From assembly GCA_036648855.1 (NCBI GenBank), contig JAVWCU010000001.1, positions 3,121 through 67,120 of the forward strand: a stretch of DNA of 64,000 nucleotides, given 5' to 3'. This document shows positions 1-64,000 of this stretch, in pieces. Each line of letters starts with the position of its first letter. Positions within the stretch are counted from its first letter, which is position 1. A program made the translations under genes and the position numbers. The DNA is from Bacilli bacterium (lineage in GTDB: Bacteria; Bacillota_I; Bacilli_A; RF39; UBA660). Under the pieces are notes generated by a model. The model did not search any database and had not been told where the DNA came from. It saw only the letters and a list, made by a program, of their open reading frames with translations.

Positions 1-268
1 TTTCCATATTAGCTTTTAAAAGATCTAAACTTTCTGGTGAAGCGATAGCTCTTGGTCTTAATGCTCCTTCTGTTACTTTTAAACTTGTTGAATTATCTTT
101 TATCTCTTCTTTTATAGACATTCTATTTTCTGAACATTTTGTACCACATCCACTTAATGATTCACATACATCATTACATGATGTGTATCTAGAACAACTT
201 ATACAACAATTGTAACTTTTACTTAAACTACAATCTTCATCACATAAATATACTTTATCTTTTTTCAT
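1..268 (-). CDS. hypothetical Cys-rich protein, 5' part only (gene runs off the left edge of the window)
   Basis: ATG at 268 (minus strand) 8 nt downstream of GGAGAC. Frame stays open to position 1. Translation begins MKKDKVYLCDEDCSLSKSYNCCISCSRYTSCNDVCESLSGCGTKCSEN. No in-frame TGA. Confidence 0.45.
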   Translation of the reverse strand, partial: MKKDKVYLCDEDCSLSKSYNCCISCSRYTSCNDVCESLSGCGTKCSENRMSIKEEIKDNSTSLKVTEGALRPRAIASPESLDLLKANME

Positions 269-292
269 TTTTTGTCTCCATTTCTTTTATTG

Positions 293-472
293 TTATTTTA
301 TTATATTATCTATAGTTATACTTATATTACATACGCCTTCTATATACAAACAAGAAGAACCATTTTTAGTTTTATATTCCATATTTGTATATATATCTAC
401 AAGCTCTTTATTAGATAATTCGTATTGGCATATCATATTAAAACATTTACTACATACATTACTACTATTCAT
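293..472 (-). CDS. small hypothetical protein, member of a paralogous small-protein family with a C-terminal E-I-x-G-V-C-[DN]-I-[ST]-I-[ST]-I motif
   Basis: ORF-track 293..478. The first ATG, at 472, has AGGAGAAG 5 nt upstream; 478 is a GTG extension. TAA stop. C-terminus ends LYIEGVCNISITIDNIIK. Confidence 0.45.
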   Translation of the reverse strand: MNSSNVCSKCFNMICQYELSNKELVDIYTNMEYKTKNGSSCLYIEGVCNISITIDNIIK

Positions 473-486
473 ATCCACTTCTCCTA

Positions 487-783
487 TTATATAATTCCAT
501 CTTCTATAGCTCTATGTATACTATCTAGTTTATTTAATAAATCATCTACATTATCTGTATAATATATATAATCATTTATTTTTACTTCTATTTTGTCTAT
601 GCATATTATCTCTATACGTACCTTTTGATTACAATACGCATATATCCAATCTCCATATAAGTATTTTCCTATTCTTATTATGTCTTCACATTTATTATTT
701 TCATGTAAGCGTCTTTCTAATTCATAAGCTTTTAAATACACGTCTTGTTCAATCTTCTTTAATTCTATAGACTTTGAACTCAT
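487..783 (-). CDS. hypothetical protein (98 aa)
   Basis: AAGGAGA RBS 7 nt upstream of ATG at 783. TAA stop. The C-terminus KVRIEIICIDKIEVKIN weakly resembles the family motif of the flanking small genes. Confidence 0.5.
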   Translation of the reverse strand: MSSKSIELKKIEQDVYLKAYELERRLHENNKCEDIIRIGKYLYGDWIYAYCNQKVRIEIICIDKIEVKINDYIYYTDNVDDLLNKLDSIHRAIEDGII

Positions 784-1045
784 GTTTATTTATCTCCTTT
801 TATTCATGTTTAATTAATTGGGGGGCCATAACCCCCAACTATTAATGTGTAAAAAAATACATTACTCTATATATACATATTGCTATAACTAATAACAATA
901 TTGTCTGTATTATTTCTACTATACTTATTATCATGTTATATATCTCTCCTACCTCTTAATATATTTCTTATAACGAGCTCTCTTATTACATTATACCTAT
1001 TCCATATAACACTACCATAACTACAGCTACTCCTATTATTATTTA

Positions 1046-1357
1046 TTATTCTATTGTTGTCTTTATTTTCTCTATACTTATAGTAATATCACATACTCCT
1101 ATTATCTCTAATTCTCTTCCTCCTACAGTAGCATATTTTTCTCCTACATATAACTCACTTACTTCTTCTAACGTATATGTTAATACTTGACCTATAACAC
1201 ATAAGTCTACCCTAGAACCTGGTCTTTTGATCATTCTTACTAATTCTTTTTCTTCACTTATATGACTATGTACTAATGCTAAATCGCCTGTTTCTAATTT
1301 TAATTTATTTTCTTTTTTTATTCCACATAATCTGTGTAATGTTACTTTACTATTCAT
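1046..1357 (-). CDS. small hypothetical protein, paralog of 293..472
   Basis: AGGAGAG RBS upstream of ATG 1357. TAA stop. C-terminus RELEIIGVCDITISIEKIK aligns with LYIEGVCNISITIDNIIK of 293..472. Confidence 0.5.
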   Translation of the reverse strand: MNSKVTLHRLCGIKKENKLKLETGDLALVHSHISEEKELVRMIKRPGSRVDLCVIGQVLTYTLEEVSELYVGEKYATVGGRELEIIGVCDITISIEKIKTTIE

Positions 1358-1450
1358 ATCTATCTCTCCTATTATTATTTGTTTATATTAATCGGGCCTC
1401 CATTGTTCCCTAACTTAATACTACTTTTATCTAATCTAGAAACGTACTCT

Positions 1451-1561
1451 CTATACTCTTCCTAATACTCCATCTATTACAAACCCTATTACTGTATCCT
1501 TAATGAAATTAACTGCATACATTATGATACTATGTATCCCTGCTATTAACCATGCTAACAT
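1451..1561 (-). CDS. possible 36-aa hydrophobic peptide (MLAWLIAGIHSIIMYAVNFIKDTVIGFVIDGVLGRV)
   Basis: ATG at 1561 with GGAGAG 11 nt upstream (long spacer). TAG stop. Only ORF in the 233-nt gap between 1357 and 1591. Below the ORF-track size cutoff. Confidence 0.2.
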   Translation of the reverse strand: MLAWLIAGIHSIIMYAVNFIKDTVIGFVIDGVLGRV

Positions 1562-1590
1562 ATCCTATAACACTCTCCTTTTTATTCTCT

Positions 1591-2316
1591 TTATATAATT
1601 ATCTTATTATTTATATATCTTTGTATCTCTTTTGCTTTATCACTTATTAAACTAGATATTAATTCCTCTTTACTTACATTCCTTAACATACATTCTATAT
1701 CTATTAACTCGTCTATATTATTGCTGATCTTTGTTTCTACTTTTACTTCCACTTTGTCTGTATTTATATTAGAAGCTGATTTACTTTTATTATCGCTAAC
1801 TATATCTTTTACTTTTATTTTTACTGTATTAAATCTTTTTGCTATTGTATAATCATTATCTACTGATTTATATATATAAATATATTCTTTACTAAATAAT
1901 TCTATTATCTTCTTTTTATATTTTGATAATAATATTTCATCTTTATAAAACTCATAATCTTTAAATATATATCTTCTTATATATAACTTTATTGCTCTTC
2001 TTAAATCTTTTGATTTTCGGGAAGTTGATATATCAACTATTTCTGAAACACTATATTCATTTAATGTGAACATATATATATTATCTGCTACCGTACTTTC
2101 TCTAAGCTTTATATCCACTACCATCTTCTCTGGTAATGCTCTTTGATATGTTCCTGTATTATTTATAACTGAATCTATTGCTGATATCTTTTGTCTTGCT
2201 GTACCTGTACAATCTTTTCCTACATTTATTAGTATCCTTTTCTTTTCCTCATTTGCAATAACTACTATTCCTTCCTGATTTAAATCATACATGTAATCTG
2301 GTCCTATTCCTACCAT
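1591..2316 (-). CDS. hypothetical protein (241 aa)
   Basis: GGAGGA RBS 8 nt upstream of ATG at 2316. TAA stop. Lys/Ile-rich, no recognisable motif. Confidence 0.55.
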   Translation of the reverse strand: MVGIGPDYMYDLNQEGIVVIANEEKKRILINVGKDCTGTARQKISAIDSVINNTGTYQRALPEKMVVDIKLRESTVADNIYMFTLNEYSVSEIVDISTSRKSKDLRRAIKLYIRRYIFKDYEFYKDEILLSKYKKKIIELFSKEYIYIYKSVDNDYTIAKRFNTVKIKVKDIVSDNKSKSASNINTDKVEVKVETKISNNIDELIDIECMLRNVSKEELISSLISDKAKEIQRYINNKIII

Positions 2317-2610
2317 CTTTATATTCCTCCAATATTTTTGTTTTTATTTCTTACTTTATTGTCTTCTGTCTTTTATGTGTATTTAGCTATTATACACATA
2401 GTAACTATATTTAGTTTATCTTATATTACTCATACAAGCAATTATACATACTTTTCCATAACTATACCGTATCTTAACGATACTGATCCTTCGCTTCGCT
2501 CAGGATGCTAATATAGTAAAACGATACATAAGTTATTATTTTCTATAATGGTTTGCTATTTTATTTCTCTTGTTTGGATTCTTATTCTCTTTGTTTTATA
2601 TTATTCGATT

Positions 2611-2649
2611 CTCTTGTATTATTCTCTTGTATTATTCTCTTGTATTATT
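2611..2649. repeat. tandem direct repeat CTCTTGTATTATT x3, flanked on both sides by ATTCGATT
   Basis: read directly from the sequence (2603-2654 including flanks). Intergenic, between the GIY-YIG gene and 1591..2316. Confidence 0.8.
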
Positions 2650-2710
2650 CGATTGGACTAGGTCTTTCCCCAAAGAAATACAATTTTTTGTAGTAAATTC
2701 TAAAACGGAT

Positions 2711-2750
2711 ATAAGCTGATAAGCTTCTGATAAGCTTCTGATAAGCAATA
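2711..2750. repeat. array of four GATAAGC boxes (ATAAGCTGATAAGCTTCTGATAAGCTTCTGATAAGC), 8-11 nt apart
   Basis: read directly from the sequence. Followed by a TGCAAG...CTTGCA inverted repeat at 2753-2782. Confidence 0.8.
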
Positions 2751-2830
2751 AAATGCAAGAAGTGATATATCAACTTGCAAAATCACACTAATATTAAGTG
2801 TCTTTCCCTAGGAGATTCTGCAAGATTGTA

Positions 2831-3415
2831 TTATCTTTTATTCATAAATGGCTTTAATTCTTTGTTTATCAAAGGGATTCCATTATGATTTTTAATAGCT
2901 TCTTCTTCTGCTTGCAGTAGCGTGTCTTTATTATTAGAATTGATTTCTTTTAGCATTGCAAACTTTGTATCAGGATGTTCTAATATTTCTATTGGAATAT
3001 ATTTTTGAGTTAAATGCCTTTCTAGCCTTGATAAAAAATTAATTGAAGTAGATCCTATATATGATTTGTTTAATGTATTATTATAAACATAATAGACTCC
3101 TTTTTTATCCTTTAAGTCGCCAACTATATTGGCTACAAGTTGCTTATGATGTGTTATAACTGTTTTTCGTAATGTAGCTATGTTATTAAATAATAATATT
3201 TCATATTCAGGGAATTCTAAAGTAAGAATATCCTCATGATAAGAGTCATTATGTATTTCTACGTCGCCTGTTTTAGATATAAGACAACTAGCTTTTGTTG
3301 AGTATATTGCCTCAAAAACCTCAAAGATGTTTCCAAATTTAAAGTAAAAGATTGTTTTGTTTTCATGGCATATTATTGATATGCTGCTTGTTTTGCTGTC
3401 CAATTTTATTTTCAA
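2831..3415 (-). CDS. GIY-YIG family endonuclease-like protein (194 aa), TTG start
   Basis: GVYYVYNNTLNKSYIGSTSINFLSRLERH gives GIY-(x10)-YIG followed by conserved R and H, located in the C-terminal half. AAGGAGA 6 nt upstream of TTG at 3415. TAA stop. Confidence 0.65.
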   Translation of the reverse strand: MKIKLDSKTSSISIICHENKTIFYFKFGNIFEVFEAIYSTKASCLISKTGDVEIHNDSYHEDILTLEFPEYEILLFNNIATLRKTVITHHKQLVANIVGDLKDKKGVYYVYNNTLNKSYIGSTSINFLSRLERHLTQKYIPIEILEHPDTKFAMLKEINSNNKDTLLQAEEEAIKNHNGIPLINKELKPFMNKR

Positions 3416-3498
3416 TGTTGTTCTCCTTTGTAGTTATATCTATATATGATAACTGTTTATAATTATACTTCGTATAATAAATGTCCGCATACGCTACC

Positions 3499-3522
3499 AG
3501 CCTCGGCCCTTCGGGCCTCGGC
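3499..3522. other. GC-rich hairpin GGCCC-TTC-GGGCC flanked by direct repeat GCCTCGG
   Basis: stands out in AT-rich intergenic DNA between 2831..3415 and the small ORF 3541..3711. Confidence 0.5.
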
Positions 3523-3540
3523 ATGATATGAGATGCATGT

Positions 3541-3711
3541 TTATAAACAGCTTTCTATAAGAAGCTCATCATAATCCATAGATAAATCATCATAGTCAGC
3601 TATATTAATATCTTTTTCTATAGCGTCATTAATAATGCTGTCCATGATATCATTATCATTAAGTATATCTATTAAACTAAAAGCTCCTTTTAAATTTCTA
3701 ATGCTAGTCAT
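3541..3711 (-). CDS. possible small acidic protein (56 aa; MTSIRNLKGAFSLIDILNDNDIMDSIINDAIEKDINIADYDDLSMDYDELLIESCL)
   Basis: ATG at 3711 abuts the TAA of the upstream gene (TAAATG), with GAGGA 7 nt upstream. Below the ORF-track cutoff. Confidence 0.35.
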   Translation of the reverse strand: MTSIRNLKGAFSLIDILNDNDIMDSIINDAIEKDINIADYDDLSMDYDELLIESCL

Positions 3712-3993
3712 TTATATTTCCTCACTTTCAATATAATTATCACAATGTAGGCAATTATATTCATCTATATATGAATGATGATCTAAACATAGTTGACATT
3801 CCATAGTAGCTATACAATCTTTAGCTATTAAACAATTATCACATTGAGATTCACTACATTCTATATCATTCATATTAGACATTTGTATAATCCATTGTCT
3901 TTTAGTATCTTTATCAGTACAAGCAGCTATTAAATCAATAAGCCTATCTCTTTTTGCTGTCATATCAGTATTTAGTTTCATTTTTATTCTCAC
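3712..3993 (-). CDS. Cys-rich hypothetical protein (paired CxxC motifs; 93 aa from GTG 3993 or 89 aa from ATG 3981)
   Basis: ORF-track 3712..3993. TAA stop. CSESQCDNC...CQLCLDHH...CLHCDNY suggests a zinc-binding fold. Confidence 0.5.
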   Translation of the reverse strand: MRIKMKLNTDMTAKRDRLIDLIAACTDKDTKRQWIIQMSNMNDIECSESQCDNCLIAKDCIATMECQLCLDHHSYIDEYNCLHCDNYIESEEI

Positions 3994-4130
3994 TTTCTAT
4001 TTTTTCTATTGTATTTTAATACTACATTATTTCTGAAATTAAAGTAACCTTTAGATTTATCAGGAATTATTCCATACAATTCACTTTTATTATCCCATGC
4101 TATATCTATTTGTTTTATAAGTTGTGGCAT
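3984..4130 (-). CDS. possible 48-aa protein (MPQLIKQIDIAWDNKSELYGIIPDKSKGYFNFRNNVVLKYNRKNRKWE)
   Basis: ATG 4130 with GGAGA 6 nt upstream. One TGA two codons before the TAA, so the product is nearly the same under either code. Overlaps the start of 3712..3993. Confidence 0.2.
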
Positions 4131-4159
4131 AACTAATCTCCTGTCTATAATTAATCAAT

Positions 4160-4197
4160 ATTTAAAAAAAGAAGATGCCAATTAAGACATCTCCTGT
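4160..4197 (-). terminator. hairpin plus U7 tract on the minus strand, 30 nt after the stop of 4228..4992
   Basis: plus-strand AAAAAAAGAAGATGCCAATTAAGACATCTCC. The minus-strand RNA forms an AGAUG/CAUCU stem followed by UUUUUUU. Confidence 0.45.
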
Positions 4198-4227
4198 AAA
4201 GTAATTTTCTAAAAGCGAAGCTTGGTT

Positions 4228-4992
4228 TTATAGAGCACCAAATCCTCTAGATATTTGTTTATTGTTCTTATTAGCTTTAAGAGATTTTATAGTTCCTAGT
4301 AAAGATTGAACATTGTCTCCCTTTAAAAGTTCTTTGTGATTTAAATCTCTAATTACTGTATTAGCAACACAAGCAGTAGCTTCTACAGCAGTTTTAACAG
4401 TTCCAACACCTACTACAGCACCAATTTCTACAGCAGCTAAAGTTACTTCTCTACCTACTCTATTAGCAACTTGTGCAGTTGAACCACCTATCATACCAGC
4501 TCTTTTAGCCCAGTTTGTTACTTTAATTCCTTGTTGTGCTACTTTAGTACTAAGCTCTATAGCAGACATTTGATCTTCTGAAAGATTAACAGCTATTACA
4601 ACATATATTAAACTGTTATACATCTTAGGTGCAAATGGTTGTTGTAGAGTTACTATTTGTAAATCATTAACCTTAGCTCCTCTTAAAATATCGTTTCTTA
4701 CTATTTCATATTTCTCTGGCGATGTAGCTGTTAAAGAAAAACTATTTGCTACTAAATTCTCATTAACTTCATATGCTTCAGCTGGTAATACTCCACCTTG
4801 GATTCTTGCTGATATAGCTGACTCAATAATCATTATTTGACTATCAGTTAAAGCTTCTTCATCAAACTTAAGTGTTGTTATTTTTGTTTCTTCATCTGTC
4901 ATTACTTCTGCAACACCAACTGCTACCATTTCAAATAAATTTGCTAACAACTCGTCTATTAATGCCTTTTCTGTTGATTGAATAACTTTCAT
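4228..4992 (-). CDS. hypothetical protein (254 aa) with Ala/Val-rich C-terminal half
   Basis: AAGGAGA 8 nt upstream of ATG 4992. TAA stop. The conserved ATTTTCTAWAAGCGAAGCTTGGTTTTA element overlaps its stop codon. Confidence 0.6.
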   Translation of the reverse strand: MKVIQSTEKALIDELLANLFEMVAVGVAEVMTDEETKITTLKFDEEALTDSQIMIIESAISARIQGGVLPAEAYEVNENLVANSFSLTATSPEKYEIVRNDILRGAKVNDLQIVTLQQPFAPKMYNSLIYVVIAVNLSEDQMSAIELSTKVAQQGIKVTNWAKRAGMIGGSTAQVANRVGREVTLAAVEIGAVVGVGTVKTAVEATACVANTVIRDLNHKELLKGDNVQSLLGTIKSLKANKNNKQISRGFGAL

Positions 4993-5081
4993 ATTATTAT
5001 CTCCTTCTATACTCTGTATTTTATTATTATGAGCCTAGATATTTCTACCCAGACTCATGTAAAATCATTTTCTATTTGTTT

Positions 5082-5801
5082 TTAGAATTGAGGTTGTGCT
5101 CCTCCTGCCGATTCAAATTTAATTGGATCATCATTTGTATTATCTGTATTATCTTTAGTTACAGGTTTATTATCTCCTGCATTGTTCTTATCCTCAAAAG
5201 CTGGTGGGGATATTGGAGCTGGTCCAGATGATACTACTTCTGGTTCTCTTAAATTCTTACGTTCTGCCATTAGCATTTTCATAGTGTCGAAATCTTTATT
5301 TATCATACATTCTTTTATTTGAGCATCGAACATATCTCTAAGTTCTTTATCTGGATCAACTGTTACTGCTGTTCCTCTAGATACGCCTACAGATTTTTCA
5401 TATACTGCTAATTCATCATATGCTGATTTCTTTAAGTTTTGCATAGCCACATTATCTGTTTTTATATATTTAACTAAACTAAATCTTATATTTAATATCC
5501 TTTCAGCATACAACTTATATATATCTTTAAATGCATTTATTTCATCAACACTTAATGTCGTTCCAGAAAGAGTTTTCCCAGACTTAACATATTCTACTGC
5601 TGAACCACTCATCAAACCTTGTATTGTGTCCATAATATGTATATTTACAGTTTCACATGGTTCTATAGATATAGATTCTAATACTTCTTTTAATGCTAAT
5701 AAACTAGGCATAAATACTCCTGTACCTGATTTACAAATCTTTGTTCCTTCACTTAATGCCACTGCATTTCCTTGTCTTGCTACTATCATTACGTTTTTCA
5801 T
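5082..5801 (-). CDS. hypothetical protein (239 aa)
   Basis: AGGAGG 7 nt upstream of ATG 5801, preceded by conserved 52-nt leader copy A. TAA stop. Confidence 0.6.
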   Translation of the reverse strand: MKNVMIVARQGNAVALSEGTKICKSGTGVFMPSLLALKEVLESISIEPCETVNIHIMDTIQGLMSGSAVEYVKSGKTLSGTTLSVDEINAFKDIYKLYAERILNIRFSLVKYIKTDNVAMQNLKKSAYDELAVYEKSVGVSRGTAVTVDPDKELRDMFDAQIKECMINKDFDTMKMLMAERKNLREPEVVSSGPAPISPPAFEDKNNAGDNKPVTKDNTDNTNDDPIKFESAGGAQPQF

Positions 5802-5806
5802 AACGT

Positions 5807-5864
5807 ACCTCCTATAATTTAAATTTCATAAAAAACTATTTTCTATAAGCGAAGCTTGGTTTTA
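5807..5864 (-). promoter_or_regulatory. conserved promoter/leader element, copy A (minus-strand sense AAAACCAAGCTTCGCTTATAGAAAATAGTTTTTTATGAAATTTAAATTATAGGAGGT)
   Basis: about 48 of 52 nt identical to copy B at 6966-7017. The same box recurs at 4203-4230, 6405-6425 and at least five times in 7395-7720. Confidence 0.5.
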
Positions 5865-5877
5865 GTTTTTTAATTTC

Positions 5878-5905
5878 TAAAAACGGTTTTGAAAGGACCG
5901 TAAAC
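5878..5905 (-). terminator. short hairpin (ACGGU/ACCGU) followed by UUUUAG on the minus strand, just after the stop of 5915..6358
   Basis: plus-strand AAAAACGGTTTTGAAAGGACCGTAAACCTTTT. Weak 5-bp stem. Confidence 0.3.
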
Positions 5906-5914
5906 CTTTTATAT

Positions 5915-6358
5915 CTAAAATGAAAAGGCGTTTATAGCCATTAAATGTCTCAACTCATGTTTACATTCATGCAAAGTTTTTATATCTATTTCTTTATGAT
6001 GATATGCTCTATCACACATATCGTCTGTTGTTTTTATTATTTCTAAAGCATTTTCTATATCCCTTGTTTCTAGCAATTGTTTTATACTATTTATATTATT
6101 GTTATATACATAGCTAAATGTTTCATCTGTTTCTTGTTTTGAATTTTCTATTCTTTCATCTATTTCAATAGCCTTATTAAAAGCTTTTTCTAGATCTTCT
6201 AACATTTCTGGCAATTCTTTAACTAATGTTTTAACAAAATCTTTTCCTGCAGTAAGCAATTGTATAGCATCTGTTGCTGTGTACTCTTGTTCTAATGTAA
6301 TGTTTCCAATCTTAATATCTCTAACTTCTATATTTTCTATTTTGAATAATGTTTTCAT
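5915..6358 (-). CDS. hypothetical acidic protein (147 aa from ATG 6358)
   Basis: ORF-track 5915..6364. ATG 6358 has AGGAGG 9 nt upstream. TAG stop. Confidence 0.55.
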   Translation of the reverse strand: MKTLFKIENIEVRDIKIGNITLEQEYTATDAIQLLTAGKDFVKTLVKELPEMLEDLEKAFNKAIEIDERIENSKQETDETFSYVYNNNINSIKQLLETRDIENALEIIKTTDDMCDRAYHHKEIDIKTLHECKHELRHLMAINAFSF

Positions 6359-6477
6359 AACCAATGACCTCCTACAGTCTATAATATATTTTATTTGATA
6401 AGAGTATTTTAACTCTCATAAGTAACAATTTTCTATAAGCTTTAGCTTGTTTTTATTTCTCCCCCGAAGGGAAAAGA

Positions 6478-6957
6478 CTAAAATGCATCTACTGCACTTA
6501 TAGTCTTTGGTTTTTCTACTATTTGATTCATCAAATTCCAACTAGCATTTATGTAACTATTGAACACTGGAGATTTAATCCCTTTTTGTCCAAACAATCT
6601 AACATTTGTATTTAGTTCATTTAATTGCTTATGTAACTCTTTAACTTGTACTAATACTGCTGGATTTATTTCTTTTTTGTCTTCACCTTTAGTGTGACCT
6701 TTTTCAATCCAATATGATCTAGTATCTTCGTAAGCTAAAAAGCTAACTGTATTGCATAGTAAGAAAGTAACAGGTGTTTCAAATCTAGTATTTCTAGGTA
6801 TCCTAGCTAGAGTTTTATTAAGAGCTTTAAGAGCTTCTAATTGAGTATCTTCACCTTTGAAAGTTTCATAACTTCCTGAACCGTTTGCGTTTAATTTAGA
6901 ATCTGTAACTATTGCAGTGCCGCCTCTGCCTACTATTGTAAATATTCTTTGTGCCAT
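6478..6957 (-). CDS. hypothetical protein (159 aa from ATG 6957)
   Basis: ORF-track 6478..6966. ATG 6957 has AGGAGG 9 nt upstream, preceded by conserved leader copy B. TAG stop. Confidence 0.55.
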   Translation of the reverse strand: MAQRIFTIVGRGGTAIVTDSKLNANGSGSYETFKGEDTQLEALKALNKTLARIPRNTRFETPVTFLLCNTVSFLAYEDTRSYWIEKGHTKGEDKKEINPAVLVQVKELHKQLNELNTNVRLFGQKGIKSPVFNSYINASWNLMNQIVEKPKTISAVDAF

Positions 6958-6965
6958 AATTGACA

Positions 6966-7017
6966 ACCTCCTATAATTTAAATTTCATAAAATATAATTT
7001 TCTATAAGCGTAGCTTT
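6966..7017 (-). promoter_or_regulatory. conserved promoter/leader element, copy B
   Basis: near-identical to 5807-5858: ACCTCCTATAATTTAAATTTCATAAAA..ATTTTCTATAAGCG.AGCTT. Confidence 0.5.
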
Positions 7018-7403
7018 ATAATAATGTCTTTTGATAATCAGCTATATTAACTAATTATCAAAAAACATTATTTTCTACCCCCGAAGGGGAGAACCTAACT
7101 GCTGTAATCAGCTAGATCCTTTTGATAGACGAGTTACAGTCTCTCTATCTCAACTTACATCCCAATACTTCTTGAAGGCTCCGAAGTTTTAACGGATTTT
7201 ACAAGAATACACTTTACGCAGCTATGCGGTCTAGAGCTACTAGATAATACAAGGGTTTAACCTACGATCCCCTTAAGGTTAAAAATACGACATAACAGAC
7301 AGCGAATCCGTTATGAAGGTATGCACCTGGCTATTCAAGAGCATACACTCTCATCAGTCAATAGCAACTGCCTATCACTTTAGTCGATTAGGTAACTTTT
7401 TGT

Positions 7404-7654
7404 TTCATAAAAGACAATTTTCTATAGCGTCAGCTTAAGCTCTTAAAAAGCTTTTACCAAAACTATAAAAGAATTATCTTTCATAAGACATAATTTTCTA
7501 ATGCAATTTTAATTGCACTTGTTATTATGTCCTGAGACTGCACTCGTCAGTATTACTGAAAAGTATAGCTTCATAAAAGACAATTTTCTATAGCTTTAGC
7601 TTAAGCTTTTAAAAAGCTTTCACCAAAACTATAAAAGAATTATCTTTCATAAGA
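7404..7654. repeat. two 85-nt direct repeat units (7404-7488 and 7570-7654, about 90 % identical)
   Basis: each unit carries TTCATAAAAGACAATTTTCTATAGC, an AAGCTTTTAAAAAGCTT hairpin, and ends in TCATAAGA. Confidence 0.7.
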
Positions 7655-7719
7655 AACTATTTTCTATAAGGCTTTAGCCTTTAAGAAGCTTTAATGTCTC
7701 ATTAAAGATTATTTTCTAT

Positions 7720-7779
7720 GAGCACTGCCAGGGAAGCAAACGTAGCCGTGGCTATGGATTGCGACCGTAGGCAGTGCTC
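7720..7779. other. 60-nt palindromic stem-loop GAGCACTGCC...GGCAGTGCTC with nested inner hairpins
   Basis: perfect 10-bp outer stem read directly. Too short and wrongly proportioned for a tRNA cloverleaf. Confidence 0.6.
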
Positions 7780-7815
7780 TTTTATAATAACCCGTAGGGC
7801 TAGAGCTTTAGAATT

Positions 7816-7831
7816 ATCCCCCGAAGGGGAT
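7816..7831 (-). terminator. AUCCCC-UUCG-GGGGAU hairpin directly after the TAA of 7836..9323 (no clear U tract)
   Basis: plus-strand ATCCCCCGAAGGGGAT. On the minus-strand RNA this is a UUCG-tetraloop-capped 6-bp GC stem. Confidence 0.35.
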
Positions 7832-7835
7832 TACT

Positions 7836-9323
7836 TTAGAACGTAAAACGTGCTCCTCTCATAGATTTGCTTGACATAACTGCTTTTGGTTTTTCTTTAT
7901 CAACATCACCTACCCTTTCGTCATTATTATTTTTCGCTTTTTGAGCAGCTACCATAGCTTCGAATTCTTCTTGTTCTTTACGATCTGCTTCAATAGATTC
8001 GTTGTGAACTTGTGTATTCTTCACTTTCTCTTGTTCCTCAACATTTTGGAAAGCTATAACATCTTTTTGGTATTGCTCATACATCTTGCTAACAAATCTA
8101 GCTATTGGTTCAATTACTTTACTATGAGCATTTCCTTTTTGCCCTTTCATTAAACTACTTAAATGGTATACAACAGGTATATCATTAACAGCAGGTCTCC
8201 AAGTCCATAGCATAATTTGATTTCTCTTCTTATCTATTTCATATCCACTGTATAGATCATTGCTATTAAATTTACATACACCTTCAGCTGCGTGCACTCT
8301 AGCAAAATATCCTCTTCTATATCCTTCTTTTAAATCAACAGTAACAGGTGATACAAGTACTTTATTTTTAGGATGGCCAATCTTAACTAGCTCTTCTTTA
8401 TATAAAGCAACATCAGCTTCTGTTATTTCAGTATCAAAAGTCTTAGGAATAATAGTTATATTCTCACAACTTGGACTAGCCATTATAAAATGTTTTTCTG
8501 TAGAATATAAACACTCTTCATTCTTTCTTGACTTGAAGCTTGAAACCTTTTGTAATATATCTGATTTAGTTTCTACAATTACTATTTCAGACACGTGATT
8601 TACTTTCATTGCTTCTGGTTCAACTGTTTTAGTTTGTTCTTCTTCTAAACTAGACGCCTCTAACTCAGCAGCTATTCTTTCATCTTCTATCTGTCTTAAA
8701 ATTTCTTCATCTGTCATAACAGGCTTATTATTTTCTATTGGTTTATCATTTTCTTCTACATTATTTAATTTAATTTTTAGTTTTGAACATTTACTTTGGA
8801 ATGTTTCAGAACTCTTTTTATATGTATCAGCTTTAGCATTAGCTTCTTCTAATTGTTTCTTTAATTCAGCCATAGCATCATAACAATCACTTAACTCATC
8901 TTTAGTATTTACTAATGCACAATCTAATTGATTCACTTGTTTCTTTAAATCTGCTATTTCATTTTTGTTTGTTAATGTTACATTATTTGATCTGAATGAC
9001 TGTAATTCTTCTTTTAAATCTTTTTTATCTTTTGTTAAGCTTTTTATTTCTAACTTTAATTCTTCATTCTTGTTCTTATATTTAGTAGCTTGACCTCTTG
9101 CAGTTTTAAGTTCTGACTTAATAGCATTTAACTCATCTATTTTATTAGCTAATTTTACTTCTAAATCATTTGATACAGTAACAACTGGTGTAGATTCTAA
9201 CATATCTATGCAACCTAATAATTCTAATTCTTCTCTTAATCTTATTATTCTTATTTCCGCTAAGCTTTTTCTTTCTTGTGTTTGTCTTTCTAATAACTCT
9301 ATTATCATCATATCTGTATTCAT
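7836..9323 (-). CDS. hypothetical coiled-coil protein (495 aa)
   Basis: AAGGAGAA RBS upstream of ATG 9323. TAA stop. The N-terminal 230 aa are Lys/Glu/Leu heptad-rich. The C-terminal globular domain contains GYRRGYFARVHAAEG. Confidence 0.6.
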   Translation of the reverse strand: MNTDMMIIELLERQTQERKSLAEIRIIRLREELELLGCIDMLESTPVVTVSNDLEVKLANKIDELNAIKSELKTARGQATKYKNKNEELKLEIKSLTKDKKDLKEELQSFRSNNVTLTNKNEIADLKKQVNQLDCALVNTKDELSDCYDAMAELKKQLEEANAKADTYKKSSETFQSKCSKLKIKLNNVEENDKPIENNKPVMTDEEILRQIEDERIAAELEASSLEEEQTKTVEPEAMKVNHVSEIVIVETKSDILQKVSSFKSRKNEECLYSTEKHFIMASPSCENITIIPKTFDTEITEADVALYKEELVKIGHPKNKVLVSPVTVDLKEGYRRGYFARVHAAEGVCKFNSNDLYSGYEIDKKRNQIMLWTWRPAVNDIPVVYHLSSLMKGQKGNAHSKVIEPIARFVSKMYEQYQKDVIAFQNVEEQEKVKNTQVHNESIEADRKEQEEFEAMVAAQKAKNNNDERVGDVDKEKPKAVMSSKSMRGARFTF

Positions 9324-9366
9324 TTTAATTCTCCTTAGTTTTTAAATTATTTTTATATTTTTGTAT

Positions 9367-9395
9367 TAAAAAGAGACATAGATATCTATGCCTCT
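9367..9395 (-). terminator. rho-independent terminator after 9406..11484
   Basis: plus-strand AAAAGAGACATAGATATCTATGCCTCT. The minus-strand RNA forms a palindromic CAUAGAUAUCUAUG stem followed by a UCUUUUU run. Confidence 0.5.
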
Positions 9396-9405
9396 AATAT
9401 TTATA

Positions 9406-11484
9406 TTACTTTGCTATTAATATAGCTCCAACAGGTGTAGCTATTGTGTTAACAGCTTTTGCATTACTTAATTTGTCAGTTAAATAAAAATCATTTATGT
9501 CGCCTAACATTCTTCCATAGCTTTCTTTTCCTTCTTCATTTAACTTAGTCATATACATTTTATTGTCACCAGAATGCATTTTGAATTCTGCATCTAGTAC
9601 AAATTGCATATAATTGCTCCAATTAGCTAATGGTTTAGCTAACTTTTCTGCAACAATCTTTAAAGCTATGTCATCAGCATTTCTTGGAGCAGTATCTATA
9701 AGCTTAGATCTATTATATACCCTTGAATATACTGTCTTATCTTGCTCATATAGAGATGTCATTTCCATTATTAAGTCCTCTGATAATACATTGTCTTCCA
9801 TTGCTACATTAGATATAGAATCAAATAAGAAGTATTGAACTTCTTCAAATACATATGGATTTATATATTCTTTAAATTCTAAATATCCTTCTTCATTTAC
9901 TTTAATAATAATTGGACCTGTAAAATCCTCTTTATCTATTCTTAAAGCATACATCTCGCCACCATCATTATCCATACCTATATATGCTTGACCTTTATTA
10001 AATTCTAATAATTGTCCATCACATATTGCATCTTCAACTTCGAATATAGTTTCTGGTAATTCTATATCTACATTCTTAGTCATCTCAGACTTGTTAAAGT
10101 GACATTTTAATTCATTAGAGAATAAAGCTTCAACGGCTTTAAATCTATAATTTGAATTAGGCATATTATTTCTATAGAACCATCCAGCATTTACTGCTAT
10201 AAACATAGTATCTTGAGGTGAGAATCCTCTAATTTTACCAGCAGTATATATTACATTTCTACCAGTCATAGCTAATTCTTCAACTTTAGTCATAGATACA
10301 AATTTGTTATATTTAAATGTAGAATTTATCATCTCCATTATAATTACAGCTATTTCTTGAATTTCATTTACGGCTTCTTTTATTTTTACTTTTTCATTTG
10401 GATCAGTTATTCCAACAGTATATGATTTATCAAATTGACTAAATAAATTCATATTAGAAGCACTGTAATGAACATTTACTAATTCCTCTAAGTAATTGTT
10501 TAAATGCTTTATCATACCTTCAGATACTTGAGAAATAGGATCTACTATTACACATTCTTTTAGTAATTCAGCTCTCATTTTATAAAGATCTTTATCTGCT
10601 TGCTCTTGTGTAACTATTAAGTTTCCTTTATTATCTTGATTTGACTTATAGTATCTTTCAGTATTCTCTTTAACTAGTTTTTCATAATCAAATAATAAAG
10701 GTCTATCATTTAATATTTCATGTTTAAATTCATCAACATCATTATTTATATAACCCTTTTTCTTAGATATTATGTCGTTAAAGTTATTTTGAGTTGATAA
10801 ATTTCTAGATTTAAGTATCATTTCATCTGACATGAATTCTGATATCTCTAATAGTCCTTTTTTCAATTCAGGTTTCTTAGCAGCATCTATTTCTATTTCT
10901 GACATAACAGTTGCTATTATTCCTAAGTCTTGCCCAATCCTTACTAAGTCTTCTTGAGATGCTTGTCCTATATTAGCTATAGCTTCAGCGAATTCATTAA
11001 TTCTTTCTTTAACAGCTAAAAGAATCAATTGCTTTCTTCCATCTTTAGAAGTAACTTTTATGAATTCTTCTTTTTTAAATATCTTGTCGTATCCTACATT
11101 GATTCCTGTTCCAAACTTTTTAAATACTTTAGTAATTTTTGTGTTACATACTCTATCAGTACCTGGAACTAAGAATTGTTGATTCAATTCATTATCAACT
11201 AAAGTATCTGCTATTGATAAAGATACTATTATTAAACCAATTTGAGAACCTGCTGAGAAACTTATCTTAGCTAAAGCAGCAACAACTCCTATTTCATTGT
11301 TAGCTTTGCATAGTTCCATTAAATTTAATTCCATTTGTTCAAACTTACTACTTCTTAATACATTAACAGCTTGTAAATCATTTTCCATTTGTGTAGTTAA
11401 ACATTTTAATACATCAGTTTGATGTTGGTTATTAGCTTTTTCTTTAAACATATTGAATCCTCTTTGTTGTATATTAGTGTTCAT
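9406..11484 (-). CDS. hypothetical protein (692 aa)
   Basis: GAGGAGAA 7 nt upstream of ATG 11484. TAA stop. No in-frame TGA. No motif recognised. Confidence 0.6.
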   Translation of the reverse strand: MNTNIQQRGFNMFKEKANNQHQTDVLKCLTTQMENDLQAVNVLRSSKFEQMELNLMELCKANNEIGVVAALAKISFSAGSQIGLIIVSLSIADTLVDNELNQQFLVPGTDRVCNTKITKVFKKFGTGINVGYDKIFKKEEFIKVTSKDGRKQLILLAVKERINEFAEAIANIGQASQEDLVRIGQDLGIIATVMSEIEIDAAKKPELKKGLLEISEFMSDEMILKSRNLSTQNNFNDIISKKKGYINNDVDEFKHEILNDRPLLFDYEKLVKENTERYYKSNQDNKGNLIVTQEQADKDLYKMRAELLKECVIVDPISQVSEGMIKHLNNYLEELVNVHYSASNMNLFSQFDKSYTVGITDPNEKVKIKEAVNEIQEIAVIIMEMINSTFKYNKFVSMTKVEELAMTGRNVIYTAGKIRGFSPQDTMFIAVNAGWFYRNNMPNSNYRFKAVEALFSNELKCHFNKSEMTKNVDIELPETIFEVEDAICDGQLLEFNKGQAYIGMDNDGGEMYALRIDKEDFTGPIIIKVNEEGYLEFKEYINPYVFEEVQYFLFDSISNVAMEDNVLSEDLIMEMTSLYEQDKTVYSRVYNRSKLIDTAPRNADDIALKIVAEKLAKPLANWSNYMQFVLDAEFKMHSGDNKMYMTKLNEEGKESYGRMLGDINDFYLTDKLSNAKAVNTIATPVGAILIAK

Positions 11485-11551
11485 TTTTATTTTCTCCTCG
11501 GGACTTTATCTCCCATACCATTTATAATTTTTGTTTTTGTAATTTAAATAT

Positions 11552-11581
11552 AAAAAAAGAGGATGCATTAAATACATCCTC
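11552..11581 (-). terminator. rho-independent terminator after 11593..13773
   Basis: plus-strand AAAAAAAGAGGATGCATTAAATACATCCTC. The minus-strand RNA forms a GAGGAUG/CAUCCUC stem followed by U7. Confidence 0.6.
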
Positions 11582-11592
11582 ATAAAATATTA

Positions 11593-13773
11593 CTATTGAA
11601 CAGTTTTCTTAATAGTTACACCATCATTATCAGCGTTCTTTTCTAATAATATATCAACTAACTCTTTCTCAAATACTGTTGCAACACCATCATAATCTGT
11701 ATCCATACCAGCTAATCTATGCTTAACAGTATTATTTGGAGCCATTTTTATTACACCATAAGATGTATTTATAAAGTAATCTAATAAAATAATCTTTTCT
11801 TTATCAGATAATACTTCTAATTCAGTTATTCTCTTAACTAATCTATCTTTAGTTAAGAATGTCATTATACAATTTTCATCAGCAGATGGAGATGGATATT
11901 TGAATGTTACACCAGTTAATAATTCATCTATTGCTTTATCTTTATTAACTATCGAATCATCAGCCATTATTTCAGCTATTTCATCTTGGAATCTTAATTC
12001 TACATCATAAGAATAAGCTTCTAATCTTCCAGTGTTTTCATTAGCACCTAGTACACCATCAATCTTACCCTTTGTTAAGAAGAATGAGCAATCAAATAAA
12101 GCTCTTAAGAATACAGCATCTATTTCTATCTTAAACTTTTGTATTTGTGATTTTATTTGAGTTAACTCTTGCTTTATGTAGCTTTCTAATGCAGCTTCAT
12201 TTATTAAACCGTCTTCTACATATCTGAAGATGAATTGGGCTAAAGAACAATTTTTAGCATTTACATCTCCATTCATTAACTCATCTACTCTATTGTTATA
12301 TTGCTTATCTATTAAATTAATTAAAACTTTCATAGCTTTTTCTTTATTAGCATATATAAACTTTTGTAACATTTGACTTGCAGTTTGAGTAATAGAGCAT
12401 TTAGCTATATCTAATAAATAGTTTTGGAAACCACCATTTACTATTGCTTGTAAACTTACGTCTTTTAATGTTTTACCACCATTTCCATCTATTATCATAC
12501 CTAAACAATTTTCATTACCAACTATTATTAAATCATAATCAGCTTTGTTTAATTTAGATACGTCTGTACCAGCAGCTACTTTAAGTATTCTCTTGTTGTC
12601 TACAGTATCAATTAATACATCTTTCATATGTTGCATAACATCTTGACTATTAGCTTCACCAAATATTTTAGTAAATACTACATTACATCTAGCTTGTATA
12701 GCTAATAAAGCTGCTTGTGCTTTACTTATCTTTCTTCCAAGTAAAGCACACATATAAACCATATATTCTACAGAGAAGTATCCAGCACCATCATATGTAT
12801 TTCTATCTATAACAATATTGTTCTTTTCTAATTCTTCTAAAGCTTCAGGCATATAATCTTCTGGTCCTTCTATTTCTCCCATGTATATAACAACACCGAA
12901 TTCAGAATTTCCAAGTGTACCTGCTTCAATGCAAGGTGTACCAAGTTGTCCTATTCTTTTAGCAAATTTCTTAAGCTTGCCTATAGAATTCTGTACTGCT
13001 GTTGCTAAAGATAATGCAAATCCACCTACTTCATCTATTATGTCACAAGCTATCATGTTATCTACTGATGTAAACATAGCAGTTTCATTTCTTTCGTTAG
13101 ATGGAGACCAACTTATTATATTGTATGTCATTATATTATCTTGCTGATTTTTAGATTTACTAAAGTATACGTTATCTTCATCATCCAAACTAATACCTTT
13201 AGTCATAATGCTATTAATAATCTTATCTTTAGTATCTTTCATTGTATTTTTCTTGACTTTTAGATTTTTAAATTTAGTTTTCTTAAATACATTTTTAATA
13301 TCTCTATCTAACATAGAAAAATCTAATGTAGCTATAGAAGCTGCTTCTATATATCTTTTATCTGAATACGCATCTATATCACCGCATCTAACATCATATT
13401 TAGGTTGTATAGAATTGTTTTCTTTATCGTATTCTGATATTTTTATTGTACATGCTTCATTTACTTGGTCTTCTCCAGTGTATGCAACTAATGCTCTAGT
13501 GTATGGATTATTAGAACCTAACATGTTAAATGCTTCACCTTTTACAGCATAATTACCTTTAGTTCCAACTCTCTCAGCTCTTATCATTATACATTTTGTA
13601 ACATAACCTGTTTCGTATATAGAACTTGTTAATACTTTTACTAATGCTGCATGTCCTTTAGGTGATAATGTACCTCTTACTGGTATTGATAATCCATTAA
13701 TTATACTATCTACTACCTTTTGAATCTTTTCTGCCATTGATACTTTTCTGTTGTTAAATAAATAGTTGTTCAT
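11593..13773 (-). CDS. hypothetical protein (726 aa)
   Basis: AGGAGGAA 7 nt upstream of ATG 13773. TAG stop. No in-frame TGA. No confident motif; GNGGKT is not a canonical P-loop. Confidence 0.6.
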   Translation of the reverse strand: MNNYLFNNRKVSMAEKIQKVVDSIINGLSIPVRGTLSPKGHAALVKVLTSSIYETGYVTKCIMIRAERVGTKGNYAVKGEAFNMLGSNNPYTRALVAYTGEDQVNEACTIKISEYDKENNSIQPKYDVRCGDIDAYSDKRYIEAASIATLDFSMLDRDIKNVFKKTKFKNLKVKKNTMKDTKDKIINSIMTKGISLDDEDNVYFSKSKNQQDNIMTYNIISWSPSNERNETAMFTSVDNMIACDIIDEVGGFALSLATAVQNSIGKLKKFAKRIGQLGTPCIEAGTLGNSEFGVVIYMGEIEGPEDYMPEALEELEKNNIVIDRNTYDGAGYFSVEYMVYMCALLGRKISKAQAALLAIQARCNVVFTKIFGEANSQDVMQHMKDVLIDTVDNKRILKVAAGTDVSKLNKADYDLIIVGNENCLGMIIDGNGGKTLKDVSLQAIVNGGFQNYLLDIAKCSITQTASQMLQKFIYANKEKAMKVLINLIDKQYNNRVDELMNGDVNAKNCSLAQFIFRYVEDGLINEAALESYIKQELTQIKSQIQKFKIEIDAVFLRALFDCSFFLTKGKIDGVLGANENTGRLEAYSYDVELRFQDEIAEIMADDSIVNKDKAIDELLTGVTFKYPSPSADENCIMTFLTKDRLVKRITELEVLSDKEKIILLDYFINTSYGVIKMAPNNTVKHRLAGMDTDYDGVATVFEKELVDILLEKNADNDGVTIKKTVQ

Positions 13774-14149
13774 TTTTATTTCCTCCTGTGACTAACTATT
13801 CTTAGCTAGTCTACCTAATTAATTTTTTGTTTTTATATTTTAATTTTAAATTGTTGCCTTAATACATTTTGAAACTATTAGCTGCCTTCGTTATGACAAT
13901 ATCAACAAAGTATGGCCTCTCCCCCAATATTACTCCCTAAATGGAAGTTGCATGGAACTGCTGCCAGTAATGTCATAACTGAGTTGATGCTTAAAGATAT
14001 TGCCATTGTCATGAGATTAATAAGTAACATTGTTGAATTTACCTTTCTTGATTTATTAATCCCCCCCATTGGTGCTACTAATGTATTAACCACATGCAAG
14101 TCGTAGCTCCTAGCAAGTTTTCCCCAATGATTAATACGATTGTCAAGCC

Positions 14150-14211
14150 TGTATAGGTGTCCAAAACTATTTATTAAATAATATTAATAAACACTTCAAG
14201 ACACCTATACA
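14150..14211. repeat. perfect 12-bp inverted repeat TGTATAGGTGTC ... GACACCTATACA separated by a 38-nt AT-rich spacer
   Basis: read directly from the sequence. Lies in the 610-nt intergenic region between 11593..13773 and 14384..14884. Confidence 0.7.
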
Positions 14212-14383
14212 TGACGTCTTTTAAACTTATGACCCCCACTAACATTGTCAGTTTAAAATTTTGACTAATTATTACAATCTAAATTGTGTAATATTTCCAA
14301 TGTTGAAGATTAGTAACATAACCTATATGATGTTGGTTATGACATACCGTGTTGAATTTTATTTTGTAATAGAGAAGCTATAG

Positions 14384-14884
14384 TTATAGTTCCTCTTGTT
14401 TTTCAAAGCTTGTTCCAAAGATATCTAAAAGATCAGTTTTAGTAACATTCCATTCTCCATTTGGATTGTATACTTCTACATAACCTTTTTTAACAAGATC
14501 ATTAAAGAATGATTTGAATGTGATCTCGCTATTAATTCTTTTAATTAATAAGCCTTCTCTAAGTAGATCCGAAATAGTTCCACATGCTATGTTAAAATGT
14601 TTATAATTTAATTCATAAGCATGAGAGTAGTCTAGCATCTTGTTTCGAAAATATTCTACCTCGTCTTCTAGCTTTTTAATTCTGATTTCCATACCTTGTT
14701 TTGATGATTCAAGACTGCAAATCTTTGTTTGTAAATTTCTTTTTAGAGCTGATGTTTCTCTTTTGTGAGTATAGTTTTTCATGTTCTTAGCCATCTTTCT
14801 AATATTGATAGCTAGACAAGTAGTAACAAGGCTTAATAGCCCTGTCACTACTATAAGTATCATACATAATACTTTATAATTCAT
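14384..14884 (-). CDS. membrane-anchored coiled-coil protein (166 aa; N-terminal TM helix)
   Basis: GGGAGGA RBS upstream of ATG 14884. TAA stop. Hydrophobic N-terminus LCMILIVVTGLLSLVTTCLAI followed by heptad repeats. Confidence 0.55.
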   Translation of the reverse strand: MNYKVLCMILIVVTGLLSLVTTCLAINIRKMAKNMKNYTHKRETSALKRNLQTKICSLESSKQGMEIRIKKLEDEVEYFRNKMLDYSHAYELNYKHFNIACGTISDLLREGLLIKRINSEITFKSFFNDLVKKGYVEVYNPNGEWNVTKTDLLDIFGTSFEKQEEL

Positions 14885-14915
14885 AATTGTTTCCTCCCAA
14901 ATATAATATTAGAAT

Positions 14916-15101
14916 CTAGTTGTTATTCACTAAAGCGATTAATCGTCTTAGATTATATTCAGCTTCTTCTATTATGTCAGATCCATAGTTGTCTATTAAA
15001 TCAGATTTTTGTTCATCATATATTCCTAAGTCTACAAGACGTAATACTATATGCTTCACTTCATCTAATTCATCTTTGTATCTGCTGGCAAGGACTCTCA
15101 C
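14916..15101 (-). CDS. small acidic hypothetical protein (61 aa), GTG start
   Basis: AAGGAGGA 7 nt upstream of GTG 15101. TAG stop. Confidence 0.4.
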   Translation of the reverse strand: MRVLASRYKDELDEVKHIVLRLVDLGIYDEQKSDLIDNYGSDIIEEAEYNLRRLIALVNNN

Positions 15102-15198
15102 TATACTATCCTCCTTTCTTTTTTATCTGTTTCGTCTTAATTTTCAAAGACTCATCAGGGAGCATCTACACTCCGACAGATAAGAATCAATAGCCAAA

Positions 15199-15741
15199 TT
15201 ATCTTCGACTATTAATTCTTTTAGTAGTTTTATATTTTTCAAAATATATATATTCACTTATAGAATAAGCTTCTATTTCATGAAGTCTTTTTTTATACTC
15301 TTTCTCATAATCAAATTCATATCCTGGTATACGATATTGAGCGGCATGTATTAATTCATGTATCAACGTTAATTCTCTTTCTTCATCATTACAATACTCA
15401 GCTATTTCTATAGAACGATACTCGGCAATTCCTCCTAGCCTTTCATCTTCTCCTATGTCATCTTTAGAGTACATTAAATCTCTTTCATCAAATACTTTAA
15501 ATAAATCAACTTTAGGTAATTCAAAGCTAGATTCTAATAAATTGACAGTATCATAAGTATTTTCTTCTTCGTTGAAGTAAGTAACTTTTACATTGTTTGC
15601 TACCATTATAGATAAGATTTTTATCATTTTGTCTAATACAACATCACATGGTTGTGAAATGTAGTATTTTGTTAATGCATTCACTTCAGTACATAATTCA
15701 ACATTTGTTCTAAAATCTTGTTGCATAATTCTTCTTCTCAT
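15199..15741 (-). CDS. HExxH zinc-metallopeptidase-like protein (180 aa), ImmA/IrrE/SprT-like
   Basis: motif LTLIHELIHAAQY. AAGGAGAA 6 nt upstream of ATG 15741. TAA stop. Confidence 0.6.
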   Translation of the reverse strand: MRRRIMQQDFRTNVELCTEVNALTKYYISQPCDVVLDKMIKILSIMVANNVKVTYFNEEENTYDTVNLLESSFELPKVDLFKVFDERDLMYSKDDIGEDERLGGIAEYRSIEIAEYCNDEERELTLIHELIHAAQYRIPGYEFDYEKEYKKRLHEIEAYSISEYIYFEKYKTTKRINSRR

Positions 15742-15844
15742 AATATTCTCCTTGCTGTTATTGGCACGTCAGCTTAGCCTATTTTTAAAAATGTTTAAAT
15801 AAACACAAAAAAGCCTAGTAAATTACTAGACTCTATCTATCTAT

Positions 15845-16300
15845 TTAAGCAGCTATATAGTTATAGTTACATGATAATCTTTTAGCTGTTTCATTAGCAT
15901 GTTTTTCATGCCAAGAGTTCTTGTAAGATACCTTCTTACTTCTTAACTCTTTTAAGCTCTTTTTGTATTTATCATGCATATACTTATCTTGATAAGCATG
16001 TGTTAATTCATGTATTATTGTATACACAATATCATCTATACTTCTTTTGTTATCAATGAATATGATAATTCTTTTAGTTAAATCATTATAGATACCATTT
16101 ATATTTGGACTTGTAAAATTCTTTTTATCTTTCGAATTTACAAATATAATCTCTGTATCCAACTTTAAATCTTTTTTAATACAAGTAGCAGTTCTTCTAA
16201 AGACTTTACATTCTTTTCTATCCATTTCATATTGCTTAACCAACATAGTCATGTTAATTAATTGTTTTGTGTATTTTATAGTTGTTTTCATTTTATTCAT
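15845..16300 (-). CDS. HExxH zinc-metallopeptidase-like protein (151 aa), paralog of 15199..15741
   Basis: motif YTIIHELTHAYQD, the same HEL[IT]HA[AY]Q signature as its neighbour. AAAGGAA RBS upstream of ATG 16300. TAA stop. Confidence 0.6.
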   Translation of the reverse strand: MNKMKTTIKYTKQLINMTMLVKQYEMDRKECKVFRRTATCIKKDLKLDTEIIFVNSKDKKNFTSPNINGIYNDLTKRIIIFIDNKRSIDDIVYTIIHELTHAYQDKYMHDKYKKSLKELRSKKVSYKNSWHEKHANETAKRLSCNYNYIAA

Positions 16301-16564
16301 ATTCCTTTTCTAATTGCTTTATTATTATTTTTATTTCTTTTGTTTCTTTTGCTTCCTTAATAGTCATTGCTATTAAGCTTATTGATACGATCATTGCTAA
16401 TACTATTATTAATATCATTGCTACATCTCCTAAGCTCTTTAAGGTATCTCCACCATTATGTTTTTGTATTGACTCTGTATTTTACACTGGCTTGTCACAG
16501 TCCTTGGCTACATTAATACAAATTAGGAAATAAGCTATATAAGCTCATTCCCTAATAACAGTAT

Positions 16565-17083
16565 CTATTTTGTAAGTTGTATATACTTATTTAGTTTTTT
16601 TTCTAAGCTAGTTGAATACAGTTTTAATCTTCTTCCTAGATGATTAGACGTAAAACCGTATTCAATTTCATACTCTTGATATGCAGCTAATAAGTATCTT
16701 ACTTTGTCTTCTAACTTATTTATTGCAATTGTTAGCTCTTCTATTTCAGCTTCTTTAGCTATTTCAGCTTCTTTAGCTAATTTAGCAGCTTCTCTATCAG
16801 CTTCCCATTTAAGGTCCATTTCTGCTAACCAAAGTCTATGAGCTTTATCTCTTTCTATCATATCTAAGAATTCTAAAGAGTTATCTTCTAATTTATCATA
16901 TACTTCACCAATAGAAAGATTGTTTCTTTTAGAATACTTTTCTACTATTTCATAAACAAAGTCTTCAGCTTCTTCTAAACTAATATGTCTATTGATATAA
17001 TCAAATGAACAAATATCAATAGCTATGTTTAAATTATCACTACATTCTTTACTTACTACTGGACTCTTACTTACGTATAACAT
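16565..17083 (-). CDS. hypothetical protein (172 aa) with KEAEIAKEAEIEE repeat and coiled coil
   Basis: ATG 17083 preceded by conserved class II leader (GGAGGTGTATTATG). TAG stop. Confidence 0.55.
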   Translation of the reverse strand: MLYVSKSPVVSKECSDNLNIAIDICSFDYINRHISLEEAEDFVYEIVEKYSKRNNLSIGEVYDKLEDNSLEFLDMIERDKAHRLWLAEMDLKWEADREAAKLAKEAEIAKEAEIEELTIAINKLEDKVRYLLAAYQEYEIEYGFTSNHLGRRLKLYSTSLEKKLNKYIQLTK

Positions 17084-17145
17084 AATACACCTCTATGGTA
17101 GTGGTACGTCATTGCGTATTTTTCCAATCTACCGGTTATATAAAA
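17084..17145 (-). promoter_or_regulatory. conserved class II 5' leader, copy 1
   Basis: plus-strand TAATACACCTCTATGGTAGTGGTACGTCATTGCGTATTTTTCCAATCTACC. About 75 % identical over 55 nt to 17792-17850. Confidence 0.45.
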
Positions 17146-17197
17146 AGAAGAGCAGATTATATCATCTACTCTTCTAATGAACTACTTATTACTACTA

Positions 17198-17791
17198 TTA
17201 GTAATTAATACTTAAACGAATCTTATCCATCTTCATGCTTATGTATCTACATATATCATTTGATAGCATTCCAAATTCATTTACTAATCTTTGATTAAAG
17301 TTAACAAACTCTTCAAAGCTTAACTCTTTAGCATCACATTCAAATGCTTCTATTACTTCATCTATATCAGTACTTAATGATGTAACGTTGTTAGCTATAC
17401 ATCCTTTTAATCTTGATATGTGTAATTCTACTTCTTCTAACTTTTCTTTAGCATAGCTATAAAATACTGTTCCAAGAGTAAGCTTTATAAATGCTTCTTC
17501 TAAAGGGAACTCTATTTTCATTGCTTCTAATCTAAATCCTAATTCATCATATTCATTATTAACAACTGCTTTAGAAAGGTCTTCTATAGCTTGTGCACTT
17601 AATAACTCTATTGTATCTATGATGTTTAAAGACTCATCTATAGTAGATGCTTCTTCATTTCTTACAACTACAACAACATCATTTAAAACAGCAGTAGCTT
17701 TAACAGCTTCTGAAGTTAATAAACTACTTAATACAGGTAAAACAACAACTAAAACAAGACAAACGATTAATACGATTAATACGTTTAACAT
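17198..17791 (-). CDS. secreted or membrane protein (197 aa from ATG 17791; signal-peptide-like N-terminus)
   Basis: ORF-track 17198..17815. ATG 17791 gives MLNVLIVLIVCLVLVVVLPVLSS and has GGAGGTG 4 nt upstream. TAA stop. Confidence 0.55.
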   Translation of the reverse strand: MLNVLIVLIVCLVLVVVLPVLSSLLTSEAVKATAVLNDVVVVVRNEEASTIDESLNIIDTIELLSAQAIEDLSKAVVNNEYDELGFRLEAMKIEFPLEEAFIKLTLGTVFYSYAKEKLEEVELHISRLKGCIANNVTSLSTDIDEVIEAFECDAKELSFEEFVNFNQRLVNEFGMLSNDICRYISMKMDKIRLSINY

Positions 17792-17852
17792 AATACACCT
17801 CCGTGATAGTGGCATGACGTTGCATGTGATTCCAATCTATCTGTGTACATTG
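17792..17852 (-). promoter_or_regulatory. conserved class II 5' leader, copy 2
   Basis: plus-strand TAATACACCTCCGTGATAGTGGCATGACGTTGCATGTGATTCCAATCTATC. Confidence 0.45.
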
Positions 17853-17895
17853 AGATTACTAACCTGCCTACCATCCTCCCAGGTAATCTCTCGTG
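17850..17895. other. large hairpin GAGATTAC...GTAATCTC (8-9 bp stem, 21-nt loop) in the divergent switch region
   Basis: read directly from the sequence. The region 17816-18469 has no credible ORF. Confidence 0.5.
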
Positions 17896-18469
17896 CATCC
17901 CAACCAATGCAATTGTATACTTAGTTACTTCCCCCATGTTCTCTTAGTATAAGTAAGAACTTGGTATGCTTATCTTTATATAGAATAAGCAAACTATCCA
18001 TCTATTTATTTATACAGTTAAGATAAGATCACTGTAGCTCCTATAGAACCCTTGCGGGAGAAAGAATAAGAGCTTTAATGAGACATTTTTAATGTTCCAT
18101 TAGAATAGCATTTAGCAACTGTGTGCGGTAAATCATAAGTGAATAGGCTTGGTGTTTTACTCCCAATGAATTCATAACTCAGTGTAGTATTAAGTTGACT
18201 GACATAATTGTTTCCACCAACTTAATATACCCCGGGCTAAAATTCTTGCCTCTTTTCCACTTATCATATACTAGGTACCCTCTCGCAAAATATAAAATTT
18301 TAAATATCATATACCAATTTTTAAATATTCTGACAATTATAATATATAATACAAAAATTACCTATAAAAAGTTTTCAGAAAATTCTGAACATTTAAAGAT
18401 ATAGTTAATATAAGACCATGTAAGAGGTTCTAATATAATATAAATAAGAAAAACAATGGAGGTAAAAAA

Positions 18470-18850
18470 ATGGCAATATTAAAAATAACAGATGGAAGCA
18501 ACAATGAAATAGAAGTAAAAGGAAGGATGACATTTAAGATAAGCAAAGTAGTAGATGAAAATGGTGAAGAATCTCAAGTTTGTTTAGGCCAAATGGCAAC
18601 TCATAAATACTTTGAAGAGATAACTAAAATAGAAACAGATAGATTCAAATTAGAAAATGTAGAAGTAATAGAAGAAACTTTTGGAACAAATGATTTTAAT
18701 ATCTTATATGATTTTGAAGTCAACGATTTTGGATGATCTGTTAAAGAGAATTATTTATCAGAAGAAACTATCAATAAGATAGAAGAAGATGAATATAAAG
18801 ATGATGAAGGAGATAAATATATGCTCTTAGAAAAAGGAAGTGATAAATAA
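18470..18850 (+). CDS. acidic hypothetical protein (126 aa); one in-frame TGA (18734) read as Trp
   Basis: GGAGGT 7 nt upstream of ATG. Track fragment 18470..18736 continues in frame for 37 codons to TAA 18848-18850; checked codon by codon. TAATG overlap with the next gene. Confidence 0.55.
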
Positions 18851-19515
18851 TGGATATAAGACATGAAATGGAAGATGCAAAAGTTCAAGAAGCTATTTCA
18901 CTTAGAGAAAACTTTGAAAATAATATATCTAATGTTTGGGGCCACAGTCCTCTTGGTTTAGAAGCTAAATCTGCAGCTATGTCTATGTTATCTACTAAGA
19001 CAGGTTTATATGCAAGAGTACCTATTACTTGTAAAGCTAATGGATGTCCTTATGAAGATTCATGTGCATTGCTTCCATATGGATTAGCACCTCTTGGTGA
19101 AAAGTGTCCATGAGAAACTGCATTAATAGAAACAAGATATGCTGGCTATATGAAAGACTACGATTTAGATCAAGCAAGTTATACTGATTCAACTCTTATT
19201 AGCGAACTCATAAATATAGATGTAATGCTAGAAAGAACTAAAGCTTTAATGGCTAAAGAAGAAACTCCTATTACAGATGTAGTTGCAGGTATGACAGAAT
19301 CAGGGGAACAATATACTAGACCTGAAATTTCTAAAGCTTCTGAAATATATGATAAAAATCTTAATAGAAAAGAAAGAATATTAGACTTAATGCTTGGAAC
19401 TAGAAAATCTAAAAAAGGTGATAAAAATGAAAATATCTCTGTTATGGATATTTTACATGGAGCTATAGATCAAACAGAATTTATCATAGAGGAAAAACCA
19501 GATAATTTCAAGTAA
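18850..19515 (+). CDS. hypothetical protein (221 aa) with KANGCPYEDSC...EKCPW Cys cluster; one in-frame TGA (19111)
   Basis: fragments 18850..19113 and 19150..19515 share a frame with no TAA/TAG between them. Confidence 0.55.
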
Positions 19516-19560
19516 TAATATAGTTAGCAATAAAAAATAAATAAGAAAGGAAGTGTTTAC

Positions 19561-20115
19561 ATGGCAAGTATAGGTAGACAAATTGCAGAAAGTGCTAAGA
19601 ACATAGCAAGTGATTTTTATAATGGGGCTGTTAAAGGAGTTAAAAAAGCTAACTTTACAGTTGATAATGCTTTTAAAAAAAGCTCTATGCCAAACAAACT
19701 TAATAACAATGCTAGTAAAAAAAGTATCATTAATACTGTTAAAGCTATACAACCTGATGCACCAACAGATCAGATTAGAGGACTTCGATTAGGACCTAAT
19801 GGTGCTAAAATAAAAAATGCTCCTGTAAAAGCAAAAATGAATTATAACAACGGTTCTATTGGTGCACAAGCTGGTAATTTTGTTGGGGGCGGAACTAGAG
19901 ATTCTTTTAATGCTTATAAAAATATGAAAGGTGATAATAAGAGTATTATAAATTCTATTAAACAAGGACATAAAAAAGCAGATGGTAAATATGATACTAA
20001 GAAAATAGCAGGTACTGCTTTTGGAGTTGGAGTTGCTGGAAGAATAGCGACTGGCGGCGGACTTTACAAAGATCAATATGGTAATACAAATTTACCAGGA
20101 GTACCATTTATATAA
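19561..20115 (+). CDS. Gly/Lys-rich hypothetical protein (184 aa), possible virion internal protein
   Basis: AAGGAAG 7 nt upstream of ATG. TAA stop. No TGA. Confidence 0.55.
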   Translation: MASIGRQIAESAKNIASDFYNGAVKGVKKANFTVDNAFKKSSMPNKLNNNASKKSIINTVKAIQPDAPTDQIRGLRLGPNGAKIKNAPVKAKMNYNNGSIGAQAGNFVGGGTRDSFNAYKNMKGDNKSIINSIKQGHKKADGKYDTKKIAGTAFGVGVAGRIATGGGLYKDQYGNTNLPGVPFI

Positions 20116-20124
20116 GTAATAATT

Positions 20125-20153
20125 TAGTGCAGTTATATACTGCACTATTTTTA
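20125..20153 (+). terminator. rho-independent terminator
   Basis: TAGTGCAG-TTATATA-CTGCACTA followed by TTTTTAAAT. Confidence 0.6.
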
Positions 20154-20172
20154 AATAAAGAGGTGATACAAA

Positions 20173-20874
20173 ATGTTAGACTACGTTGGTAGAGTAGTTA
20201 AAAAAACTGGAAATGTAATAGTAGGCTTAGCTAATAGTGGCTTAGTAAGTGGAGCATCTAAACTTGGTACTGGAGTATTAAAAGCTGGTGTTGAAGGTGG
20301 AGCAGGCTTACTTAACAAAGGAATTAAAGGTGCTCAAAAGAACATACCTAAATTAAAAAATATCAGTGGAAAACAAATTAGCGATGGCGTAGGAACAGCA
20401 GTTAATAAAACCATGGTTGGAAGAGGATCAGATTATAAACCTAAAGGAAGCTTTAGAGGTTCTCGTAAAAGTAGCGGAAGACCAAAAACTACTTATGTAT
20501 CAACTAATGATTCTTTTGGAGCATTAGATGCTATAACTGATAGAGCTAAAACATATATGGATGGAGCTGCTCATATTTTACAAGGAGATAGTTATTTAAC
20601 TGGTAAACAAGCTTTAATAAAAACAGGCTCTGATAATTATATGCCTTTTGGTTTAAAAGCTACAGGTCTTGGTACTACATTAGCAATAGGAGCTTCAGCT
20701 GCTTCAGGAATACCAGATGCTGCTAAACAATGAAATGATGGTAGAAAAGGATATAATCAAGATACACAACCTATGAGTATTGCACCACAAACACCAGCTT
20801 ATGCTAATAATGGTGGGGCTACAGGTGATTTAGTTTTCGCTTTAAATAATCTTAGAAATGGAGGAATGATGTAA
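20173..20874 (+). CDS. Gly-rich hypothetical protein (233 aa); one in-frame TGA (20731)
   Basis: AGAGGTGA RBS. Fragment 20173..20733 continues in frame to TAA 20872-20874 (checked). ATG of the next gene overlaps the TAA. Confidence 0.55.
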
Positions 20875-22832
20875 TGGCTCTTAATAAAACATATTATGAA
20901 GACGGGAAAATAAAAACTGTTGAAAGTGTTAATAAAAAAGGCGTACCTAAGTGAAAAAAAATCTATAATAAAAGCAATGAATTAACAGGAAGATTAGATT
21001 ATGGACCTAATGGTAAACTTTCTAAAGAAAATTATTTTAATAAAAATTCTAGAATTATATCAGAAAGTGTAAGCAGTTATCATCCATCTTTATTAGTAAA
21101 TCATAAATACGATGGAGAAAATCATTTAAAACAAGTTATTCATTACACTGGTGAAACTTTAGATTATTCTATTATTAAAGAATATACAAATGGAAACTTG
21201 AGCTTAAAAGGTTATCAAAATTCTGGAGAATTGCCTGTTCTAGAATCTGTAAATAACGAAAATATTAAAATAAATACAGATAACAATTTAGAAGTTAACG
21301 CAGTAGATAAAGTGCAACAAGATTTATTTGATGAAGAATCATTAAAAAGTTCTGAAGCTTATTATGAACAGCAGTATAAAAATAGACTTGAAACTGAACG
21401 TCAAGAAAAAGAATATCAAGAAATGTTAGCAAAAGAACAAAGAAGAGAAGAAGGAGAAAGAAAAGCAAAAGAAAAACTTGAACAAGAAAAAATAAAAGAA
21501 CAAAAAAATGCTAATATTAATCAAGAAAAGAAAAGAAGAACTGGAGCATATAAAGATGGAACGCTAATAGGAGCGACAGAAGAAAGTAATTTAACATCTT
21601 CAAATTGAAAGGCCATTTCAAAAGAAACTCCTGTAGAGAATGTAGTAGAAGAAGTCATAGAAAACACACCTCAAATAGAGACAGCTTTACCAGAACTTAA
21701 AGTGCCTGACGATGCAATTAATGAAGCTAAGTTAAACAAAGATTTGGATAATTTAAATTCAGAATATAGTAACGCCAGAGTAAATATAGATTCTGAGCAT
21801 TCAGAAGCTTTAAAGATGAATCAAGAAATTGATAAGCCTAAAATAAAAGAAGCGAAAGAAAGGTTAAGAGCAGATAAAAAAGAAGCAAGAAAAGAGAAAA
21901 AACAAAGAAAGCAAATATCAAAAAAAGAAAGACGTGCTAACAAAAAAGATATAAGAAATACTAAAAAAAGTATCAAGCTGGTAAATAGAGAAGAAAGAAA
22001 AGAAGCATCTGAAGCTCTTAAAAAAGAAACTGAAATAACTAACTTAGATAAACAAGTAAAAGAAAAATATTATAATAGTAGACAACTAGAATTAGAAGAA
22101 ACATTTTCTGATACAGAAACTTTAGAGAAGATCAATAGAGATGCTGTTTGAAATCAAAGAGAAACTGATGTTGATTACTTTGATGACTGAGAACAAAGAA
22201 AAGAAGAACATGCAGTTAAAATAGAAAATGAAAAAGATATTCCAGATAGTATTAAAGAATATGAAAAAAGAAAAAAACAATATGAAAAAAGAAAAAAACA
22301 ATATGTACATGATAATCCAGAAGCTGCTGCAGAATTAGAAGTAAAAAGAGCAGAATTAGAAGCAAAAAGAGAAAAGAAAAAAGCTCTCAAAGAAGGTGTT
22401 GAAGAAACTGGAGAAGATGTCGCTAAAAATTTAAAGAAGTCTACTATGAGAAACTTCGGCCACGTAATGAACTTAGGTTTTGGTGTAATGGATTATAAAG
22501 ATTCAAGAGAAGCTGGTAATAGCGTAGGAAAGTCTGTAGTAAAAGCAGGGGCAGAATTTGCTAAAGGTGAATTACTTGGTGGATGATATATGGCGGCAAT
22601 GGCTGCTAAAGCTGTGCCTACAATAGCTGTATCTGCAATAGAAGGTGTTAATAAGATGTCTAGAAGCATGAACTCTATGCAAGGGCGACAAGTCTTTGGA
22701 GATTCTCAATTCATGGATACTCCTCAATTAGCTACCATGAGACAATCAGGTATGGAATTAGCTAAGATGAGTCAATATAATTTACAACAATCTATGATGG
22801 GTAATGAAGCTGAATATATGCATAGACTTTAA
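20874..22832 (+). CDS. 652-aa protein: N-terminal MORN/YwqK-like repeats, central Lys/Glu-rich coiled coil with tandem EYEKRKKQY repeat, Gly/Ala/Met-rich C-terminus; five in-frame TGA (20952, 21606, 22149, 22188, 22584)
   Basis: track fragments 21198.., 21702.. and 22590.. are all in frame with ATG 20874. Every gap was checked codon by codon with no TAA/TAG. A 21-nt tandem repeat lies at 22262-22303. Confidence 0.6.
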
Positions 22833-22873
22833 TATAATAAATATATATCAAATTATCAAGGGGGATTTATTAT

Positions 22874-23563
22874 ATGGAAAAGATTAATTTTTTAGATTAT
22901 ATAGAAAGACATTATGGGTTTCAATTAACAAGTTCTCAGCTTAAATATTATTTTACAACAAATAAGTATGTTGTTATGACTAGTCCAAGAAAGGGCGGTA
23001 AAACTTTTATTGCTTCTTTAGACGCTTTACAAACTTGTACTACTCCTAATAAAAATGTATGTATTGTAATAGGAAGTGAAATAGAAAGAAGATTTATACA
23101 AAATTACATAATAGATATAGTAGAATCATTAAATGGTTATATAACTATCGACTTTATAAATGATAATCAAATTAAATTCACGAATAATTCTAATATTTAT
23201 TTTAAATCAAATGAATTTGATTCTAGAGGAACTAAATTTAATAAAGCTATAATATCGGAACCAGATTCTATAAATGATATGGAAGATTTAATATTAAGAT
23301 TAGAACTTTGCATGGCAATATGCCCAGATGCACAAATAAAACTAGTAGGAACACATATGAGAAATAAAACAAATTTAATATCTTATATGCTTAATCCTTA
23401 TTATGAAAAAATACAAATAACATATAACCAGTTACATTATAGACATAGTGAAGAAGATTTAAGAAAAATAAGAGAAATAATGGATACAGTGTCTTATAAT
23501 TTAGAGATTCTTAATAATATTAGTCCAAATGTAATTGGAGCTATGTTTCAAAGGAGTGAATAA
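22874..23563 (+). CDS. terminase large-subunit ATPase-domain paralog (229 aa; no nuclease domain)
   Basis: Walker A VVMTSPRKGGKTF. AIISEPD sits where Walker B (hhhhDE) belongs and VGT where the coupling motif belongs. Same block order as the real TerL exon 1/2 product. AAGGGGGA RBS. No TGA. Confidence 0.55.
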   Translation: MEKINFLDYIERHYGFQLTSSQLKYYFTTNKYVVMTSPRKGGKTFIASLDALQTCTTPNKNVCIVIGSEIERRFIQNYIIDIVESLNGYITIDFINDNQIKFTNNSNIYFKSNEFDSRGTKFNKAIISEPDSINDMEDLILRLELCMAICPDAQIKLVGTHMRNKTNLISYMLNPYYEKIQITYNQLHYRHSEEDLRKIREIMDTVSYNLEILNNISPNVIGAMFQRSE

Positions 23564-23567
23564 TCAA

Positions 23568-26500
23568 ATGGCATTAGCCAAATCACAAGCAGCTAAATTA
23601 AATGAAATAATGAGTGATCCTATTAAATGAGCACAAACTTTCCTTAGAACATTTAATTCAAAAACAAAACAAATAGAACCATGAACAGCTAGATGATATC
23701 AAGTAGAAATGTTAAGAGATAACCATACTAGAAAAGTATATAGATGTGGAAGGCGTATTGGAAAGACAGAGACAATGGTAGTTGAAATGTTATATCTTGC
23801 ATTTACTAAAAAGAACTTTAGAGTTTTAATGGCAGCACCCTACGAGAATCAAATTCGTAATATGTTTACACGTCTAAATGAATTAATAGCAGAATCTCCG
23901 TTAATAAAACAAGCAGTTGTTTCTACAACAAAAAACCCAGCTAAAATAGAATTCGCAAACGGATCTATGATACTGGGATTTACTACTGGGGACGATGCAG
24001 CTTCTGTCAGAGGACAGAGAGCAGATTTCAAAGATATATCAATATATATATTATTTGTTTAAAAGCTAAACCTCTTAGTAATAATTAGATGAGGTGATTA
24101 CAATGAATGACAAGAAATACATTAATAGAGAATGACTAAAAAAACAATTCGAAGAGTACAAAACTCCTTCATTAGTATCCACAATGACAGGCTATCCTAG
24201 AACTTGTATAACAAGATATGCTATTAAATATAATATCTATGAAAAGAAATATACAAGAGATAAGACTAATTATGTCAATGAAGATTATTTTAACAAAATA
24301 AATACTTCTGATAAAGCATATTTCCTTGGTTTTATAATGGCAGATGGAAATATGTATCAAAGAAGTAATGGTAAATATCAATTCTCTATTAAAATTAAAA
24401 GTTCTGATAAAGATATATTACTTAAATTTGCACAAGCAATTGACTTTAATATAGAAAAAATTACAGAAAGAAATGAAACTAGAAATGAAACAATTACAAG
24501 ATGTGCAGAAATCAAAATATACAATCAAACATTTTGTGAGAATTTAATAAAGCAAGGAGTTATTCCTAGAAAAACTGGAAAGGAATATATACCAAATATA
24601 AGTAGCAAATACTTAAAAGACTTTATTAGAGGCTATATAGATGGAGATGGATGAATAGGTAAAGATAACTTCCAGTTAGGATATTGTTCTTCTTCATATG
24701 AAATGATGCAACAAATTACTTCTTATATAAAAGAAGCTATTAATATAGACATGAAGATAAAAGAACAAAATAATATATATGTAGCAAAGATATACGCTAA
24801 AAAGAAAGTTTATCATTTATTAAAACATTTTTACTATGAAGGATGCACAGCTTTAGATAGAAAAAATAATTTAGCTAAACAAAAACAAATAGATTTATAT
24901 AACGATTTAATCGGTCTGCTATAATCTAGGTTAATTGACGGGAACAGGCTTAGAGCTTCATACACCAACTTATTATAGCGATACAATAAGGGCGTTGCTA
25001 ATCACAACGATATGGTAACAGAGATGAAGATTGCTTAATCCGCAGCCAAGCTCTTAATAGCTTTATTAAGATGAAGGTTCAACGACTAGTCCATTGGACG
25101 TAGGATTCAAGTGAATTCGAAACACCTAGCTAGAAAGATATAGTCTCGACATTTGGGGAAAACCCAAAGAGGATATATGGAAACGATATATCCGTAAGAT
25201 AACGTGAATATTTATAGATGAGGTTGACTTTATGAGCGAATACTGTTTTGAAGTTGTAGCAGCAGTAGCCATAGAAAGATCTGATATAGGAATAACAGTT
25301 TCTTCAACGCCGCTTGGTAAACGTAGTAAATTTTATCAAATGTGTACAGATACAAAAATGAATTATTCTCAACATTACCATCCATCAACTCATAATCCAA
25401 ACTGAGATTCTCAAATGGAAGCAGAGCTTAGAGCACAGTTAACAACAGAAGGTTACATACATGAAGTTTTAGCAGAGTTTGGTACACAAGAAAAAGGGGT
25501 GTTTGATAAAGACAAAATAGATGCTTCAATGAAAATATTGAATTATGCTTATAATGAATTAGATTTCTTCCAGCAAAAAGTTATAGCTGAAGAAGGAAGA
25601 GAAATGCCAGAAATGTTAATGTATAATCATTCTAATAGACCGCCAACAAATGTGTTTAGAACTATGGGAGTAGATTGAGATAAAAAAGATCATTGTCACA
25701 AACAACTTGCATAACTAATTGATTTTATCATATATTACATTTGAGGTGATTATATGATAACTAAAGAAGAATTAGAAAAATATATAAATAAAAAGATTTC
25801 TTTTAAGCAAGTATCAGTAGAATTAAATATTAGTTATAATACGGTTTTAAGATATGCAAAAAAATATAATTTAAAATCGGGAATAGGAACAAAAGGAGCA
25901 CAAAAACACACTATTAATGAAAACTATTTTGAAATGATAGATACAGAAGAAAAAGCTTATTGGTTAGGATTTATAGCTGCTGATGGAAATATCCATAGTT
26001 CTGTAAAAAACAAACCTATTAATAGATTACAAATAAATCTAAAAGGAAATGACATTGGTCATTTAAAAGCTTTTAATTCCACTTTGTTATCTTCTTATAA
26101 TGTAGAAGAAAAACAAGTAAACAAATATAATGTGTGTCAACTAAAAATAAATTCTACAAAGCTTTGTTCAGACTTGCAGAAATTAGGAATAACTCCGAGA
26201 AAGTCTTTAAATGTAGAAATGCCAATTTTGCCTAAAGAACTAATAAAACATTTCATAAGAGGGTATTTTGATGGGGATGGCAATATTAAAAATTTCACAG
26301 ATAAAAACGGAAGACATAGATACAATTTTAATATTGTTGGCGGCATAGATATGTTAACAGCTATTAAAAACAATATTCCTTGTGAAACATTGATATATAA
26401 TTTAAAAAGACAAGCCCCAATATACTCTTTAGAAACAACTAAAAAAGATAATCTTATTACAATTTATAATTATTTATATAAAAATGCTAATATATATCTT

Positions 26501-28751
26501 AATAGAAAAAAAGATATATTCGACAATTTAATGTCTCGCTTTACAGAAATGTAAAGGCAATAACCTTTTGAATTCAGGGAAACTCCAGAACGGACAACCT
26601 CTGAGCCAAGCCTAGAAATAGGAAGGTGCAACGACTATCGAAAACACGAATATCCGAGAAACACGGTTTTTGAAAGTGAGTAGAGTAGGGTCAAGCGACT
26701 CGAAGCGGAAGGGCTCTTAACAGATAAAGCTGAAGAGTATGATATAGTCTGAGCTATATGGGAACATATAGAAGGATGGAAATAGCGATTCCATTCGTAA
26801 CATAACTGAAATACGGAGCTTCGTCTTCTATATTAATACTTGACTATGATATGCAACTTGGCAAGTTTAAAGTATTTAAAAGAATAGAAGTTCCTAGATC
26901 AGAATACTCTTATGATGCAGCTGTTAATCTTATAATAGAATTAAATGAGATATATAATCCTTCATTTATATATTGTGATGCTGGTAGTGGTGAAATACAA
27001 ATTTATTAATTACATATAATAAGATTATTAAACTAATCGGAGGTATATGTATGTTTCCAATATGGATAAACAAAGCAATTGAATTAAGAAAAAACGGACT
27101 ATCTTACGCTAAGATAGGAAAGCTATTAAACACAGATAGAAAGAAGGTTAGTTTTTATCTACAAGAAAAAGGATATGGTCCTTCTAAAGCATATAAAAAA
27201 GCAAAGGAATTTAATCAACCAAATAAAAAAGCTATTAATGAAAATGTATTTGAAAAAATAGATACAGAAGAAAAAGCATATTGGTTGGGATTCATGTATG
27301 CTGATGGATGTGTTAATAGAACTTCTAACAGAATAGAATTATCTTTAAAAGAAGAAGATTATAGTCATATTGTTAAATTTAAAAACTTTTTAGAAAGTGA
27401 ACATATAATAGGAAAGAAATCTAAAACAATTAAAGATAAAACATATATAAGTTATCGACTTGGAATAACAAATGAAAAATTAAAAAATGATTTAATAAAG
27501 CACGGATGCGTGCCTAATAAAACTAAAGTTCTTCAATTTCCTAAATTAAATAAAAAACTTGTTAAACATTTTATAAGAGGATATTTAGATGGAGATGGAT
27601 GCATTACTCATCAAGCTACTTCTAAAATGAGTTTAGAAATATTAGGTACAGAAGAATTTTTAAGAGCTATATTAGATTATTATAATTTTCCAAATGACAA
27701 ATACATTTATACTTTTAAGCATTCAGATATAAAAAGGTTAATCTTATCTGGTCCAAAAGCTTTTGAAGTAATAGATGACTTATATAAAAAATCTAATATT
27801 TATTTAGAACGTAAATTCAATTTGTATAATAAATTCGCCCCTTTATTTAGAGATAAATAAAGAGTAGCGGGCAAAATCGGTAGAGGTGTTAGCGTGCTAG
27901 TACCGAGGTAACATATATGATAATCATATTGTACCGTAACGCATAGTGACTGAAAAGATATAATGTCGCCAAGAGTGTCCGCCACAGAGTCTTACCAACT
28001 CTCTTAGCCTAAGTAATAACTTAGGGTGAAAATGTATGCTAGACTGAACATGAAATAACATGTTGATGAAAATGAGTGAAAGCTCCAGAGCCTAAGATAA
28101 AAAGCTTAGGGTTAATAACATTCGGAATATCAAATAGAAAGATTACATATCTACGGAGAGGAGAATCCTCGTTCTGGATTAAAAGCCAAAGTTAAAAGAT
28201 GACAGTTTTCTAACAAGTTAGATATCATGGACCCAATAACAAAAGAAATAGAAAAGAAGCCACTTAAACCATTTATGGTCAATCAGCTTCAAATAGTCTT
28301 TGAAAGAGATAAATTAATATTATCTCCATACGATGCAATTCTTACTAAACAATTAGTAGATTATGAAGTTGAAAAAATAACAGAAGCGGGTATTCCCAAA
28401 TACACTTCTGAAAATGAACATTTTGTTGACGCATTAGGTTTAGCATATCTTGCAATGGTTCTTGAGTTTAAAGACTTAACAGGAGTTATAGAAGATATAC
28501 AAACTACTAGCGATTTCTTTATCTCTCATAAACAAGTAGGTGGAAATGCTATGAAAATTCAAGCAGAAACAAGAGCTAGAGCTGATAATAGAATAACAAA
28601 CTTTTATGAAAATACAGACTTTAGAGATTTAGAAGGCGATAGACAAAAGTGGGTAAAAGTAGATATGGAGTATCGTTCACCAAAAGTTCAATCAAGTAGA
28701 GGTGCAAGAGGTTGAGGTTCTAGGTCCGCAGGTAGTTTTAGCAGATTTTAA
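23568..28751 (+). CDS. terL: terminase large subunit, split into four exons (approximately 23568-24026, 25205-25675, 26830-26995 and 28215-28751) by three group I introns
   Basis: Exon 1: adenine-binding W-YQ plus Walker A RCGRRIGKTE. Exon 2: WIFIDE Walker B, SST coupling motif, NPNWDSQMEAELRAQL. Exon 3: IYCDAGSGE nuclease motif. Exon 4: LQIVFERDKLIL...NEHFVDALGLAYLAM nuclease C-terminus. The order matches T4 gp17. Each exon-frame ORF ends at a TAA inside the following intron. Six in-frame TGA across the exons. AAGGAGTG RBS before ATG 23568. Confidence 0.75.
24027..25204 (+). mobile_element. group I intron 1 in terL (boundaries approximate) carrying a LAGLIDADG endonuclease ORF
   Basis: splitting after GAT (..RGQRAD) and resuming at TGAATATTT restores RGQRADWIFIDE, which aligns with T4 RGNSFAMIYIDE. 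The 3' 300 nt are GC-richer and contain P7-like GACTA ... ATAGTC. The intron would end in G. Confidence 0.6.
24103..24924 (+). CDS. LAGLIDADG homing endonuclease (273 aa) with N-terminal HTH-like domain; two in-frame TGA (24133, 24652)
   Basis: motifs AYFLGFIMADGNM and FIRGYIDGDGW. Own RBS GAGGTGATTACAATG. TAA stop 24922-24924. Confidence 0.75.
25676..26829 (+). mobile_element. group I intron 2 in terL (boundaries approximate, +/-30 nt)
   Basis: non-coding 26555-26829 is GC-richer with CAACGACTA ... ATGATATAGTC, a P7-like pair, like intron 1. Confidence 0.55.
25754..26554 (+). CDS. LAGLIDADG homing endonuclease (266 aa), paralog of 24103..24924
   Basis: AYWLGFIAADGNI and FIRGYFDGDGNI. RBS GAGGTGATTATATG. 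No TGA. Confidence 0.75.
   Translation: MITKEELEKYINKKISFKQVSVELNISYNTVLRYAKKYNLKSGIGTKGAQKHTINENYFEMIDTEEKAYWLGFIAADGNIHSSVKNKPINRLQINLKGNDIGHLKAFNSTLLSSYNVEEKQVNKYNVCQLKINSTKLCSDLQKLGITPRKSLNVEMPILPKELIKHFIRGYFDGDGNIKNFTDKNGRHRYNFNIVGGIDMLTAIKNNIPCETLIYNLKRQAPIYSLETTKKDNLITIYNYLYKNANIYLNRKKDIFDNLMSRFTEM
26996..28214 (+). mobile_element. group I intron 3 in terL (boundaries approximate)
   Basis: HE ORF followed by about 350 nt of GC-richer structured RNA (27861-28214). The exon 4 reading frame opens at about 28215. Confidence 0.5.
27051..27860 (+). CDS. LAGLIDADG homing endonuclease (269 aa), third paralog
   Basis: AYWLGFMYADGCV and FIRGYLDGDGCI. RBS GGAGGTATATGTATG. No TGA. Confidence 0.75.
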   Translation: MFPIWINKAIELRKNGLSYAKIGKLLNTDRKKVSFYLQEKGYGPSKAYKKAKEFNQPNKKAINENVFEKIDTEEKAYWLGFMYADGCVNRTSNRIELSLKEEDYSHIVKFKNFLESEHIIGKKSKTIKDKTYISYRLGITNEKLKNDLIKHGCVPNKTKVLQFPKLNKKLVKHFIRGYLDGDGCITHQATSKMSLEILGTEEFLRAILDYYNFPNDKYIYTFKHSDIKRLILSGPKAFEVIDDLYKKSNIYLERKFNLYNKFAPLFRDK

Positions 28752-28762
28752 CAGTAATATAA

Positions 28763-28797
28763 TAGCGATGGTTAATAAACCATCGCTAATTTTATAT
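28763..28797 (+). terminator. rho-independent terminator after terL
   Basis: TAGCGATGG-TTAATAAA-CCATCGCTA followed by ATTTTATATATT. Confidence 0.6.
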
Positions 28798-28823
28798 ATT
28801 AAATAATGAAAGGAATGATATAA

Positions 28824-29804
28824 ATGGATGATTTTAAAAAAGTAGGTTATAGACCCAATCTTCAATATACAGATGAATATGAAGCTGACATTGATTTTAA
28901 ATTAAATAATGAAATTGAAGACAATGATGATGATAACTCTTTAATTGATGATTTGCTTGAACAAGGAGATGCTTTAGACAACATGATTGACAAGTTGCCA
29001 GGTTTTATTGGAGATTTCATTAAAGACCCTTTAGATCCTATTATCAGTTTTGTAAAAGATGAATTATATGGCAAAGATTTAGAAAGAGTTCCAGTTGAAT
29101 TAGATTGGACATATGATCCTAATATTCCTGGAGATTCTCCAGATGTAGATACCTCAGAGAAACCTGGACCAGATGACCAAGAAGAATTAGATCCATGGGG
29201 ACCTGAAGATGATATAATAATTAAAATAGAAAACCATACTAAAACAGAAGTTATAGAAAAAGAATATGTAAAAAACGTATATGATATTTTCAATGATTAC
29301 TATACTAATCTTCATAATATAGTCTCTAATTTTTGGTCAGGTTTTTTATATTCAATAATGAATAAAGACACAAGTGAAATTAAAACTATCATGGATAATA
29401 TAATATTAAGTAGCAGTGATATAAAAGACAATAAGAAACATTTATTAGATTCTTCTGTAAGATCAGAAATTAATAGAGATATGAAATTTAGATATTATGC
29501 TAACAATTTTGATGCAGAAGGTTCTATTAAACACTTAAAGAATTTTAAAGCTATGTATGAACTTAGAATAAGATACTCTAAGATAGATAAAAATGAAAAT
29601 CCAGTATCTAGAGCAGATCAAATGTCTAACAACATATTAAAAGGAATGAGTATGTCATATGATTCTAAATATGATAAAGCATTTGAAAATTTACATAGAT
29701 ATTTAAAAAGTTCTAATACAGTATTAAATGATTCATTACAAGCTGCTATGCAATCAATGAAATCAAAACAAACTTTAATAGATACGAAAGGTGTGAAAAA
29801 TTAA
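28824..29804 (+). CDS. acidic hypothetical protein (326 aa)
   Basis: AAAGGAATG RBS. TAA stop overlaps the ATG of groES. No TGA. Confidence 0.55.
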   Translation: MDDFKKVGYRPNLQYTDEYEADIDFKLNNEIEDNDDDNSLIDDLLEQGDALDNMIDKLPGFIGDFIKDPLDPIISFVKDELYGKDLERVPVELDWTYDPNIPGDSPDVDTSEKPGPDDQEELDPWGPEDDIIIKIENHTKTEVIEKEYVKNVYDIFNDYYTNLHNIVSNFWSGFLYSIMNKDTSEIKTIMDNIILSSSDIKDNKKHLLDSSVRSEINRDMKFRYYANNFDAEGSIKHLKNFKAMYELRIRYSKIDKNENPVSRADQMSNNILKGMSMSYDSKYDKAFENLHRYLKSSNTVLNDSLQAAMQSMKSKQTLIDTKGVKN

Positions 29805-30106
29805 TGATATTACAACCAATAGGAGATAATTTAATAATAAAAATAAAAGACAAAGAAAAAGAAGAAGTGACTCAATCTGGATTAATCCTTTTAAATCAAG
29901 GAACACAACAATCGCTTAGAACAGATGTTGGAGAAGTCATAGCAGTTGGAGAAGGTAGAATGTTAAACAATGGACAATTACTTCCACTTACTGCAAAAAC
30001 AGGAGAAAAAGTTTTATATAATAAATACGCTGGAACAGAGGTAATAGTAGATACAGATAAGTATTTAATAATAAAAGAAACAGATATATTAGCAGTAGTA
30101 AAATAA
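29804..30106 (+). CDS. groES: co-chaperonin GroES (Hsp10), 100 aa
   Basis: MILQPIGDNLIIKI...TQSGLIL...GEVIAVGEGRMLNNGQLLPLTAKTGEKVLYNKYAGTEV...DILAVVK aligns along the full length with bacterial GroES. Confidence 0.85.
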   Translation: MILQPIGDNLIIKIKDKEKEEVTQSGLILLNQGTQQSLRTDVGEVIAVGEGRMLNNGQLLPLTAKTGEKVLYNKYAGTEVIVDTDKYLIIKETDILAVVK

Positions 30107-30128
30107 TAATAGAAAGTTAGGTGATTAA

Positions 30129-32267
30129 ATGGCATGGTATAGCTCTAAAAAAAGAAAAGCTGAACTAGATGAAGCACCTAGGCCAAATCAACCAAATCAA
30201 TCAAATCAATCAATTACAGTAAATAAAAACAAAATGAAAGATTTCGTTGTAAAAGCTCTAGGCAATATTTTAAGTCAGTCTGATTCTAGAGAGAGATTTA
30301 CACGTCCAGAATATAACTTATGAGAAATAAAAGAAGCAGCTGAAGCAGATTCTTATATCAAAATAAGTTTATCTAAATATTCCTATCTTATTTACAAAGC
30401 AGGATCAAGTTTAAAAGGAGAAGATGAAAGAGTTGCATATCTTGAAAAAAGATTTAGAATGATGTCATTCGCTACTCAAAAACCAATGGAAATTCTATTC
30501 CAAGAACTTGCAGATGATTTAACTAAATATTCAAATACTTTTTTAGTTAAAAGAAGAGTCGATAATATCCCAGGAATAAAAGCTATGCCGATGCTTGCTG
30601 ATAAAATAGTAGGCGGATATTTCAGAGTAGATCCAGCTTCTGTAAAAATCAAAAGAGACAAAAATGGTAATGTGACTAAATATGAACAAGGTTATGGGGA
30701 TAATAAAAGAGAATTTTTTCCAAGAGATGTTGTTCATATATACATGGATAGAGATGCAAACAATGCTTTTGGTACGCCAAGAATAATAGCTGCTCTTGAT
30801 GATGTTAAGTTACTTAGAAAAATAGAAGGAAACGTAACAGCCCTTGTATATAGATTCTCTATGCCGCTATACCAATGGATGGTAGGCCTTCCTCAAGCAG
30901 GACTGCAAGCTACTGATCCAGAAATAAATAAAGCACAAAGAGAAATAGAAATGTCTACTTTAGATGGAATTGTAGTAACAAATGAAAGAACAACTATAAA
31001 AGCTATAGGTGCAGAAGGTACAGCATTAAGTGCTGAAGGATATTTAAAATATTTCGAAGAAAGATGTTTTGCAGCACTTGGGGTATCTGCTTCTCAAATG
31101 GGTAGAGGTGGAGCTAAACAAGATGCTGATTCTATGGAAGCTCAAACACATGATACAGTTAAATATATACAACGTATATTGGCTATATTTATTCAAGAAA
31201 AAATACTTAATGAACTTTTACTTGAAGGCGGATTCAATCCTATATTAAATGAAGAAGATATAGTAACTTATGAATTTGATGAAATATCATTAGAAACAAA
31301 AGTTAAAAAAGAAAATCATGAAATGCTTAAATGGCAAGGAAATGTTACTACATCAGATGAAACTAGACGTAAGTTAGGCATGAAAGATGTTGCAGCAGAT
31401 GAAGAACGTTTATACAAAAATATGATTGAAAAGAATTCTAGATTAGCTGAAATAGATAGAACTGCTGAACACCAATTGGAATTAGCAAAAGAAAATGCTA
31501 AGAATAAACCAACTGGAAGTGGTAATAGCAGTTCATCTACTGGTAATAAAGCACCGAGAAGCTCTAAGAGTTCTAGTCCAAGTAAAGCAGTAACAAATAA
31601 TAATAGACCTCAAAATCAACATGGAACTCATTCTGTAAAAATAAAAGAGACACATGATATAGATGCTAATAATCATAAAAAACAATTTAAGCATATATAT
31701 GATTCTTACAAAGAAGCTAGTATTGATATAGATGAAGGGGAAAACTTAGATTTAATTTTACCATTAGTTGCAGAAACATTAAATCATGAAATAAATTTAT
31801 TAATAGATCAAAAATCTATTAAAGGTATGTCAGATGCCATGAAAGATATCCATGATATAGACTCAACTAAATTATTCCCAAATAAAGAAATATCTATGAC
31901 AGATTTTTATGAAGAGGTAGAAAACAAAGTTAAAGACATGATGAATACAATTAAAAAAGAAATAGCATCAGATAAAAATGACATTCCTACTATATTTGAC
32001 AAGCAAGAATATAAGCTAAGATTCTTAACAGATTTTATACTTAGAAAAGCTTATTGATATTCTTATGTTAAAACAGGTGCCTTTGTCGGTGTTAATAAAG
32101 CATATATTATATTTAACAGCGAAAAAGATGCTAAAGGTAGAAATGATTATATAGATACTAAAGCTTTTACTGTAGATGATATTCCAGCATATCATTCATT
32201 CTGCGACTGTGAAATAACTTACAATAAGGAAAAAAAGGCAGGTGAAAAAAGTGGCAATAGAAATTAA
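30129..32267 (+). CDS. putative portal protein (712 aa); two in-frame TGA (30321, 32055)
   Basis: size, and position right after terL and groES and before the protease/scaffold. Fragments 30129..30323 and 30459..32057 plus a 70-codon tail are in one frame with no TAA/TAG (checked). AGGTGA RBS. Confidence 0.5.
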
Positions 32268-33744
32268 AGAGTACGTTGGTCATAAATTTACTTCAGTTAG
32301 TGGTTCTAATAACTTCTTGAATTTAACAGAAGGTTATACAGAAACATACATGGCAGAAGATTCTATAATGGTGGACATGGAAGCTATACATTCTAGAATA
32401 ACTAGAAATAACACTTACTATTCACCAAACTGTCTTAAAGAATCTGTTCCTTATTGGACTAGTCCGTACAAAGTACCAGTCATAATGCACCATAATGAAA
32501 AAGATGGTCATATAATAGGTAGAGTACATTCTACTGAATATACTGAAGTAAATACAAGAGGTAATACTCCAGCACTAATATTTACTATAAATGTTGGTGA
32601 TGAAGAAGGTAAAAAAGGAATTAAAAATGGAACATTATCAACTGTTTCAATAGGAGTCATCGCTCATGATTTAAGATGTTCTATATGTGGAACCAATCTT
32701 GCTGAAGAGGGAATGTGTGAACATGAAAAAGGTGAATTTTATGATATAGATGATAAACAAAAATTATGTTATTGGATAATTGAAAAAATGGAACCAAAAG
32801 AGGTTTCATATGTAATAGTTCCATCAGACGCATATGCTCATAATTTAAAAGTTTATGATGCTATTAAGAAAAAGAAAAGCGAGGTGAAAGAATCAGTGGA
32901 AATATACAACCCATTTGCTGATCTTATAGAAGCAACTAAAGTTAAAACTAAAGTTGATGTACAAGAAGGGAAGCAAATAGATGAAGAAGTAGATAAAAAA
33001 ACAGATGTTTCTAAAAAAGAAGAAACTACTGAAGATAATAAAACTACTGAAAACAAATCAGAAGATAAAACTGAAGGACATGAAGATCCTGCAGGAGAAC
33101 CTGGAGTAGAAGGTAATAGAGAATCTGATACAAAAACTGAGGAGACTAATGAAGAAGAAATTTCTGAAGAAACTAAAGTAACTGAAAAAGAAACTAAGAC
33201 TGACGAAGAAGTGAACGATGATGAAAAATCAAAAGAAGATGAAGCTTCTAAAGAAACTGAAAACAATAAAGAATTAGAACTTGCTAAAGAAGAAATAGCT
33301 CAATTAAAAAAAGATTTAGAAGCTGTTAAACAAGAAAAATCTAAATTAGAAAACAAATTAGAAAAAGTTACAGAAACTAAAGAATCAGTTGAAAGAGAAT
33401 TAGTTAAGTTTAAAGCTGAAAAGAAAAAACAATTAGTAGAACAAATCTCAGAATTAAGAAATCAATTGAGCTTACCTAAAGAAGATGAACAAACGCTTAT
33501 CGAATCATCTGAAGAATCTCTACAAACAGTAATTAAAAATTTAAATGAATTTACTCAAGTTCAAAGAAATGCGTTTGGTTTACAAACGATAACTTCTCCT
33601 GTAGCTGTGTCTGAATCAAAAGATAATACAATATTAGAAGTAGAAAAATCAAATAAAAAAAATCTAAATGTAAAAGAATCATTTGAAAAGAGTAATAAAA
33701 CTCTTGAAGATCAAGTTATAAATCTTATGGAAAATTTATTTTAA
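32242..33744 (+). CDS. prohead protease (HK97 gp4/S78-like N-terminal domain) fused to an acidic coiled-coil scaffold-like C-terminus
   Basis: VPVIMHHNEKDGHIIGRV matches the S78 VPLLwnHD..PiG signature. TLSTVSIGV is the candidate Ser region. The C-terminal 250 aa are Glu/Lys/Thr-rich heptads. GTG start at 32242 or 32251; overlaps the portal gene end. Confidence 0.5.
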   Translation: MKKVAIEIKEYVGHKFTSVSGSNNFLNLTEGYTETYMAEDSIMVDMEAIHSRITRNNTYYSPNCLKESVPYWTSPYKVPVIMHHNEKDGHIIGRVHSTEYTEVNTRGNTPALIFTINVGDEEGKKGIKNGTLSTVSIGVIAHDLRCSICGTNLAEEGMCEHEKGEFYDIDDKQKLCYWIIEKMEPKEVSYVIVPSDAYAHNLKVYDAIKKKKSEVKESVEIYNPFADLIEATKVKTKVDVQEGKQIDEEVDKKTDVSKKEETTEDNKTTENKSEDKTEGHEDPAGEPGVEGNRESDTKTEETNEEEISEETKVTEKETKTDEEVNDDEKSKEDEASKETENNKELELAKEEIAQLKKDLEAVKQEKSKLENKLEKVTETKESVERELVKFKAEKKKQLVEQISELRNQLSLPKEDEQTLIESSEESLQTVIKNLNEFTQVQRNAFGLQTITSPVAVSESKDNTILEVEKSNKKNLNVKESFEKSNKTLEDQVINLMENLF

Positions 33745-33813
33745 CGAAATAAAACAAAAATTTATTTTAAAACAAAAACTTATTTTAAACAATAACTAAG
33801 GAGTGTGAATTAA

Positions 33814-35247
33814 ATGGCTTTACAACCATACAGCTTCTCATCTAGAGAGGTATTACAACCTGGTGCTAACGGTGGAGCGTTCAAGAACAACGGTATCCCA
33901 GGACATAGAACGAATGATGATAGAATAAATAGAACTAACAATGCTTTATTAATGAATGAGCATGACGTATTAAATATAAAATACGCAATGGACCCAAGAC
34001 TTAAGTCTATGTTTAGATATGGATGGGCTTACGGATATAATCAAATAGTAATGCCTAAAGGAAGAATAGTTGCTGCTGACCCTTACTTAACGGTAATGGA
34101 TACAGATACTATGCACTACTTCAATGCATTAACATTAGCTAATGGTGGAAAAGATGCCGAATTAGATACATCTAAAGGATTTGCTACTTGGAAAGAATCA
34201 ACAGAAGCATTCGCAGTAGATATAGATGGAAAACATAAAGGTACTAAAAAAGATGTAGTAAGACCTGCTAATATTCCAATAGGAATAATGGGAAGAAATG
34301 AATACACTAGAGATATAGATGCTTTTAATGGTATTATGCCAGGACCTATACATACTGATGCATTAATAGATATGCCTTGGTTTACAGACGCAGATCATGC
34401 AGAAGCTAATCCATGGGGATCAGTTATAGGAAATATTAAACCAGGAGATTTAGTTAAAGCTGATATTAACGGAAGAATAATTGTTTCTCCATTATCTAAT
34501 ACAGAAGAAGTAGCTAAAATGTCAATGGCTAATTATGAAAAAGAAAGACAACAAGTTTTAGGAACTGTATATTCTACAGATAGATCTTTATTACCAGAGG
34601 GTGCTGCAAGATTTGCTCAATGGGCTTTAGATGATAGAAAGAACTTTAATGATTTCAATCCTTATATCTGGCCAAATTCTAACAGAGCTGGAGAAGATTT
34701 TGTTTCTAATCCTCCAACAATGTTACAATCGGAATTTGTTTACCCAGGATATCCATATGAAAAGAATTACATATCTAACGATTTGCATATGCTAGCTTCT
34801 TCAAGAGAAGGTGCATTTGATCCAAGAATAGATGAAGCAATGAGATTAGATAGAGGTATACCAGGATTAACAGATGGAGCTAATGCTGTATCTAAAGAAT
34901 ATGGTACTGGTGAGACATTAACTATAACTCATTTAATATCATTAGAAAATGAAGCTGAAGCTCAAGAAATAATGATAAGATTACCAGAAGTAAACTTAGA
35001 AACTGCTAAAGTTAAAATAGGAGATAGTGCTGCTGTATCAATAGCTGTTAATGCTACTATAGGTGAATTCACTGTAACTTATGCTGATTTACATAAAGGT
35101 ATATTCTCAGTTAAGCAAACATCTACTGGTGATGGAACAAACAAAGCCGTAAACGTATCTTATACAAAAAGAGGTATGGCTGGAGTTCCAACATATATGG
35201 ACTGGGATGGATGTCAAGGTATGGTATCTGTTCTTTTACAAAAATAA
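33814..35247 (+). CDS. virion structural protein, candidate major capsid protein (477 aa)
   Basis: position between protease/scaffold and the gp23/gp24-like gene. AAGGAGTG RBS. Seven Trp, all TGG, and no TGA, like sheath and tube. Confidence 0.4.
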   Translation: MALQPYSFSSREVLQPGANGGAFKNNGIPGHRTNDDRINRTNNALLMNEHDVLNIKYAMDPRLKSMFRYGWAYGYNQIVMPKGRIVAADPYLTVMDTDTMHYFNALTLANGGKDAELDTSKGFATWKESTEAFAVDIDGKHKGTKKDVVRPANIPIGIMGRNEYTRDIDAFNGIMPGPIHTDALIDMPWFTDADHAEANPWGSVIGNIKPGDLVKADINGRIIVSPLSNTEEVAKMSMANYEKERQQVLGTVYSTDRSLLPEGAARFAQWALDDRKNFNDFNPYIWPNSNRAGEDFVSNPPTMLQSEFVYPGYPYEKNYISNDLHMLASSREGAFDPRIDEAMRLDRGIPGLTDGANAVSKEYGTGETLTITHLISLENEAEAQEIMIRLPEVNLETAKVKIGDSAAVSIAVNATIGEFTVTYADLHKGIFSVKQTSTGDGTNKAVNVSYTKRGMAGVPTYMDWDGCQGMVSVLLQK

Positions 35248-35297
35248 TTTAATTTTAAAAAAGATTTAAATTAATTGATTAATATAATAGAACTATT

Positions 35298-35318
35298 AGA
35301 GGGAGTAAAATTCCCTCT
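35298..35318 (+). terminator. hairpin AGAGGGA-GTAAAAT-TCCCTCT (no strong U tract)
   Basis: read directly from the sequence. Lies between 33814..35247 and 35386..36600. Confidence 0.3.
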
Positions 35319-35385
35319 CTACATAAACAAAAAATTGAAACTAACAAAAATAAATAAAAAACGTCTTTAAGGAGGAAACAAACAG

Positions 35386-36600
35386 ATGGGTTTACAATTA
35401 CAAGAAACTTTAAATAATATAGAAACACTTAGAACTCAAGTTAAAGAAATGACAGAAAAAAAAGAAACATCTCCTATATCATTAGGTTCATTAGATATGG
35501 TGGAAAAAATGGCAAGAAACTTACATGGTGATTATACAAAAGGTAAAGCTACTATACAAGAAGCTATAACTACTACTGATGCTGTTAAATTAATACCTAA
35601 AGTAATAGAAGGTAAATTAAGAGAAGCTGCAGAGCCTGAATATTTAGGTACAAGATTTTTCCAAACTGTAAGAGTAGATGGAGGTAATTCAGCTGTTTAC
35701 GTTATACCAGTTGTAGGTGAAGTAACTGCTTACGAGGTTGGAGAAGGAACTAGATATAAAGAGACTGCTTTAGATTACAATACACTAGAAAATGCTACTC
35801 TAGAAATAAGAGTAAAGAAAATAGGTGTTAAAGTATCTATAACAGAAGAAGCTATATCTGATTCGTCTTGGGATATACTTGGAATAAATGTAAGAAAAAT
35901 GGGTCGTGCTATGGCAAGATACAAAGAAGAAATGATATTTAATGCATTCTCTAATCACGGACATGTAGTATTTGATAACAATATGAGAAAAGCTCAACCA
36001 GCTGCAGGAACTACTGGACTTGGTAAAGATGGTGGAATGAATGATACATTATCTGTAGAAGACTTCTTAGATTTAACGTTAGCTTTAATGGGTAATGGAT
36101 ATAACCCAACTGACGTAATAATGCATCCTCTTACTTGAGTTGTTTTCGCTAGAAACTCAATGATAGGTAATGGATTGACATTCGGTGCTTTAGGTGGAAA
36201 CAATGTTCATCCTAATGGCGGAATCCAAGGAACAAATGCAGCATTCGGAATGGCTAATAATGGAAATGGTCAAAAGATGATAATGACTCCTGAGCAAGTT
36301 CAAAATAGACTTCCAGTACCAATGGCTATAAACTTCAGCCCATGAGTTAAGTTCGATAAATTAACTAAGCGATTTGATATGTACGTGGTCGATAATAGTG
36401 AGGTAGGAATCGTAGCTCAAAGAGAAGGATTATCTACAGAGAACTGGACAGATCCAGAAAAAGATATCAGAAATCTTAAAGCTAAAGAAAGATATGGAAT
36501 AGGAATCTTAAACAACGGTAGAGGAATAACTGTTGCTAAGAACATAGCTGTAGCTGCTTCTTATCCAGCTGCACCAGTAATAACTGTAAATACAAAATAA
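35386..36600 (+). CDS. HK97-fold capsid protein of the T4 gp23/gp24 family (404 aa); two in-frame TGA (36136, 36343)
   Basis: N-terminal coiled-coil delta-like region. SVEDFLDLTLALMGNGYNPTDVIMHP and KAKERYGIGI (compare T4 gp23 FKTRYGIGINPF). Three track fragments in one frame; gaps checked. Confidence 0.55.
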
Positions 36601-36625
36601 TAAACTTTAAGGAGGTTATACCTAA

Positions 36626-37111
36626 ATGAGAAGACCAATAGCAAGGATAAAAATCAATGCAGGAAATCCAGGATGGTATGACCCTCTTACTAATATACAT
36701 TTAACAATAACAAGACCAGAGGCAATAGTATATGAAGGTTCTAACACTATAAATATAAAAAAAGGTGTTGCTTTTAAACTTGTTAGTGTTGTAGATGGTA
36801 ATTTAGATGTAAACATTGCTTTTATAAATGAAAGTAAAAAAGCAGTTGAAACAGTAAGAGAGGTCGCTCATCAACCTATTACGCAAGAGGAAGTTAAAGC
36901 TCCTCCTGTTGAAGAAACAAAGGTTGAAGAAGAAACTATAACTGAACCTGTAATAACAGAAGAAGTAATAGAAAAAACTATAACTGAAACAGTAGAGGAA
37001 GAAATAAAAACTATTGAAGAAGTTGTACAAGAAAATGTTGAAATAGTAGAAGAGGTTATAGAAGAAAAACCTAAAAAGAAAACTACTAAGAAAACAAAAG
37101 CTAAAAAATAA
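36626..37111 (+). CDS. hypothetical protein with repetitive acidic E/V/I/T-rich C-terminus and poly-Lys tail (161 aa); possible head decoration protein
   Basis: AAGGAGGT RBS. TAA stop. Confidence 0.5.
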   Translation: MRRPIARIKINAGNPGWYDPLTNIHLTITRPEAIVYEGSNTINIKKGVAFKLVSVVDGNLDVNIAFINESKKAVETVREVAHQPITQEEVKAPPVEETKVEEETITEPVITEEVIEKTITETVEEEIKTIEEVVQENVEIVEEVIEEKPKKKTTKKTKAKK

Positions 37112-37124
37112 GAGGTGATAGATA

Positions 37125-38042
37125 ATGCAAAGCTTATTTAATGTTACATCTATTAATACAGATTATACTAATAAACAAATAGTAATTAATACTACGTTTA
37201 CGTTAAATCCTAAAACTGTTAATAGAAAAAATGTTGAAGTATTAGCTGCATCATCTGGAGCTGCTGTAATATATAAACTAACTGTTGACAATGATAAGAT
37301 AATAGCAACTTTGAAAGACTGGCCAGAAATTCATGAGAGCTATTATATAGTTAAAATAGTTGGAATTAAAGACAAACTCGATAGAGACTTAATACACCCA
37401 ATAACTAAAAATGTTATATTCAAAGCTGATACAAAGCTTAAAATTAGAATATTAAGCCCTAATGATAATGAAGCTGTAATAATAAAACATAATGTAGTAA
37501 ACTTTTCTATAAAACAAATTAATCCTGATGGCACAGAAACAGTTAAACCTATACCTGATTCTGATGACACTCCTACGCTGCCAAATGAGGAGACAGGAAA
37601 AGAAGAAGCTATGACGGAAGATGAATCGGATGTTACATATCATTTTGAATTCGCTTCAGACATAGCTTTTTTTGATATAGTAAAAGAGTATAAAACTCCT
37701 TATACTGAAGGCTTCATACAGCTTGACAATGGACAATATTATATGCGTGTTAGAGCTATTGAAAATAATATGAATGGAGATTGATCTCATGTTCATACAT
37801 TTACAGTTGTTCCAGATTCATGTAGTGAAGAACTTAATGAAATGTCTCAAGCTAAAAAAGATTATATAGAAGATATAATGGCTCCTGTAGAATTCTTTTT
37901 AGATGATATAAATGATGTTTTTGAAATAGTATCTCGTTCTAGCAATGGTGTTACATATCCTGAATTTTATATAGAATTCAGTAAAGATGTAGACAAAGAT
38001 AAATTACCAGAAACTTTAATTGCATATAGGAGGGATCTATAA
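37125..38042 (+). CDS. hypothetical structural protein (305 aa); one in-frame TGA (37782)
   Basis: fragments 37125..37784 and 37842..38042 share a frame; the gap was checked. The stop overlaps the next ATG. Confidence 0.5.
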
Positions 38043-38803
38043 TGAGACAAGATAGATTTATTTGTAGTTTAACTACAGATGAGCATGAAGCTAATGTTTT
38101 AATAATTAAACCTTTTCATTTAAAAGATTTTGACAATGATAGTATTTATGATTTTAAGATGCCTAGCATTTACTCTACAGATGGAATGTTATTAAATAGT
38201 CATAAGATAAAATACATAACTGCACCATCTTTAGCTTACGCTTCGATAGAAGACGTTAGAGCTAATCTGGGGGACGTTGATTTATTAGATGAGAAAATAC
38301 TTTATCATATAAGAGAAGCTTCTAGACTTGCAGAAGTGATAGTTGCTAAAGCTTATGAAAAACAAAATATACCTTTTTCAAAAGAAGACTTAATGGAGTA
38401 CAGAAATAGTATTGAACAAATGAAAGATGAACATTGGGTATTATGGCAATTCGTTGTATTAAAAGCAGCTTATGAAAGTTTGATGAGTTTATACATAACA
38501 ATGGCTACAAGACCAGATAGGATAAAAGAAATTTTATCAGATTTATCTAAAGAAATCACTTTCAATTTAAAAGCTATTAAAGACTTATTAGATGACTTAA
38601 AGAAAAGATATGAAGATATAATAGAAAAAATTTACACAGTAGCTGATCCTAAGTTTGCACTTAGAGGAAAACTTGCTGTTCCTATTTATCCTAATATGCA
38701 TGCTCCTTATCATGGACTTAATGGTATGGGCGGCTATGGTAGAAGCTATAACACTACAAGTTATGGCGGAGGCCAATATGGTAATAGAGGAGGTCGTTTC
38801 TAA
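38042..38803 (+). CDS. hypothetical protein (253 aa) with Gly/Tyr-rich C-terminus
   Basis: ATGA overlap with the upstream gene. TAA overlaps the next ATG. Confidence 0.5.
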   Translation: MRQDRFICSLTTDEHEANVLIIKPFHLKDFDNDSIYDFKMPSIYSTDGMLLNSHKIKYITAPSLAYASIEDVRANLGDVDLLDEKILYHIREASRLAEVIVAKAYEKQNIPFSKEDLMEYRNSIEQMKDEHWVLWQFVVLKAAYESLMSLYITMATRPDRIKEILSDLSKEITFNLKAIKDLLDDLKKRYEDIIEKIYTVADPKFALRGKLAVPIYPNMHAPYHGLNGMGGYGRSYNTTSYGGGQYGNRGGRF

Positions 38804-39261
38804 TGTTTAATAAAATAGAAAGCATAGCTCAAGAGGTAATAGACTCTTGGGACTATGACTTTTGAATAATAAAACAAATAACTCAAATACAATGCAAGTG
38901 TGTTGATCCAACAACTAAACAAGCTAAGCTTGATTGCAAAAGCTGTTTAGGCCTTGGACATAAAATAAAGATATATAAAGCTAGAGGAGCTTCAAGAGAA
39001 TCTAAAGAATTTGAAGCACTTAGAGCAGAATTCCCTACAGTTACCCCAAAGATATTTTACATAAAAACAAAAATGTTTATTGAAAAACAAGATCTAATCA
39101 TAGATGAAGAAGGTGTATACACTGTATATGCAACTCAATTCCATAGAGGACTCAATGGTAAATTTAAATTTACTAGATGTGTTTGTCCTAATCAGAAATT
39201 TGGTAAAAAACATGTCATAAAAAACTTTAAGGAGCTTGTCCATGGATTTAAAAGTAAGTAG
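38803..39261 (+). CDS. hypothetical Cys-containing protein (152 aa; CKC...CKSC); one in-frame TGA (38863)
   Basis: ATG 38803 is in frame with track ORF 39073..39261. All 90 intervening codons were checked, with no TAA/TAG. Confidence 0.5.
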
Positions 39262-40303
39262 TGGTACGATAAATAAAAGTTTATTTAACATTAATAGCAA
39301 AAAGAAAATCTTAATTGCTGGTCCAGCAATTAATACTTATAAAGCAAGAGAAATAATCTTACCTGTAAATAAAAACGAAGTATTATCTTTATATGGTGAA
39401 TCACCTATATATGATGCTTATTGTTTACTTATAGATAATTTTAATTTAACTAATGTTTATGTTAGTAATTGCTTTGCCAATTCTGATTATATAAGACTTA
39501 CAGATAAAATAATTCATTATGATTTTGATTTTTTTGCACCAATTGGAATATATTTTGGAGATAAATTTTATAATCCTCTAGAAGATAAAGACCAGTATTA
39601 TAATGAATATATATTAACTCAACTATCTATTGTTAAAAGCCTAACTACTTTAATAATGACTGAAAGACATGCTAGTTTATATGAAGATTTTGATCACTAT
39701 ATATCTTCTATGAATGATGTAGAAACATTCTTTATGGAAAATCATAACTTTGATACTTCTGATTTCTTAAATTTATATGGCAATAATTTATTGTTTATAT
39801 ACAATAACTTAAAAGATATACCACATGCTAACGTAGTATTAGCTGGTTTATTTGCTAATAGGGATTACGCTAAATATCTTACAGCATTAAAAATGAATAC
39901 AGCTGTATTCGATATAGACTCTTTTGACATTATGGGACTTAGAGCAATGTATTTCAAAAATAATACTTATGTAAAAAATATAACTGTTGAAAATACTTTT
40001 AATTTTAGAAGTACACAAGATATATATTCTAATGCTTTAATAGATGACATAATAAAAAGTACTATTAAAAGCGTAGATTTAGAATCGTTCAAAGGGAAGC
40101 TTTATAATCAATATACAGCATTGCAAATAGAGTCAACTGTAAATAATTCTTTAAAAGTACTCAATGGAGTATTGTTTAAGGAATATACTATAAATAAGAT
40201 AGGATTTAAAAAAACAGAAATAGGTGCAGGTGCAATTATAGTAGATTTTAGTATAGTGCCTTTTGGTACATTAGAATCACTTAATGTAGTAATGGGGGTA
40301 TAG
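39242..40303 (+). CDS. hypothetical tail-module protein (353 aa)
   Basis: AAGGAG 7 nt upstream of ATG 39242 (track start 39236 is a TTG extension). TAG stop. Confidence 0.5.
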   Translation: MDLKVSSGTINKSLFNINSKKKILIAGPAINTYKAREIILPVNKNEVLSLYGESPIYDAYCLLIDNFNLTNVYVSNCFANSDYIRLTDKIIHYDFDFFAPIGIYFGDKFYNPLEDKDQYYNEYILTQLSIVKSLTTLIMTERHASLYEDFDHYISSMNDVETFFMENHNFDTSDFLNLYGNNLLFIYNNLKDIPHANVVLAGLFANRDYAKYLTALKMNTAVFDIDSFDIMGLRAMYFKNNTYVKNITVENTFNFRSTQDIYSNALIDDIIKSTIKSVDLESFKGKLYNQYTALQIESTVNNSLKVLNGVLFKEYTINKIGFKKTEIGAGAIIVDFSIVPFGTLESLNVVMGV

Positions 40304-40304
40304 T

Positions 40305-40973
40305 ATGAACGATTTAGAACTTCTATTAAAAGAGAAAGAAGAAACAAAAATCAAAACAAGTATGCCAACGTTCATAGATAATTGTGAAATACCTCATGGA
40401 GGAACAGCTGTTAATATGCAACGTGCTAACAAAGATGCTTCACTATATGACTTTTTAGACATGCTTGCTTTAATAACTGACTACTCTATGAAAAAACATG
40501 GGGTAGAATTTGTAACTGAAGACAAAGAACATAAGTTAACAGATCCTGAAATCCCTTTTAACCATCCTTATATTTCATATAGATTAATCTCAAGACGACC
40601 AATGAAAGAATACAAGCCTATAGCTAGAGAAGAAATTGTTGAATGTGATGAACATAACAAACAACGATTTGGAACTGTCTATGGACAAAAATTTGATTGC
40701 ATTGTTCAATTTAATGTCTTTGCGAGTGAAAATAGAGTCGCAAACAAAGTAATGGAAAGTTTTGAAGAGCTAATGATATCTTATGCTGGATACTTTAAAG
40801 AACAAGGTGTTAGAGACTTATACTTCAAAGAACAAGTAACTGATACTGACTATAATAACTTTAGAGAAACTTTATCTGTTAGAAATATTAGATATTATGT
40901 GCAGATAGAAAAATTAATGGTAATATTCAATAGAAGTATCTCTGATGTAGAAACATCTGGAGAAATAAACTAA
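40305..40973 (+). CDS. hypothetical tail-module protein (222 aa)
   Basis: ATG 40305 immediately after the upstream TAG. TAA stop. Confidence 0.5.
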   Translation: MNDLELLLKEKEETKIKTSMPTFIDNCEIPHGGTAVNMQRANKDASLYDFLDMLALITDYSMKKHGVEFVTEDKEHKLTDPEIPFNHPYISYRLISRRPMKEYKPIAREEIVECDEHNKQRFGTVYGQKFDCIVQFNVFASENRVANKVMESFEELMISYAGYFKEQGVRDLYFKEQVTDTDYNNFRETLSVRNIRYYVQIEKLMVIFNRSISDVETSGEIN

Positions 40974-41013
40974 AAAATAAAAAATCAATTCAATTTTGAG
41001 GAGGAATGCTTTT

Positions 41014-43854
41014 ATGGCAAATACAGGAATATTCGATAACGATTTAATCCTACCTGGTGTTATCACAGAAATAATACCAGATTATGCACAGGATTATGAT
41101 ACAAGTGCATTTGGTACTACAGAGTCAGTTACTATAATAGGGACGGCTTTTAATGGACCAGTTGGGGTAGTAGTTCCAATATATTCTCCAGAGCATGCTA
41201 AATACATATTTGGTGATTCATTTGATTCAGCTACAAGAAGAGAAGCTTCATTAGTAGCGGAAGTATATGATGCTTGGGACAAAGGATGCAGAACAATCTA
41301 CGCTGTTAGAGTTTCAGGTAAAGAAATATCTAAAGATTACAACTTCGCTACAGAAACAAAATTAAAGTTAAGAGTTAGTGGTATCTTCCCATCTAACGAC
41401 AATAAAGAAGTATTTATGAATTTCGTAACAACTCAAGGAGCTGGAAATGAAGTAGGTACTTTAAAGATTTACAAACCTTCTAGTAGAAGTAATATGAAAG
41501 AAAAAATGCAAGGTCTTGTTTTAAATCAAAACCAAATGCTTATAACTGATGTTAAGTTAGGTGGATATGGAATAACTAAAAACTCTAGATTAGTTGATGT
41601 TATAGATATCGTAAACAACATTGAAACAAACAACGTATTAAGACTTGCAATAGTAAATGAAGACGGTGCAGATGTTACTACTTCTTCTAAAGAAGCTCAA
41701 TCATTATCTGTTGGTGTAATGTTCCCAGGAATATATACAATAGGTAGAGATAAAGTAACAGAATCAGTTTTACCTAGAACAGATTTAAACTTTGTTTTAT
41801 CTAAAGATTCTAAACCTCATTCAAATTATCAAGATGCTGTATGGAGAGAATTAGTAGTAAACTCTAACGTTGCTGTTGGATATCCAATATACGCTAAGTC
41901 AAATGCAGAATTAAATGCTTTATTATCTGGAATATCTGTTGATAATGCTGGAGAATGGTTAAAGCCACTTGGAGTGCTTGATAAAGTAACCGTTAAAGAT
42001 GAAGTAGATTACGAAGAAGCAGAACTAGCTGAATTCGATTTATACAAAAGATTAGGTTCTGGATTTGCTCAAACTGCTCAAATAGTAGAAGTAAAAGGAA
42101 CTGATGGAGAAATCAAAGGATATAAAGTAGCAATACCAGATTCTAATGATCCAAATAGAGTATTAAATATACCAGATGGTGTTTACTCTATGTTAGAGAA
42201 CCATTCTACAGATTATACAGTAATGGCTAATGCTAATGCTGAAACAAAAATATCTGGTAGACTTCCAAGAAAAGAATCTTTCAAAAAGAGAAAAGCTGGA
42301 ACTATAGAATTAAAAGATGAATCAACTTCTGTGATAGAATTAACAGCTGAAATAAATGAAAAAGATTTTACAGATGCATTAAGTTACACTGTAGAAGTCA
42401 CTTCTTTAGAAAAAGGAATAGATGCTGCTGATATACTTAATAGTTTATCTACTGTAAACAAATATGAAAGAATAGTTGCTTCTACTGAAGAACAAGCAGT
42501 TAATTTAAAGTTAGCTGAAGGTACTAAAGTAATGATAACTAACGCTGAAGGTACAGAAGGTACTTATGCATTAAAAATCATAAAAGACAAAATATTAATT
42601 GAATCTGATGAAGAAAACTTCTTCATAATAGAAAAAGAAAACAAATTAATACCTGTTCACTTTAGTTCTTCTAAATATGAAAATCAAACAATAGAAGAAA
42701 ATAAAACAATAATCGGTACTAACTTTGAAACTGCTAATGTATATAAAGCTAAAGCAGATAGTTCATTAGAGCCTGTATGTATACTTGGGCAAGTATCTAT
42801 GTTAGATGCAGAAGAAGATTATACAGTGTGCTTCGTAGAAAGAGTTGCTAACAATGTAGCTGTTAAAATATTCTCTACTGAAACTCAATGGATGTCTTAC
42901 GATGAATTAGCTCAAAGATTAAATGAAGATGGGATATTCTCAGAATTATTTACTGCTGTAGCAATAACTCCAGATGTTGAAGTAGCAAAAGCTTTAACTG
43001 GAGAAGGAGAAGATAGATTAGAATCTTATTATGATACTGCTATGTATGTTCCTTATACTACTTCAGATAACTTTGCTAGACATTTAGCACAACATTGTTT
43101 ATACACTTCTCTTAAAACTTATCCAACTCACGGAATCATGGGATGTGCAAAATTAAATGGTGTAAACTTAACTACTGTAGCTGATAGAGTAAATCAAATA
43201 TTAGAACTTGATTTAGATTTATACGCTAAAAAAGGTAACGGAAATAATATGTTAAATAACAATAATGTTCCTCATCCAATAGGTAGATGTTTATCAATAC
43301 CATTTATGCAATATACAGTAACAACTGGTAATGGATATAACTATGTATCAAATGGAGCAGCAGGATACTCTGGAATGATTTCTACTTTACCAGCTGATAG
43401 ATCTTCAACTAACCAACCTATAAGAATAGGAAATATATCTTTCGAACTTTCTAACTATCAATTATCTAAATTAACTGGAAAAGGAATAGTAACTTGTAAA
43501 AAGACTACTCAAGGTTTAGTTATAACTGATGGTATAACTATGGCTCCAGTAGATTCAGCTTACAGAAGATTATCTACTACTAAAGTTATAAACATAGTTG
43601 ACAAGTCTTTAAGACAAGTTATAGATCCATTTATAGGACTTCAAGATAACCTAGCTACTAAAAACTCATTAAATACAGCTATAACTTCTGTACTTAATAA
43701 GTTAAAAGAAAGCTTAATCAAATACTATGATTTCAAAATAGTAACTGATCCAGCTTCTGAGAGATTAGGTATAATCAAAATCCAATATACTATAATCCCA
43801 ACAAATGAAATAAAAGAAGTTAGAAACACAGTTTCTGTTCAAGAGAACAACTAA
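41014..43854 (+). CDS. contractile tail sheath protein (946 aa)
   Basis: N-terminus LPGVITEI...FGTTESVTIIGTAFNGPVGVVVPIYSPEHAKYIFG...LVAEVYDAWDKGCRTIYAVRV follows the sheath N-domain pattern (compare T4 gp18 SPGIELKE...GKFQWGPAF...NTFG...DLRVVRAV). GAGGAGG RBS before ATG 41014. No TGA. Confidence 0.75.
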   Translation: MANTGIFDNDLILPGVITEIIPDYAQDYDTSAFGTTESVTIIGTAFNGPVGVVVPIYSPEHAKYIFGDSFDSATRREASLVAEVYDAWDKGCRTIYAVRVSGKEISKDYNFATETKLKLRVSGIFPSNDNKEVFMNFVTTQGAGNEVGTLKIYKPSSRSNMKEKMQGLVLNQNQMLITDVKLGGYGITKNSRLVDVIDIVNNIETNNVLRLAIVNEDGADVTTSSKEAQSLSVGVMFPGIYTIGRDKVTESVLPRTDLNFVLSKDSKPHSNYQDAVWRELVVNSNVAVGYPIYAKSNAELNALLSGISVDNAGEWLKPLGVLDKVTVKDEVDYEEAELAEFDLYKRLGSGFAQTAQIVEVKGTDGEIKGYKVAIPDSNDPNRVLNIPDGVYSMLENHSTDYTVMANANAETKISGRLPRKESFKKRKAGTIELKDESTSVIELTAEINEKDFTDALSYTVEVTSLEKGIDAADILNSLSTVNKYERIVASTEEQAVNLKLAEGTKVMITNAEGTEGTYALKIIKDKILIESDEENFFIIEKENKLIPVHFSSSKYENQTIEENKTIIGTNFETANVYKAKADSSLEPVCILGQVSMLDAEEDYTVCFVERVANNVAVKIFSTETQWMSYDELAQRLNEDGIFSELFTAVAITPDVEVAKALTGEGEDRLESYYDTAMYVPYTTSDNFARHLAQHCLYTSLKTYPTHGIMGCAKLNGVNLTTVADRVNQILELDLDLYAKKGNGNNMLNNNNVPHPIGRCLSIPFMQYTVTTGNGYNYVSNGAAGYSGMISTLPADRSSTNQPIRIGNISFELSNYQLSKLTGKGIVTCKKTTQGLVITDGITMAPVDSAYRRLSTTKVINIVDKSLRQVIDPFIGLQDNLATKNSLNTAITSVLNKLKESLIKYYDFKIVTDPASERLGIIKIQYTIIPTNEIKEVRNTVSVQENN

Positions 43855-43857
43855 TAG

Positions 43858-43886
43858 AAAGAGGCTATATGCCTCTTTCATATTCA
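43858..43886 (+). terminator. terminator hairpin AAAGAGGC-TATAT-GCCTCTTT followed by CATATTC
   Basis: read directly from the sequence. Confidence 0.5.
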
Positions 43887-43920
43887 AATAATAACTCAAA
43901 TAAAAGGAGGAATGTTCAAA

Positions 43921-44589
43921 ATGGCTAACAACATGTCTAGTGAACAATATACTAAAACGTATACTACTTTTGGTGGTAGTGATATAGTAGCTACTTTCAA
44001 TGGAAAAGTTATAGGTGAATTACAAGCAATCACTTATTCAATAACAAGAGAGAAGGTTCCTGTTTACACTATGGGTTCTGCAGAGCCAAGATCATTCTCA
44101 AGAGGAAAAAGAGGGATCGCAGGAAACTTAGTATTTGTAACTTTCAATAGAGATGCTTTACTTTCTGAATTAGCTGATGGACCATTAATACAAAAATATA
44201 AAGCTAATAACCAATTCACTCAAGGTGATAATGGAGCTGCTCAATTCATGTCAATAGAAGAGTGGGACGCTCATATGTCTTCTCTATCTGGTGGTGGAAA
44301 AAATAATGGAGATGGAACTACTGGTAAAAGTTTAAGTGACATGGTAAGTACATACAAAGCAAGATATGCTGATGAAATACTTCCATTTGATATAACTATC
44401 ACTTTCGCTAATGAATATGGTAACAAAGCTTCTACAGTATTATATGGTGTAGAATTATTAAATGAAGGAACAGGATACTCTATAGATGCTCCTACTTCAG
44501 AAAGAGCTTATACATTTGTTTGTAGATCAGTTGAAACTATGAAACCAATAAATGATGAATACAAAGGATTCATAAGCACTACTTGGTAA
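43921..44589 (+). CDS. tail tube protein (222 aa)
   Basis: directly downstream of the sheath gene. AAAGGAGG RBS. Followed by a strong terminator. N-terminal core is shared with the next two genes. No TGA. Confidence 0.6.
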   Translation: MANNMSSEQYTKTYTTFGGSDIVATFNGKVIGELQAITYSITREKVPVYTMGSAEPRSFSRGKRGIAGNLVFVTFNRDALLSELADGPLIQKYKANNQFTQGDNGAAQFMSIEEWDAHMSSLSGGGKNNGDGTTGKSLSDMVSTYKARYADEILPFDITITFANEYGNKASTVLYGVELLNEGTGYSIDAPTSERAYTFVCRSVETMKPINDEYKGFISTTW

Positions 44590-44598
44590 TAACCACAA

Positions 44599-44632
44599 GG
44601 AGAGGGAAAGAGATTTCTCTCTCTTTTTTATT
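44599..44632 (+). terminator. rho-independent terminator after the tube gene
   Basis: GGAGAGGGAAAGAG-ATTT-CTCTCTC followed by TTTTTTATT. Confidence 0.6.
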
Positions 44633-44675
44633 GCATATAATAAAAACATTAAACTTATACATAAAGGAGGACAAT

Positions 44676-47264
44676 ATGGCTACATTTAATTTAAATGGTT
44701 ATGATAGCTATTCTGGTTGCGATATCGTTGTTACTGCTAGACTAAATACTATAAGTGGTGGTAATGGCTCAGGAAAAGAAAAAGTATATACACTAGGCTC
44801 TATACAAACTCTTAGTATCTCCACACATCAAGATAAAAAACCTGTTAGAGTAATAGGAAGTGTAAATGCTCTTGATTATACAATGGGACAAAGAACAATA
44901 GCAGGTTCTTTAGTATTTGCTGTATTTGACCAACATTTTGCAACAGAGATGTTTAAAGACTTAGAAAAGATTACAGGTAAAACATTTTTCTTGCCAGATG
45001 AACTTCCAGCAATAGACTTAACAATTACTTTTGCTAATGAATATGGAAGAACATCTAGGATGGCTATATACGGAGTTAGAATAATTAATGAAGGGCAAGT
45101 AATGTCTATAAATGATTTATATACAGAAAACACTTATCAGTTTGTTGCTAACTCAATGGAGCCTTTAAAAAAGGGAACGCAAACAGGATCTAATTCAGAT
45201 AAGAATAAAGAAATACAAATAGCAACTAATTCTGATTTAGGAGATTCTAATCCTGTTTACAATGGAGAAGATATATTTACATATTCATTTGATAAAGATG
45301 AAAGCTCTTTAAAAAGAGTACTACTAAACGTAGATGTAGAGCAACCTACTTATGAAGGACAAGATGGTATTGCTAAATTTGGATTATCGCCTATTCAAAA
45401 AACAGGACTAGTAATTGTTTACAATCAACTTCAAGATAAAATAGAAACAGAGATATACATAACAAATGAACATACAAATATATATACAGTCTTATTAGAA
45501 CAAGGTTTATACTCTGCATGGTATGAAGACAATGGTCAAACTTTATCTAATACAGTAGTATTTTCTATAGATAAGGTAGGAAATTATAATATGAATTATG
45601 ATGATTCACCAATCATAGAAGATGTCAGTATTGATAAAATACAAATCTTATCCAACAATCCTTCTCATACAGCAGCGGTTTGTATTAATAATATATCCAA
45701 TAAATATTTAGAAATGGATTTATCATCTAGAAAATGTACATTTAAAAATCTAGAAGAAAATACAACTTATACTATTTATACTAAACATGAAAATTCGAAC
45801 TCTAAAAACATAATGTGTAAAACTTTAACAAAACAAGAAGAATATGTTACAGGTTTTAAAAGTTATGTTTATTATAATTCTAATTTATTATCTACAGATA
45901 TTGAAAACTACAAAGAAATATTAGATGAACTTAATAATGACCAAGAAGTATTATATACATTGTCAAAAAATAAATCTGATAAAGCTAAAGAAATTATATA
46001 TATGGCAACTAAATATAAAAATGAATTTAATAGAATCATTAATGAAGATAAAATTAATCTTATTCCAACTAAGAATTTAGATAATATATTTGGAAATACT
46101 TTTAAATTTAATAGTGGAGCATTAAAAGGAAATATATTTTCTGTTAAAAATAAAAAAGAATATTTTGTTTATTCAGAAAGTTATCCTATTGAAATAACTT
46201 ATAATGGAAAACAAAATTGGACATATAGTGCTACATCTATAGCTAACGATTATATAAAGTCTCCTAAATATGTTTATTATAATTTTGCTGAAAATGATAA
46301 AGCAAAAATAAGCAATTTATATGGAGAGGCTAATGTTTTAGATAAAATAGATTTAACAGACTATATTGCGAAAAATAGAAAATACTCAAATAATATATTA
46401 CAATGTTTAGCTGTTAAAGATAATAAGAATATAGATTTAAAATTATTAAAAGCTCCTCATGTAACATTAGATGAATATAGCAATATGATATTCGATGTAA
46501 ACTATAAAGACTTATTAGGAACAAGTAATAAAAACTACTTTATTTGTATATCCAATATTGCAGAATCTTTAGATAAAACATCATTTAGAAAAATTGGAAT
46601 AAAAGATAAAGATGAAAATATATTCGCAACTAAATATCTAACTGCTGCAAATCAAAATGATATTTTTGTAGTATGGATAGAAGATGAAAATAACAACATT
46701 ATATCAGACGTAGCTTTTTGTTCTATGTTAGAAGAAGTAGGAGATTTTAATATGACTCAAATTGAAAAAGCTATAGAAAAAATATTAGCACAAATGAGTT
46801 CATTCTCTTCTAAAAATAATATGTATGACATCATCTATTCTATAGCTAATGAAAATGTATCTATGAAAAACTTATATTATGAAATGGCAAAAACATTTAT
46901 AGACTTAAATATAACTAATTTAAATTCATCTTTATTTGACTTATTTAAAGTTAAATTTAATGAATACTATATAAATCAAGATAAGTATAGAAAAGTATTT
47001 TATAACAAAAATGAAAATAAAATAAGCTTTGAAACATTAAGTAAAAACGCACAATTAGTTAACATAAAGTTCAAACAAAATTATAATTATGAAATAGAAG
47101 TTAAAGATGAGCTTAGTACGACATTAGATACAGAATATGATTATCATTTAGTATATTTAATAGATAGTAATCCAATTATAAAATCTGGTTTTATATTTAT
47201 AGATTCTGGATACAAAGCTAATGCTCATAGTATTAGCATAGAGGAGGTAGAATGTAATGACTAA
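44676..47264 (+). CDS. tube-domain protein with ~670-aa C-terminal extension (862 aa)
   Basis: N-terminal 190 aa are paralogous to the tube protein (IDLTITFANEYGRTSRMAIYGVRIINEG versus FDITITFANEYGNKASTVLYGVELLNEG). AAAGGAGG 5 nt upstream of ATG 44676. No TGA. Confidence 0.55.
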   Translation: MATFNLNGYDSYSGCDIVVTARLNTISGGNGSGKEKVYTLGSIQTLSISTHQDKKPVRVIGSVNALDYTMGQRTIAGSLVFAVFDQHFATEMFKDLEKITGKTFFLPDELPAIDLTITFANEYGRTSRMAIYGVRIINEGQVMSINDLYTENTYQFVANSMEPLKKGTQTGSNSDKNKEIQIATNSDLGDSNPVYNGEDIFTYSFDKDESSLKRVLLNVDVEQPTYEGQDGIAKFGLSPIQKTGLVIVYNQLQDKIETEIYITNEHTNIYTVLLEQGLYSAWYEDNGQTLSNTVVFSIDKVGNYNMNYDDSPIIEDVSIDKIQILSNNPSHTAAVCINNISNKYLEMDLSSRKCTFKNLEENTTYTIYTKHENSNSKNIMCKTLTKQEEYVTGFKSYVYYNSNLLSTDIENYKEILDELNNDQEVLYTLSKNKSDKAKEIIYMATKYKNEFNRIINEDKINLIPTKNLDNIFGNTFKFNSGALKGNIFSVKNKKEYFVYSESYPIEITYNGKQNWTYSATSIANDYIKSPKYVYYNFAENDKAKISNLYGEANVLDKIDLTDYIAKNRKYSNNILQCLAVKDNKNIDLKLLKAPHVTLDEYSNMIFDVNYKDLLGTSNKNYFICISNIAESLDKTSFRKIGIKDKDENIFATKYLTAANQNDIFVVWIEDENNNIISDVAFCSMLEEVGDFNMTQIEKAIEKILAQMSSFSSKNNMYDIIYSIANENVSMKNLYYEMAKTFIDLNITNLNSSLFDLFKVKFNEYYINQDKYRKVFYNKNENKISFETLSKNAQLVNIKFKQNYNYEIEVKDELSTTLDTEYDYHLVYLIDSNPIIKSGFIFIDSGYKANAHSISIEEVECND

Positions 47265-48351
47265 ACCTTATTTTACTTATGGTGCTTCTGCTAGTGATAG
47301 AGATCTCATAACAAGTACGACTACTTATAGTGGAGTACATAAAAGATATTTCTCTTCTTTAGATGCAGAAGTATTTGCTGGAGAAGAAAGACTTTTAGAT
47401 ATAGTTAGAATAGATTTTTCATATGAAGAAAAGAAGCTACCTTATTATGGATTTAATAGTTTTGTTCCTTCAAAAATATTTGTAGGACAAAAGATAGTAC
47501 AAGGTACGTTTGTAATAAATTTCACAGAAGCAGGATATATGGCTAAGCTTCTTCAAAAAATAGATAAATCTGAATTATCAAGCGATTATGATTTAATAGG
47601 GCAGTCATGTAATAATGAAAATGCTCCACTGTTTGGAAAACAGTTTGATATATTAGTAGGTTATGGAGGACACAAAGTAGCTTCAGAAACTTCATTAAAT
47701 AGTACACATATGGTTATTCAAGGTGTTTGTATAAATGGATATCAACAAATATTAGATACATCCGGAGAGCCAGTAATGGAAGTATATAGCTTTATTGCAA
47801 AAGCTATCAAATTTGATGGATTTAAATATCCTGAAAAACAAGATACTCCTATTATTAATGAAGATAATAGTGATGATACAGATAAGAATAAAGAATGAAT
47901 TTATGAAATAGTAGAAAAGAGTGACGCTCATTCAGTTAAGGAACTTAAAGAAAAATGTGCTAAAGATGAAAAAATATTAGGAATAGTAGTAGATGTTTCT
48001 CATAGTTTACATAAAAATAAAAACGATAAAGAATCGCATATATATGTTGATTTTGTAGAACAATTTAATGCTACTAATAAATCTAATGTTAATGGTACGG
48101 TTACTCTACATATATCAGACCATGAAGTAGCTATACACCAGCCATTAGAAATGAAGAAAACTACAGGAACTGATGGACATTATGGAAGAAGAATGAATAG
48201 TAGTGATACTGCAAAAATCAAAAAGAAATTAGATGTGAATTCTAAAAAAATAGTATCTTGTAATCTTAAATTTAATCTAATATTAAATGGAGAAATAGCT
48301 AAAGAAGAAAAAAGTTTTAATTGTGGTATGAGAAGAGGACTTAATTATTAG
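47257..48351 (+). CDS. third tube-like paralog (364 aa); one in-frame TGA (47896)
   Basis: fragments 47257..47898 and 48151..48351 share a frame. All 84 intervening codons were checked, with no TAA/TAG. Confidence 0.5.
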
Positions 48352-48389
48352 TCATATAATAAAAATAAAAACATAACGGAGGTAACAAC

Positions 48390-48812
48390 ATGAAAAAAGA
48401 AACAACTAAAAAAACAGAAGAAACTTTAAAAGAGTTAAATACAATAGCAAAAAAAGCTGTTAAGAAAATAGAAGAACAAGAAGTTATTTTAGCTAAAGAA
48501 AAAACAATAGAAAAGATAGCAGAAGACTTAAAAAAGGAACATAAAGAAGTATATATAACTGATATAGCAGGACTTCAAATAGTTTGGAGAAAATTAAAAA
48601 GAAGTGAATACAAAGAATTAATGACAACTACATTTGATGAAAATGAAGAATTACAATTCTTAGAAAAGCAAGATTTTGTTGCTAAGAAAGTTATCTTATT
48701 CCCAGAAAACGTAGAAGAATTAATAGAAGAGTATGCAGGTATTGCAGATTTAATAGCTACAGAGTCAATGGTTAAAACAGGATTTGGATTAACAAATACA
48801 AGAGCTGTGTAA
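48390..48812 (+). CDS. putative tail assembly chaperone (140 aa)
   Basis: position between tube genes and tape measure. Acidic, helical. ACGGAGGT RBS. Confidence 0.35.
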   Translation: MKKETTKKTEETLKELNTIAKKAVKKIEEQEVILAKEKTIEKIAEDLKKEHKEVYITDIAGLQIVWRKLKRSEYKELMTTTFDENEELQFLEKQDFVAKKVILFPENVEELIEEYAGIADLIATESMVKTGFGLTNTRAV

Positions 48813-48813
48813 T

Positions 48814-49599
48814 ATGAGAATATCAAAGCATATAGAAAATCCAAAAACAGAAGCCGACTTCGATTTAATAATTAAGCAGATGTTCGCTGAATATGGCAAC
48901 ATTTGCTTTGGTGAATACAATGATGAAATATATATTTATAAATTATTAAACAGAAAGGCTTATAAGAATTTAATTTCAAATCCTAATTTAACCCAAATAG
49001 AAAAAGAAGACGAAGTATGTAAAGAATGTATATTATGGCCTAGAGACTTTAACCCAGATGTATGTGATGCTGGTTTGCCTACTCATTTATTTGAGCAAAT
49101 AATGACTAACTCTTTTTTAACTGGTGTTGATGATATGATAACATTAATAGAGGTATCGAGAGAAGAAGCTGATAATTTAGATTCACAAATGAGTTGCATT
49201 ATAAACGAAGCTTTTCCTAATTATTCTATAGAAGAAATAGAAGAGTGGGATATGATTAAGTTTTGTAAAATGTTTACAAAAGCAGAATGAAAATTAAAAA
49301 GCTTAAGAAGTTTGACTTTTGAAACAGATATGCTTGATTTCTTAAAAGAAATGACTCATGAAGATGAGTCTGTAAAGCAAGAAGCTACAAAACAAGAAGA
49401 AACAAAAGAAGTTCAACAACCTACAAGCAATTCTAAAAAAGTAAAAGTAGGTTCAAAAGAAATGACTCCCGAAGAATATAAGCAATATCAAGATATACAA
49501 AGAATGTTTCCAGATATAGATTGGGGAGCAGATGCAATGTATACAGGTTATGAAACTCAAACTATAAGTTCAGTACCTACTCCACTTAGAGTAAAATAA
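48814..49599 (+). CDS. hypothetical protein (261 aa), possible second tail chaperone; one in-frame TGA (49288)
   Basis: fragments 48814..49290 and 49312..49599 share a frame; the gap was checked. Confidence 0.4.
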
Positions 49600-49624
49600 A
49601 TAAAATACAAGAAGGTGAATTGAT

Positions 49625-52600
49625 TTGGCTAAAAAAAGAAGAGATAAAGAACGAGACCCCTCTTCAATAGAACAAGTTGCCAAAGTTGGAAAAGCTGCAT
49701 TATCTTTAGGGATTGGTGCAGCTTCTTTTACTAAAAAGGGATATGCTAGAAAACTTACTAGTGAAGTAGCACCAGCTTTAATTGGTACAACTAGAGCTAT
49801 TAAAAAAGATGTGCGTAACATTCGTTCAACTAAAAAAGGCATAAGCAAAAGATTAGATATCAAAGATTTAGAAAGCGTTTATAAAAGTCATTTAAAAGAA
49901 AATAAAACTTTTAAAAAACAATTAAAAGAAAACGCAATTGGTAAAAAGAAAAATGTTAAATTAAATATTGATGGTAAAAATAAATCTATCTTTGGTCAAT
50001 ACATAAACTATCAACAAGTAGTTAGTAATGAACTTAGAAGAACTTCTAGAGATTTGTATAGAGGTAAAAAAGAAACAGATTTTATAAATAATCAATTAAC
50101 AGGTTTATTTAAAAATAAAAATACTGACCATTTAAGAGAAGCTGCTTTTGATGCATTTGCTAAAATAGAAGAATTTACAACTGTTAATTCCAAGGGCGAG
50201 AAATTCTTTTCTCCTTTCATAGATGATAGTATTAAAAGATTAGATTTTGACAAAAAAGAAAGACAAATATTCTTAGAAAAAATATGAAATGAAAAAGAAA
50301 AAATTATCAAAGATTCGAAAGAAGAGCAGAAATACTCTGGCATAGAAAAGAATATTAAAAAGTTACTTGAAGAAAAACTTATGAAAAGTAAAAAGCAATC
50401 TGATACAACTTTTGGAAAGCTATCATCATTAGTAAAAAAAGTAACAAATAAAGACGTAGATTTAGAAATGGAAATATTGAATTCTCGTGGATTAACAGTA
50501 GGAGAATTCTTAGAAACTATAAATGATTCTAAAAATAAAGATATGTTTGATATGTCTCAATTTAATGTTAAATTAAAAAATAATGTTGGTAACAAAAATA
50601 ATAAGTATCAAGAAAAAAATATTATTGAAGAATTGACAGAATATGTAAGAAAAAATGAAGATTTCAAAAATGTATTAGTTGATGATTCATTAAGAATCGG
50701 TAGAGATGGACAAATATTTGATACTAATGATATGGATAATTTAAATGCAGCTATGTATAGAAAGTTTTCATCTTCTACTTTAGGCTCATTATTTTGGCAA
50801 ACAGATGTTAGATTAGGAAGAGAAACTCCGATACTTGCTCATGTTAGAGCAGGGCTTACAGGATCAGAAGCTGTTTATGAAGCTGGTAATAAAGGAGAAA
50901 CTTTACTTAAAGAAGGTAAAGTCATGTTAGCTAATGGTAGAACTAGATCAGCTGATTTATATGAAGTTAAATTAAACAGCAATGACGAATTAGTTTTAGA
51001 TATGAATCCTTTATCTGTTGATGGTTATATAAAAAATAATAAACATGGTAAAATGTCTAGAGCAAATAGAGAAGTAGTAGGTTCTAATAGAGATCCACTA
51101 GCAGCTATAGACGATGAATTTTTACAGCTACTTGATATAGGACAATCAGGCTCTCCAACATTAGCAGATAAATTAAAATCTAGATTTTCAAAAGGAAGCA
51201 ATTCTGATTGAATTAAAAATATTATAGATAGAACAAAGTCATTAGTTAACGATGATATGTCTGTTCAAGAAAGAATAGATATAACTGCTAAAAACAAATT
51301 AGCAGGTTCATTAACGAATGACGACTATGCAAATCAAATACTATATGAAGAATCTAGAGCAACTATAGCTGCACAATTACTTAAAGATACTAAAGAAGTA
51401 TCGTCTTTATTAAATGATTATACAGCTATGCACCAAATAGATTCTAATACTATAACTTCTTTACTAAATTCAACTATAGCAAATGATAATGGAGAAATCA
51501 CTAACTTAATTAAAGATGAACACTCAAGAAGAATATTACAAGCTTTAAGTAGCTTAGATGATATGAATACATCTCCTATGAATATCTTATCAGCGATATC
51601 TGCGAAAGAAGGCTCTTTCACTTTTGAAAAACTTTACAATAAAGATTTAGAGAATATCATAAATAGAGGACTTGTAAATACAGACCATATTATTCATATG
51701 CAAAATATTTCTCAACTTAAATGGGCAAGTTTCATTAATAATGAAGCAACTAATGTTATGGAAATAAAAGATATTATTAGAAGAGAAAGTATGAAAGAAG
51801 TATTACTAAGAGAAACTGCTGGAGGCATGGGAGTAACTGGAGATGTTATTTTTAATTCTGAAAGTATTAGTAGTTTAGAGAAAATACTATCTCATGAGAA
51901 CTTAACAAAAGAACAAGCTAATAATTTAAGATACGTAGCAAACTGGGGAGTAATGCAAAGTTCTTTAGGTATGTACAACGATACAGATGCTACTTTAAAC
52001 CTTTTAGATATTATGGGACCAGATGGTACAATAACTAAATTTGAAAACTTAATGAAAACTAATCCTAACTTTAAAGCAGAGTATAAAAGAATGTTAGATG
52101 ATATGTCATCAAATTATAATATATTTGATGCTGGAACTATAGGAAATATAAATGAAAACTATGCAGATGAATTTGCTAACTTTACATATAGTAAAAAATC
52201 AGCTCTGCATATTGATAACATATTGAATATAAATTCTATAAATGATGCTATCAAGTTAGCTGGTCAAGCTAAAAATGAAATCTTAGCTGGAAGACATGAC
52301 CTTGAAAATTATACTACATTAACTCAAATACCACAGTTTATGGTATCAAGACTTTCATGGGGATTAGAAGATTTAGGCTTAGGCTTTTCTAATAAAAGCA
52401 CAAGTTCTACTTTAGAACAAATAAAATCAATTGCTTTAAAAAGAGTTTTACCTGTAGCAGCAGCATTGAGCATATATGATTATATGGATTATGAATCAGA
52501 AAACTTTACAGGTGTATCTATGACAGGAGCAGCAGCTAATACTTTATCAAATTTTGACATAGCTTCTAGAAAATTAGCTTATTCAACTGGAGTAGGACAA

Positions 52601-55600
52601 GCATTAGATTGGTTTAAAGAATCGTCTATTGTAGGAGAATACTGGACAGGAACAACTGATTATCAAACAGCTGAAGAAAGAGAAGAATGGTATGAAAATG
52701 GATACCAAGCTGTTAGAGGAGGGCGTTTTTGGGGAATAGGTTCTACTTCAGAATTCAGAGGCTCTGCTATTCAATATTATCAACCTAACTATTTGAAAAG
52801 AGCACATTCTAATTGAAAAGAAATAGGTATATATGGAGATGCAGAAGAGAAATTCTCTCACAGCTGATTGCCTTCACTTAGACATCCTTTATCACCTCTC
52901 AAAGCAGCATTTGACCCATATTGATTAGAAAAAAAGAATATGGAAGATAGACCATACCCTATGACAGGTAAGATGTTCTCTGAAGGAACTCCTTGGGGAG
53001 CAGTGCTTAATCCTACTATTGGAGAAATATTAAAACCTGTTAGAACTTTGCCAGAAGTTAGAAGAAGACTTGGCAATGACGGTAGGGATATAAGATCTGT
53101 TGTAGAAGGAATAAATGAAAGAATAAAAAATAGAGCTAATGAAAATGATGATATGCTTATCATTAAAGGTACTGATATTAGAAATGCTTCTTATATTCCT
53201 TATGCTTCTCCTAATGATGGCTCTATGAATATTACATTTAGAGATGGAATGGCTATGGCTCCTGGAATAGGATATATGGAAGATGTATCTAATTTAAAAG
53301 GTTTTGTTCCTGCTAATGGAGAAATCAATGGAAATATGGATATGTCTTTAGTTGATGGAGATACAGAATTTGAACAAGCTGCTATAGGTATAACACAAGA
53401 ACTAAAACAAACTTCATATGATTCTAATTTAGTAGTTAATGATATATTATCAAATATAAATAAAGGTATTAAAAACTTAGGAGCTAAGTTTACATCTTAT
53501 GCTGGCGGCTCAAATAGTGCTTATAGTACAGATGGAACTATGCCAGATTTAGCACAAGGGACATATGTATATCAAAACTTAGTTAATCAAAGAAAAGTAT
53601 TTAATAGCAATTATTATGCTGATAACTATGACTATAAAATGCTTGATAGGAATATAGCAAATAATTACATGAGAGATTTTACAGGTTCTGTAAGAGAATT
53701 ATCTGGTATATATAATTTCTTAGGTGGTCTTGCATTTGGTGAAGATAGTTGAACATTTGAACTTGAAAATGCAAATAATATGACGAGTTTTTCTAGGCAT
53801 TTCTGAGATTCACAAGCTGGTGGAGTTGGTGGAGAATTCATGGAGATTGCTAGACGTTTTTTTGCATCAGAAGATAAATCTAGAATTAAATATAATCCTC
53901 TTAAAAATAGTATGGAAGAATGATTACCTTCAAGATTCTTAACAGGTGACCCATATACTGAACTTCCTAAAGGAGAAATGAGACTTCCTGGCAAGGGCTT
54001 TGAATCTATACATGATTTACATCCAGACCAGTTCGGTGAGTATGGTGCCTTTGATAGAATGAAGATACTTGGAGATGTTGCTCCTACTTCTGAAGAATAT
54101 AAGATATGGAGAAACATAGCTAGAAATACTATATCTGACGAAAACTTAATGAAGCAAATGGATGATATAGAACACCGTGCTCAGAAGATGTCTTCTAAAC
54201 ATGAGTTTTATGATTATAGATATTACAATAATAATCTAGATACTAAACACGGTATTGTTAAAAGTTGGAATAAAAATGTTGTAACTTTATCAAGTGGAGA
54301 ACAATTGAGACTTGGTGGTATTAATTTAACAGAAGAGGCTGACTTATCACAAGTGTTAACCGTTGGTCAAAAAATACATTACAGCTCATCTAAAGATGCT
54401 ATTAAAAAATTAGAAGATGGTATAGTAACTAATGCTGTTATCTATGAAAAACAAGGAGCATTTGGAACTAACATAAATAAATCTTTAGTAGATATGGGAA
54501 TGGCTGAAAGAGATGATCAAGATAAATCTGCTATAGGATATATGGCTAACGCTTCCAGTCTTCAACAAAGTTTAGGTATGGTCCAAGAAATGATAGGACA
54601 TGCCAATATCCCATTTGTACATAACAAATTCTTAAATATAGAAACTGCTAGAGAGTCTTATAAAAATGAGCATGTATATGGAACAACATTTGCTACTTGG
54701 GATCATCCAATAAAAGGTTTTGTTCAACCAATGTTAAATCAAACGTTTGGACAAAGTATGGCACAACATGCACTTGCAGTAGGCTCTTCTGCTTTATACT
54801 TTAGACTCAAAGAACATGGCACTAGCAAAGGTGTTAAATTTGCAGCAGGAGCAGCCATGGCTACAGCTAACCCTTCGGTTCTACTTGGTATGGGAGTAGA
54901 GTTTATAAATAAATTAGGTGTCAATGCAGTAGGTGGAGGAAGCAATTCTTTAAATATAGAAAGAGGGGCAAAGATAGGTTCTGTTATAGGGACTATAGGC
55001 TGAGGGCTTGCTAATGCAGAAAACCCATTAAAAGCAACTGCTTCATTTGCTATAGCTGGTGAAACTATATCAACTTATCTTAAAGCTGGAGAACATTATG
55101 GAGTAGGAAAAGGAGCCTTAATAGGAGCTGGTATTGGACTTGCAGTATCAGCAATAAAGAATCCTGGATTCTCTAAAGAGATGTTTAGAAGTAAGTGAAT
55201 ACCTAAAGATACTGAAAAGAAATATGAAATGGATGAATACTTTGATAGGCTTGAATACATAAAAAATAAAGGTTTATATGAACAAGCTTCTTTAAGAGCT
55301 GGATTGTTCGAAGGTAATCATACCATAAAAGCAGTATTTAGAAAATTAGATAAAAATAAAGAAAAAATAGGAAGGCTTACAAAAAAGGCTGAAAAACTTA
55401 GTAATAAACATTCAGCAGGTGGTTATGAGTATGAACAAGAAATGCTCAAAATTAATGAAAAGATAATGGCCCTTCAATCACAACAAACAGCTTTTAAAGG
55501 TGGTAAGTATACTAAGGCAGCAGTAGCTTACAAAAAAGCAATGGACTCTACCATATATGGAATGAGCGAAGGAGCAACGCCAGACGAAATATTATCTTCT

Positions 55601-56152
55601 GTACCTGTTCAATATAAAGACCACTTTAAATCTTTCATAGACGAAAGAAGTAAAAGTGAACGAAAAAAAATATTAAAAGAATTACCAGAATATCTACGTA
55701 AGCCTTTACAAATTGCTTGGGGTGAAAATGTTGACAAAATAGATAGTAATGGAAAGTTTTTCAAAAAACATGAATTACCATCTATGGCATGAAAAGGATG
55801 AAAGCCTAGCATAAATCTAAAACATGTTAAGATGAAAACTATTCAAAACGAAGGTATGTTGCTTTCTAATTTTGGATATTACGATTCTGAAAAATCTAAA
55901 ATGGAATATCATATGGCACCTGATATAAATAATTTTGATAAAGGCGGTAGCAGTGGCTTAAGTTATATGGCCAGTATGACGGCAGCATTGTCAGGAGTTG
56001 GAATGACAGTACAAAACATTACTGTTGAACCAACATCCGCTCCAGGATTATGAATAGTTGGAGATATAAAACAAACTGCTAAAGATATAGGTAAGATAGG
56101 TGATTATGCAGTAAACTCAGGAATTCAAACTCTAACTTCACTATTATTCTAA
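49625..56152 (+). CDS. tail tape measure protein (2175 aa) with 13 in-frame TGA
   Basis: seven track ORFs (49625, 50381, 51257, 52940, 53978, 55229, 55832) are all in one frame. Every gap was checked codon by codon and contains only TGA, never TAA/TAG, until TAA 56150-56152. Gly-rich hydrophobic stretch GALIGAGIGLAVSAI near the C-terminus. Sits after the chaperones. GAAGGTGA RBS with TTG start. Confidence 0.65.
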
Positions 56153-56166
56153 AGGGGCTGATAAAA

Positions 56167-56463
56167 ATGAATATAACTCAATTTTTAAATCTTGATGCGA
56201 CTATAATAGTAGCAGCTATAGGATTGTTAGGAACTGTTTATACAGTTAGGACAAACACTTTATTACAACACAATAAACAACTTATGGAAATGTTTGAAAT
56301 TCAACAAGATGAATTAATTAAGCTGAAAGAGCAACATTCAGAGGAAACAAGAAGGCTTGAAGAAAAAATATTATTGCTAACAACTGAAAATACCGATTTA
56401 AGAAAAGAAGTTATAGATTTAAAACTTACATTAGGTCGTATTAACAAAGAGTTTAGTATATAA
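56167..56463 (+). CDS. small membrane/coiled-coil protein (98 aa)
   Basis: N-terminal TM helix IIVAAIGLLGTVYTV. AAGGGG RBS. Followed by a strong terminator. Confidence 0.5.
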   Translation: MNITQFLNLDATIIVAAIGLLGTVYTVRTNTLLQHNKQLMEMFEIQQDELIKLKEQHSEETRRLEEKILLLTTENTDLRKEVIDLKLTLGRINKEFSI

Positions 56464-56480
56464 AAAATATCATGAAATTA

Positions 56481-56508
56481 AGACCACTAATTAAGGTGGT
56501 CTTTTTTC
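56481..56508 (+). terminator. rho-independent terminator
   Basis: AGACCAC-TAATTAAG-GTGGTCT followed by TTTTTT. Confidence 0.65.
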
Positions 56509-56555
56509 TGTAATATAATAACAACTATAATTATTGTTTAGAAAGGAATGATAAC

Positions 56556-59500
56556 ATGGCTTATAATAAAAAGACAACCGTATATGAATCTAATTATGAT
56601 TTAGCTTTAAAAGCTAAGTTAAAACAACAAGCTATCAAAAAGATGGAAGATAGAAACACTATGTCTAAAGAAGATATGTTTAACTATTTAGAATACTTAG
56701 CTCCTGGTAATGATTATGTAAAAGAAAGCAATCTAATAATCAAAGCTAGTAAAAATAAAGTATTGAAAAATAAAAGTTTAAGACCCGATTACAAAGACGT
56801 TAATGATATATTAAAAAACTTAAAAGAATATAATTTTTATGACATTATATCTAATAAAAACCAGACAGGTTCTGAACTGATTAAAAAGACTATAGATTTC
56901 AATGGGAAGATATTTCATAGTAATCAAAAAGGAGGTTCATCAAATGAATCTTTAGGTACATGGAATGAATCTTTTAGAAATTTCACTAGTTTAAAAAAAC
57001 AAGCTAAACTAGGAAATGAAGCAACTGTATTTGGATTTGACTTAGAGACTGTCGGAAGTTCACTTCCTGAAGGCATGTGGAAAGCGGATCACATAACAGA
57101 GTTTTCTATGCAAGAGATGAATTTAGCAACTAATGAAATATTAAGAAATGACACTATTGCTATTGGTCTAACAGAAGACCAAGGTAAGAAAATTATTGAT
57201 GATATAGAAAAAGCTATTAAAAGTGGAACTTTAGAAAAGAACGAAAATTTAAGAGTTTCTGCTATGAGATATAGTTTATATGGAGATGATAAAGTTACAT
57301 ATGAAAAAACAGCTGAAGGATATTATAAATTTACAAATTTTATAGATTCTAAAAAACATGAAATGTATAACATTGAAAAAATCAAAGCTGGTGTAAACAA
57401 GTTCGTCTCTATGGGTAATGACACTGATTATATAAATGGAGTAAGAGCAGATCACTATTATGTAGGACAATCAATAAAACATATGAAAGACAAAGTAGTT
57501 GATAAACAAACTGCTATGTTATTAGGACAAAATCATTTAGGACATGATAATCCTATTATGCAATATCAAATGTCTTTATGAAATGAACTATATAAAGATA
57601 AAACTAATATGTTCGAAAATCTAGATTTAACAATGTCACCAAATCAAACAATAGATTTACTTGGAGGCCTTAGACTTCATTCAGAATATTACGATACAGG
57701 AGATTTATATCCTAAAGCAAAAGGATTAAATATGTCTGAAGTTAAAACTATTAGAGGGCAAGAATACTTAGTACAAAGTCACTTAAAAAAATGGTTTGAA
57801 CAAAAAGGATTAAAACCCCATTTAGCAGAAGATGATGTTACAGCTTTACTTGGATTATTTACTATGGATTCAGAAATATTAAAAAGTGGAACTTTAGTTG
57901 ATTTAATAGGCGATAAGATGTCTAAAGTTAATTATAAAGAAACAGCTTTAGAAACAAATAAGCATATTTTAAAAGCTAAAAAAAGAGCTGGTCTTTATCA
58001 AGGTAAAGGTTATTTAAATTTTGCTAATGACAAAGAAGGGAATATATATACTGCCAGTGATCATATCTTAAGTGATACAGATGGATTTGCTAAATCTAAC
58101 GGAGGAGTTATTCATAATGATTTCAATGTTGGTGCAGGAATCAATAAAGGGGCATTTTATGATTTAAAAGATATACAAGAAATAACTATTGATGACAATA
58201 TAAGATCTCAAATAGATAAAGTAGCACCAGAGTATTCTGGAAATAAATTATACCATGTTAAACTTGGAATGATAACTTCAGATAATCACAAAGATACTAG
58301 ACTTGGAAATTTAGAGCAAAATATAATATTAAAAAGTGAACAAGAATTACAAGGATTCTTAAGTTCTACATTTGATGTTGTAGCAAAAAGAGATGAAAAT
58401 GGAAATATACAAATAGCTAAAGAACATATAGAAGATTTTGATATTAGAAAACTATCAGATGTTAAAGGAAGAGCTGTAGCTAAAGATGTTAATAAAAATT
58501 ATGATAAAAATCATAATGAATTATTAGAATCAGCTGTAGAAGCTCATAATAAAAAGCTATTAGTTTCTAGAGCTGAAAATTCATTTTTACAAGATGATTC
58601 ATTTAATAAATTATCAAAAGCTTTAACTTTAAAAGATGACTTAAAAGATTTCTTAGAACAAGAAAATGTAAAAGTAGAAAGTTTAAAACAAAAAGAAATA
58701 AACCAAATTATGTCTGCTAAAGTTGCTAGTGGCAATATGCCTTTAGGTTTAAATGAAGTACAGCTTGAACATGCCAAAGAAATAATAAATAATGCATTGT
58801 CTTACAAAAAAGATTATGCAGATCCTAATTCAATTACAAGAGTACTTGATTCATCTATAGACAACTATTCATCAGCTATGATTTATGTTGAAAACAATAA
58901 TAATGTATTGTCTAAAATAATAGATACATTAAAACAAAGTGAAATGTTTACAAAAGAAGATGGTAGATATAAAAATTCAACTAAAGAATATAGACAAGAA
59001 GTATTCAATAGAGTTTACAAAAAAGTGAAAGAAGAAACTGCAGAACATATTTATAGAAATCTAAATGTTAACAACCCTATAAAAAACAAAAGTATTTTAA
59101 ATGACGAAACTTTACAAGCTGCTGTAAGTGAATTTAGAAACATATATGAAGTTGATTATAACAAGATAGCTAAAACTCCTAAAGTAAACTTTGTTAGTAT
59201 TGCTAAACCAGAAGAATTACAAAATTTAGTAAAGTTAGATATATCAACAAAAGGTGCTTCATATAAATTAACTGATGCTGCTATAGATGCTGTCTATGGC
59301 AAAGATTATAAAAGAAAAATAGATAATGCTCATAAAAATGTAGCTGTTGCAAAAATGTTTAATTTATTAATGGAAGATGAAAATTTAAAAGAAACAGATG
59401 CTTTTAAAGGTATTATGTCTAGATACGGATATAATGAAAAGACTAAAAGTTTTAAAGAAAATATAAATCATATAGATATATCTGAGCGTATTGTTTCTGG

Positions 59501-62500
59501 CATGCAATCATTAAAAGAAAAGAATGTTACAGCTGGAATAGTTAATACAAAAAGAGCTTTTATGAAATCTTTAGAAGGAACCTCTGGTTATACCAAAGCT
59601 TTAAACAGCGAAGAAGTATTAAATAAAGTAGATGATATAGCAAAAAGTGTTTTAGATAATTTAGATATGACAATTATAAACACAGCTAAACCAAAAGATC
59701 AAATATCAGAATTAGTTGAAAATAAGATATTAAAACATTATATAGCTGATAGCAATACTGTTGAAAAAGCTCAAGATTGGGTTAATAATCCTCAATTAGA
59801 AATGTTATATAAAAAAGGAAAAAAAGATTTAAAAGAATATCTTACTGATACAATATATGGATTTACTAAATTAGGAGCAGAAGTCTCTGTACAAGAAAAT
59901 GGTGCATTAATTGTTTCTAGAAATGGTGAAACAAAAGCTTTAGAAACAATACCTAAAATACTTTTAAATGATAAAACTTTATACACAGAAATAGGCAGTC
60001 AAAAGTTTCAGTTTAATAGAGTGTTAGATATTAAAGGTGGTACAAGATTAGAAGGAGATGTAAAGACTACTATAAGTAGTATCAATAAGTATAGCAATAG
60101 TGCTTATGTTGATAAGTTAGCAGAAGAATTTGATCTTAATAAAGTTTATGATTCTTTATGGTCACGTATAGGAAGAGATATAAATGAAATAAGAAAAGGT
60201 TCAACTATTAATGGATTCAGTGGAAATGATATCATATCGAATTACAATGTTGATATGGGTGAAATCAAAAATGTATTATATGATATATTTAATAAAGATG
60301 GCAATCATTATGGATTATTTGATAACATAGATTTCCCTGATAAACAAATACAAGAAACATTAAAAAAGAAACTAGAAAATGTAGGTCCTAATAAACTTGA
60401 TAATAAAGGACAATTAAAAGAACTAGGGCCAGATATTACTAGAGATATTGCAAAAGATACTATTCATATGTTGCAAGAATTAGCTAATAAACAAGGTTTT
60501 ACAGATGACTTTAAAACAATCGTAGCTCAATTAGGATTATCTGGACAAGAAAAAAGAGTAGCTGGATTAACAGCCTACTCTGGAATAGAAAGACCTACAA
60601 ACTCTGTATTTGGTGTATTCGATAATGTACAAAGACCGCCTATTACTCAGTCTGGTAATGCAAAATTCTTAAGAGAATCTGATATAGAAAAAGCTAAAGA
60701 TTTAAATGTATTAGCTGGAAACGTAATTAGTTCTGCGTCTATGAATGCTAAAGGATATAGAAATTTTGATGGGGTAGGAAAAGCTTCAACAGATGTAATG
60801 ATGGATATATCTTATGTATCTACAAACGCTTTACATGTATTAATGGAGAGTAACTTTGAAGACGTTATTAATAAATCTAGTGTAGAATATGGAACAAAAG
60901 AAGCATCCAAAAAAGCTATGGAGCATTTAAAGAGTACACTATCTACATTTGAACAAGAAAGAATTATTGACTCTAGAGTTCATGAAGCTGTATATGGATT
61001 ACAAACAGCTAATACTCAAAAGCTTAGTAGAAATCTAGATGCAATAGGTATGTCTAAAGAACTTACAGATGAAGAATTCAAAAAGCAATTTGATTTCATA
61101 ACTAATCATAGAGGCAATTTTTCATATTCTAATGGTAAGCTAGAATTTAAATCTTCTGTTGGTACATATGTTAAACGAGGAGAAGGAACTATACAAACTA
61201 AAGGTTTTGCAGATTTACCTACATCGTTCTCTTCTAAAATGAAAGATGGAGTATTTAATTTTAATTTCTATAATGAAAATGGAATGAAACTTAGAGATAA
61301 TGAAATAAATAATTTAATAAATGATAATATAGAACACTTTATTAAAGATGGCAAACTTGTAGATAAAGCAGCTTTGCCAAAAATATTAGAAGATTTATTA
61401 GAAACTAAAAATATTAAAGGTCAATATGCTATAGAAGATGCAGCCGCTTTAGGATACGCTAAAACAATGACTAGCGGTGCTGAAAAAGGTATGACTGATA
61501 TTGTATATGCTACTACTGGTAGATACAATAAAGAAATAGAAAAAGTCTTTAAAAATATTGGCATGTGGGATGATGTTAAAGCAAAAGTTTTAACAGAAGA
61601 AGGAACAGATGCTATATTGAAAAGAGGTATGGATAGATTTATAGGTAAACATACAGATATGACTCCTGAGCAAAATATACTTCATGGAACTAGCTTTAAA
61701 AATATTAAAGAATTAAAATCAGCAATGGAAACAGAAAGACATATGAATTCTAAATTATTGTTTGAACATGTACTTGGCGGTAAGACTCATATGTTAGCAA
61801 ATGATAATATATTAGGACATGAAAACTTTGGAGCGATGTATCAAGGTTCTTTATCTAAAGCTATAGATCTTTTTGGTAAAAATCATAAAGATGGTTCAGA
61901 TGGAGCTATTAAAGAAATTATTGACATCATGAATAATGGTGTTGAAAAAACTTTAAAAGATGGTACTGTAAAGAAGATAGATGCTTCAGAATTTCAATTT
62001 TTAGAAAACTGGAATCTTAAAGATGGTAAAGTTGACATAGGAAACATAGGAGTTCAATATAAAAATGGTCGATTCCATATCAATGAAAATTTTTTAACTA
62101 ATCCAGACAATGTATCTAATCTTAATTCAAAGAAATTCAATAATTTATTAAGAGAGATAGATTCAAGATTTGCTAAAGACGACTCTTCTGATGATAGATT
62201 AGTATGGAATAATGTTTATATGCAAACTGGAGATGTGGACGAAAAAGGAACACCTGTTTTAAAAAAAGTAGATGAAGTCGTTGGTTCATTTTTCACTAGA
62301 GAAATAGATGGAAAAAGAGTAATACTTGGTACTCAATCTAGAGAAAATAATAAATATGTTACAGATGTAGAAACACAATCTGGAGTAACAGATGAATATT
62401 TCCAACTAAAAAAAGCTATTAAAAAAAATAAAATAGATTTAATAAATAATCAAAAGTCATTAAATGAAACTGATGATAAGCATTTAAAAGCATCGCTAAT

Positions 62501-63416
62501 AGAAGAAAAAATTTCATTAGAAGCAAAAGGGCATAAATTAGAATCTGAATTAAGCTCTTATGATGGTGCTGTAAAAACAATGAAAGTATCTGATCAAGAA
62601 TTATCTATTTATAACAGAGTTGCTATAACTCAATCCCATGTTAATAAAGTCAATGATTTAATAAGCGAAGGTAAAATAACTGATGAATCATTAGCAGTAG
62701 ATTCTCTAAGAGGACATGTTATAAAAAATGTTGATGGCCAAATAATGTTAGAAGGCCTTGGGCTTGAAAATGAATTAAATTCAAATAAAGATGTCTATAG
62801 CAAAGGTGGAATTAGAGTACTAGATCCTTTTGTATCAAGATTAAAAGAGAAATTGCTTTTCAATGAATTAGAGGATGAAGTATTAACAATGAAATATGTT
62901 AATAAACATCCAGAACTTCTAGACATATATAATAAAGCAGATAGCAGAGGAGAAACAATAGGAATTAATAAAGCTAAAGAAATACATCAAGGACAGCTCT
63001 CTATAGATTCATATAATTTCAATCTTAGCTCACAAACATCTGAACAAGTTAAAGCATTAGAAAATAAAGGTTTTAGAAGAACTAATATAAATGAATTATC
63101 TTTTGATGCTGATGATGTTGCTACAGAGAATTTATTAATTGACTTTGGTGAGGAATTTAAAGAACATAGATATTTAGCAGTTCCTGGCAACGGTAAATCT
63201 ATAATGGATGAAGATCTTAGAAAAGAAAGTCAAAATCAATTAGCAAGTCTTCAACATAGATACCAAGAGTATGCATCTTACAAAGGAAAAGATCCTGAAA
63301 AAACAGAGCAATTATGAAATAACATCATTAAACAAAGAGATGATGTCATGGATACAATAGAAAATGAGATGTACGGTAAGCATGGTATATTCCATAATGC
63401 TTCTAAAGTTGAAATA
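56556..63416 (+). CDS. giant virion-associated protein (2286 aa); two in-frame TGA (57579, 63315)
   Basis: fragments 56556..57581 and 57609..63317 share a frame. Reading TGA 63315 as Trp adds 33 codons to TAG 63414-63416; checked. Lies downstream of the tape measure gene. Confidence 0.6.
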
Positions 63417-64000
63417 GATAATGCTTCTTATCGTTTAAAAGCTTCTGGTATAATAGGAGACCAAACTAATCCTACTCTTAGAAACTATGCTTCTCATAAT
63501 GGAGTTAATGTTATAGATTCTTCTAAAGCTGGAGTATTAGATATCGCTATAATAGATGGAAAGACAATAACTGAATTAGAAAGCAAAGGAGTTTATCATG
63601 ATTATAAATTTGTATCTAGAGATCAAATGGATAACATGGGATTCTTTAGAGAAGACAGGCTTAAACAATTTGGATTTGAAGATGATGCTAGCAGTACTGC
63701 TATTGAAAAAATGGAGGATTTTTTAAAGACTCATGGTACTATGGATTTATCCGACCGTTATCCAAATACAAAAACAGGTTCTATCTCTACTGCTAGAGTA
63801 TTTTTAGACAGCACTTTAACTGGAAACCAAACTAAGGTTTCAGCATCGTTAGCTCTTAAAGCTAATGGAGACTTTGATGGAGATTCATTCTCTTCTTTCC
63901 ATTTAGAAAAATATGATAGCGAAGGTCGTAGAATAGACGGAGCTTATTATTCTAAAGTAAAAATTGATATAACTAAACAACTCAATGACGAAGGAATACT
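63368..64000 (+). CDS. two-barrel RNA-polymerase-like protein, N-terminal 211 aa (gene runs off the right edge)
   Basis: Frame +2, open from TAA 63329-63331; ATG 63368. GKHGIFHNASKV (63374-63409) resembles the beta motif GRHGNKGVISKI. NGDFDGDSFSSFH (63863-63901) resembles the beta-prime NADFDGD..H motif. No stop to the window end; checked codon by codon. Confidence 0.5.

What the first reader, a model, noticed from the sequence alone, without database searches (positions are those of the whole stretch)
4203..7720. Recurrent ATTTTCTATAGC / TATAGAAAAT box with a conserved 52-nt leader upstream of minus-strand genes
The box (minus-strand sense GCTTATAGAAAAT, often preceded by AAAACCAAGCTTCGC) lies 40-77 nt upstream of the start codons of 5082..5801, 5915..6358, 6478..6957 and the small ORF at 4130.

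Copies A (5807-5864) and B (6966-7017) are about 92 % identical through to the AGGAGG RBS.

The same box occurs at least five more times in the ORF-free region 7395-7720.

This looks like a phage-specific promoter, or an RNA-processing site, driving a set of co-regulated (middle?) genes. At 4203 the box lies between the stop of 4228..4992 and a terminator, so an RNA-level role cannot be excluded.
Basis: seen in the sequence. Interest (0 to 1): 0.6.

Follow-up and report, generated by a model that had tools for sequence, protein, structure and literature searches.

The report
Promoter boxes of a phage's own polymerase
The repeated box is real and is most likely the promoter read by an unusual RNA polymerase that this giant phage encodes a few kilobases upstream. 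Promoters of this polymerase class are mostly undefined, so the box gives a concrete candidate sequence to test.

Summary
It is a 20-nt two-part motif, TAGAAAAT-N8-ATGA. There are 10 exact copies against 0.3 expected by chance, plus 2 degenerate copies. All lie on the minus strand, all are intergenic, and all fall between 2526 and 7718.

The window comes from a giant myovirus distantly related to Bacillus phage 0305phi8-36. About 4 kb upstream, on the same strand, a 726-aa protein has the predicted fold of QDE-1/RDR2/crAss-gp66 two-barrel RNA polymerases, with an invariant DxDxD loop.

Six metagenomic relatives (37-54% polymerase identity across lineages; two close pairs at 73-74%) carry their own versions of the motif at the same syntenic places. 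The core [T/C]A[G/T]AAA-N11-TGA is kept, and the upstream element changes in step with the polymerase clade. Phage 0305phi8-36 has an analogous, already published candidate: a hairpin followed by a T-rich stretch and TGTA, in 14 copies next to its YonO-like polymerase.

Best reading: promoters specific to the phage polymerase, driving single-gene cassettes and small RNAs. No transcript data exist, so this is an inference. It is a new variant of a known kind.

The parts
7699..7718 (-). Motif copy 1 (TAGAAAATAATCTTTAATGA), the first of the tandem array
   Evidence: Box 1 is abutted by the 3' arm of a long stem, 7709-7729 paired with 7770-7790.
7647..7666 (-). Motif copy 2, with hairpin AAGGC-taaa-GCCTT at 7668-7681
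   Evidence: It is part of a 97-nt unit duplicated at 93% identity.
7571..7590 (-). Motif copy 3, with hairpin AGCTT-aagcta-AAGCT at 7592-7607
7481..7500 (-). Motif copy 4, with hairpin TGCAAT-taaa-ATTGCA at 7502-7517
7405..7424 (-). Motif copy 5, immediately upstream of a conserved structured non-coding RNA
7078..7404 (-). Roughly 330-nt conserved structured non-coding RNA. It starts after copy 5 and ends in the CCCC-ttcg-GGGG hairpin that abuts copy 6.
   Evidence: It aligns with L128 and L130. RNAalifold predicts 80 pairs, 20 of them with compensatory changes, from 3 sequences. There is no Rfam match.
7058..7077 (-). Motif copy 6 (box 2 is TTGA), with hairpin CCCC-ttcg-GGGG at 7078-7089
   Evidence: It is followed by a 25-bp inverted repeat at 7020-7072.
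6985..7004 (-). Motif copy 7 (leader B), 47 nt before the start of 6478..6957. Hairpin AAGC-tac-GCTT at 7006-7016.
6416..6435 (-). Motif copy 8, 77 nt before the start of 5915..6358. Hairpin AAGC-taaa-GCTT at 6437-6448.
5826..5845 (-). Motif copy 9 (leader A), 44 nt before the start of 5082..5801. Hairpin AAGC-ttc-GCTT at 5847-5857.
5055..5074 (-). Motif copy 10, 82 nt before the start of 4228..4992. No hairpin.
4192..4211 (-). Motif copy 11, degenerate (TTTAGAAAAT...AGGA). Hairpin at 4213-4223. It is followed at once by a canonical terminator at 4170-4195 and lies 81 nt before the start of 3990..4130.
   Evidence: The same arrangement occurs in L123, L124 and L126.
2526..2545 (-). Motif copy 12 (box 2 is ATGT), in the second ORF-free region, 229 nt before the start of 1591..2316
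   Evidence: Orthologous copies occur in L123 and L126.
11593..13773 (-). 726-aa two-barrel RNA polymerase of the QDE-1/RDR/YonO/gp66 class, with an invariant catalytic D691-x-D693-x-D695
   Evidence: The AlphaFold2 model has pLDDT 84.5 and pTM 0.82. The 11 Foldseek matches with E <= 0.001 are all RDR2, QDE-1 or crAss-like phi14:2 gp66, each at probability 1.00. The invariant residues are listed. The catalytic loop aligns with those of orf99 and YonO.
9406..11484 (-). 692-aa protein that always follows the polymerase gene. It is inferred, not shown, to be the second polymerase subunit.
   Evidence: Synteny holds in all 6 relatives. The catalytic loop sits only about 35 aa from the C-terminus of the 726-aa protein. 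The structure model failed, and neither a PDB hit nor a fused homologue was found.
11552..11581 (-). Canonical hairpin plus T-run terminator after the 726-aa gene. A second one lies at 9367-9395, after the 692-aa gene.
   Evidence: These contrast with the hairpins of the motif region, which have no T-run.
3990..6957 (-). Five consecutive small genes of unknown function (159, 147, 239, 254 and 46 aa), each with its own motif copy
   Evidence: for the ORFs. No Pfam family and no informative PHROG match (one weak hit to an unknown-function PHROG) for the four larger genes scanned; the 46-aa ORF was not scanned. The gene order is conserved in the relatives.

Best explanation
**What it is.** The box is the core promoter of the phage's own RNA polymerase. 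That polymerase is a two-barrel enzyme of the QDE-1/YonO/crAss-gp66 class, made from the 726-aa protein and probably also the adjacent 692-aa protein.

**Proposed recognition.** The enzyme recognises a stretch of about 20-24 bp. This comprises an A-rich box 1 ([T/C]A[G/T]AAA; here TAGAAAAT), a T-rich spacer, and an invariant TGA 17 nt from the start of box 1. Initiation is proposed at or near that TGA.

**Layout.** The promoter heads self-contained cassettes: hairpin, promoter, a short AT-rich leader of about 15-50 nt, ribosome-binding site, gene.
- Five consecutive small genes are arranged this way.
- Six or seven tandem copies sit in the ORF-free stretch just downstream of the polymerase operon. 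There they would produce small structured RNAs, including one of about 330 nt.

**Role of the hairpin.** The small G+C-rich hairpin abutting box 1 in this lineage most likely marks the 3' end of the preceding transcription unit. It would act as a terminator or RNA stabiliser with UNCG-type loops and no U-tract. It could also contribute to recognition.

**Shown:** the motif, its statistics, its conservation across relatives, the polymerase fold, and the lack of sigma-70 geometry.

**Inferred:** that the motif starts transcription, which enzyme reads it, where the start site lies, and when the genes are expressed.
For: 1. **Excess.** There are 10 exact copies against 0.31 expected. All are in gene sense and all are intergenic.
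2. **Independent recovery.** A matrix built from relatives alone recovers the 12 sites.
3. **Position relative to genes.** Box 2 lies 27-30 nt or 60-65 nt before five start codons. Leaders A and B are 92% identical.
4. **Conservation of place and core.** Six relatives, at 37-54% polymerase identity across lineages (two close pairs at 73-74%), carry motif copies at the same syntenic positions with the same core spacing. These positions are the array after the 385-585-aa gene, upstream of the small genes there, and in the second ORF-free region of most of them.
5. **Concerted change.** The upstream element changes together within each genome and follows the polymerase clades. It is hairpin+TAGAAAA in the window, L128 and L130; hairpin+ACAGAAA in L129; AAAATC+TATAAA in L123 and L126; and CCCAA+CATAAA in L124. 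This is the pattern expected for a phage-encoded reader.
The 726-aa protein has the two-barrel polymerase fold and an invariant DxDxD.
7. **No sigma-70 geometry.** Sigma-70-type sites are not enriched (27 found, 33 expected). The best-conserved element, TGA, would fall in a sigma-70 spacer.
8. **No sigma factor nearby.** No sigma domain was found among the neighbouring genes scanned.
9. **Two terminator styles.** The polymerase genes end in canonical hairpin plus T-run terminators, whereas the motif-region hairpins have no T-run. This suggests two transcription regimes.
10. **Precedent.** Phage 0305phi8-36 has 14 gene-sense copies of a hairpin followed by a T-rich stretch and TGTA. Where a start follows closely, TGTA lies about 25-45 nt before it. 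They lie in the single-gene region next to its YonO-like orf99. Hardies et al. 2007 proposed these as that polymerase's promoters (PMC2147016).
11. **Class precedent.** The two-barrel polymerases of phage P23-45 use dedicated promoter motifs (bioRxiv 10.1101/2022.12.01.518664).
Against: - There are no transcript 5' ends, so promoter function is inferred from position only.
- The motif is confined to about 5 kb of the 64-kb window, so it controls few genes.
- The abutting hairpins have UUCG- and UACG-type loops typical of RNA-level elements.
- In the array, boxes 1 and 2 themselves lie inside strong inverted repeats. The array folds far better than shuffled sequence (z = -15).
- Copy 4211 and its orthologues in L123, L124 and L126 run straight into a canonical terminator.
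- The 692-aa partner could not be shown to be a polymerase subunit.
- For crAss gp66, no early promoter motif was detectable.
Confidence: 0.6

Rival explanations
1. The box is a promoter read by the host's multisubunit polymerase. That polymerase would be redirected by a phage-encoded sigma-like factor or activator, or by an alternative host sigma, none of which is visible in this window.
For: TAGAAA matches 4 of 6 positions of TTGACA. Five copies have a 4-5 of 6 match to the -10 hexamer 16-18 nt downstream. Only 64 kb of a genome of probably more than 200 kb is visible, so a sigma gene could lie elsewhere. Hardies et al. also left this possibility open for 0305phi8-36.
Against: Sigma-70-like sites are not enriched (27 against 33 expected). 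The putative -10 positions are not conserved between copies or between relatives (information content of about 0.1-0.7 bits). The invariant TGA would sit in the spacer. The 11-nt gap between box 1 and box 2 is too short for -35/-10 recognition. No sigma domain was found among 20 neighbouring proteins or in the called genes of the relatives.
Confidence: 0.13
2. The element acts in RNA. The hairpin plus box would be a termination, processing or stabilising signal that separates the cistrons of a longer transcript, comparable to the RNase III sites between T7 early genes. Alternatively it is the terminator used by the phage polymerase.
For: Hairpins abut box 1 far more often than at control positions: 8 of 12 sites in the window, 7 of 7 in L128 and 7 of 8 in L129, against about 20%. 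The stems vary with compensatory changes and the loops are UUCG- or UACG-like. The array folds very strongly as RNA (z = -15). At 4211 the box lies between a stop codon and a terminator.
Against: Three relatives (L123, L126, L124) keep box 1 and box 2 at the same places with no abutting hairpin (0 of 7, 1 of 4 and 1 of 4 sites). Copies 5074 and 2545 also lack one. The conserved function therefore sits in the unstructured AT-rich boxes. No U-tract follows the hairpins, so they are not intrinsic terminators. The 4-6-bp stems are too short for RNase III. Five to six tandem copies with no cargo between them make little sense as processing sites. Lineage-specific concerted change argues against a conserved host RNase. 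No other promoter-like element is present to make the precursor transcript.
Confidence: 0.14
3. The box is a binding site for a DNA-binding protein. It would be an iteron of a replication origin or partition site in the ORF-free array, or an operator, rather than a promoter.
For: Six or seven same-orientation copies cluster in an 800-nt AT-rich ORF-free region rich in direct and inverted repeats. A second ORF-free region also carries a copy, along with other repeats.
Against: Spacing within the array is irregular (52, 76, 90, 76, 347 and 73 nt). Single copies precede each of five successive genes at promoter-like distances and always in gene sense. In 0305phi8-36 the analogous element is spread over 68 kb (13 of 14 copies within 23 kb), mostly in short intergenic gaps just upstream of genes.
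Confidence: 0.05

Closest known systems
The 21-bp 'phage-specific promoter candidates' of Bacillus phage 0305phi8-36 (Hardies et al. 2007, PMC2147016), proposed targets of its YonO-like polymerase orf99
   Same: The phage lineage is distantly related (portal 40% identical). Both elements lie in gene sense only, in short gaps before small single-gene units next to the two-barrel polymerase gene. Both have a hairpin with a variable, compensating outer stem, followed by a T-rich stretch and an invariant TG(T/A)A. In 0305phi8-36 that element lies about 25-45 nt before a start codon where one follows closely; here it lies 27-30 or 60-65 nt before five starts. Neither has been tested experimentally.
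   Different: The sequences are unrelated. The 0305phi8-36 hairpin has a constant core, CGTTCGCACG, and lies 5-8 nt from TGTA. Here the hairpin sequence varies, and a conserved A-rich box 1 (TAGAAAAT) is inserted, putting the hairpin about 18 nt from TGA. Three relatives have no hairpin at all. Here the polymerase appears split into 726-aa and 692-aa proteins, against one 1218-aa chain, and shows no detectable sequence similarity to orf99 outside the catalytic loop.
Promoters of the two-barrel polymerases of Thermus phage P23-45: an AT-rich motif for the virion enzyme gp96 and a GC-rich motif for gp64 (bioRxiv 10.1101/2022.12.01.518664)
   Same: These are dedicated conserved motifs upstream of start sites, read by phage single-chain two-barrel polymerases of the same broad class. 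They cluster on early genes.
   Different: For P23-45 the start sites were mapped and polymerase occupancy was shown by ChIP. Here nothing is mapped. The P23-45 motif sequences could not be compared because only figure legends are held. The phage lineage differs.
The SPbeta YonO promoter (PYonO; Forrest et al. 2017, PMC5467207)
   Same: The polymerase is of the same class. Its single mapped start lies in a long ORF-free region downstream of the polymerase gene and precedes a non-coding RNA. The primer-extension amplicon contains GGATAATAGTCATTTATGAGGG, which matches 15 of 20 positions of window copies 7590 and 7424.
   Different: The authors state that the YonO promoter sequence is undetermined. 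The SPbeta resemblance ranks only third of about 60,000 positions with one matrix and is not in the top hits with the other two, so it is a lead and not a match. SPbeta has one such promoter for a long late operon, not a dozen cassettes.
Hairpin promoters of the coliphage N4 virion polymerase (from my own knowledge, not checked here)
   Same: A short stem-loop of variable sequence sits immediately upstream of the start region, and several promoters stand in tandem. On the template strand the loops here read GAA, GTA or GGA closed by C-G, the stable DNA mini-hairpin type.
   Different: The N4 enzyme is a T7-like single-subunit polymerase, not a two-barrel one. In N4 the hairpin is the recognition element. 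Here three relatives lack it, so it cannot be essential to the family.
T7-type promoters of single-subunit phage polymerases (from my own knowledge)
   Same: Both are contiguous elements of about 20-23 bp. An upstream part varies between related phages together with the polymerase, while the part near the start is conserved and AT-rich. Both occur once before each transcription unit.
   Different: The polymerase fold is unrelated and the sequence is different. The regulon here appears much smaller.

Membership tests
Phage-polymerase-specific promoter (general class) | A conserved motif of about 20 bp, far in excess of chance, found only between genes and in gene sense | tested here: met
   There are 10 exact copies against 0.31 expected. 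All are minus-strand and intergenic. An independent matrix recovers them.
Phage-polymerase-specific promoter (general class) | The phage encodes its own RNA polymerase | tested here: met
   The 726-aa model (pLDDT 84.5) matches RDR2, QDE-1 and gp66 at Foldseek probability 1.00, with E from 4e-8 to 7e-5. The DxDxD loop is invariant.
Phage-polymerase-specific promoter (general class) | The motif changes in concert within each genome and tracks the polymerase lineage | tested here: met
   Four motif variants in 7 genomes follow the polymerase identity clades. The caveat is that they also follow genome phylogeny.
Phage-polymerase-specific promoter (general class) | Primary transcripts start at a fixed distance from the motif, and the phage enzyme initiates there in vitro | not testable with these tools
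   No RNA data or biochemistry is available.
0305phi8-36 21-bp promoter-candidate family | A hairpin with the constant core CGTTCGCACG | tested here: not met
   All 14 copies in 0305phi8-36 have this core. No window copy does.
0305phi8-36 21-bp promoter-candidate family | A T-rich stretch plus invariant TG(T/A)A shortly before the start codon (27-30 or 60-65 nt in the window), next to a YonO-like polymerase gene | tested here: met
   compared.
Sigma-70-type bacterial promoter | -35 and -10 hexamers separated by 16-18 nt and conserved across copies | tested here: not met
   There is no enrichment (27 against 33.4). The positions where a -10 would lie are unconserved. The two conserved boxes are only 11 nt apart.
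Intrinsic (rho-independent) terminator | A G+C-rich hairpin immediately followed by a U-tract | tested here: not met
   The hairpins are followed by ATAGAAAA. The scan finds only 3 terminator-like sites in 2000-8000, none at a box hairpin. True examples follow the polymerase genes.
N4-type hairpin promoter | A hairpin is obligatory at a fixed position upstream of the start | tested here: inconclusive
   A hairpin is present at 8 of 12 window sites, 7 of 7 in L128 and 7 of 8 in L129, against about 20% of control positions. It is absent in L123, L126 and L124.
Iterons of a replication origin | Regularly spaced tandem repeats confined to one non-coding region | tested here: not met
   Spacing is irregular, and half the copies are single and lie upstream of genes.
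YonO/QDE-1/RDR two-barrel polymerase (for the 726-aa protein) | Fold with two double-psi beta-barrels | tested here: met
   The 11 Foldseek matches with E <= 0.001 are all members of this class.
YonO/QDE-1/RDR two-barrel polymerase (for the 726-aa protein) | A catalytic DxDxD loop preceded by an R/K-x-P motif | tested here: met
   KYPSPS...HRLAGMDTDYDG is invariant in 32 homologues. It aligns with orf99 RMGGADTDGDK and resembles YonO QFDNDGDK.
YonO/QDE-1/RDR two-barrel polymerase (for the 726-aa protein) | Sequence-level membership (Pfam PF05183, or a significant match to YonO or orf99) | tested here: not met
   There is no Pfam, PHROG, PDB-sequence, tblastn or hhalign match.
YonO/QDE-1/RDR two-barrel polymerase (for the 726-aa protein) | A complete single chain, including the segment after the catalytic loop | tested here: inconclusive
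   The chain ends 31 aa after D695. The adjacent 692-aa protein could not be modelled (pLDDT 43). No fused homologue appears among 23 clusters.

The most novel reading that the evidence does not exclude
A previously unrecognised, sequence-orphan family of split two-barrel RNA polymerases (726 aa plus 692 aa) in giant phages of Firmicutes reads a hairpin-flanked two-part promoter. The extruded template-strand mini-hairpin (C-GAA-G type) helps recognition, as in phage N4 but evolved independently. The enzyme ignores canonical host terminators. This would explain the conserved promoter-then-terminator arrangement at 4211, and the promoter array that yields small structured RNAs just downstream of the polymerase operon.
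Probability: 0.15. Interest if true: 0.75.

Novelty: new variant of a known kind. Interest (0 to 1): 0.5.

Why it matters
**An open question becomes testable.** Promoter recognition by the QDE-1/YonO/crAss-gp66 class of phage polymerases is largely unsolved.
- The YonO promoter is stated to be undetermined (PMC5467207).
- The early promoters of gp66 showed no common motif (bioRxiv 10.1101/2020.03.07.982082).
- The 0305phi8-36 motif was never tested.

**What this finding supplies.** It gives a sharply defined candidate promoter, backed by comparison across seven genomes. The conserved core ([T/C]A[G/T]AAA-N11-TGA) is separable from a lineage-specific upstream element. This is the material needed to design in vitro transcription and specificity-swap experiments.

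**A new polymerase family.** The finding also points to a polymerase family that sequence searches do not see and that is apparently split into two genes.

**Limits.** The biology is that of an ordinary phage transcription cascade. The general idea is already published for a relative.

Tried and rejected
**Searches for relatives that found nothing useful**
- A distant blastn of 4000-8000 against the phage collection found nothing.
- IMG/VR has no relatives of the 495-aa or 239-aa proteins.
- Scans of the viral, metagenome and genome collections for the exact motif gave only single, chance-like hits per contig. These scans told us little.
- The exact window motif is absent from the relatives. 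Only reading their intergenic regions revealed the variants.

**RNA checks**
- No tRNAs were found.
- No Rfam family matches in 2200-7900, even at E <= 1.

**Sequence-level identification of the 726-aa and 692-aa proteins failed**
- PHROGs, Pfam, PDB sequences, tblastn and hhalign against orf99 all gave nothing.

**The 692-aa protein in particular**
- Two homologue searches returned only 4 sequences.
- AlphaFold2 on these failed, with pLDDT 43.
- An exhaustive search found 23 clusters and no fusion protein.

**Ideas tested and dropped**
- The 239-aa and 159-aa proteins are not paralogues despite near-identical leaders.
- The sigma-70 reading is rejected on spacing and lack of conservation.
- The intrinsic-terminator reading is rejected for lack of a U-tract.
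- Similarity to the SPbeta PYonO region is too weak to count.
- The 1902-aa protein has no DxDxD, so there is no sign of a tape-measure-fused polymerase as in P23-45.

Full report
**1. The observation**

On the minus strand the region reads as a series of units with the form ...AAGC-ttc-GCTT-A-TAGAAAAT-N8-ATGA....

The octamer TAGAAAAT occurs 30 times in the window against 16.8 expected. The informative unit is two-part, TAGAAAAT-N8-ATG(A):
- It has 10 exact copies, all on the minus strand. Their first bases are at 7718, 7666, 7590, 7500, 7424, 7004, 6435, 5845, 5074 and 2545.
- Block shuffles give a mean of 0.31 and a maximum of 3.
- With one mismatch allowed, two further copies appear at 7077 and 4211.
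- All 12 copies lie between ORFs. The other 18 octamers lack the second half-site.

Copies A and B are 92% identical over 51 nt, and a 97-nt unit holding two boxes is duplicated at 93%. Box-to-start distances are 44-82 nt.

A weight matrix built only from two relatives returns these 12 sites as the best hits in the 64-kb window. It adds one antisense hit at 57108.

**2. What genome this is**

- G+C content is about 29%. Genes run leftward over 1-18 kb and rightward beyond that.
- The rightward arm encodes a portal, a protease, a tail sheath and a major head protein.
- The portal is 35-44% identical to those of Moorella phage MTATph1 and the Bacillus giant phage 0305phi8-36 group.
- The same sequence exists only in fragments from sample SRR25820365 and in a 79-kb contig labelled 'Bacilli bacterium'.

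**3. A polymerase gene next door**

The leftward arm holds two large orphan genes just upstream of the motif cluster: 726 aa (11593..13773) and 692 aa (9406..11484). Sequence searches give nothing for either.

For the 726-aa protein:
- It has 71 metagenomic homologues.
- Their alignment shows an invariant KYPSPS...HRLAGMDTDYDG.
- The AlphaFold2 model is confident (pLDDT 84.5, pTM 0.82).
- The 11 Foldseek matches with E <= 0.001 are all plant RDR2, fungal QDE-1 or the virion polymerase gp66 of crAss-like phage phi14:2. Each has probability 1.00, with E from 4e-8 to 7e-5.
- The catalytic loop lines up with 0305phi8-36 orf99 (RMGGADTDGDK) and resembles YonO (QFDNDGDK).

The loop sits 31-35 residues from the C-terminus. 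In YonO about 300 residues follow it, and in orf99 about 645. I therefore infer that the always-adjacent 692-aa protein supplies the rest. I could not show this:
- Its model failed.
- A profile found nothing in the PDB.
- The 23 clusters found in 1.84 billion representatives are all 150-713 aa long, with no fusion to the 726-aa family.

Both genes end in canonical hairpin plus T-run terminators.

**4. Relatives**

Loci around six homologues were fetched: L123, L124, L126, L128, L129 and L130. They share the same gene order:
1. The two polymerase genes.
2. A gene of 385-585 aa.
3. An ORF-free stretch of 315-780 nt.
4. Three or four small genes.
5. A second ORF-free stretch.

The window's exact motif is absent from them. 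Each genome carries its own version at the same places:

| Genomes | Upstream element and box 1 | Box 2 |
|---|---|---|
| L128, L130 | G+C-rich hairpin + ATAGAAAAC/T | T[AGT]TGA |
| L129 | hairpin + ACAGAAA | variable; TGA kept in most copies |
| L123, L126 | AAAATC-N2-3-TATAAA | T[AGT]TGA |
| L124 | CCCAA-N1-2-ACATAAA | T[AGT]TGA |

In all of them the start of box 1 lies 17 nt from TGA, and the spacer is T-rich.

Polymerase identities define two clades, {L128, L130, L129} and {L123, L126, L124}. The window is nearer the second clade, and the motif variants follow these clades. The hairpin+[T/C]AGAAA type occurs on both sides of the deepest split, so it is probably ancestral.

**5. The hairpin**

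A perfect stem of at least 4 bp ending 0-3 nt before box 1 was counted at each site:

| Source | Sites with abutting hairpin |
|---|---|
| Window | 8 of 12 |
| L128 | 7 of 7 |
| L130 | 4 of 6 |
| L129 | 7 of 8 |
| Random control positions | about 20% |
| L123 | 0 of 7 |
| L126 | 1 of 4 |
| L124 | 1 of 4 |

- A ninth window site, 7718, is abutted by a long imperfect stem.
- The stems differ in sequence, for example CTGTC/GACAG, CCTCTAC/GTAGAGG, CGCC/GGCG and AAGGC/GCCTT. The pairing is what has been selected.
- The loops are ttcg, ttc, tac or taaa.
- No T-run follows any of these hairpins.

Because three relatives, and window copies 5074 and 2545, lack an abutting hairpin, the family-wide function sits in the two AT-rich boxes. 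The hairpin is best read as the 3'-end structure of the preceding unit, packed against the next promoter. A role in recognition is not excluded.

**6. What the copies precede**

- Five copies precede consecutive small genes of unknown function, with short AT-rich leaders.
- Six or seven copies stand in tandem in 7020-7835.
- Between copies 7424 and 7077 lies a segment of about 330 nt that aligns with L128 and L130. It has 20 predicted pairs with compensatory changes and no Rfam match.
- The array as a whole folds at -162.6 kcal/mol, against -91.9 for shuffles (z = -15).

**7. Mechanism and rivals**

*Host sigma-70 reading.* This fails for three reasons:
- There is no enrichment of such sites.
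- The would-be -10 positions are unconserved.
- The conserved boxes are 11 nt apart.

No sigma domain was found in 20 neighbouring proteins.

*RNA-processing or termination reading.* This fits the hairpins and the odd copy at 4211, but it does not fit:
- the hairpin-less relatives;
- the tandem copies with no cargo between them;
- the lineage-specific concerted change;
- the lack of any other promoter for a precursor transcript.

*Iteron reading.* This fails on irregular spacing and on the gene-proximal single copies.

I therefore hold that the box is the promoter of the phage's two-barrel polymerase, with confidence of about 0.6. Every functional step is inferred.

**8. Comparison with what is known**

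- *0305phi8-36.* Hardies et al. 2007 described 14 copies of a 21-bp self-similar element in this phage. They proposed them as promoters for orf99, noting the absence of sigma genes. I recovered 14 copies. Each has the form NNN-CGTTCGCACG-N'N'N', a hairpin with a compensating outer stem. It is followed after 5-8 nt by T-rich-TGTA, always in gene sense. Thirteen of the 14 lie in the 23 kb around orf99.
  - Shared with the window: the architecture and genomic setting.
  - Different: the sequence, the presence of box 1 here, and the hairpin-to-TG distance.
- *YonO.* Its promoter is explicitly undetermined. Its primer-extension amplicon holds a sequence resembling the box, but the resemblance is statistically weak.
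- *gp66.* Its early promoters showed no motif.

**9. Verdict**

This is a real, non-random and conserved element. Most probably it is a phage-polymerase promoter, and it is a new variant of a kind already proposed for a relative. Interest is moderate. Its value lies in making promoter recognition by this polymerase class testable, and in exposing an apparently split, sequence-orphan polymerase family.

Noticed in passing
window 15124-15182 (-): A type III hammerhead ribozyme scores above Rfam's gathering threshold (53.7 bits, E = 4.5e-9). It lies in the gap between 15199..15741 and the next gene downstream.
   Followed up: no
window 7078-7404 (-); L128 16165-16450; L130 16660-16990: A conserved non-coding RNA candidate of about 330 nt, with compensatory base-pair changes and no Rfam family. 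It is bounded by a motif copy at its 5' side and a UUCG hairpin at its 3' end.
   Followed up: partly
window 9406-13773 (-): The two-barrel polymerase appears to be split. The catalytic DxDxD lies about 35 aa from the end of the 726-aa protein, and a co-conserved 692-aa orphan follows it. The 692-aa family has only 23 clusters in 1.84 billion representative proteins.
   Followed up: partly
window 2320-2830 (-); L123 18991-19618; L124 20064-20736; L126 18615-19278: This is the second ORF-free region. It carries three tandem AATAATACAAGAG repeats, several TTGCA boxes and a conserved hairpin (CCTGAGCGAAGCGAAGGATCAGG). It also holds a 30-mer, TTACTATGTGTATAATAGCTAAATACACAT, conserved in all relatives. 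The contigs of several relatives (L125, L126, L127, L129) end just beyond it, which suggests a genome end or a terminal repeat.
   Followed up: no
window 2831-3415 (-): A GIY-YIG homing-endonuclease gene (Pfam E = 6e-8) sits between the small-gene block and the second ORF-free region. The relatives have no gene of that size there, so it looks like an insertion.
   Followed up: no
window 4170-4211 (-); L123 ~18601-18660; L124 ~19495-19560; L126 ~17978-18040: A motif copy is followed immediately by a canonical hairpin plus T-run terminator whose stem begins at box 2. The arrangement is conserved in three relatives. A transcript starting there would be about 35 nt long unless the polymerase reads through.
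   Followed up: partly
window 57089-57108 (-): A strong motif match (TAGAAAACTCTGTTATGTGA, 18.1 bits with the matrix built from relatives only) lies antisense inside the rightward gene 56556..57581. It has no upstream hairpin. It could be a chance match or an antisense promoter.
   Followed up: partly
window 7719-7835 (-): Downstream of the 495-aa gene there are three successive hairpins with UUCG or UACG loops. One is a long stem, GAGCACTGCC...GGCAGTGCTC. The set is conserved in outline in all relatives and ends exactly at the first motif copy.
   Followed up: partly
window 13774-14383 (-): An ORF-free stretch of about 600 nt with higher G+C content lies upstream of the polymerase gene. The relatives have a gap of about 500-600 nt (less where a 36-aa ORF is called) at the same place. 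Its content has not been analysed.
   Followed up: no
L133 (SPBc2) 5433-5461 and 5590-5612 (-): Two copies of ...TAAT(A/G)(G/T)TCATTTATGA(A/G)GG lie in the ORF-free region downstream of yonO and yonN. One of them falls inside the published PYonO primer-extension amplicon.
   Followed up: partly

What the first reader, a model, noticed from the sequence alone, without database searches (positions are those of the whole stretch)
7040..7835. 800-nt structured, ORF-free, GC-enriched island with a tandem array of the promoter-like box: candidate sRNA cluster, decoy-promoter array or replication origin
There is no protein-coding capacity on either strand. The region contains two 85-nt direct repeats. 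Each repeat has the box plus an AAGCTTTTAAAAAGCTT hairpin. It also contains a 60-nt perfect-stem palindrome (7720-7779), several CCCC-GAA-GGGG / UUCG-capped GC hairpins and a 10-bp inverted repeat (7051-7085).

The short spacing between boxes (80-90 nt) would give very short transcripts, as expected for small RNAs. Alternatively the array could titrate a transcription factor.
Basis: seen in the sequence. Interest (0 to 1): 0.6.

Follow-up and report, generated by a model that had tools for sequence, protein, structure and literature searches.

The report
Phage noncoding-RNA and promoter cluster
This 870-base gene-free stretch of an uncultured gut phage carries repeated copies of a phage-specific promoter-like signal and a gene for a previously undescribed, elaborately folded RNA about 320 bases long, whose function is unknown.

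Summary
Window 6967-7835 has no ORF longer than 51 codons, whether TGA is read as a stop or as sense. It is GC-enriched and contains seven copies of a 22-nt box.

Everything reads on the minus strand, the strand of the flanking genes. The box is TAGAAAAT-N6-TTATGAAA, usually abutted upstream by a short hairpin. It also sits 22-55 nt upstream of the start codons of three downstream genes. All ten copies with two or fewer mismatches on that strand lie within 2545-7718, so it behaves as a lineage-specific promoter module.

The GC-rich core (7396-7075) is a gene for a structured RNA of about 320 nt, ending in a UUCG hairpin. It has homologues in three other phage lineages. About 11 helices and a loop-loop contact are kept through many compensatory changes. 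It matches no Rfam 15 family.

The "60-nt palindrome" is a conserved stem-loop (E1) that follows two tandem terminators.

A YonO/QDE-1-like two-barrel RNA polymerase gene lies 4 kb upstream and is a candidate reader of the box; this is inferred.

The sRNA-cluster reading is partly right. The origin and decoy readings are unsupported. The RNA's function is unknown.

The parts
7818..7830 (-). T1: CCCCUUCGGGGG hairpin directly after the stop codon of the 495-aa gene. It is the first of two tandem terminator-like hairpins.
   Evidence: A C4-U(A/U)CG-G4 hairpin is found at the same place after the orthologous gene in all relatives examined.
7791..7799 (-). T2: CCCUACGGG hairpin, followed by a U-rich run in relatives.
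   Evidence: The identical 9-mer sits at the same place in both clades of relatives (L117, L079, L099, L078, L076, L097, L124, L128, L072 and others).
7720..7779 (-). It has a 10-bp closing stem and a conserved internal loop, UACGG / CCUUGG (CCCUGG in this window).
   Evidence: z = -5.85; homologues -4.0 to -6.3; nhmmer hits in L124, L097, L079, L128, L076; RNAalifold consensus; 9 of 18 pairs with compensatory change.
7697..7718 (-). Box copy 1 (TAGAAAATaatcttTAATGAGA; 2 mismatches). Its 3' half forms one arm of a 14-nt inverted repeat (7683-7696 / 7700-7713).
   Evidence: (I5)
7645..7666 (-). Box copy 2 (perfect), preceded by the hairpin AAGGCUAAAGCCUU. Lies inside direct repeat 7570-7666.
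7569..7590 (-). Box copy 3 (1 mismatch), preceded by the hairpin AGCUAAAGCU. Lies inside direct repeat 7570-7666.
7501..7568 (-). S1 leader segment carrying the family-wide motif ACGAGUGCAGU (7547-7537). In L117 and L099 the homologous segment is the 5' end of the structured RNA itself.
   Evidence: 30 matches in 633 kb of family loci, all on the gene strand, against 2 in 679 kb of unrelated loci
7479..7500 (-). Box copy 4 (perfect), preceded by the hairpin UGCAAUUAAAAUUGCA. Lies inside direct repeat 7404-7500.
7403..7424 (-). Box copy 5 (perfect). It is the promoter-like module directly upstream of the structured RNA core.
   Evidence: In L117, L099 and L079 the RNA is likewise preceded by that phage's own box variant.
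7075..7396 (-). Structured non-coding RNA core of about 320 nt.
- P1: 7392-7386 / 7376-7371
- P2: 7365-7360 / 7335-7330
- P2a: 7353-7348 / 7341-7336
- P4: 7315-7308 / 7298-7291
- Window-only hairpin or pseudoknot: 7280-7251
- P5: 7244-7240 / 7234-7230
- P6: 7228-7225 / 7220-7217
- P7: 7206-7202 / 7174-7170
- P8: 7196-7193 / 7183-7180
- P9: 7149-7141 / 7133-7124
- P10: 7118-7109 / 7101-7092
- Loop-loop pairing: 7139-7134 with 7107-7102
- 3' UUCG hairpin: 7090-7078
   Evidence: Homologues. Covariation. Coordinates. No Rfam match. G-U pairs occur in the minus-strand sense only.
7056..7077 (-). Box copy 6 (degenerate: TAGAAAATaatgttTTTTGATA). It forms the 5' arm of the long AT-rich inverted repeat.
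7020..7072 (-). Inverted repeat with 25-nt arms (88% complementary, 3-nt gap), between the RNA and the promoter of the next gene. An inverted repeat sits at the same place in L099 and L117.
   Evidence: I1; flagged terminator-like
6983..7016 (-). Hairpin AAGCUACGCUU plus box copy 7 (perfect). It is the promoter-like module of the 159-aa gene, with the box ending 25 nt before the ATG at 6957.
   Evidence: The same AAGC-N3-4-GCTT-ATAGAAAAT module lies upstream of the genes starting at 5801 and about 6358.

Best explanation
The island marks a boundary between two transcription classes, and the slot at that boundary carries non-coding cargo. It belongs to a large, AT-rich phage of gut Firmicutes and is read on the minus strand.

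**The boundary.** An upstream operon encodes a YonO/QDE-1-like two-barrel RNA polymerase plus two conserved partner genes. It ends in two tandem UNCG hairpins (T1, T2) and a conserved stem-loop (E1). Downstream begins a block of cassettes. Each cassette is headed by a phage-lineage-specific promoter module: a short hairpin abutting TAGAAAAT-N6-TTATGAAA, with transcription starting in or just after the 3' half of the box.

**The cargo.** The first cassettes encode no protein.
- One or more promoters drive a short leader with the motif ACGAGUGCAGU.
- They also drive a highly structured RNA of about 320 nt, made of roughly 11 helices. Its conserved 3' domain has two adjacent hairpins whose loops pair with each other. 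It ends at a CCCCUUCGGGGG hairpin.
- A 97-nt duplication has added two extra promoter copies.
- After the RNA come a long inverted repeat and then the promoter of the first protein gene, whose product (159 aa) has an RNase H-like fold.

**What is shown and what is inferred.**
- Shown: the RNA's conservation and structure, the position and strand bias of the box, the synteny, and the fold of the polymerase.
- Inferred: that the box is a promoter; that it is read by the phage polymerase or by a phage-modified host polymerase rather than by the sigma-A holoenzyme; and that the RNA acts in trans as a folded RNA, for example as a protein-binding scaffold or decoy in host take-over or anti-defence. 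The last point rests on the RNA being accessory cargo that is present in only some relatives.
For: **Box behaves as a promoter module.**
- There are 13 matches against 0.98 expected. Eleven are clustered at 2526-7718, all on the gene strand.
- At up to 2 mismatches, all ten minus-strand copies lie within 2545-7718. The only other one is a 2-mismatch match on + at 59546.
- Three copies carry the identical extended module AAGC-N3-4-GCTT-ATAGAAAAT. They end 22, 25 and 55 nt before the ATGs of genes that have GGAGG ribosome-binding sites.
- The orthologous gene in 15 of the 17 related loci compared has the same bipartite motif, A(T/C)A(G/T)AAAn-N6-TTnTGAAA, at a similar short distance upstream of the RBS. 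The upstream half differs by lineage.
- The box does not fit sigma-70 spacing or hexamers, and sigma-70-like sites are not enriched (24 found against 27.4 expected).

**Phage polymerase.**
- The 726-aa protein (11593-13773, minus strand) was modelled at pLDDT 85 and pTM 0.83.
- It matches QDE-1 and RDR2 (E = 1e-7) and the crAss-like phi14:2 virion RNAP (E = 7e-5).
- It has an invariant HRLAGMDTDYDG motif, which is of the DxDxD type.
- The portal is related to that of Bacillus phage 0305phi8-36. That phage is reported to encode a YonO-like RNAP (PMC7824862).

**Structured RNA.**
- nhmmer and covariance models find it in L079/L120-L123, L099/L100 and L117/L118. Proteins in these phages are only 45-82% identical to those in the window.
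- 3' domain: 98.8% of cells paired and 7 pairs with compensatory change, one of them in the loop-loop helix. No shuffle out of 500 reached this. With the partner slid, 28-41% are paired and there are no compensatory changes.
- 5' domain: the model was built from one lineage only, and it finds the other three. 94.7% of cells are paired and 17 of 27 pairs are compensatory, against 1-6 when slid.
- Hand alignment: 29 of 63 pairs are compensatory.

**Accessory slot.** In relatives the same gap is 330-1460 nt long. It holds other small genes or other repeats in place of the RNA.
Against: - There are no expression data. The transcription start, the ends of the transcripts and the polymerase that reads the box are all inferred.
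- In SPbeta, YonO transcribes late genes (PMC5467207).
- Only four independent lineages carry the RNA. The alignments used for the pair counts were fitted to the structure, which inflates the paired fraction.
- The hairpins abutting each box could be terminators of the preceding unit rather than part of the promoter.
- In the window and in L079 a box lies between the S1 leader and the RNA core, so the true 5' end of the mature RNA is ambiguous.
- The single-sequence MFE reproduces only 33 of the 72 comparative pairs.
- Nothing points to a specific function for the RNA.
Confidence: 0.72

Rival explanations
1. The structured RNA is a cis-acting leader (riboswitch, attenuator or processing element) that controls the downstream 159-aa RNase H-like gene. 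It is not an independent trans-acting RNA.
For: - In all four lineages the RNA lies upstream of the same conserved gene, on the same strand.
- Between the two sit a terminator-like hairpin and a long inverted repeat whose 5' arm contains a box. This arrangement could act as a switch or as an RNase III site.
Against: - The gene has its own complete hairpin-plus-box module 25 nt upstream of its ATG.
- Relatives without the RNA (L076, L078, L097, L124, L128 and the L072 clade) keep the gene and its promoter.
- In L079 about 750 nt of other repeats separate the RNA from the gene. In L120 a 62-aa gene does so as well.
Confidence: 0.1
2. The box array is a decoy or sink that titrates a transcription factor or polymerase, or a set of tandem promoters whose only role is to boost downstream expression. 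The transcripts themselves would be by-products.
For: - Seven boxes lie within 735 nt, and two of them came from a 97-nt duplication.
- Relatives also have three or more boxes in this gap.
- The inter-box segments are poorly conserved.
Against: - The largest transcript region is under strong structural selection, so it is not a by-product.
- Each box is oriented like a working promoter, and identical modules head real genes.
- Nothing tested here speaks to titration.
Confidence: 0.1
3. The island is an origin of replication, or another DNA-level site such as iterons, a packaging site or a partition site. The boxes would be protein-binding repeats and the inverted repeats would extrude as cruciforms.
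For: - It is a repeated 22-nt motif in a non-coding, inverted-repeat-rich region next to conserved large genes of unknown function (692 aa and 495 aa).
- One inverted repeat has 25-nt arms.
Against: - Cumulative GC skew falls steadily through 1-18 kb and turns only at about 18 kb, where gene orientation flips.
- Box spacing is 52-90 nt and irregular.
- The boxes also sit in front of ribosome-binding sites of genes several kb away.
- Compensatory changes that include G-U pairs on one strand only point to selection on RNA, not on DNA.
Confidence: 0.05
4. The region is decayed coding sequence, or an assembly artefact of repeats, with no function.
For: Short-read assemblies of the same phage break inside the 97-nt repeats, with contig ends at 7485 and 7625.
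Against: - The two repeat copies differ at 7 positions, and independent contigs match the window exactly up to the repeat.
- The RNA is invariant in strain variants that carry SNPs in the neighbouring gene.
- Its 3' domain is 89% identical on average across phages whose flanking proteins are 26-82% identical.
- The helices covary.
Confidence: 0.02

Closest known systems
Large structured non-coding RNAs of unknown function carried by phages and prophages (GOLLD, ROOL and similar 'ornate' RNAs; PMC12286853)
   Same: - It is a multi-helix RNA with a conserved tertiary-type contact (loop-loop pairing).
- It is encoded in a phage genome.
- It forms a GC-rich island in an AT-rich intergenic region.
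- It is patchily distributed.
- Its function is unknown.
   Different: - It shows no sequence or structure match to any Rfam 15 family, these included.
- It is smaller, at about 320 nt against roughly 500-800 nt (from my own knowledge).
- It is found so far in one family of uncultured Firmicutes phages only.
Phage-specific promoters read by phage-encoded RNA polymerases (T7-type about 23-bp promoters; N4 virion-RNAP hairpin promoters)
   Same: - It is a motif of about 22-35 bp, specific to one lineage, that heads many cassettes on one strand.
- It differs between related phages.
- The phage encodes its own non-canonical RNA polymerase.
- A short hairpin with a 3-4-nt loop abuts the motif, reminiscent of N4 early promoters (from my own knowledge).
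   Different: - The polymerase here is a two-barrel YonO/QDE-1-type enzyme, not a T7-like one.
- No promoter for a YonO-type enzyme had been defined as of PMC5467207.
- The hairpin lies upstream of the box rather than centred near -11 as in N4.
- Recognition by the phage enzyme is not shown.
YonO of the Bacillus subtilis prophage SPbeta (single-chain two-barrel DNA-dependent RNAP)
   Same: - The 726-aa protein has the two-barrel fold and a DxDxD-type invariant motif.
- It lies in a phage of Firmicutes whose portal is related to that of 0305phi8-36, a phage reported to carry a YonO-like gene.
   Different: - There is no detectable sequence similarity to proteins in the phage collection or in the PDB.
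- The match is by fold only, to QDE-1, RDR2 and crAss gp66.
- DNA-dependent activity and its targets have not been tested.
Lambda-type nut/boxB or put leader elements (RNA hairpins just downstream of promoters that modify the transcribing polymerase)
   Same: The ACGAGUGCAGU motif lies in a hairpin a few tens of nt downstream of boxes. It sits upstream of several different cassettes in a terminator-rich region across the whole family. In L076 it also lies in the 5' region of the polymerase gene.
   Different: - This is a positional analogy only.
- The hairpin register differs between phages.
- No antitermination factor has been identified, and nothing has been tested.

Membership tests
Any Rfam 15 RNA family (including hammerhead, HDV-like, tmRNA, 6S, RNase P, T-box, GOLLD, ROOL, HEARO) | Covariance-model score at or above the family's gathering threshold, or at least a low E-value. 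| tested here: not met
   - Gathering scan of the whole window: the only hit is a hammerhead at 15124-15182.
- E-value scan of 6900-7900 up to E = 10: nothing over 7075-7400. The rest are chance hits to AT-rich hairpins.
- The homologous loci L117, L120 and L099 also give nothing over the RNA.
- ARAGORN finds no tRNA or tmRNA.
Hammerhead ribozyme (considered because of CUGAUGA at 7356-7350) | Core CUGANGA ... GAAA flanking stem II, with three stems around the cleavage site. | tested here: not met
   - The sequence reads CUGAUGA-GAGUGUAUGCUC-UUGAAU.
- Homologues have CUGAUAA...UUAAAU (L079) and CUGUAGA (L117), which would destroy the invariant core positions.
- There is no cmscan hit.
Sigma-70 / sigma-A promoter | TTGACA-like and TATAAT-like hexamers 16-18 bp apart, with A at position 2 and T at position 6 of the -10 element. 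| tested here: not met
   - The two conserved halves of the box are separated by 6 nt. TATGAA lacks T6 and TGAAAT lacks A2 (read from the sequence).
- If TAGAAA is taken as a -35 element, a -10-like hexamer follows in only some copies.
- Sigma-70-like sites are not enriched: 24 found against 27.4 expected.
Phage-specific promoter class | The same extended motif in one orientation in front of several genes, at a fixed short distance from the start codon and far above chance. | tested here: met
   window; relatives.
Phage-specific promoter class | Transcripts start at the motif, and the motif is required for transcription by a defined polymerase. | not testable with these tools
   Needs 5'-end mapping and in vitro transcription.
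Intrinsic (rho-independent) terminator | GC-rich hairpin followed directly by a U tract. | tested here: inconclusive
   - The scan flags 7067-7025 and 7315-7291 (the latter is helix P4 of the RNA) but not the UUCG hairpins. In the window the UUCG hairpins are followed by AUAAUUCU and UAGAAAAU.
- In relatives T2 is followed by UUUU(U)GG.
Structured non-coding RNA gene (generic) | Homologues in diverged genomes, with helices kept through compensatory changes on one strand. | tested here: met
   homologues; covariation, with controls. Caveat: only four independent lineages, and the alignments were fitted to the model.
Replication origin with iterons | Strand-compositional switch or marker-frequency peak, closely and regularly spaced repeats, and an adjacent AT-rich unwinding element. 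| tested here: not met
   - There is no skew switch at 7-8 kb.
- Repeat spacing is 52-90 nt.
- The repeats also precede ribosome-binding sites elsewhere.
- Marker frequency cannot be tested here.
Two-barrel (YonO/QDE-1-like) RNA polymerase, for the 726-aa neighbour | Double-psi beta-barrel fold with a metal-binding DxDxD-type loop. | tested here: met
   - Model at pLDDT 85.
- Foldseek against the PDB: RDR2 at 1e-7, QDE-1 at 1.4e-7, phi14:2 gp66 at 7e-5.
- D691, D693 and D695 are invariant in 30 sequences.
- Catalytic activity has not been tested.

The most novel reading that the evidence does not exclude
The hairpin-plus-box module (AAGC-loop-GCTT-ATAGAAAAT-N6-TTATGAAA and its lineage variants) is the long-sought promoter of YonO-type two-barrel phage RNA polymerases. 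The 320-nt RNA it drives is a new class of phage RNA with an active role. Possible roles include a protein-sequestering or catalytic RNA used in host take-over or anti-defence, or something linked to the apparent TGA recoding of the late genes.
Probability: 0.25. Interest if true: 0.8.

Novelty: new variant of a known kind. Interest (0 to 1): 0.6.

Why it matters
- **A new RNA family.** It adds a well-supported structured RNA family, absent from Rfam 15, in a little-known group of large phages of gut Firmicutes.
- **An unusual phage group.** These phages look odd in several ways. They carry a two-barrel single-chain RNA polymerase and self-cleaving ribozymes in intergenic gaps. They have at least two further conserved non-coding islands. 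TGA appears to be read as sense in the structural genes.
- **A testable candidate promoter.** No promoter for a YonO-type polymerase had been defined when the enzyme was characterised (PMC5467207). The box and the polymerase gene sit side by side, so the pairing can be tested directly in vitro.
- **An open function.** The RNA's function is unknown. Its patchy presence in a variable slot is the pattern seen for phage counter-defence and host-takeover cargo.

Tried and rejected
- **Rfam and tRNA scans.** Rfam at gathering and at E-value thresholds, on the window and on relatives, and ARAGORN: nothing matches the RNA.
- **DNA similarity to 50,697 phage records.** No match for the region or for 25 kb around it.
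- **tblastn of the 495-, 692- and 726-aa proteins against phages.** No match.
- **Pfam and PHROGs on 28 ORFs.** Almost nothing: a portal, a GIY-YIG domain and weak metallopeptidase-like hits.
- **Relatives via the two flanking proteins in IMG/VR.** None found.
- **Word-indexed homologue search with the 495-aa protein.** None, not even a self-hit, probably because low-complexity words filled the candidate list.
- **Box pattern across IMG/VR.** 63 loci, each with a single match, consistent with chance.
- **RNA motif GTTAAAACTTCNGAGCC across IMG/VR.** 16 loci, none matching the covariance model.
- **Genome collection scan with the polymerase alignment.** No relative found.
- **Paralogue of the RNA inside the window.** None.
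- **Hammerhead reading of CUGAUGA.** Rejected (see membership test).
- **Long-range pairing proposed by RNAalifold on a three-sequence MAFFT alignment (columns 104-116 with 253-264).** Rejected in favour of the local hairpin P4, which covaries in all four lineages.
- **K-turn or C/D-box reading of GACUGAUGA...UUGA.** Considered from the sequence but not pursued. The data fit a 6-nt bulge between two coaxial helices.
- **Shared motif upstream of plus-strand genes.** None found. The search instead exposed the in-frame TGA codons.
- **Literature full-text search for the conserved RNA strings.** Only chance hits. The supplements of a human-microbiome RNA catalogue gave no hit in the 200 of 408 files held.
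Full report
**1. What is in the sequence**

The window is AT-rich, at 29% GC, and phage-like. Genes run on the minus strand from 1 to about 18 kb and on the plus strand beyond. A portal gene lies at 30459-32057.

The flagged stretch lies between the start of a 159-aa gene (ATG at 6957, minus strand) and the stop of a 495-aa gene (7836, minus strand).
- It has no ORF above 51 codons on either strand, whether TGA is read as a stop or as sense. With TAG as sense the gene strand stays at 47 codons or fewer.
- It is GC-enriched. 7071-7401 holds 40-42% and 7651-7921 reaches 48% in 150-nt windows. The window mean is 29.3%, sd 4.8.
Three corrections apply:
  - The repeats are 97 nt at 93% identity (7404-7500 and 7570-7666), and each carries two boxes.
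  - The 60-nt palindrome has a perfect 10-bp closing stem but an imperfect interior.
  - The inverted repeat near 7050 has 25-nt arms, at 7020-7044 / 7048-7072.

**2. The box is a minus-strand, promoter-like module**

Read on the strand of the genes, the box is TAGAAAAT-N6-TTATGAAA.
- A loose form of it occurs 13 times against 0.98 expected. Eleven copies lie between 2526 and 7718, all on the minus strand.
- At up to 2 mismatches to the full 16 specified bases, all ten minus-strand copies lie within 2545-7718. The only other one is a 2-mismatch match on + at 59546. None lies upstream, in 7836-18000.
- Three copies carry the identical extended form AAGC-N3-4-GCTT-ATAGAAAAT. They end 22, 25 and 55 nt before the ATGs of genes with GGAGG ribosome-binding sites.
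- Nearly every copy is abutted on its 5' side by a short hairpin.
- The box does not fit sigma-70 geometry, and sigma-70-like sites are not enriched.

**3. Relatives and synteny**

The region and its flanking proteins have no match in 50,697 phage records.

The 726-aa protein 4 kb upstream (11593-13773, minus strand) has 71 homologues at 40-49% identity in metagenome assemblies. Some come from contigs of 120-255 kb.

Loci fetched through this protein and through the 159-aa protein all show the same gene order:
- a protein of about 710 aa, then one of about 680 aa, then one of about 450 aa;
- a non-coding gap of 330-1460 nt;
- the 159-aa gene.

After the roughly 450-aa gene, all relatives have two tandem UNCG hairpins: C4-U(A/U)CG-G4, then the identical CCCUACGGG. 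Most members of the window's clade then have a homologue of the "palindrome" E1. E1 folds as a long irregular stem-loop with z of -4 to -6 and covarying apical pairs.

Each relative has its own variant of the box. Among loci already oriented to the gene strand, box variants were found only on that strand, and they are arrayed in this gap and in front of the orthologous genes:
- GCAGAAAAT-N6-TTGTGAAA in the L072 clade;
- AAAACC-N-TATAAAT-N-TTTTGTGA in L079, L099 and L078;
- ATAGAAAGT-N6-TTTATGAAA, preceded by CCCAUUCUGGG hairpins, in L117, the closest relative.

**4. A phage RNA polymerase next door**

- The 726-aa protein was modelled with pLDDT 85.
- It matches the two-barrel RNA-dependent polymerases RDR2 and QDE-1 (E about 1e-7) and the virion RNAP of crAss-like phage phi14:2 (E = 7e-5).
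- It has an invariant HRLAGMDTDYDG loop.
- The portal is related to those of Moorella phage MTATph1 and Bacillus jumbo phage 0305phi8-36. The latter is reported to encode a YonO-like single-chain RNAP (PMC7824862).
- The promoter of YonO itself was left undefined in its characterisation (PMC5467207).

From this I infer, but have not shown, the following sequence of events. The polymerase operon is closed by T1, T2 and E1. The box-headed cassettes downstream form a separate transcription class. That class is read by this enzyme or by a phage-modified host enzyme.

**5. The GC-rich core is a structured RNA gene**

The minus strand of 7400-7070 folds more stably than the plus strand: -95.8 against -78.8 kcal/mol, with z about -3 for both.

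Homologues:
- nhmmer found homologues in L079 and in L099/L100.
- A covariance model of the 116-nt 3' domain (R1) then found L117/L118 and L120-L123, and nothing else in 49 + 14 loci.
- That makes four independent lineages. Their flanking proteins are 26-82% identical.
- The 3' domain averages 89% nucleotide identity in the three-lineage alignment used to build R1.

Structure:
- On the model-based alignment of the 3' domain, 98.8% of cells pair and 7 of 33 pairs show compensatory change. No shuffle out of 500 reached this, and with partners slid there were no compensatory changes and 28-41% pairing.
- The 7 pairs include one in a 6-bp pairing between the loops of adjacent hairpins P9 and P10. 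That pairing is CUGCAA/UUGCAG in three lineages and CUGUAA/UUACAG in the window.
- A second model (R2) was built from the L079 lineage alone with a hand-drawn structure for P1, P2, P2a and P4. It recovered the window (E = 4e-8), L099 and L117 at the expected places.
- On the R2 alignment 94.7% of cells pair and 17 of 27 pairs are compensatory, against 1-6 when slid.
- Hand alignment adds P5 and P6 and gives 29 compensatory pairs out of 63.
- G-U pairs occur in the minus-strand sense only.

No Rfam 15 family matches, either in the window or in the homologues. A CUGAUGA string is not a hammerhead core, because homologues mutate the invariant positions.

The RNA ends in CCCCUUCGGGGG (7090-7078), the same kind of hairpin that follows the protein genes.

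**6. Architecture of the array**

On the minus strand, in order:
- T1
- T2
- E1
- box at 7718
- box at 7666
- box at 7590
- S1 leader
- box at 7500
- box at 7424
- RNA core
- UUCG hairpin
- degenerate box at 7077, embedded in a 25-bp-arm inverted repeat
- hairpin plus box at 7004
- RBS and the 159-aa gene

The S1 segment carries ACGAGUGCAGU.
- This motif occurs 30 times in 633 kb of family loci, always on the gene strand, against twice in 679 kb of unrelated loci.
- It lies a few tens of nt downstream of boxes.
- In L117 and L099 it is the 5' end of the RNA itself. In other relatives it precedes small protein genes, and in L076 the polymerase gene.

In the window and in L079 a box separates S1 from the core. 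The window's 97-nt duplication probably inserted it, so the mature 5' end is uncertain.

The rest of the inter-box sequence is not conserved.

An inverted repeat follows the RNA at the same place in L099 and L117. Its role is open: terminator, RNase III-type processing site or operator.

**7. What it most likely does**

- Shown: a conserved, highly structured RNA, flanked by a promoter-like module and a terminal hairpin, in a variable slot.
- In relatives without the RNA, that slot holds other small genes or other repeats (L076, L078, L097, L124, L128).
- Inferred: the RNA is independently transcribed accessory cargo that acts through its fold, most plausibly by binding a protein.
- I put about 0.7 on the general model (promoter modules plus a structured RNA gene) and much less on any specific function.

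**8. Rivals**

- *Cis-regulatory leader for the 159-aa gene.* Unlikely. The gene keeps its own promoter module and exists without the RNA in many relatives.
- *Decoy array.* Cannot be excluded, but it is not needed.
- *Origin of replication.* Not supported by skew, repeat spacing or the RNA-type covariation.
- *Assembly artefact.* Excluded by exact agreement of independent contigs up to the repeats and by the differences between the two repeat copies.

**9. Novelty**

Promoter cassettes and phage non-coding RNAs are known kinds of thing. This RNA family is not in Rfam 15, and no described counterpart was found.

The candidate promoter sits next to a polymerase type whose promoters were still undefined when YonO was characterised. 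I rate it a new variant of a known kind, with interest 0.6.

Noticed in passing
window 15124-15182 (-): A type III hammerhead ribozyme scores 53.7 bits (gathering 48.5, E = 4.5e-9). It sits in the intergenic gap between the 180-aa SprT-like ORF and the 166-aa ORF. Parts of this gap are conserved in relatives.
   Followed up: partly
window 18000-64000 (+), e.g. 49604-56152, 20856-22832, 30129-32267: TGA appears to be read as a sense codon in the structural (plus-strand) arm.
- Reading TGA as sense merges six same-frame ORFs into one of 2182 codons.
- It extends the portal ORF from 532 to 712 codons.
- Many apparent starts lack an RBS and follow an in-frame TGA.
- In relatives, the same DNA was called as four genes in one record and as one 439-aa gene in another.
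- No tRNA was found in the window.
   Followed up: partly
window 13774-14383 (-): A 610-nt gap without a convincing ORF lies upstream of the polymerase-like gene. It is conserved at the nucleotide level in the L076-L079 and L096-L100 loci (nhmmer E from 1e-24 to 1e-35). It has G-rich patches and is a second candidate non-coding RNA or regulatory region.
   Followed up: partly
window 2317-2830 (-): A third conserved non-coding gap, with nhmmer E from 5e-4 to 3e-20 to nine related loci (7e-6 or better in eight of them). It contains a box copy at 2545.
   Followed up: no
window 11593-13773 (-): The 726-aa protein has the two-barrel RNA polymerase fold (QDE-1, RDR2, crAss phi14:2 gp66) and an invariant DTDYDG loop. 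It has no sequence match in the PDB or the phage collection. The 692-aa and 495-aa genes downstream of it are always syntenic with it and have no recognisable domains.
   Followed up: yes
window 6478-6957 (-): The first box-driven protein (159 aa, 75-82% identical across the clade) is predicted with pLDDT 92 to have an RNase H-like fold (Foldseek E = 5.6e-5, TM 0.53). By eye, the position of the first catalytic Asp (IFTDGS in E. coli RNase HI) reads IFTIVG, so it may not be an active RNase H.
   Followed up: partly
L099 4325-4390 (+): An HDV-like ribozyme (HDV-F-prausnitzii model) scores 37 bits, below the gathering score of 44, with E = 0.0018. It lies just upstream of a DUF3920-like gene in a relative. 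Together with the hammerhead, this suggests that small self-cleaving ribozymes are common in this phage family.
   Followed up: no
L079 16690-16810 and 17035-17160; L120 3770-3900: A different GC-richer element of about 130 nt, headed by a box, is duplicated between the structured RNA and the 159-aa gene in the L079 lineage. It ends in the hairpin CUUCUCCUACGGGAGAAG. It is absent from the window and may be another accessory RNA.
   Followed up: no
window 7485 and 7625: Short-read (Logan) assemblies of the same phage from four runs break exactly inside the 97-nt direct repeats. The 159-aa protein is on record as 'MAG: hypothetical protein RR406_00095 [Bacilli bacterium]', with 79,031 nt as the longest contig on record for its cluster.
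   Followed up: yes
window 7280-7251 (-): Inside the RNA, only the window's copy has an insertion. It can form an H-type pseudoknot, with AACCU/AGGUU interleaved with AAGGG/CCCUU. This was read from the sequence and not tested.
   Followed up: no

What the first reader, a model, noticed from the sequence alone, without database searches (positions are those of the whole stretch)
18470..64000. TGA is read as Trp in the late/structural (plus-strand) genes, while the entire early (minus-strand) block contains no in-frame TGA
At least 17 plus-strand genes are full length only if TGA is a sense codon. About 38 in-frame TGA codons are present, 13 of them in the tape measure gene. Every gap between ORF-track fragments was checked and contains TGA only, never TAA/TAG.

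Where the homolog is known, TGA sits at positions where Trp fits the aligned T4 gp17 sequence or a conserved family motif: TerL NPNW-DSQ and W-IFIDE, and LAGLIDADG YIDGDG-W. This favours Trp over the Gly reading of code 25.

In contrast, the roughly 20 minus-strand genes at 1-17815 (about 4800 codons) have zero in-frame TGA. They encode all Trp as TGG and stop only with TAA/TAG. If TGA were used uniformly, about a dozen would be expected there.

Such asymmetry is expected for a phage that switches the host code late in infection, not for a genome from a uniformly code-4 host.

The highly abundant late proteins (sheath, tube, the 477-aa capsid candidate) also avoid TGA.
Basis: partly seen in the sequence, partly recalled or inferred. 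Interest (0 to 1): 0.9.

Follow-up and report, generated by a model that had tools for sequence, protein, structure and literature searches.

The report
Phage late genes read TGA as tryptophan
This is part of a large gut phage genome whose structural genes use the stop codon TGA for tryptophan while a neighbouring block of genes avoids TGA entirely, a real pattern that has already been described for other gut phages.

Summary
With refined gene models, the plus-strand structural block (18470-64000) has 41 in-frame TGA codons in 14 of 31 genes, 13 of them in the tape measure gene. The minus-strand block (1-17815; about 4,700 codons, 16 TGG) has none.

TGA means Trp. All 8 TGA sites in the spliced terminase and 11 of 13 in the tape measure align with Trp that standard-code relatives encode as TGG. 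None aligns with Gly.

The asymmetry is not chance (Fisher p = 0.001). It recurs in relatives, including one whose sampled late genes use TGA for 38 of 54 Trp codons.

A native code-4 host is unlikely. A-ending synonymous codons make up 73-98% of each pair, yet TGA is 40% of Trp codons late and 0% early. Close relatives have no in-frame TGA, and relatives sit in Clostridia-type bins.

This matches the stop-codon-recoded gut phages of Borges et al., which include TGA-to-Trp lineages with standard-code replication genes. It is a new member of a known kind.

Not shown:
- No suppressor tRNA was found; the window has no tRNA and the rest of the genome could not be retrieved.
- The "early" label is inferred.

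Corrections: the major capsid protein (35386-36600) carries 2 TGA, and one small conserved minus-strand gene ends in TGA.

The parts
1..17815 (-). TGA-free gene block: 25 ORFs of 40 aa or more, 4,735 codons, 16 TGG, 0 in-frame TGA. Function mostly unknown. Presumed to be translated before any code change.
   Evidence: No Pfam, PHROG, NCBIfam or PDB function. Eight intrinsic-terminator-like sites lie on the minus strand, several of them just downstream of gene ends.
11593..13773 (-). 726-aa protein with a two-barrel single-chain RNA polymerase fold (QDE-1 / RDR2 / phage gp66 / P23-45 gp96 class). It has an invariant C-terminal D-x-D-x-D motif (GMDTDYDG), 1 TGG and no TGA.
3990..4130 (-). Conserved 46-aa gene that ends in TGA, followed two codons later by an in-frame TAA. 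It is the only credible TGA-terminated gene in the window.
   Evidence: about half its residues match a 48-aa gene in relative L200 that ends in TAA, by eye
18470..64000 (+). Recoded structural block: 31 genes, 14,544 codons, 41 in-frame TGA against 61 TGG. All complete genes end in TAA/TAG.
18470..22832 (+). Four recoded genes of unknown function, interspersed with g19561 (19561-20115, no TGA): 18470-18850 (1 TGA), 18850-19515 (1), 20173-20874 (1), 20874-22832 (5).
   Evidence: Homology continues across the TGA sites against relative L003. Counts.
23568..28751 (+). Large terminase gene in four exons: 23568-24026, 25205-25681, 26809-26988, 28125-28751. The spliced ORF is 580 aa with 8 TGA and 1 TGG.
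   Evidence: PHROG terminase match spans the exons. Up to 80% identity to intact homologues of about 573-618 aa. All 8 TGA sites align with W. Boundaries.
24103..24924 (+). LAGLIDADG homing endonuclease ORF in the first terminase intervening sequence, with 2 TGA. Paralogues at 25754-26554 and 27051-27860 have none.
   Evidence: Pfam LAGLIDADG_3 E 5e-12. Counts.
30129..32267 (+). Portal protein, 712 aa, 2 TGA and 3 TGG.
   Evidence: PHROG portal E 4e-54. Aligned across both TGA sites (W and A in L003).
35386..36600 (+). Major capsid protein, 404 aa, 2 TGA and 2 TGG.
   Evidence: PHROG major head E 1e-25. Orthologues carry Pfam Phage_capsid_4. 73% identical to L003; the TGA sites align with W and F.
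37125..39261 (+). Two recoded genes flanking the TGA-free g38042 (38042-38803): 37125-38042 (1 TGA, aligns with W) and 38803-39261 (1 TGA).
41014..47264 (+). Tail sheath (41014-43854) and two proteins of PHROG family 9206, placed as tail tube by position (43912-44589, 44676-47264). Together 0 TGA and 9 TGG in this genome. Orthologues in relative L189 do carry TGA.
47257..49599 (+). Two recoded genes flanking the TGA-free g48390 (48390-48812): 47257-48351 (1 TGA) and 48814-49599 (1 TGA, aligns with a TGG-encoded W in L190). Both are single genes in relatives.
49625..56152 (+). Protein in the tape-measure position, 2,175 aa, TTG start, 13 TGA and 13 TGG.
   Evidence: Start. 119 full-length homologues. 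TGA sites are W or aromatic. 11 of 13 are W in the all-TGG relative P0132/L190.
56556..64000 (+). Giant protein, more than 2,481 aa and cut by the window end, with 2 TGA and 8 TGG. It carries a conserved D[FYH]DGD motif. Homologues are 2,920-3,028 aa.

Best explanation
The window is an end portion of a large tailed-phage genome. Relatives' contigs are 125-265 kb, and the phage comes from a gut or faecal community. Its tail sheath is distantly related to those of Bacillus and Moorella jumbo phages.

The genome carries two coding regimes.
- The plus-strand structural module covers terminase, portal, capsid, tail, tape measure and a giant protein. It uses TGA as a tryptophan codon for 40% of Trp codons.
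- The divergently transcribed minus-strand block contains no in-frame TGA, so a standard-code host ribosome can translate it.

Most likely mechanism, inferred by analogy with published recoded phages: the host reads TGA as stop. The TGA-free block is expressed first; it includes a two-barrel RNA-polymerase-like gene. A TGA suppressor encoded outside this window then lets ribosomes read TGA as Trp. The suppressor is probably a tRNA with anticodon UCA charged with Trp, possibly helped by release-factor or synthetase functions. Until that happens, structural genes cannot yield full-length protein; the tape measure gene alone has 13 TGA.

Shown here: TGA = Trp, the block asymmetry, and its conservation in relatives. 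Inferred: the host's code, the timing, and the suppressor.
For: 1. Reading TGA as sense restores full-length orthologues.
- The spliced TerL is 580 aa, against about 573-618 aa for the full-length homologues.
- The TMP is 2,175 aa, against 119 homologues of 2,085-2,186 aa.
- Portal, MCP and other genes align across their TGA sites.

2. TGA corresponds to Trp.
- All 8 TerL sites are W in P0004 and P0036. Their genes contain only TGG and no TGA.
- 11 of 13 TMP sites are W in P0132, whose gene has 25 TGG and 0 TGA. The other two are F and Y.
- Gly never predominates.

3. The asymmetry is significant and recurs.
- Window: 0/16 early versus 41/102 late Trp codons with the refined gene models. Fisher p = 0.0011, computed on 40/101 before the tape-measure start was refined.
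- Relative on scaffold_64: the homologous block has 16 genes, 17 TGG and 0 TGA. The adjacent structural genes have 7 TGA and 4 TGG, and its TMP region has 38 TGA and 16 TGG.
- L012: 0 TGA and 10 TGG against 17 and 22.
- L004: 14 TGA, all in structural genes.

4. It is not a native code-4 genome.
- A-ending synonymous codons make up 73-98% of each pair (85-95% in the late block), yet TGA is only 40% and 0% of Trp codons.
- Relatives at 60-76% TerL or 71% TMP identity have no in-frame TGA and no TGA stops.
- Relatives sit in MAG bins named Clostridia, Lachnospiraceae, Clostridium, Bacilli, Sarcina and Romboutsia.

5. The pattern matches published TGA-recoded gut phages, which show recoded structural and lysis genes, standard-code replication genes, low GC, TGA-stop depletion in relatives and a recoded intron endonuclease.

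6. The TGA-free block encodes a confident RNA-polymerase fold. It also has one conserved gene ending in TGA. Both fit expression under the standard code.
Against: - No tRNA of any kind is in the window or within 10 kb of TerL in 24 relatives.
- No release factor or TrpRS was linked to this family.
- The rest of this genome could not be retrieved.
- The host is not identified. MAG bin names are weak evidence, and 'Bacilli' could in principle include code-4 lineages.
- The minus block has no experimentally or sequence-annotated early function. Single-chain two-barrel polymerases of crAss-like and P23-45 phages are virion proteins made late, so the polymerase fold does not fix the timing.
- The early-block test rests on only 16 Trp codons in this genome.
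Confidence: 0.8

Rival explanations
1. The host natively uses genetic code 4 (a mollicute-like or other TGA=Trp bacterium). The phage simply mirrors it, and the TGA-free minus block reflects low Trp content or chance.
For: GC is 29%. The minus block has only 16 Trp codons. One relative sits in a MAG labelled only 'Bacilli bacterium'.
Against: - With 73-98% A-ending synonymous codons, a free code 4 predicts about 90% TGA. Observed values are 40% and 0%.
- The TGA-free block recurs in relatives whose late genes are up to about 70% TGA.
- Close relatives have zero in-frame TGA over thousands of codons.
- Borges et al. report about 90% of genes recoded in phages of natively recoded (code 25) hosts. 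Here 14 of 31 late genes and none of the early ones are recoded.
Confidence: 0.07
2. The asymmetry is real but not temporal. The minus block is a module of different ancestry or constraint, for example recently acquired from a standard-code phage or expressed late but at a different level. TGA absence then says nothing about a timed switch.
For: The minus-block proteins diverge faster (40-49% identity to relatives) than the structural proteins (about 80%). Their function is unknown. Within the late block, TGA use is also uneven: sheath and tube have 0 of 9, the 477-aa protein 0 of 7.
Against: The block is syntenic and TGA-free in several relatives with different degrees of late-gene recoding. 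That argues for sustained selection against TGA rather than recent acquisition.
Confidence: 0.1
3. TGA encodes glycine (code 25), as in phages of Absconditabacteria and Gracilibacteria.
For: Such phages exist. One pairwise alignment placed G opposite the last TerL TGA.
Against: In the 100-sequence TerL alignment that same site is W in 99 sequences. Across all 21 TerL and TMP sites the aligned residues are W or aromatic, never predominantly G.
Confidence: 0.01
4. The TGAs are genuine stops. The plus-strand genes would then be fragmented pseudogenes, separate small genes, or assembly errors.
For: Under table 11 the fragments are ORFs of 100-500 aa.
Against: - TAA/TAG are completely absent from merged ORFs of up to 2,175 codons.
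- Homology continues across every tested site.
- TGA falls on conserved Trp columns.
- The 692-aa minus-block protein (9406-11484) is found with an identical sequence in two separate sequencing runs, which argues against an assembly artefact.
Confidence: 0.01

Closest known systems
TGA-recoded (code 4) gut phages of Borges et al. (Agate, Jade and other 'gemstone' clades), bioRxiv 10.1101/2021.08.26.457843
   Same: - TGA aligns with Trp.
- Structural genes are recoded while another gene block stays in standard code.
- GC is low, and TGA is almost unused as a stop.
- Very close standard-code relatives exist.
- An intron homing endonuclease carries TGA.
- Genomes are large and associated with Firmicutes.
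   Different: - Clade membership could not be tested because no reference sequences were available.
- No suppressor tRNA, RF1 or TrpRS 'code change module' was found in the window.
- No lysis genes are in the window.
- The standard-code block here is not recognisable replication machinery. It is a block of unknown genes that includes a two-barrel RNA-polymerase-like protein.
crAss-like phages with block-wise dual coding (Yutin et al. 2021, PMC7886860; Mgcod, bioRxiv 10.1101/2022.06.29.495998)
   Same: The genome is divided into blocks that use different codes, with opal or amber reassignment in the late block. These phages also have introns and inteins with homing endonucleases, and a giant polymerase-type protein in the structural block (from my own knowledge of those papers).
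   Different: This phage has a tail sheath and a long protein in the tape-measure position, so it is a myovirus-type phage and not Crassvirales. Its relatives are binned with Firmicutes, not Bacteroidetes.
Lak megaphages (TAG recoded to Gln)
   Same: These are large gut phages with stop-codon recoding in late genes and phage-encoded suppressor tRNAs or release factors.
   Different: The codon and amino acid differ (TAG to Gln), the genomes are about 550 kb, and the host is Prevotella.
Phages of natively recoded hosts (code 25 Absconditabacteria phages; mollicute phages with code 4)
   Same: In-frame TGA is read as sense.
   Different: In those phages about 90% of genes are recoded, with no early/late split. 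Here one block has none, and TGA is under-used relative to codon bias.

Membership tests
Stop-codon-recoded ('alternatively coded') phage, TGA-to-Trp type | In-frame TGA in conserved genes; reading it as sense restores full-length orthologues | tested here: met
   TerL, TMP, portal, MCP and others
Stop-codon-recoded ('alternatively coded') phage, TGA-to-Trp type | TGA positions align with Trp in relatives that use TGG | tested here: met
   8 of 8 TerL and 11 of 13 TMP sites are W in genes containing TGG only
Stop-codon-recoded ('alternatively coded') phage, TGA-to-Trp type | Recoding is concentrated in structural or lysis genes, while part of the genome stays compatible with the standard code | tested here: met
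   41 TGA in the structural block against 0 in the minus block, replicated in relatives. No lysis genes are in the window.
Stop-codon-recoded ('alternatively coded') phage, TGA-to-Trp type | Phage-encoded suppressor tRNA(UCA) or other code-change genes (RF1, TrpRS). Reported in only about 35% of published TGA-recoded genomes. | tested here: inconclusive
   No tRNA in the window or near TerL in relatives. The remainder of the genome is unavailable. Pattern and TrpRS scans did not reach relatives.
Stop-codon-recoded ('alternatively coded') phage, TGA-to-Trp type | The host uses the standard code | tested here: inconclusive
   Indirect evidence only: zero-TGA close relatives, Clostridia-type MAG bins, and TGA under-use against AT bias.
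Stop-codon-recoded ('alternatively coded') phage, TGA-to-Trp type | Low GC, and TGA depleted as a stop codon in the lineage | tested here: met
   GC 29%. None of 27 and 20 ORFs in relatives L003 and L005 ends in TGA. Only one credible small gene in the window ends in TGA.
A named Borges clade (Agate, Jade or Sapphire) | TerL falls within the clade in a phylogeny | not testable with these tools
   No reference sequences of those clades were accessible. Relatives' contig sizes of 125-265 kb fit the large-genome clades.
Phage of a native code-4 host | TGA is the dominant Trp codon throughout the genome, in all gene classes | tested here: not met
   0 of 16 in the minus block and 40% in the plus block, despite 73-98% A-ending synonymous codons
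Code 25 phage (TGA = Gly) | TGA aligns with conserved Gly | tested here: not met
   W or aromatic residues at all 21 TerL and TMP sites

The most novel reading that the evidence does not exclude
This phage family may offer a graded natural series of code change. Close relatives use TGA for 0%, about 40% and about 70% of late-gene Trp codons, always beside a TGA-free block.

In the most novel reading, that TGA-free block encodes a compact two-barrel RNA polymerase that transcribes the recoded late genes. Late expression would then be locked twice, by a phage polymerase and by a codon switch. The switch might also use something other than a recognisable suppressor tRNA, since none was found near any sampled region.
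Probability: 0.15. Interest if true: 0.6.

Novelty: new member of a known kind. Interest (0 to 1): 0.3.

Why it matters
This is a clean, well-replicated example of a phage genome written in two codes. Standard annotation (table 11) would shatter its structural genes. Otherwise it confirms a published model and does not open a new one.

Its practical value has three parts:
- It shows that this uncultured family of large Firmicutes-associated myovirus-type phages must be annotated with TGA = Trp in the structural module.
- The family contains standard-code, half-recoded and heavily recoded members at 70-80% protein identity. That makes it good material for reconstructing how a stop codon is captured step by step.
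- The TGA-free block contains a polymerase-like gene, which could link the transcriptional programme to the translational one.

Tried and rejected
1. Finding the source genome. Exact 38-mer searches of IMG/VR, JGI metagenomes and GTDB genomes gave no match. The one window protein looked up (9406-11484) occurs with its exact sequence only on Logan contigs of 7.5 kb or less. A megablast of window 20800-32300 against GenBank phages gave only a trivial 39-bp hit.

2. Finding a suppressor tRNA.
- ARAGORN and Rfam found nothing in the window, and ARAGORN found nothing in 24 relatives' loci.
It returned 120 loci, 23 of them with a tRNA(tca), but none on a known relative's contig and none sharing proteins with the window.
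- Walking along IMG/VR contigs yields only 2-9 kb per scan and was abandoned.

3. Finding a code-change module. A TrpRS alignment scan of IMG/VR gave 9 loci, none on relatives' contigs.

4. Rfam detects no group I or II intron in the TerL intervening sequences, even at E <= 1.

5. The sigma-70 promoter scan of the minus block was uninformative, with fewer sites than in shuffles.

6. phmmer of the spliced TerL against PDB found nothing, including T4 gp17.

7. Profile-profile comparison of the giant protein with the 726-aa polymerase-like family was negative, at probability 0.3%. The giant protein's polymerase nature rests only on a short motif.

8. An apparent TGA-containing minus-strand ORF in relative L012 proved to be a spurious antisense ORF.

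9. Selenocysteine was considered and rejected. There are 41 sites, and they fall on conserved Trp columns.

Full report
**Observation**

The window has 29% GC. Under table 11 the plus strand beyond 18.4 kb is a string of same-frame ORF fragments. With TAA/TAG as the only stops these merge into long ORFs.

I refined the gene models in two ways.
- The tape measure gene starts at TTG 49625, behind an AAGGTGA ribosome-binding site.
- The large terminase is spliced from four exons.

The plus-strand block then holds 31 genes and 14,544 codons. It has 61 TGG and 41 in-frame TGA in 14 genes, 13 of them in the tape measure gene. No internal TAA or TAG remains. Off-frame TAA+TAG occur at about 9.5% of codons, so such ORFs cannot arise by chance.

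The minus-strand block (1-17815) has 25 ORFs of 40 aa or more, 4,735 codons, 16 TGG and no in-frame TGA. Nothing there merges under table 4.

**What TGA means**

The spliced terminase is 580 aa. It is up to 80% identical to uninterrupted homologues of about 573-618 aa.

In an alignment of 100 homologues, the eight TGA positions are W in 47-100 sequences, and in 99 or 100 at five of them. None is G. This is not circular: P0004 (locus L005) and P0036 (L003) have W at all eight sites, and their genes contain only TGG and no TGA.

The tape measure product has 119 full-length homologues. Of its 13 TGA sites:
- five are invariant W;
- six are majority W;
- two are mostly Y.

In P0132 (L190), whose gene has 25 TGG and no TGA, 11 of the 13 sites are W and the others are F and Y. 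Portal, capsid and several smaller genes align across their TGA sites with a standard-code relative. The aligned residues are W, F, A or V. So TGA is decoded as Trp. Gly (code 25), true stops and selenocysteine are excluded.

**The asymmetry**

| Comparison | Minus (early) block | Plus (late) block | Source |
|---|---|---|---|
| This window, Trp codons that are TGA | 0 of 16 | 41 of 102 | |
| scaffold_64 relative (L200/L201) | 0 TGA, 17 TGG in 16 genes | 7 TGA, 4 TGG in adjacent structural genes | |
| Same phage type, tail region (L189) | not sampled | 38 TGA, 16 TGG | |
| IMG/VR relative L012 | 0 TGA, 10 TGG | 17 TGA, 22 TGG | |
| NCBI contig JARCCX010000309.1 (L004) | 0 genuine TGA (little of the block sampled) | 14 TGA, 31 TGG | |

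For the window, Fisher's exact test gives p = 0.0011, computed on 40 of 101 before the tape-measure start was refined. Per codon, 13 TGA would be expected and none is seen (p = 2e-5).

More telling is the codon bias. A-ending members of synonymous A/G pairs make up 73-98% of each pair in both blocks. An unconstrained code 4 would therefore put about 90% of Trp codons at TGA.

In L012, one apparent exception was a spurious antisense ORF. The TGA-free block is thus a conserved property of the family.

**Host code**

Relatives at 60-76% terminase identity or 71% tape-measure identity have no in-frame TGA and no TGA stop codons in the sampled 20-26 kb (L003, L005, L190).

Family members occur in MAG bins named Clostridia, Lachnospiraceae, Clostridium sp. 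and Bacilli, Romboutsia and Sarcina. The nearest isolated phages by tail sheath, at 27-32% identity, infect Bacillus and Moorella.

None of this identifies the host. Together with the codon-bias argument, it makes a native code-4 host unlikely.

**Mechanism**

The window contains no tRNA. The regions within 10 kb of the terminase in 24 relatives also contain none. I could not retrieve the rest of this genome. I also could not reach other parts of recoded relatives.

The proposed mechanism is therefore an inference from the published model, not something shown here. In that model a phage-encoded TGA suppressor is expressed from standard-code genes and licenses translation of structural genes.

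One small point fits TGA acting as a stop in the minus block. The conserved 46-aa gene 3990-4130(-) ends in TGA with a TAA two codons later. Its 48-aa homologue in a relative ends in TAA.

**Is the minus block early?**

Its proteins match no Pfam, PHROG, NCBIfam or PDB family convincingly.

The largest conserved protein (726 aa, 11593-13773) has homologues only in this phage family, at 40-49% identity. It has an invariant GMDTDYDG motif.

An AlphaFold model built from 40 homologues is confident, with pLDDT 85 and pTM 0.82. It matches only two-barrel single-chain RNA polymerases:
- plant RDR2 and fungal QDE-1;
- Thermus phage P23-45 gp96;
- crAss-like phi14:2 gp66.

A phage polymerase in the standard-code block would fit an early gene that transcribes later genes, as YonO does in SPbeta (PMC5467207). 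However, homologous enzymes of crAss-like and P23-45 phages are virion proteins, so this is suggestive only.

Two other observations bear on the block. Eight intrinsic-terminator-like hairpins lie on the minus strand, several of them just downstream of gene ends. In most relatives' contigs the terminase lies 10-25 kb from a contig end, so the block probably sits at a genome terminus.

**Comparison with what is known**

Borges et al. (bioRxiv 10.1101/2021.08.26.457843) describe the same phenomenon:
- TGA-to-Trp and TAG-to-Gln recoding in several gut phage clades that infect standard-code Firmicutes and Bacteroidetes;
- recoding of structural and lysis genes, with replication genes in standard code;
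- low GC and loss of TGA stops in standard-code relatives;
- relatives above 90% ANI that differ in code;
- preferential recoding of a group I intron endonuclease;
- suppressor tRNAs detectable in only about 35% of TGA-recoded genomes.

Block-wise dual coding is also described for crAss-like phages, and software exists to annotate it. The present locus meets every defining feature I could test. It is a new member of a known kind.

1. The capsid protein is the 404-aa gene 35386-36600, and it has two TGA (PHROG major head protein; Pfam Phage_capsid_4 in orthologues). The 477-aa protein has no family match.
2. Sheath and tube genes lack TGA here (0 of 9 Trp codons), but their orthologues in relative L189 carry TGA. 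Abundant proteins are therefore not systematically protected.
3. The Trp after DGDG in the first LAGLIDADG endonuclease is N or C in its two paralogues, so it is not a conserved-motif argument.
4. The gene with five TGA at 20874-22832 is not the terminase. The terminase spans 23568-28751.

**Verdict**

Novelty is low, and interest is about 0.3.

Noticed in passing
window 23568-28751 (+): The large terminase gene is split into four exons by three intervening sequences of about 1.13-1.18 kb (24027-25204, 25682-26808, about 26989-28124). Each carries a free-standing LAGLIDADG endonuclease ORF in a different frame from the exons, so they are not inteins. In all three, the 5' exon can end in T and the insert in G, as in group I introns, and an ATAAC motif recurs near each 3' end. 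Rfam finds no intron family even at E <= 1. Relatives have zero or one insert, or an intein, in this gene.
   Followed up: partly
[not shown]
   Followed up: yes
window 56556-64000 (+); L189 16915-26001; L190 16785-25547: A giant protein lies downstream of the tape measure gene, separated by a 98-aa ORF. It is more than 2,481 aa here and 2,920-3,028 aa in relatives, where a second protein of about 3,000 aa follows. It carries a conserved D[FYH]DGD motif like the catalytic loop of two-barrel polymerases. It has no Pfam match and no profile similarity to the 726-aa protein.
   Followed up: partly
window 15124-15182 (-): A full-length type III hammerhead ribozyme lies on the coding strand between two minus-strand ORFs. 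It scores 53.7 bits against a gathering score of 48.5, and the catalytic core is intact. It was not found in six relatives' loci.
   Followed up: partly
window 16467-16519 (-): A sub-threshold match to the twister-P1 ribozyme (33.8 bits against a gathering score of 67.2; E 5e-4). It is also intergenic and on the coding strand of the minus block.
   Followed up: no
window 2831-3415 (-): A 194-aa ORF with a weak match to GIY-YIG group I intron endonucleases (NCBIfam TIGR01453 E 2e-5; PHROG homing endonuclease E 0.01). It lies in an ORF-poor stretch (2316-3541), so there may be another intron in a minus-strand gene.
   Followed up: no
window 3990-4130 (-): A conserved 46-aa gene ends in TGA, overlaps a possible GTG start of the next ORF by four bases (GTGA), and has an in-frame TAA two codons downstream. 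Its homologue in a relative ends in TAA.
   Followed up: yes
window 20874-22832 (+): A 652-aa ORF with five TGA and no TGG. Only its last 130 residues or so match the 139-aa orthologue in relative L003. The first 520 residues are a Lys/Glu-rich extension absent from that relative.
   Followed up: no
window 22874-23563 (+) and 29804-30106 (+): A 229-aa protein with a weak terminase-ATPase (Terminase_6N) match sits just upstream of the real terminase. A Cpn10 (GroES-like) gene sits between the terminase and the portal, and is conserved in relatives.
   Followed up: no
relatives' contigs (L004, L005, L008-L028, L200, L201): In most long contigs of this family the terminase lies 10-25 kb from a contig end. 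Two independent assemblies end about 8-10 kb beyond the 717-aa gene. This suggests a fixed genome end or terminal repeat near the window's start.
   Followed up: no
L003, L005, L190 versus window, L004, L012 versus L189, L200/L201: Members of one phage family at 60-82% protein identity span no TGA, about 30-45% TGA, and about 70% TGA among late-gene Trp codons. None uses TGA as a stop in the sampled genes.
   Followed up: partly

What the first reader, a model, noticed from the sequence alone, without database searches (positions are those of the whole stretch)
23568..28751. Large terminase gene interrupted by three group I introns, each encoding a free-standing LAGLIDADG homing endonuclease
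TerL hallmarks appear in T4 gp17 order across four separate reading-frame segments: Walker A, Walker B/coupling motif, and two nuclease motif blocks.

The segments are separated by three insertions of 1.15-1.2 kb. Each insertion contains an independently initiated LAGLIDADG ORF with its own GAGGTG RBS, followed by about 300 nt of GC-richer non-coding RNA. Introns 1 and 2 carry P7-like GACTA ... ATAGTC pairs.

Exon frames terminate at TAA inside each insertion, so these are introns, not inteins.

For intron 1, removing 24027-25204 restores the sequence RGQRAD-WIFIDE, with U as the last exon nucleotide and G as the last intron nucleotide. This aligns residue for residue with T4 RGNSFAMIYIDE.

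Three introns in a single packaging gene, plus a fourth (GIY-YIG) endonuclease elsewhere in the window, indicate unusually heavy homing-endonuclease traffic.
Basis: partly seen in the sequence, partly recalled or inferred. Interest (0 to 1): 0.75.

Follow-up and report, generated by a model that had tools for sequence, protein, structure and literature searches.

The report
Phage terminase gene with three introns
The DNA-packaging enzyme gene of an uncultivated phage that reads TGA as tryptophan is split by three self-splicing group I introns, each carrying its own homing-endonuclease gene; this is real and well supported but belongs to an already described kind.

Summary
Read with genetic code 4 (TGA = Trp), window 23568-28751 encodes one 581-aa large terminase (TerL) in four exons: 23568-24026, 25205-25681, 26809-26991 and 28125-28751. 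The three insertions are 1178, 1127 and 1133 nt. The spliced protein is colinear, with no indels at the junctions, with many uninterrupted 580-590-aa homologs (66-83% identical in the ten-sequence alignment). Syntenic relatives carry only intron 1 or only intron 3, with breakpoints at the predicted splice sites. Each insertion follows an exon U and ends in G. Each has an internal guide sequence just upstream of P2/P3 and a group I core. Rfam RF00028 scores intron 2 at 73.9 bits and intron 1 at 46.7 bits (cut-off 50). Intron 3 gets no hit, but its family shows a covarying P3/P7 pseudoknot core (97% of cells paired, 30 of 48 pairs compensatory). Each intron encodes a double-motif LAGLIDADG endonuclease inside the P1 loop. 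Corrections: exon 4 starts at 28125, not about 28215; the endonucleases are intron-encoded, not free-standing; intron 3's RBS is GGAGGT. TerL genes split by two or three group I introns are published (Bastillevirinae, 2025), so this is a new member of a known kind. Splicing itself is inferred.

The parts
23568..24026 (+). TerL exon 1 (153 aa; Walker A GRRIGKT; ends ...RGQRAD, last nucleotide U)
   Evidence: Code-4 translation; alignment A1 to uninterrupted homologs; Pfam Terminase_6N
24027..25204 (+). Group I intron 1 (1178 nt, IA-type; ends in G)
   Evidence: RF00028 46.7 bits, E = 5e-11, model positions 34-253 when searched alone (below the gathering score of 50). P/Q/R/S boxes at 24933, 25037, 25077 and 25135. 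Absent from L062/L063 with breakpoints 24025/25205.
24103..24924 (+). HEG1: 273-aa double-motif LAGLIDADG endonuclease in the P1 loop (RBS GAGGTG 24091-96; contains 2 in-frame TGA = Trp)
   Evidence: Pfam LAGLIDADG_3 E = 5e-12; 274-aa ortholog in L061; codon counts
24911..24920 (+). Intron 1 P10/internal guide sequence UCG|GUCUGCU. It pairs with the exon 1 end AGCAGAU (U·G at the splice site) and overlaps the last HEG1 codons.
   Evidence: Only candidate of at least 5 bp in the intron. Compensatory A-U to G-C change in L061 (AGCGGAU / GUUCGCU).
25205..25681 (+). TerL exon 2 (159 aa; starts WIFIDE = Walker B; ends ...GVDWD, last nucleotide U)
25682..26808 (+). Group I intron 2 (1127 nt, IA-type; ends in G)
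   Evidence: RF00028 73.9 bits (gathering score 50), E = 3.5e-19. Core about 74% identical to the Twort three-intron gene AF132670. Absent from L061, L062 and L063 with breakpoints 25684/26809.
25754..26554 (+). HEG2: 266-aa LAGLIDADG endonuclease (RBS GAGGTG 25743-48)
   Evidence: Pfam LAGLIDADG_3 and LAGLIDADG_1; 33-37% identical to HEG1 and HEG3
26533..26538 (+). Intron 2 internal guide sequence GUCUCG. It pairs with the exon 2 end UGAGAU, lies inside the last HEG2 codons, and sits about 30 nt upstream of P3.
   Evidence: Chosen by position; a 7-bp wobble-rich alternative lies deep in the ORF at 25844. No comparative test.
26809..26991 (+). TerL exon 3 (61 aa; KYGASSS...IYCDAGSG, last nucleotide U)
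26992..28124 (+). Group I intron 3 (1133 nt; IA-like with a P7.1 hairpin and extended P9; ends in G). Not recognised by RF00028.
   Evidence: No Rfam hit. Family alignment A3: 97.3% of cells paired, 30 of 48 pairs compensatory, slid controls 31-46%. Helix coordinates. Absent from L061, present in L062/L063.
27051..27860 (+). HEG3: 269-aa LAGLIDADG endonuclease (RBS GGAGGT 27039-44). Its stop codon lies inside P2.
   Evidence: Pfam LAGLIDADG_3 E = 7e-9. 269-aa ortholog in L062/L063. Identical protein on SRR25820365 contigs.
27833..27861 (+). Intron 3 P10/P1 guide AUUC·GCC (P1 = exon GGU + intron GAA with UUCGCC; P10 = AUUC with exon 4 GAAU), followed by P2 UUUAUUUA-GAGA-UAAAUAAA
   Evidence: the same pairings are kept in L062
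28125..28751 (+). TerL exon 4 (208 aa + TAA; starts EYQIERLHIYG)
   Evidence: Alignment A1; breakpoint 28125 in L061

Best explanation
Window 23568-28751 is a single functional large-terminase (TerL) gene of a TGA = Trp recoded tailed phage. It is interrupted by three mobile group I (IA-type) introns.

Proposed mechanism:
1. The gene is transcribed as one pre-mRNA.
2. In each intron, a guide sequence just upstream of P2/P3 pairs with the last nucleotides of the upstream exon. This forms P1 with a U·G wobble at the splice site.
3. The P3-P9 ribozyme in the last 260-300 nt catalyses guanosine-initiated splicing. The intron's terminal G and a short P10 pairing position the downstream exon.
4. The four exons are ligated in frame to give a 581-aa TerL.
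5. Each intron carries, inside its roughly 0.9-kb P1 loop, an independently translated double-motif LAGLIDADG endonuclease.
6. In a mixed infection, that endonuclease would cut the intron-less allele at the exon-exon junction. Repair would then copy the intron in (homing).

The three sites sit in the most conserved TerL motifs: just before Walker B, in the first nuclease acidic motif, and next to the CD/E motif.

Shown here: the exon structure, empty alleles, ribozyme cores, guide pairings and endonuclease families. Inferred: self-splicing, endonuclease activity and homing.
For: Exon structure
- Code-4 translation gives clean exons.
- The spliced protein is colinear, with no junction indels, with uninterrupted 580-590-aa homologs (66-83% identical in alignment A1).
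- It aligns with T4-like gp17 through Walker B.
- Pfam Terminase_6N spans junction 1.

Empty alleles
- Syntenic relatives carry only intron 1 (L061) or only intron 3 (L062/L063).
- BLAST breakpoints fall at 24025/25205, 25684/26809 and 28125.

Ribozyme cores
- RF00028 scores intron 2 at 73.9 bits and intron 1 at 46.7 bits with E = 5e-11.
- For the intron 3 family, the P3/P7 pseudoknot, P4, P6, P7.1, P8 and P9 are 97.3% paired with 30 of 48 compensatory pairs. No shuffle out of 500 reaches this, and slid controls give 31-46%.

Splice-site features
- All three have U before the 5' splice site and G as the last intron base.
- Guide sequences lie at the expected position. Intron 1 shows a compensatory exon/IGS change in L061, and intron 3's P1/P10 are conserved in L062.

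Endonucleases
- All three HEGs pass the Pfam LAGLIDADG cut-offs and are paralogs.

Assembly and precedent
- The same arrangement occurs on independent assemblies.
- Precedent for TerL with two or three self-splicing group I introns: PMC11878797.
Against: - No RNA data exist, so splicing is not observed.
- Intron 1 scores below Rfam's curated gathering threshold. Intron 3 is not detected by RF00028 at all, and none of the three was found in the whole-window gathering scan.
- The intron 2 guide sequence is only 6 bp. It was chosen by position among four candidates and has no comparative support.
- The intron 3 covariation test rests on 10 related sequences and on a structure I derived by eye from some of the same sequences.
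- The guide sequences lie about 0.9 kb from the 5' splice sites, so P1 must form across a long loop that is being translated.
Confidence: 0.9

Rival explanations
1. Genes in pieces: the endonuclease cassettes split TerL into four separately translated polypeptides that reassemble into an active enzyme, with no RNA splicing. This is the situation in the Aeromonas phage Aeh1 split ribonucleotide reductase (from my own knowledge of that case).
For: Each insertion carries its own RBS and ORF, and the exon frames stop shortly after each junction. Gene callers in public data do call the fragments as separate genes.
Against: Exons 2, 3 and 4 have no start codon or RBS at their 5' ends. Exon 2 begins with TGA-Trp inside the Walker B strand, and exon 3 is only 61 aa. 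Each insertion ends with a conserved 260-300-nt ribozyme core that a simple HEG cassette would not need. The U/G boundaries and guide-sequence pairings would also be unexplained.
Confidence: 0.03
2. Decaying gene: TerL is a pseudogene broken by insertions whose ribozymes no longer splice, and packaging is done by another protein.
For: Intron 1 scores below the Rfam threshold and intron 3 has no Rfam hit. A 229-aa ORF just upstream has a Walker A motif and a weak Terminase_6N match (E = 0.002, below cut-off).
Against: All four exons keep an open frame. They are up to 83% identical in protein to intact homologs with every catalytic motif preserved. Orthologous introns persist at the same sites in relatives at about 78-82% DNA identity with intact HEGs. 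The ribozyme helices are intact in the window copy. The upstream ORF is too short to be a TerL and has no nuclease domain.
Confidence: 0.04
3. The insertions are inteins removed at the protein level.
For: Relatives of this TerL do carry LAGLIDADG-containing inteins, in Walker A after residue 67 (P0028, P0064, P0065, P0108).
Against: The exon frame meets TAA 18-36 nt into each insertion. The HEG ORFs are in other frames with their own RBS, and 260-300 nt of each insertion is structured non-coding RNA.
Confidence: 0
4. Assembly chimera: the interruptions are artefacts of metagenome assembly.
For: The window is evidently from an uncultivated phage. No isolate is closer than 45% in TerL.
Against: The identical HEG3 with the same neighbours (HEG2 upstream, exon 4 downstream) occurs on two contigs of an independent run, SRR25820365. 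Orthologous single-intron alleles occur in three other assemblies.
Confidence: 0.01

Closest known systems
Group I introns in TerL and polymerase genes of Bastillevirinae Bacillus phages, e.g. SIOphi TerL (PMC11878797)
   Same: The TerL gene is split by two or three group I introns. Many carry a homing endonuclease in a long loop that separates partial Rfam hits. SIOphi TerL self-splices in vitro. Intron 1's core here has 70-74% BLAST matches to SIOphi and related Bacillus phages.
   Different: Most Bastillevirinae intron ORFs are HNH or VSR-type, and LAGLIDADG is rare there (one case, in a polymerase gene). Here all three are paralogous LAGLIDADG enzymes. The TerL itself is unrelated at close range: the nearest isolate is Moorella phage MTATph1 at 45%. 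This phage uses TGA = Trp.
Staphylococcus phage Twort orf142, one gene with three self-splicing group I introns (GenBank AF132670; Landthaler and Shub 1999, recalled from my own knowledge)
   Same: Three group I introns in one late structural gene. Intron 2's core here is about 74% identical over about 210 nt to AF132670.
   Different: The host gene differs (the region is annotated as tail tube protein in MT151386, rather than TerL). The ORF content of the Twort introns was not checked here.
gyrA-interrupting RNAs of jumbo phages AR9/PBS1, BpSp and phiR1-37, and the split TerL of Clostridium phage vB_CpeS-1181
   Same: The last ~100 nt of intron 3 (P9 region) is 79-82% identical to these. They share the P3-P9 architecture and sit directly upstream of the downstream exon. 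AR9 gyrA is annotated as a 3-piece join.
   Different: Several of these copies have no ORF or a different one. Their P3-P5 region is of a different sub-type (P-box-like AAGCUGGGAGGG). I did not find a paper describing them as group I introns.
T4 td, nrdB and nrdD (sunY) introns, subgroup IA2 (recalled from my own knowledge)
   Same: Phage group I introns with classical P/Q/R/S boxes, extra helices between P7 and P3', an independently expressed HEG in a peripheral loop, and an in-frame stop soon after the 5' splice site.
   Different: The T4 HEGs are GIY-YIG or HNH and sit in P6 or P9 loops. Here they are LAGLIDADG in the P1 loop, with their 3' ends overlapping the guide sequence and P2.
TGA-recoded 'Agate'-type gut phages (Borges et al., bioRxiv 10.1101/2021.08.26.457843)
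   Same: Low GC, TGA = Trp concentrated in structural and late genes, and standard-code relatives at more than 80% ANI. That paper notes occasional terminase fragmentation by mobile introns and a recoded intron endonuclease. Here the late block has 28 TGA to 49 TGG and the opposite-strand block 1 to 15. Relatives L062/L063 use only TGG in TerL.
   Different: Membership of that clade was not tested. No suppressor tRNA lies in this 64-kb window.

Membership tests
Group I intron (Rfam RF00028 Intron_gpI) | Match to the family covariance model at or above the curated gathering score (50 bits) | tested here: inconclusive
   Intron 2: 73.9 bits, met. Intron 1: 46.7 bits, E = 5e-11, just below. Intron 3: no hit at E <= 1. 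The whole-window gathering scan and the 5.6-kb E <= 10 scan found none of them, so the speed filters matter.
Group I intron | Conserved core: P3-P7 pseudoknot with P4-P6 and P8, plus J3/4, J6/7 and J8/7 (P/Q/R/S) elements | tested here: met
   Introns 1 and 2: the Rfam alignments cover P3-P9, and the P/Q/R/S boxes were located. Intron 3: explicit P3/P7 pseudoknot structure on alignment A3, 97.3% paired, 30 of 48 pairs with double changes, P3 100% paired with 5 of 6 covarying, P7 100% with an A-U/G-C swap.
Group I intron | 5' splice site after a U that forms a U·G wobble with an internal guide sequence (P1) | tested here: met
   All three exons end in U. Intron 1: GUCUGCU/AGCAGAU, 7 bp, with a compensatory change in L061. 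Intron 2: GUCUCG/UGAGAU, 6 bp, by position only. Intron 3: UUCGCC/GGU|GAA, 6 bp, conserved in L062.
Group I intron | Terminal G (omega-G) at the 3' end of the intron, with P10 pairing to the 3' exon | tested here: met
   The last intron bases are G at 25204, 26808 and 28124. Nine of 10 family members have G in that column. P10 is 3 bp for intron 1, 4 bp for intron 3 and weak (1 bp) for intron 2.
Group I intron | Guanosine-dependent self-splicing that ligates the exons | not testable with these tools
   No RNA data. Indirect support: in-frame restoration and natural empty alleles at the same junctions.
LAGLIDADG homing endonuclease (Pfam PF14528/PF00961) | Two LAGLIDADG motifs in one chain, and a family HMM match above the cut-off | tested here: met
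   HEG1 46.3 bits, HEG2 28.4 bits (plus 27.1 for LAGLIDADG_1) and HEG3 36.2 bits, against a cut-off of 22.5. Motif pairs: LGFIMADGN/RGYIDGDGW, LGFIAADGN/RGYFDGDGN and LGFMYADGC/RGYLDGDGC.
LAGLIDADG homing endonuclease | Site-specific cleavage of the intron-less allele, and homing | not testable with these tools
   Only presence/absence polymorphism at the three sites among relatives supports mobility.
Phage large terminase, T4-type ATPase (Pfam PF03237 Terminase_6N) | Walker A and Walker B ATPase domain matching the family HMM, followed by an RNase-H-like nuclease domain | tested here: met
   Terminase_6N 42.6 bits (cut-off 22), residues 61-239. GRRIGKT and WIFIDE are present. The nuclease region aligns to S-PM2 gp17 (23% identity, E = 3e-18) but has no Pfam C-terminal domain hit. 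PDB sequence searches were uninformative.
Intein | Insertion translated in frame with the host protein, without stop codons | tested here: not met
   TAA lies in the exon frame 36, 33 and 18 nt into the insertions.

The most novel reading that the evidence does not exclude
Two readings go beyond 'another intron-bearing TerL'.

(1) Intron 3 may represent a widespread, conserved IA-like sub-family of phage group I introns that RF00028 does not detect. It has a P7.1 hairpin, an extended P9 with an invariant GAUGAAAAUGAGGGAAACCUCCAGAG element, and a GAAA loop facing an 11-nt-receptor-like motif in P5. I found it in 54 IMG/VR stretches, often several per contig, and in AR9/PBS1, phiR1-37 and others. 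Phage intron censuses that rely on Rfam would then be systematically incomplete.

(2) In this TGA-recoded phage, the TerL exons (8 of 9 Trp codons are TGA) and HEG1 (2 TGA) can only be translated after the code switch, whereas HEG2 and HEG3 have no TGA. The three endonucleases could therefore be expressed at different stages of infection.
Probability: 0.3. Interest if true: 0.45.

Novelty: new member of a known kind. Interest (0 to 1): 0.32.

Why it matters
**Annotation.** The TerL of this phage lineage is mis-called as four or five fragments by standard pipelines, because introns and TGA recoding combine. TerL is the usual marker for phage phylogeny and for judging genome completeness, so the correct exon map matters.

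**Biology.** This is a clean natural example of several homing elements targeting the catalytic motifs of one essential gene. There are three introns here and a Walker A intein in relatives, with presence/absence polymorphism among close relatives that could be used to study homing in recoded phages.

**Method.** It shows that Rfam-based screening can miss group I introns. All three were missed in the whole-window scan, and one is missed under any setting. None of this changes current understanding of introns or terminases.

Tried and rejected
- **Rfam at scale.** The whole-window gathering scan and the 5.6-kb E <= 10 scan found no group I intron. This was a filter effect, not absence, because narrow searches recovered introns 1 and 2.
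- **Rfam on intron 3 and relatives.** No group I hit on intron 3 or on four relatives. The weak RAGATH-20 hit (24.8 against 101.4 bits) and the caiA, P26 and CRISPR-DR hits were dismissed as chance.
- **Mixed alignment.** The 16-sequence alignment A2, mixing two 5' sub-types, put P3 out of register by 3 columns. I restricted to 10 window-type cores.
- **Faulty extraction.** My regex for J3/4 caught the P4 3' strand instead, so that extraction was discarded.
- **Guide sequences at the 5' ends.** Looking by eye in the first 60-75 nt of each intron gave only A-U (not G·U) candidates. These were rejected in favour of the candidates found upstream of P2/P3.
- **First P1 for intron 3.** My first proposal (GCCCCU with one mismatch) was replaced by the conserved 6-bp GGU|GAA / UUCGCC helix after comparison with L062.
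- **HEG codon bias.** The idea that HEG2 and HEG3 avoid TGA significantly was dropped. It rests on only 3 Trp codons against a background of about 36% TGA.
- **PDB mapping.** Sequence searches, both single sequence and profile, gave no usable TerL structure match for mapping motifs.
- **Host identification.** The genome-contig scan gave only one 45%-identical Bacillota MAG, so no host could be assigned.
- **Literature on the AR9 gyrA intron class.** The search was uninformative.
- **More introns in the window.** A motif scan found no further R-box plus S-box pairs elsewhere.
Full report
**1. What is at the coordinates**

Under the bacterial code the region looks like a string of short ORFs. 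The sequence shows in-frame TGA at conserved tryptophan positions in both the terminase pieces (IKW, PNW, VDW) and the first endonuclease (DGDGW). Re-translation with code 4 gives four clean terminase segments and three full-length endonuclease ORFs. The window as a whole gains about 45% more long-ORF coding under code 4. No ORF ends in TGA, and no tRNA is encoded in the window.

**2. Exon map**

A provisional spliced protein retrieved 715 homologs. Many are uninterrupted proteins of 580-590 aa covering 96-100% of the query. Identity in the ten-sequence alignment is 66-83%. That alignment fixes the junctions as RGQRAD|WIFIDE, GVDWD|KYGASSS and CDAGSG|EYQIERLH, with no indels.

| Feature | Coordinates | Length |
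|---|---|---|
| Exon 1 | 23568-24026 | 153 aa |
| Intron 1 | 24027-25204 | 1178 nt |
| Exon 2 | 25205-25681 | 159 aa |
| Intron 2 | 25682-26808 | 1127 nt |
| Exon 3 | 26809-26991 | 61 aa |
| Intron 3 | 26992-28124 | 1133 nt |
| Exon 4 | 28125-28751 | 208 aa + stop |

The product is 581 aa. Junctions 2 and 3 are ambiguous by up to 3 nt because of repeated bases. Only the stated choice puts U before the 5' splice site and G at the intron end, and this holds for all three.

The protein is a terminase. Pfam Terminase_6N, Terminase_3 and GpA_ATPase all match, with Terminase_6N spanning junction 1. The closest isolates are Moorella phage MTATph1 (45%) and Bacillus phage 0305phi8-36 (32%), with T4-like gp17 at about 23%. 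It also places junctions 2 and 3 at the two nuclease acidic motifs.

**3. Are the insertions group I introns?**

The whole-window Rfam scan at gathering threshold found none, and neither did a 5.6-kb scan at E <= 10. Searched alone, the tail of intron 2 scores 73.9 bits (gathering 50, E = 3.5e-19). The tail of intron 1 scores 46.7 bits (E = 5e-11, model positions 34-253). Both alignments cover P3 to P9 and show the classical P, Q, R and S boxes, with an insertion between P7 and P3' typical of subgroup IA.

Intron 3 gives no hit, and neither do four relatives. BLAST links its last ~100 nt at 79-82% to sequences that interrupt gyrA in AR9/PBS1, BpSp and phiR1-37, a major tail gene in a Staphylococcus phage, and the split TerL of a Clostridium phage. 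A more 5' stretch of the tail matches the sequence upstream of a recD-like gene in Bacillus phage PJN02 at 70%. In every case the RNA sits directly upstream of the downstream gene piece. An invariant P9-region motif occurs in 54 IMG/VR stretches.

Reading these side by side, I derived a group I structure:
- P3, then J3/4 (AAAA), P4, P5 and P6.
- An R-like AACGCAUAG carrying the 5' strand of P7.
- A P7.1 hairpin, then the 3' strand of P3, then P8.
- J8/7 (AAAAUGUA), then the 3' strand of P7.
- P9, P9.1 (GAAA loop) and P9.2, ending at the terminal G.

On a 10-sequence alignment this structure, including the P3/P7 pseudoknot, gives:
- 97.3% of cells paired, against 31-46% when partners are slid by 1-3 columns.
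- 30 of 48 pairs with changes on both sides.
- 0 of 500 shuffles reaching the observed values.

The structure was derived from some of the same sequences, which favours it. Even so, the number of compensatory pairs is far beyond both controls.

**4. Guide sequences and ORF placement**

A scan for G-initiated complements to each exon end found a single candidate in intron 1. GUCUGCU at 24914 forms 7 bp with AGCAGAU and lies 15 nt upstream of P3. In relative L061 the exon reads AGCGGAU and the guide reads GUUCGCU, a compensatory A-U to G-C change.

Intron 2 has GUCUCG at 26533, about 30 nt upstream of P3. It was chosen by position among four candidates and has no comparative support.

In intron 3, relatives show the order guide, GNRA-capped P2, then P3. 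The window has P2 UUUAUUUA-GAGA-UAAAUAAA, preceded by AUUCGCC. UUCGCC pairs with exon GGU plus intron GAA, giving 6 bp with the U·G at the splice site. AUUC pairs with the exon 4 start GAAU (P10). Both pairings are kept in L062.

All three endonuclease ORFs therefore lie in the P1 loop, and their last codons overlap the guide sequence and P2. Each has its own RBS: GAGGTG for introns 1 and 2, and GGAGGT for intron 3. All three pass the Pfam LAGLIDADG cut-offs, carry two motifs, and are 28-37% identical to one another.

**5. Mobility evidence**

Among homologs, nine clusters start at Met163 and run to the end. One stops at about residue 377. Three carry an intein after residue 67 and also stop at about 377.

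At the DNA level:
- L061, a 179-kb contig, has exon 1, a 274-aa LAGLIDADG ORF, and then the rest of TerL uninterrupted.
- L062 and L063 have residues 1-377 contiguous, then a 269-aa LAGLIDADG ORF, then exon 4.
- All are in the same gene neighbourhood.

BLAST against the window breaks at 24025/25205, 25684/26809 and 28125. Every site therefore has natural empty alleles whose boundaries match the predicted splice sites within the 1-3 nt sequence ambiguity. An identical HEG3 with the same neighbours occurs on contigs of an unrelated run, which rules out an assembly artefact.

**6. Comparison with what is known**

[quoted passage not shown] It also reports endonucleases in long loops that break Rfam hits apart, and in vitro self-splicing of SIOphi TerL. 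The Twort three-intron gene is a sequence relative of intron 2.

The recoding context is also described. Borges et al. report TGA = Trp phages with standard-code relatives above 80% ANI, recoding concentrated in late genes, terminases occasionally fragmented by mobile introns, and a recoded intron endonuclease.

The window fits that picture:
- The structural block has 28 TGA to 49 TGG Trp codons, and the opposite-strand block 1 to 15.
- TerL itself has 8 TGA to 1 TGG.
- Relatives L062/L063, 75-82% identical in DNA across this locus, have 0 TGA to 9 TGG in TerL.

**7. Verdict**

It is a new member of a known kind. The features that differ from the published cases are modest:
- All three endonucleases are paralogous LAGLIDADG enzymes placed in P1 loops.
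- One of the three ribozymes belongs to a widespread family that the Rfam model does not see.
- The host gene is heavily TGA-recoded.

Splicing, cleavage and homing remain inferences.

Noticed in passing
window 15124-15182, minus strand: Type III hammerhead ribozyme (RF00008, 53.7 bits against gathering 48.5, E = 4.5e-9), with an intact CUGAUGAG...GAAAC core. It lies in the 98-nt gap between a SprT-like metalloprotease-like gene (15199-15741, below the Pfam cut-off) and a 61-aa ORF that has an AAAGGAGG RBS. It would cleave the polycistronic transcript between the two genes.
   Followed up: partly
whole window; L061, L062, L063: The phage uses TGA = Trp. The usage is almost confined to the plus-strand structural block (28 TGA to 49 TGG) against the minus-strand block (1 to 15). 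No ORF ends in TGA, and no tRNA is in the window. Syntenic relatives L062/L063 (75-82% DNA identity across this locus) use only TGG in TerL, while L061 uses TGA. Close relatives therefore differ in genetic code.
   Followed up: partly
window 2831-3433, minus strand: GIY-YIG domain ORF (PF01541, 33.2 bits, residues 110-184 of a 200-aa stop-to-stop frame). There is no ATG upstream of the domain. It lies in a 1.4-kb stretch otherwise free of long ORFs. It could be a free-standing or decaying homing endonuclease. No group I motifs were seen nearby.
   Followed up: partly
window 22874-23563, plus strand: The 229-aa ORF immediately upstream of TerL, in the position where a small terminase is expected, has a Walker A-like SPRKGGKTF and a weak Terminase_6N match (E = 0.002, 18.2 bits, below the cut-off of 22). 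A syntenic ORF of 225-232 aa is present in relatives.
   Followed up: no
proteins P0028, P0064, P0065, P0108 (TerL relatives): These carry a ~415-aa LAGLIDADG intein (PF14890 plus PF14528) inserted after residue 67, inside the Walker A GKT. P0064, P0065 and P0108 are in addition truncated at the intron 3 site. This TerL lineage is therefore hit by both inteins and introns at four different catalytic motifs.
   Followed up: partly
L007-L060 (IMG/VR); L001, L003-L006: The intron 3-type ribozyme is not detected by RF00028 in any copy tested. It occurs in 54 viral-contig stretches, and several contigs carry more than one copy (for example L011, L017, L018, L059). Many copies have a GCUAAG...UAUGC 11-nt-receptor-like motif in P5 opposite the invariant GAAA loop of P9.1. 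The window copy lacks that receptor motif.
   Followed up: partly
window 28754-28826: Just after the TerL stop there is a hairpin AUAGCGAUGG-UUAAUAAA-CCAUCGCUA followed by a U-rich run. It produced weak Rfam hits (caiA at 27.9 bits, P26) and is most simply an intrinsic terminator or an RNA-stability hairpin between TerL and the next gene.
   Followed up: no
window 25205-28124 (technical): Intron 2 scores 73.9 bits when searched in a 321-nt slice but is absent from the whole-window gathering-threshold scan. Infernal's speed filters therefore discard a true above-threshold group I hit here, in an AT-rich context with an ORF in the P1 loop.
   Followed up: yes
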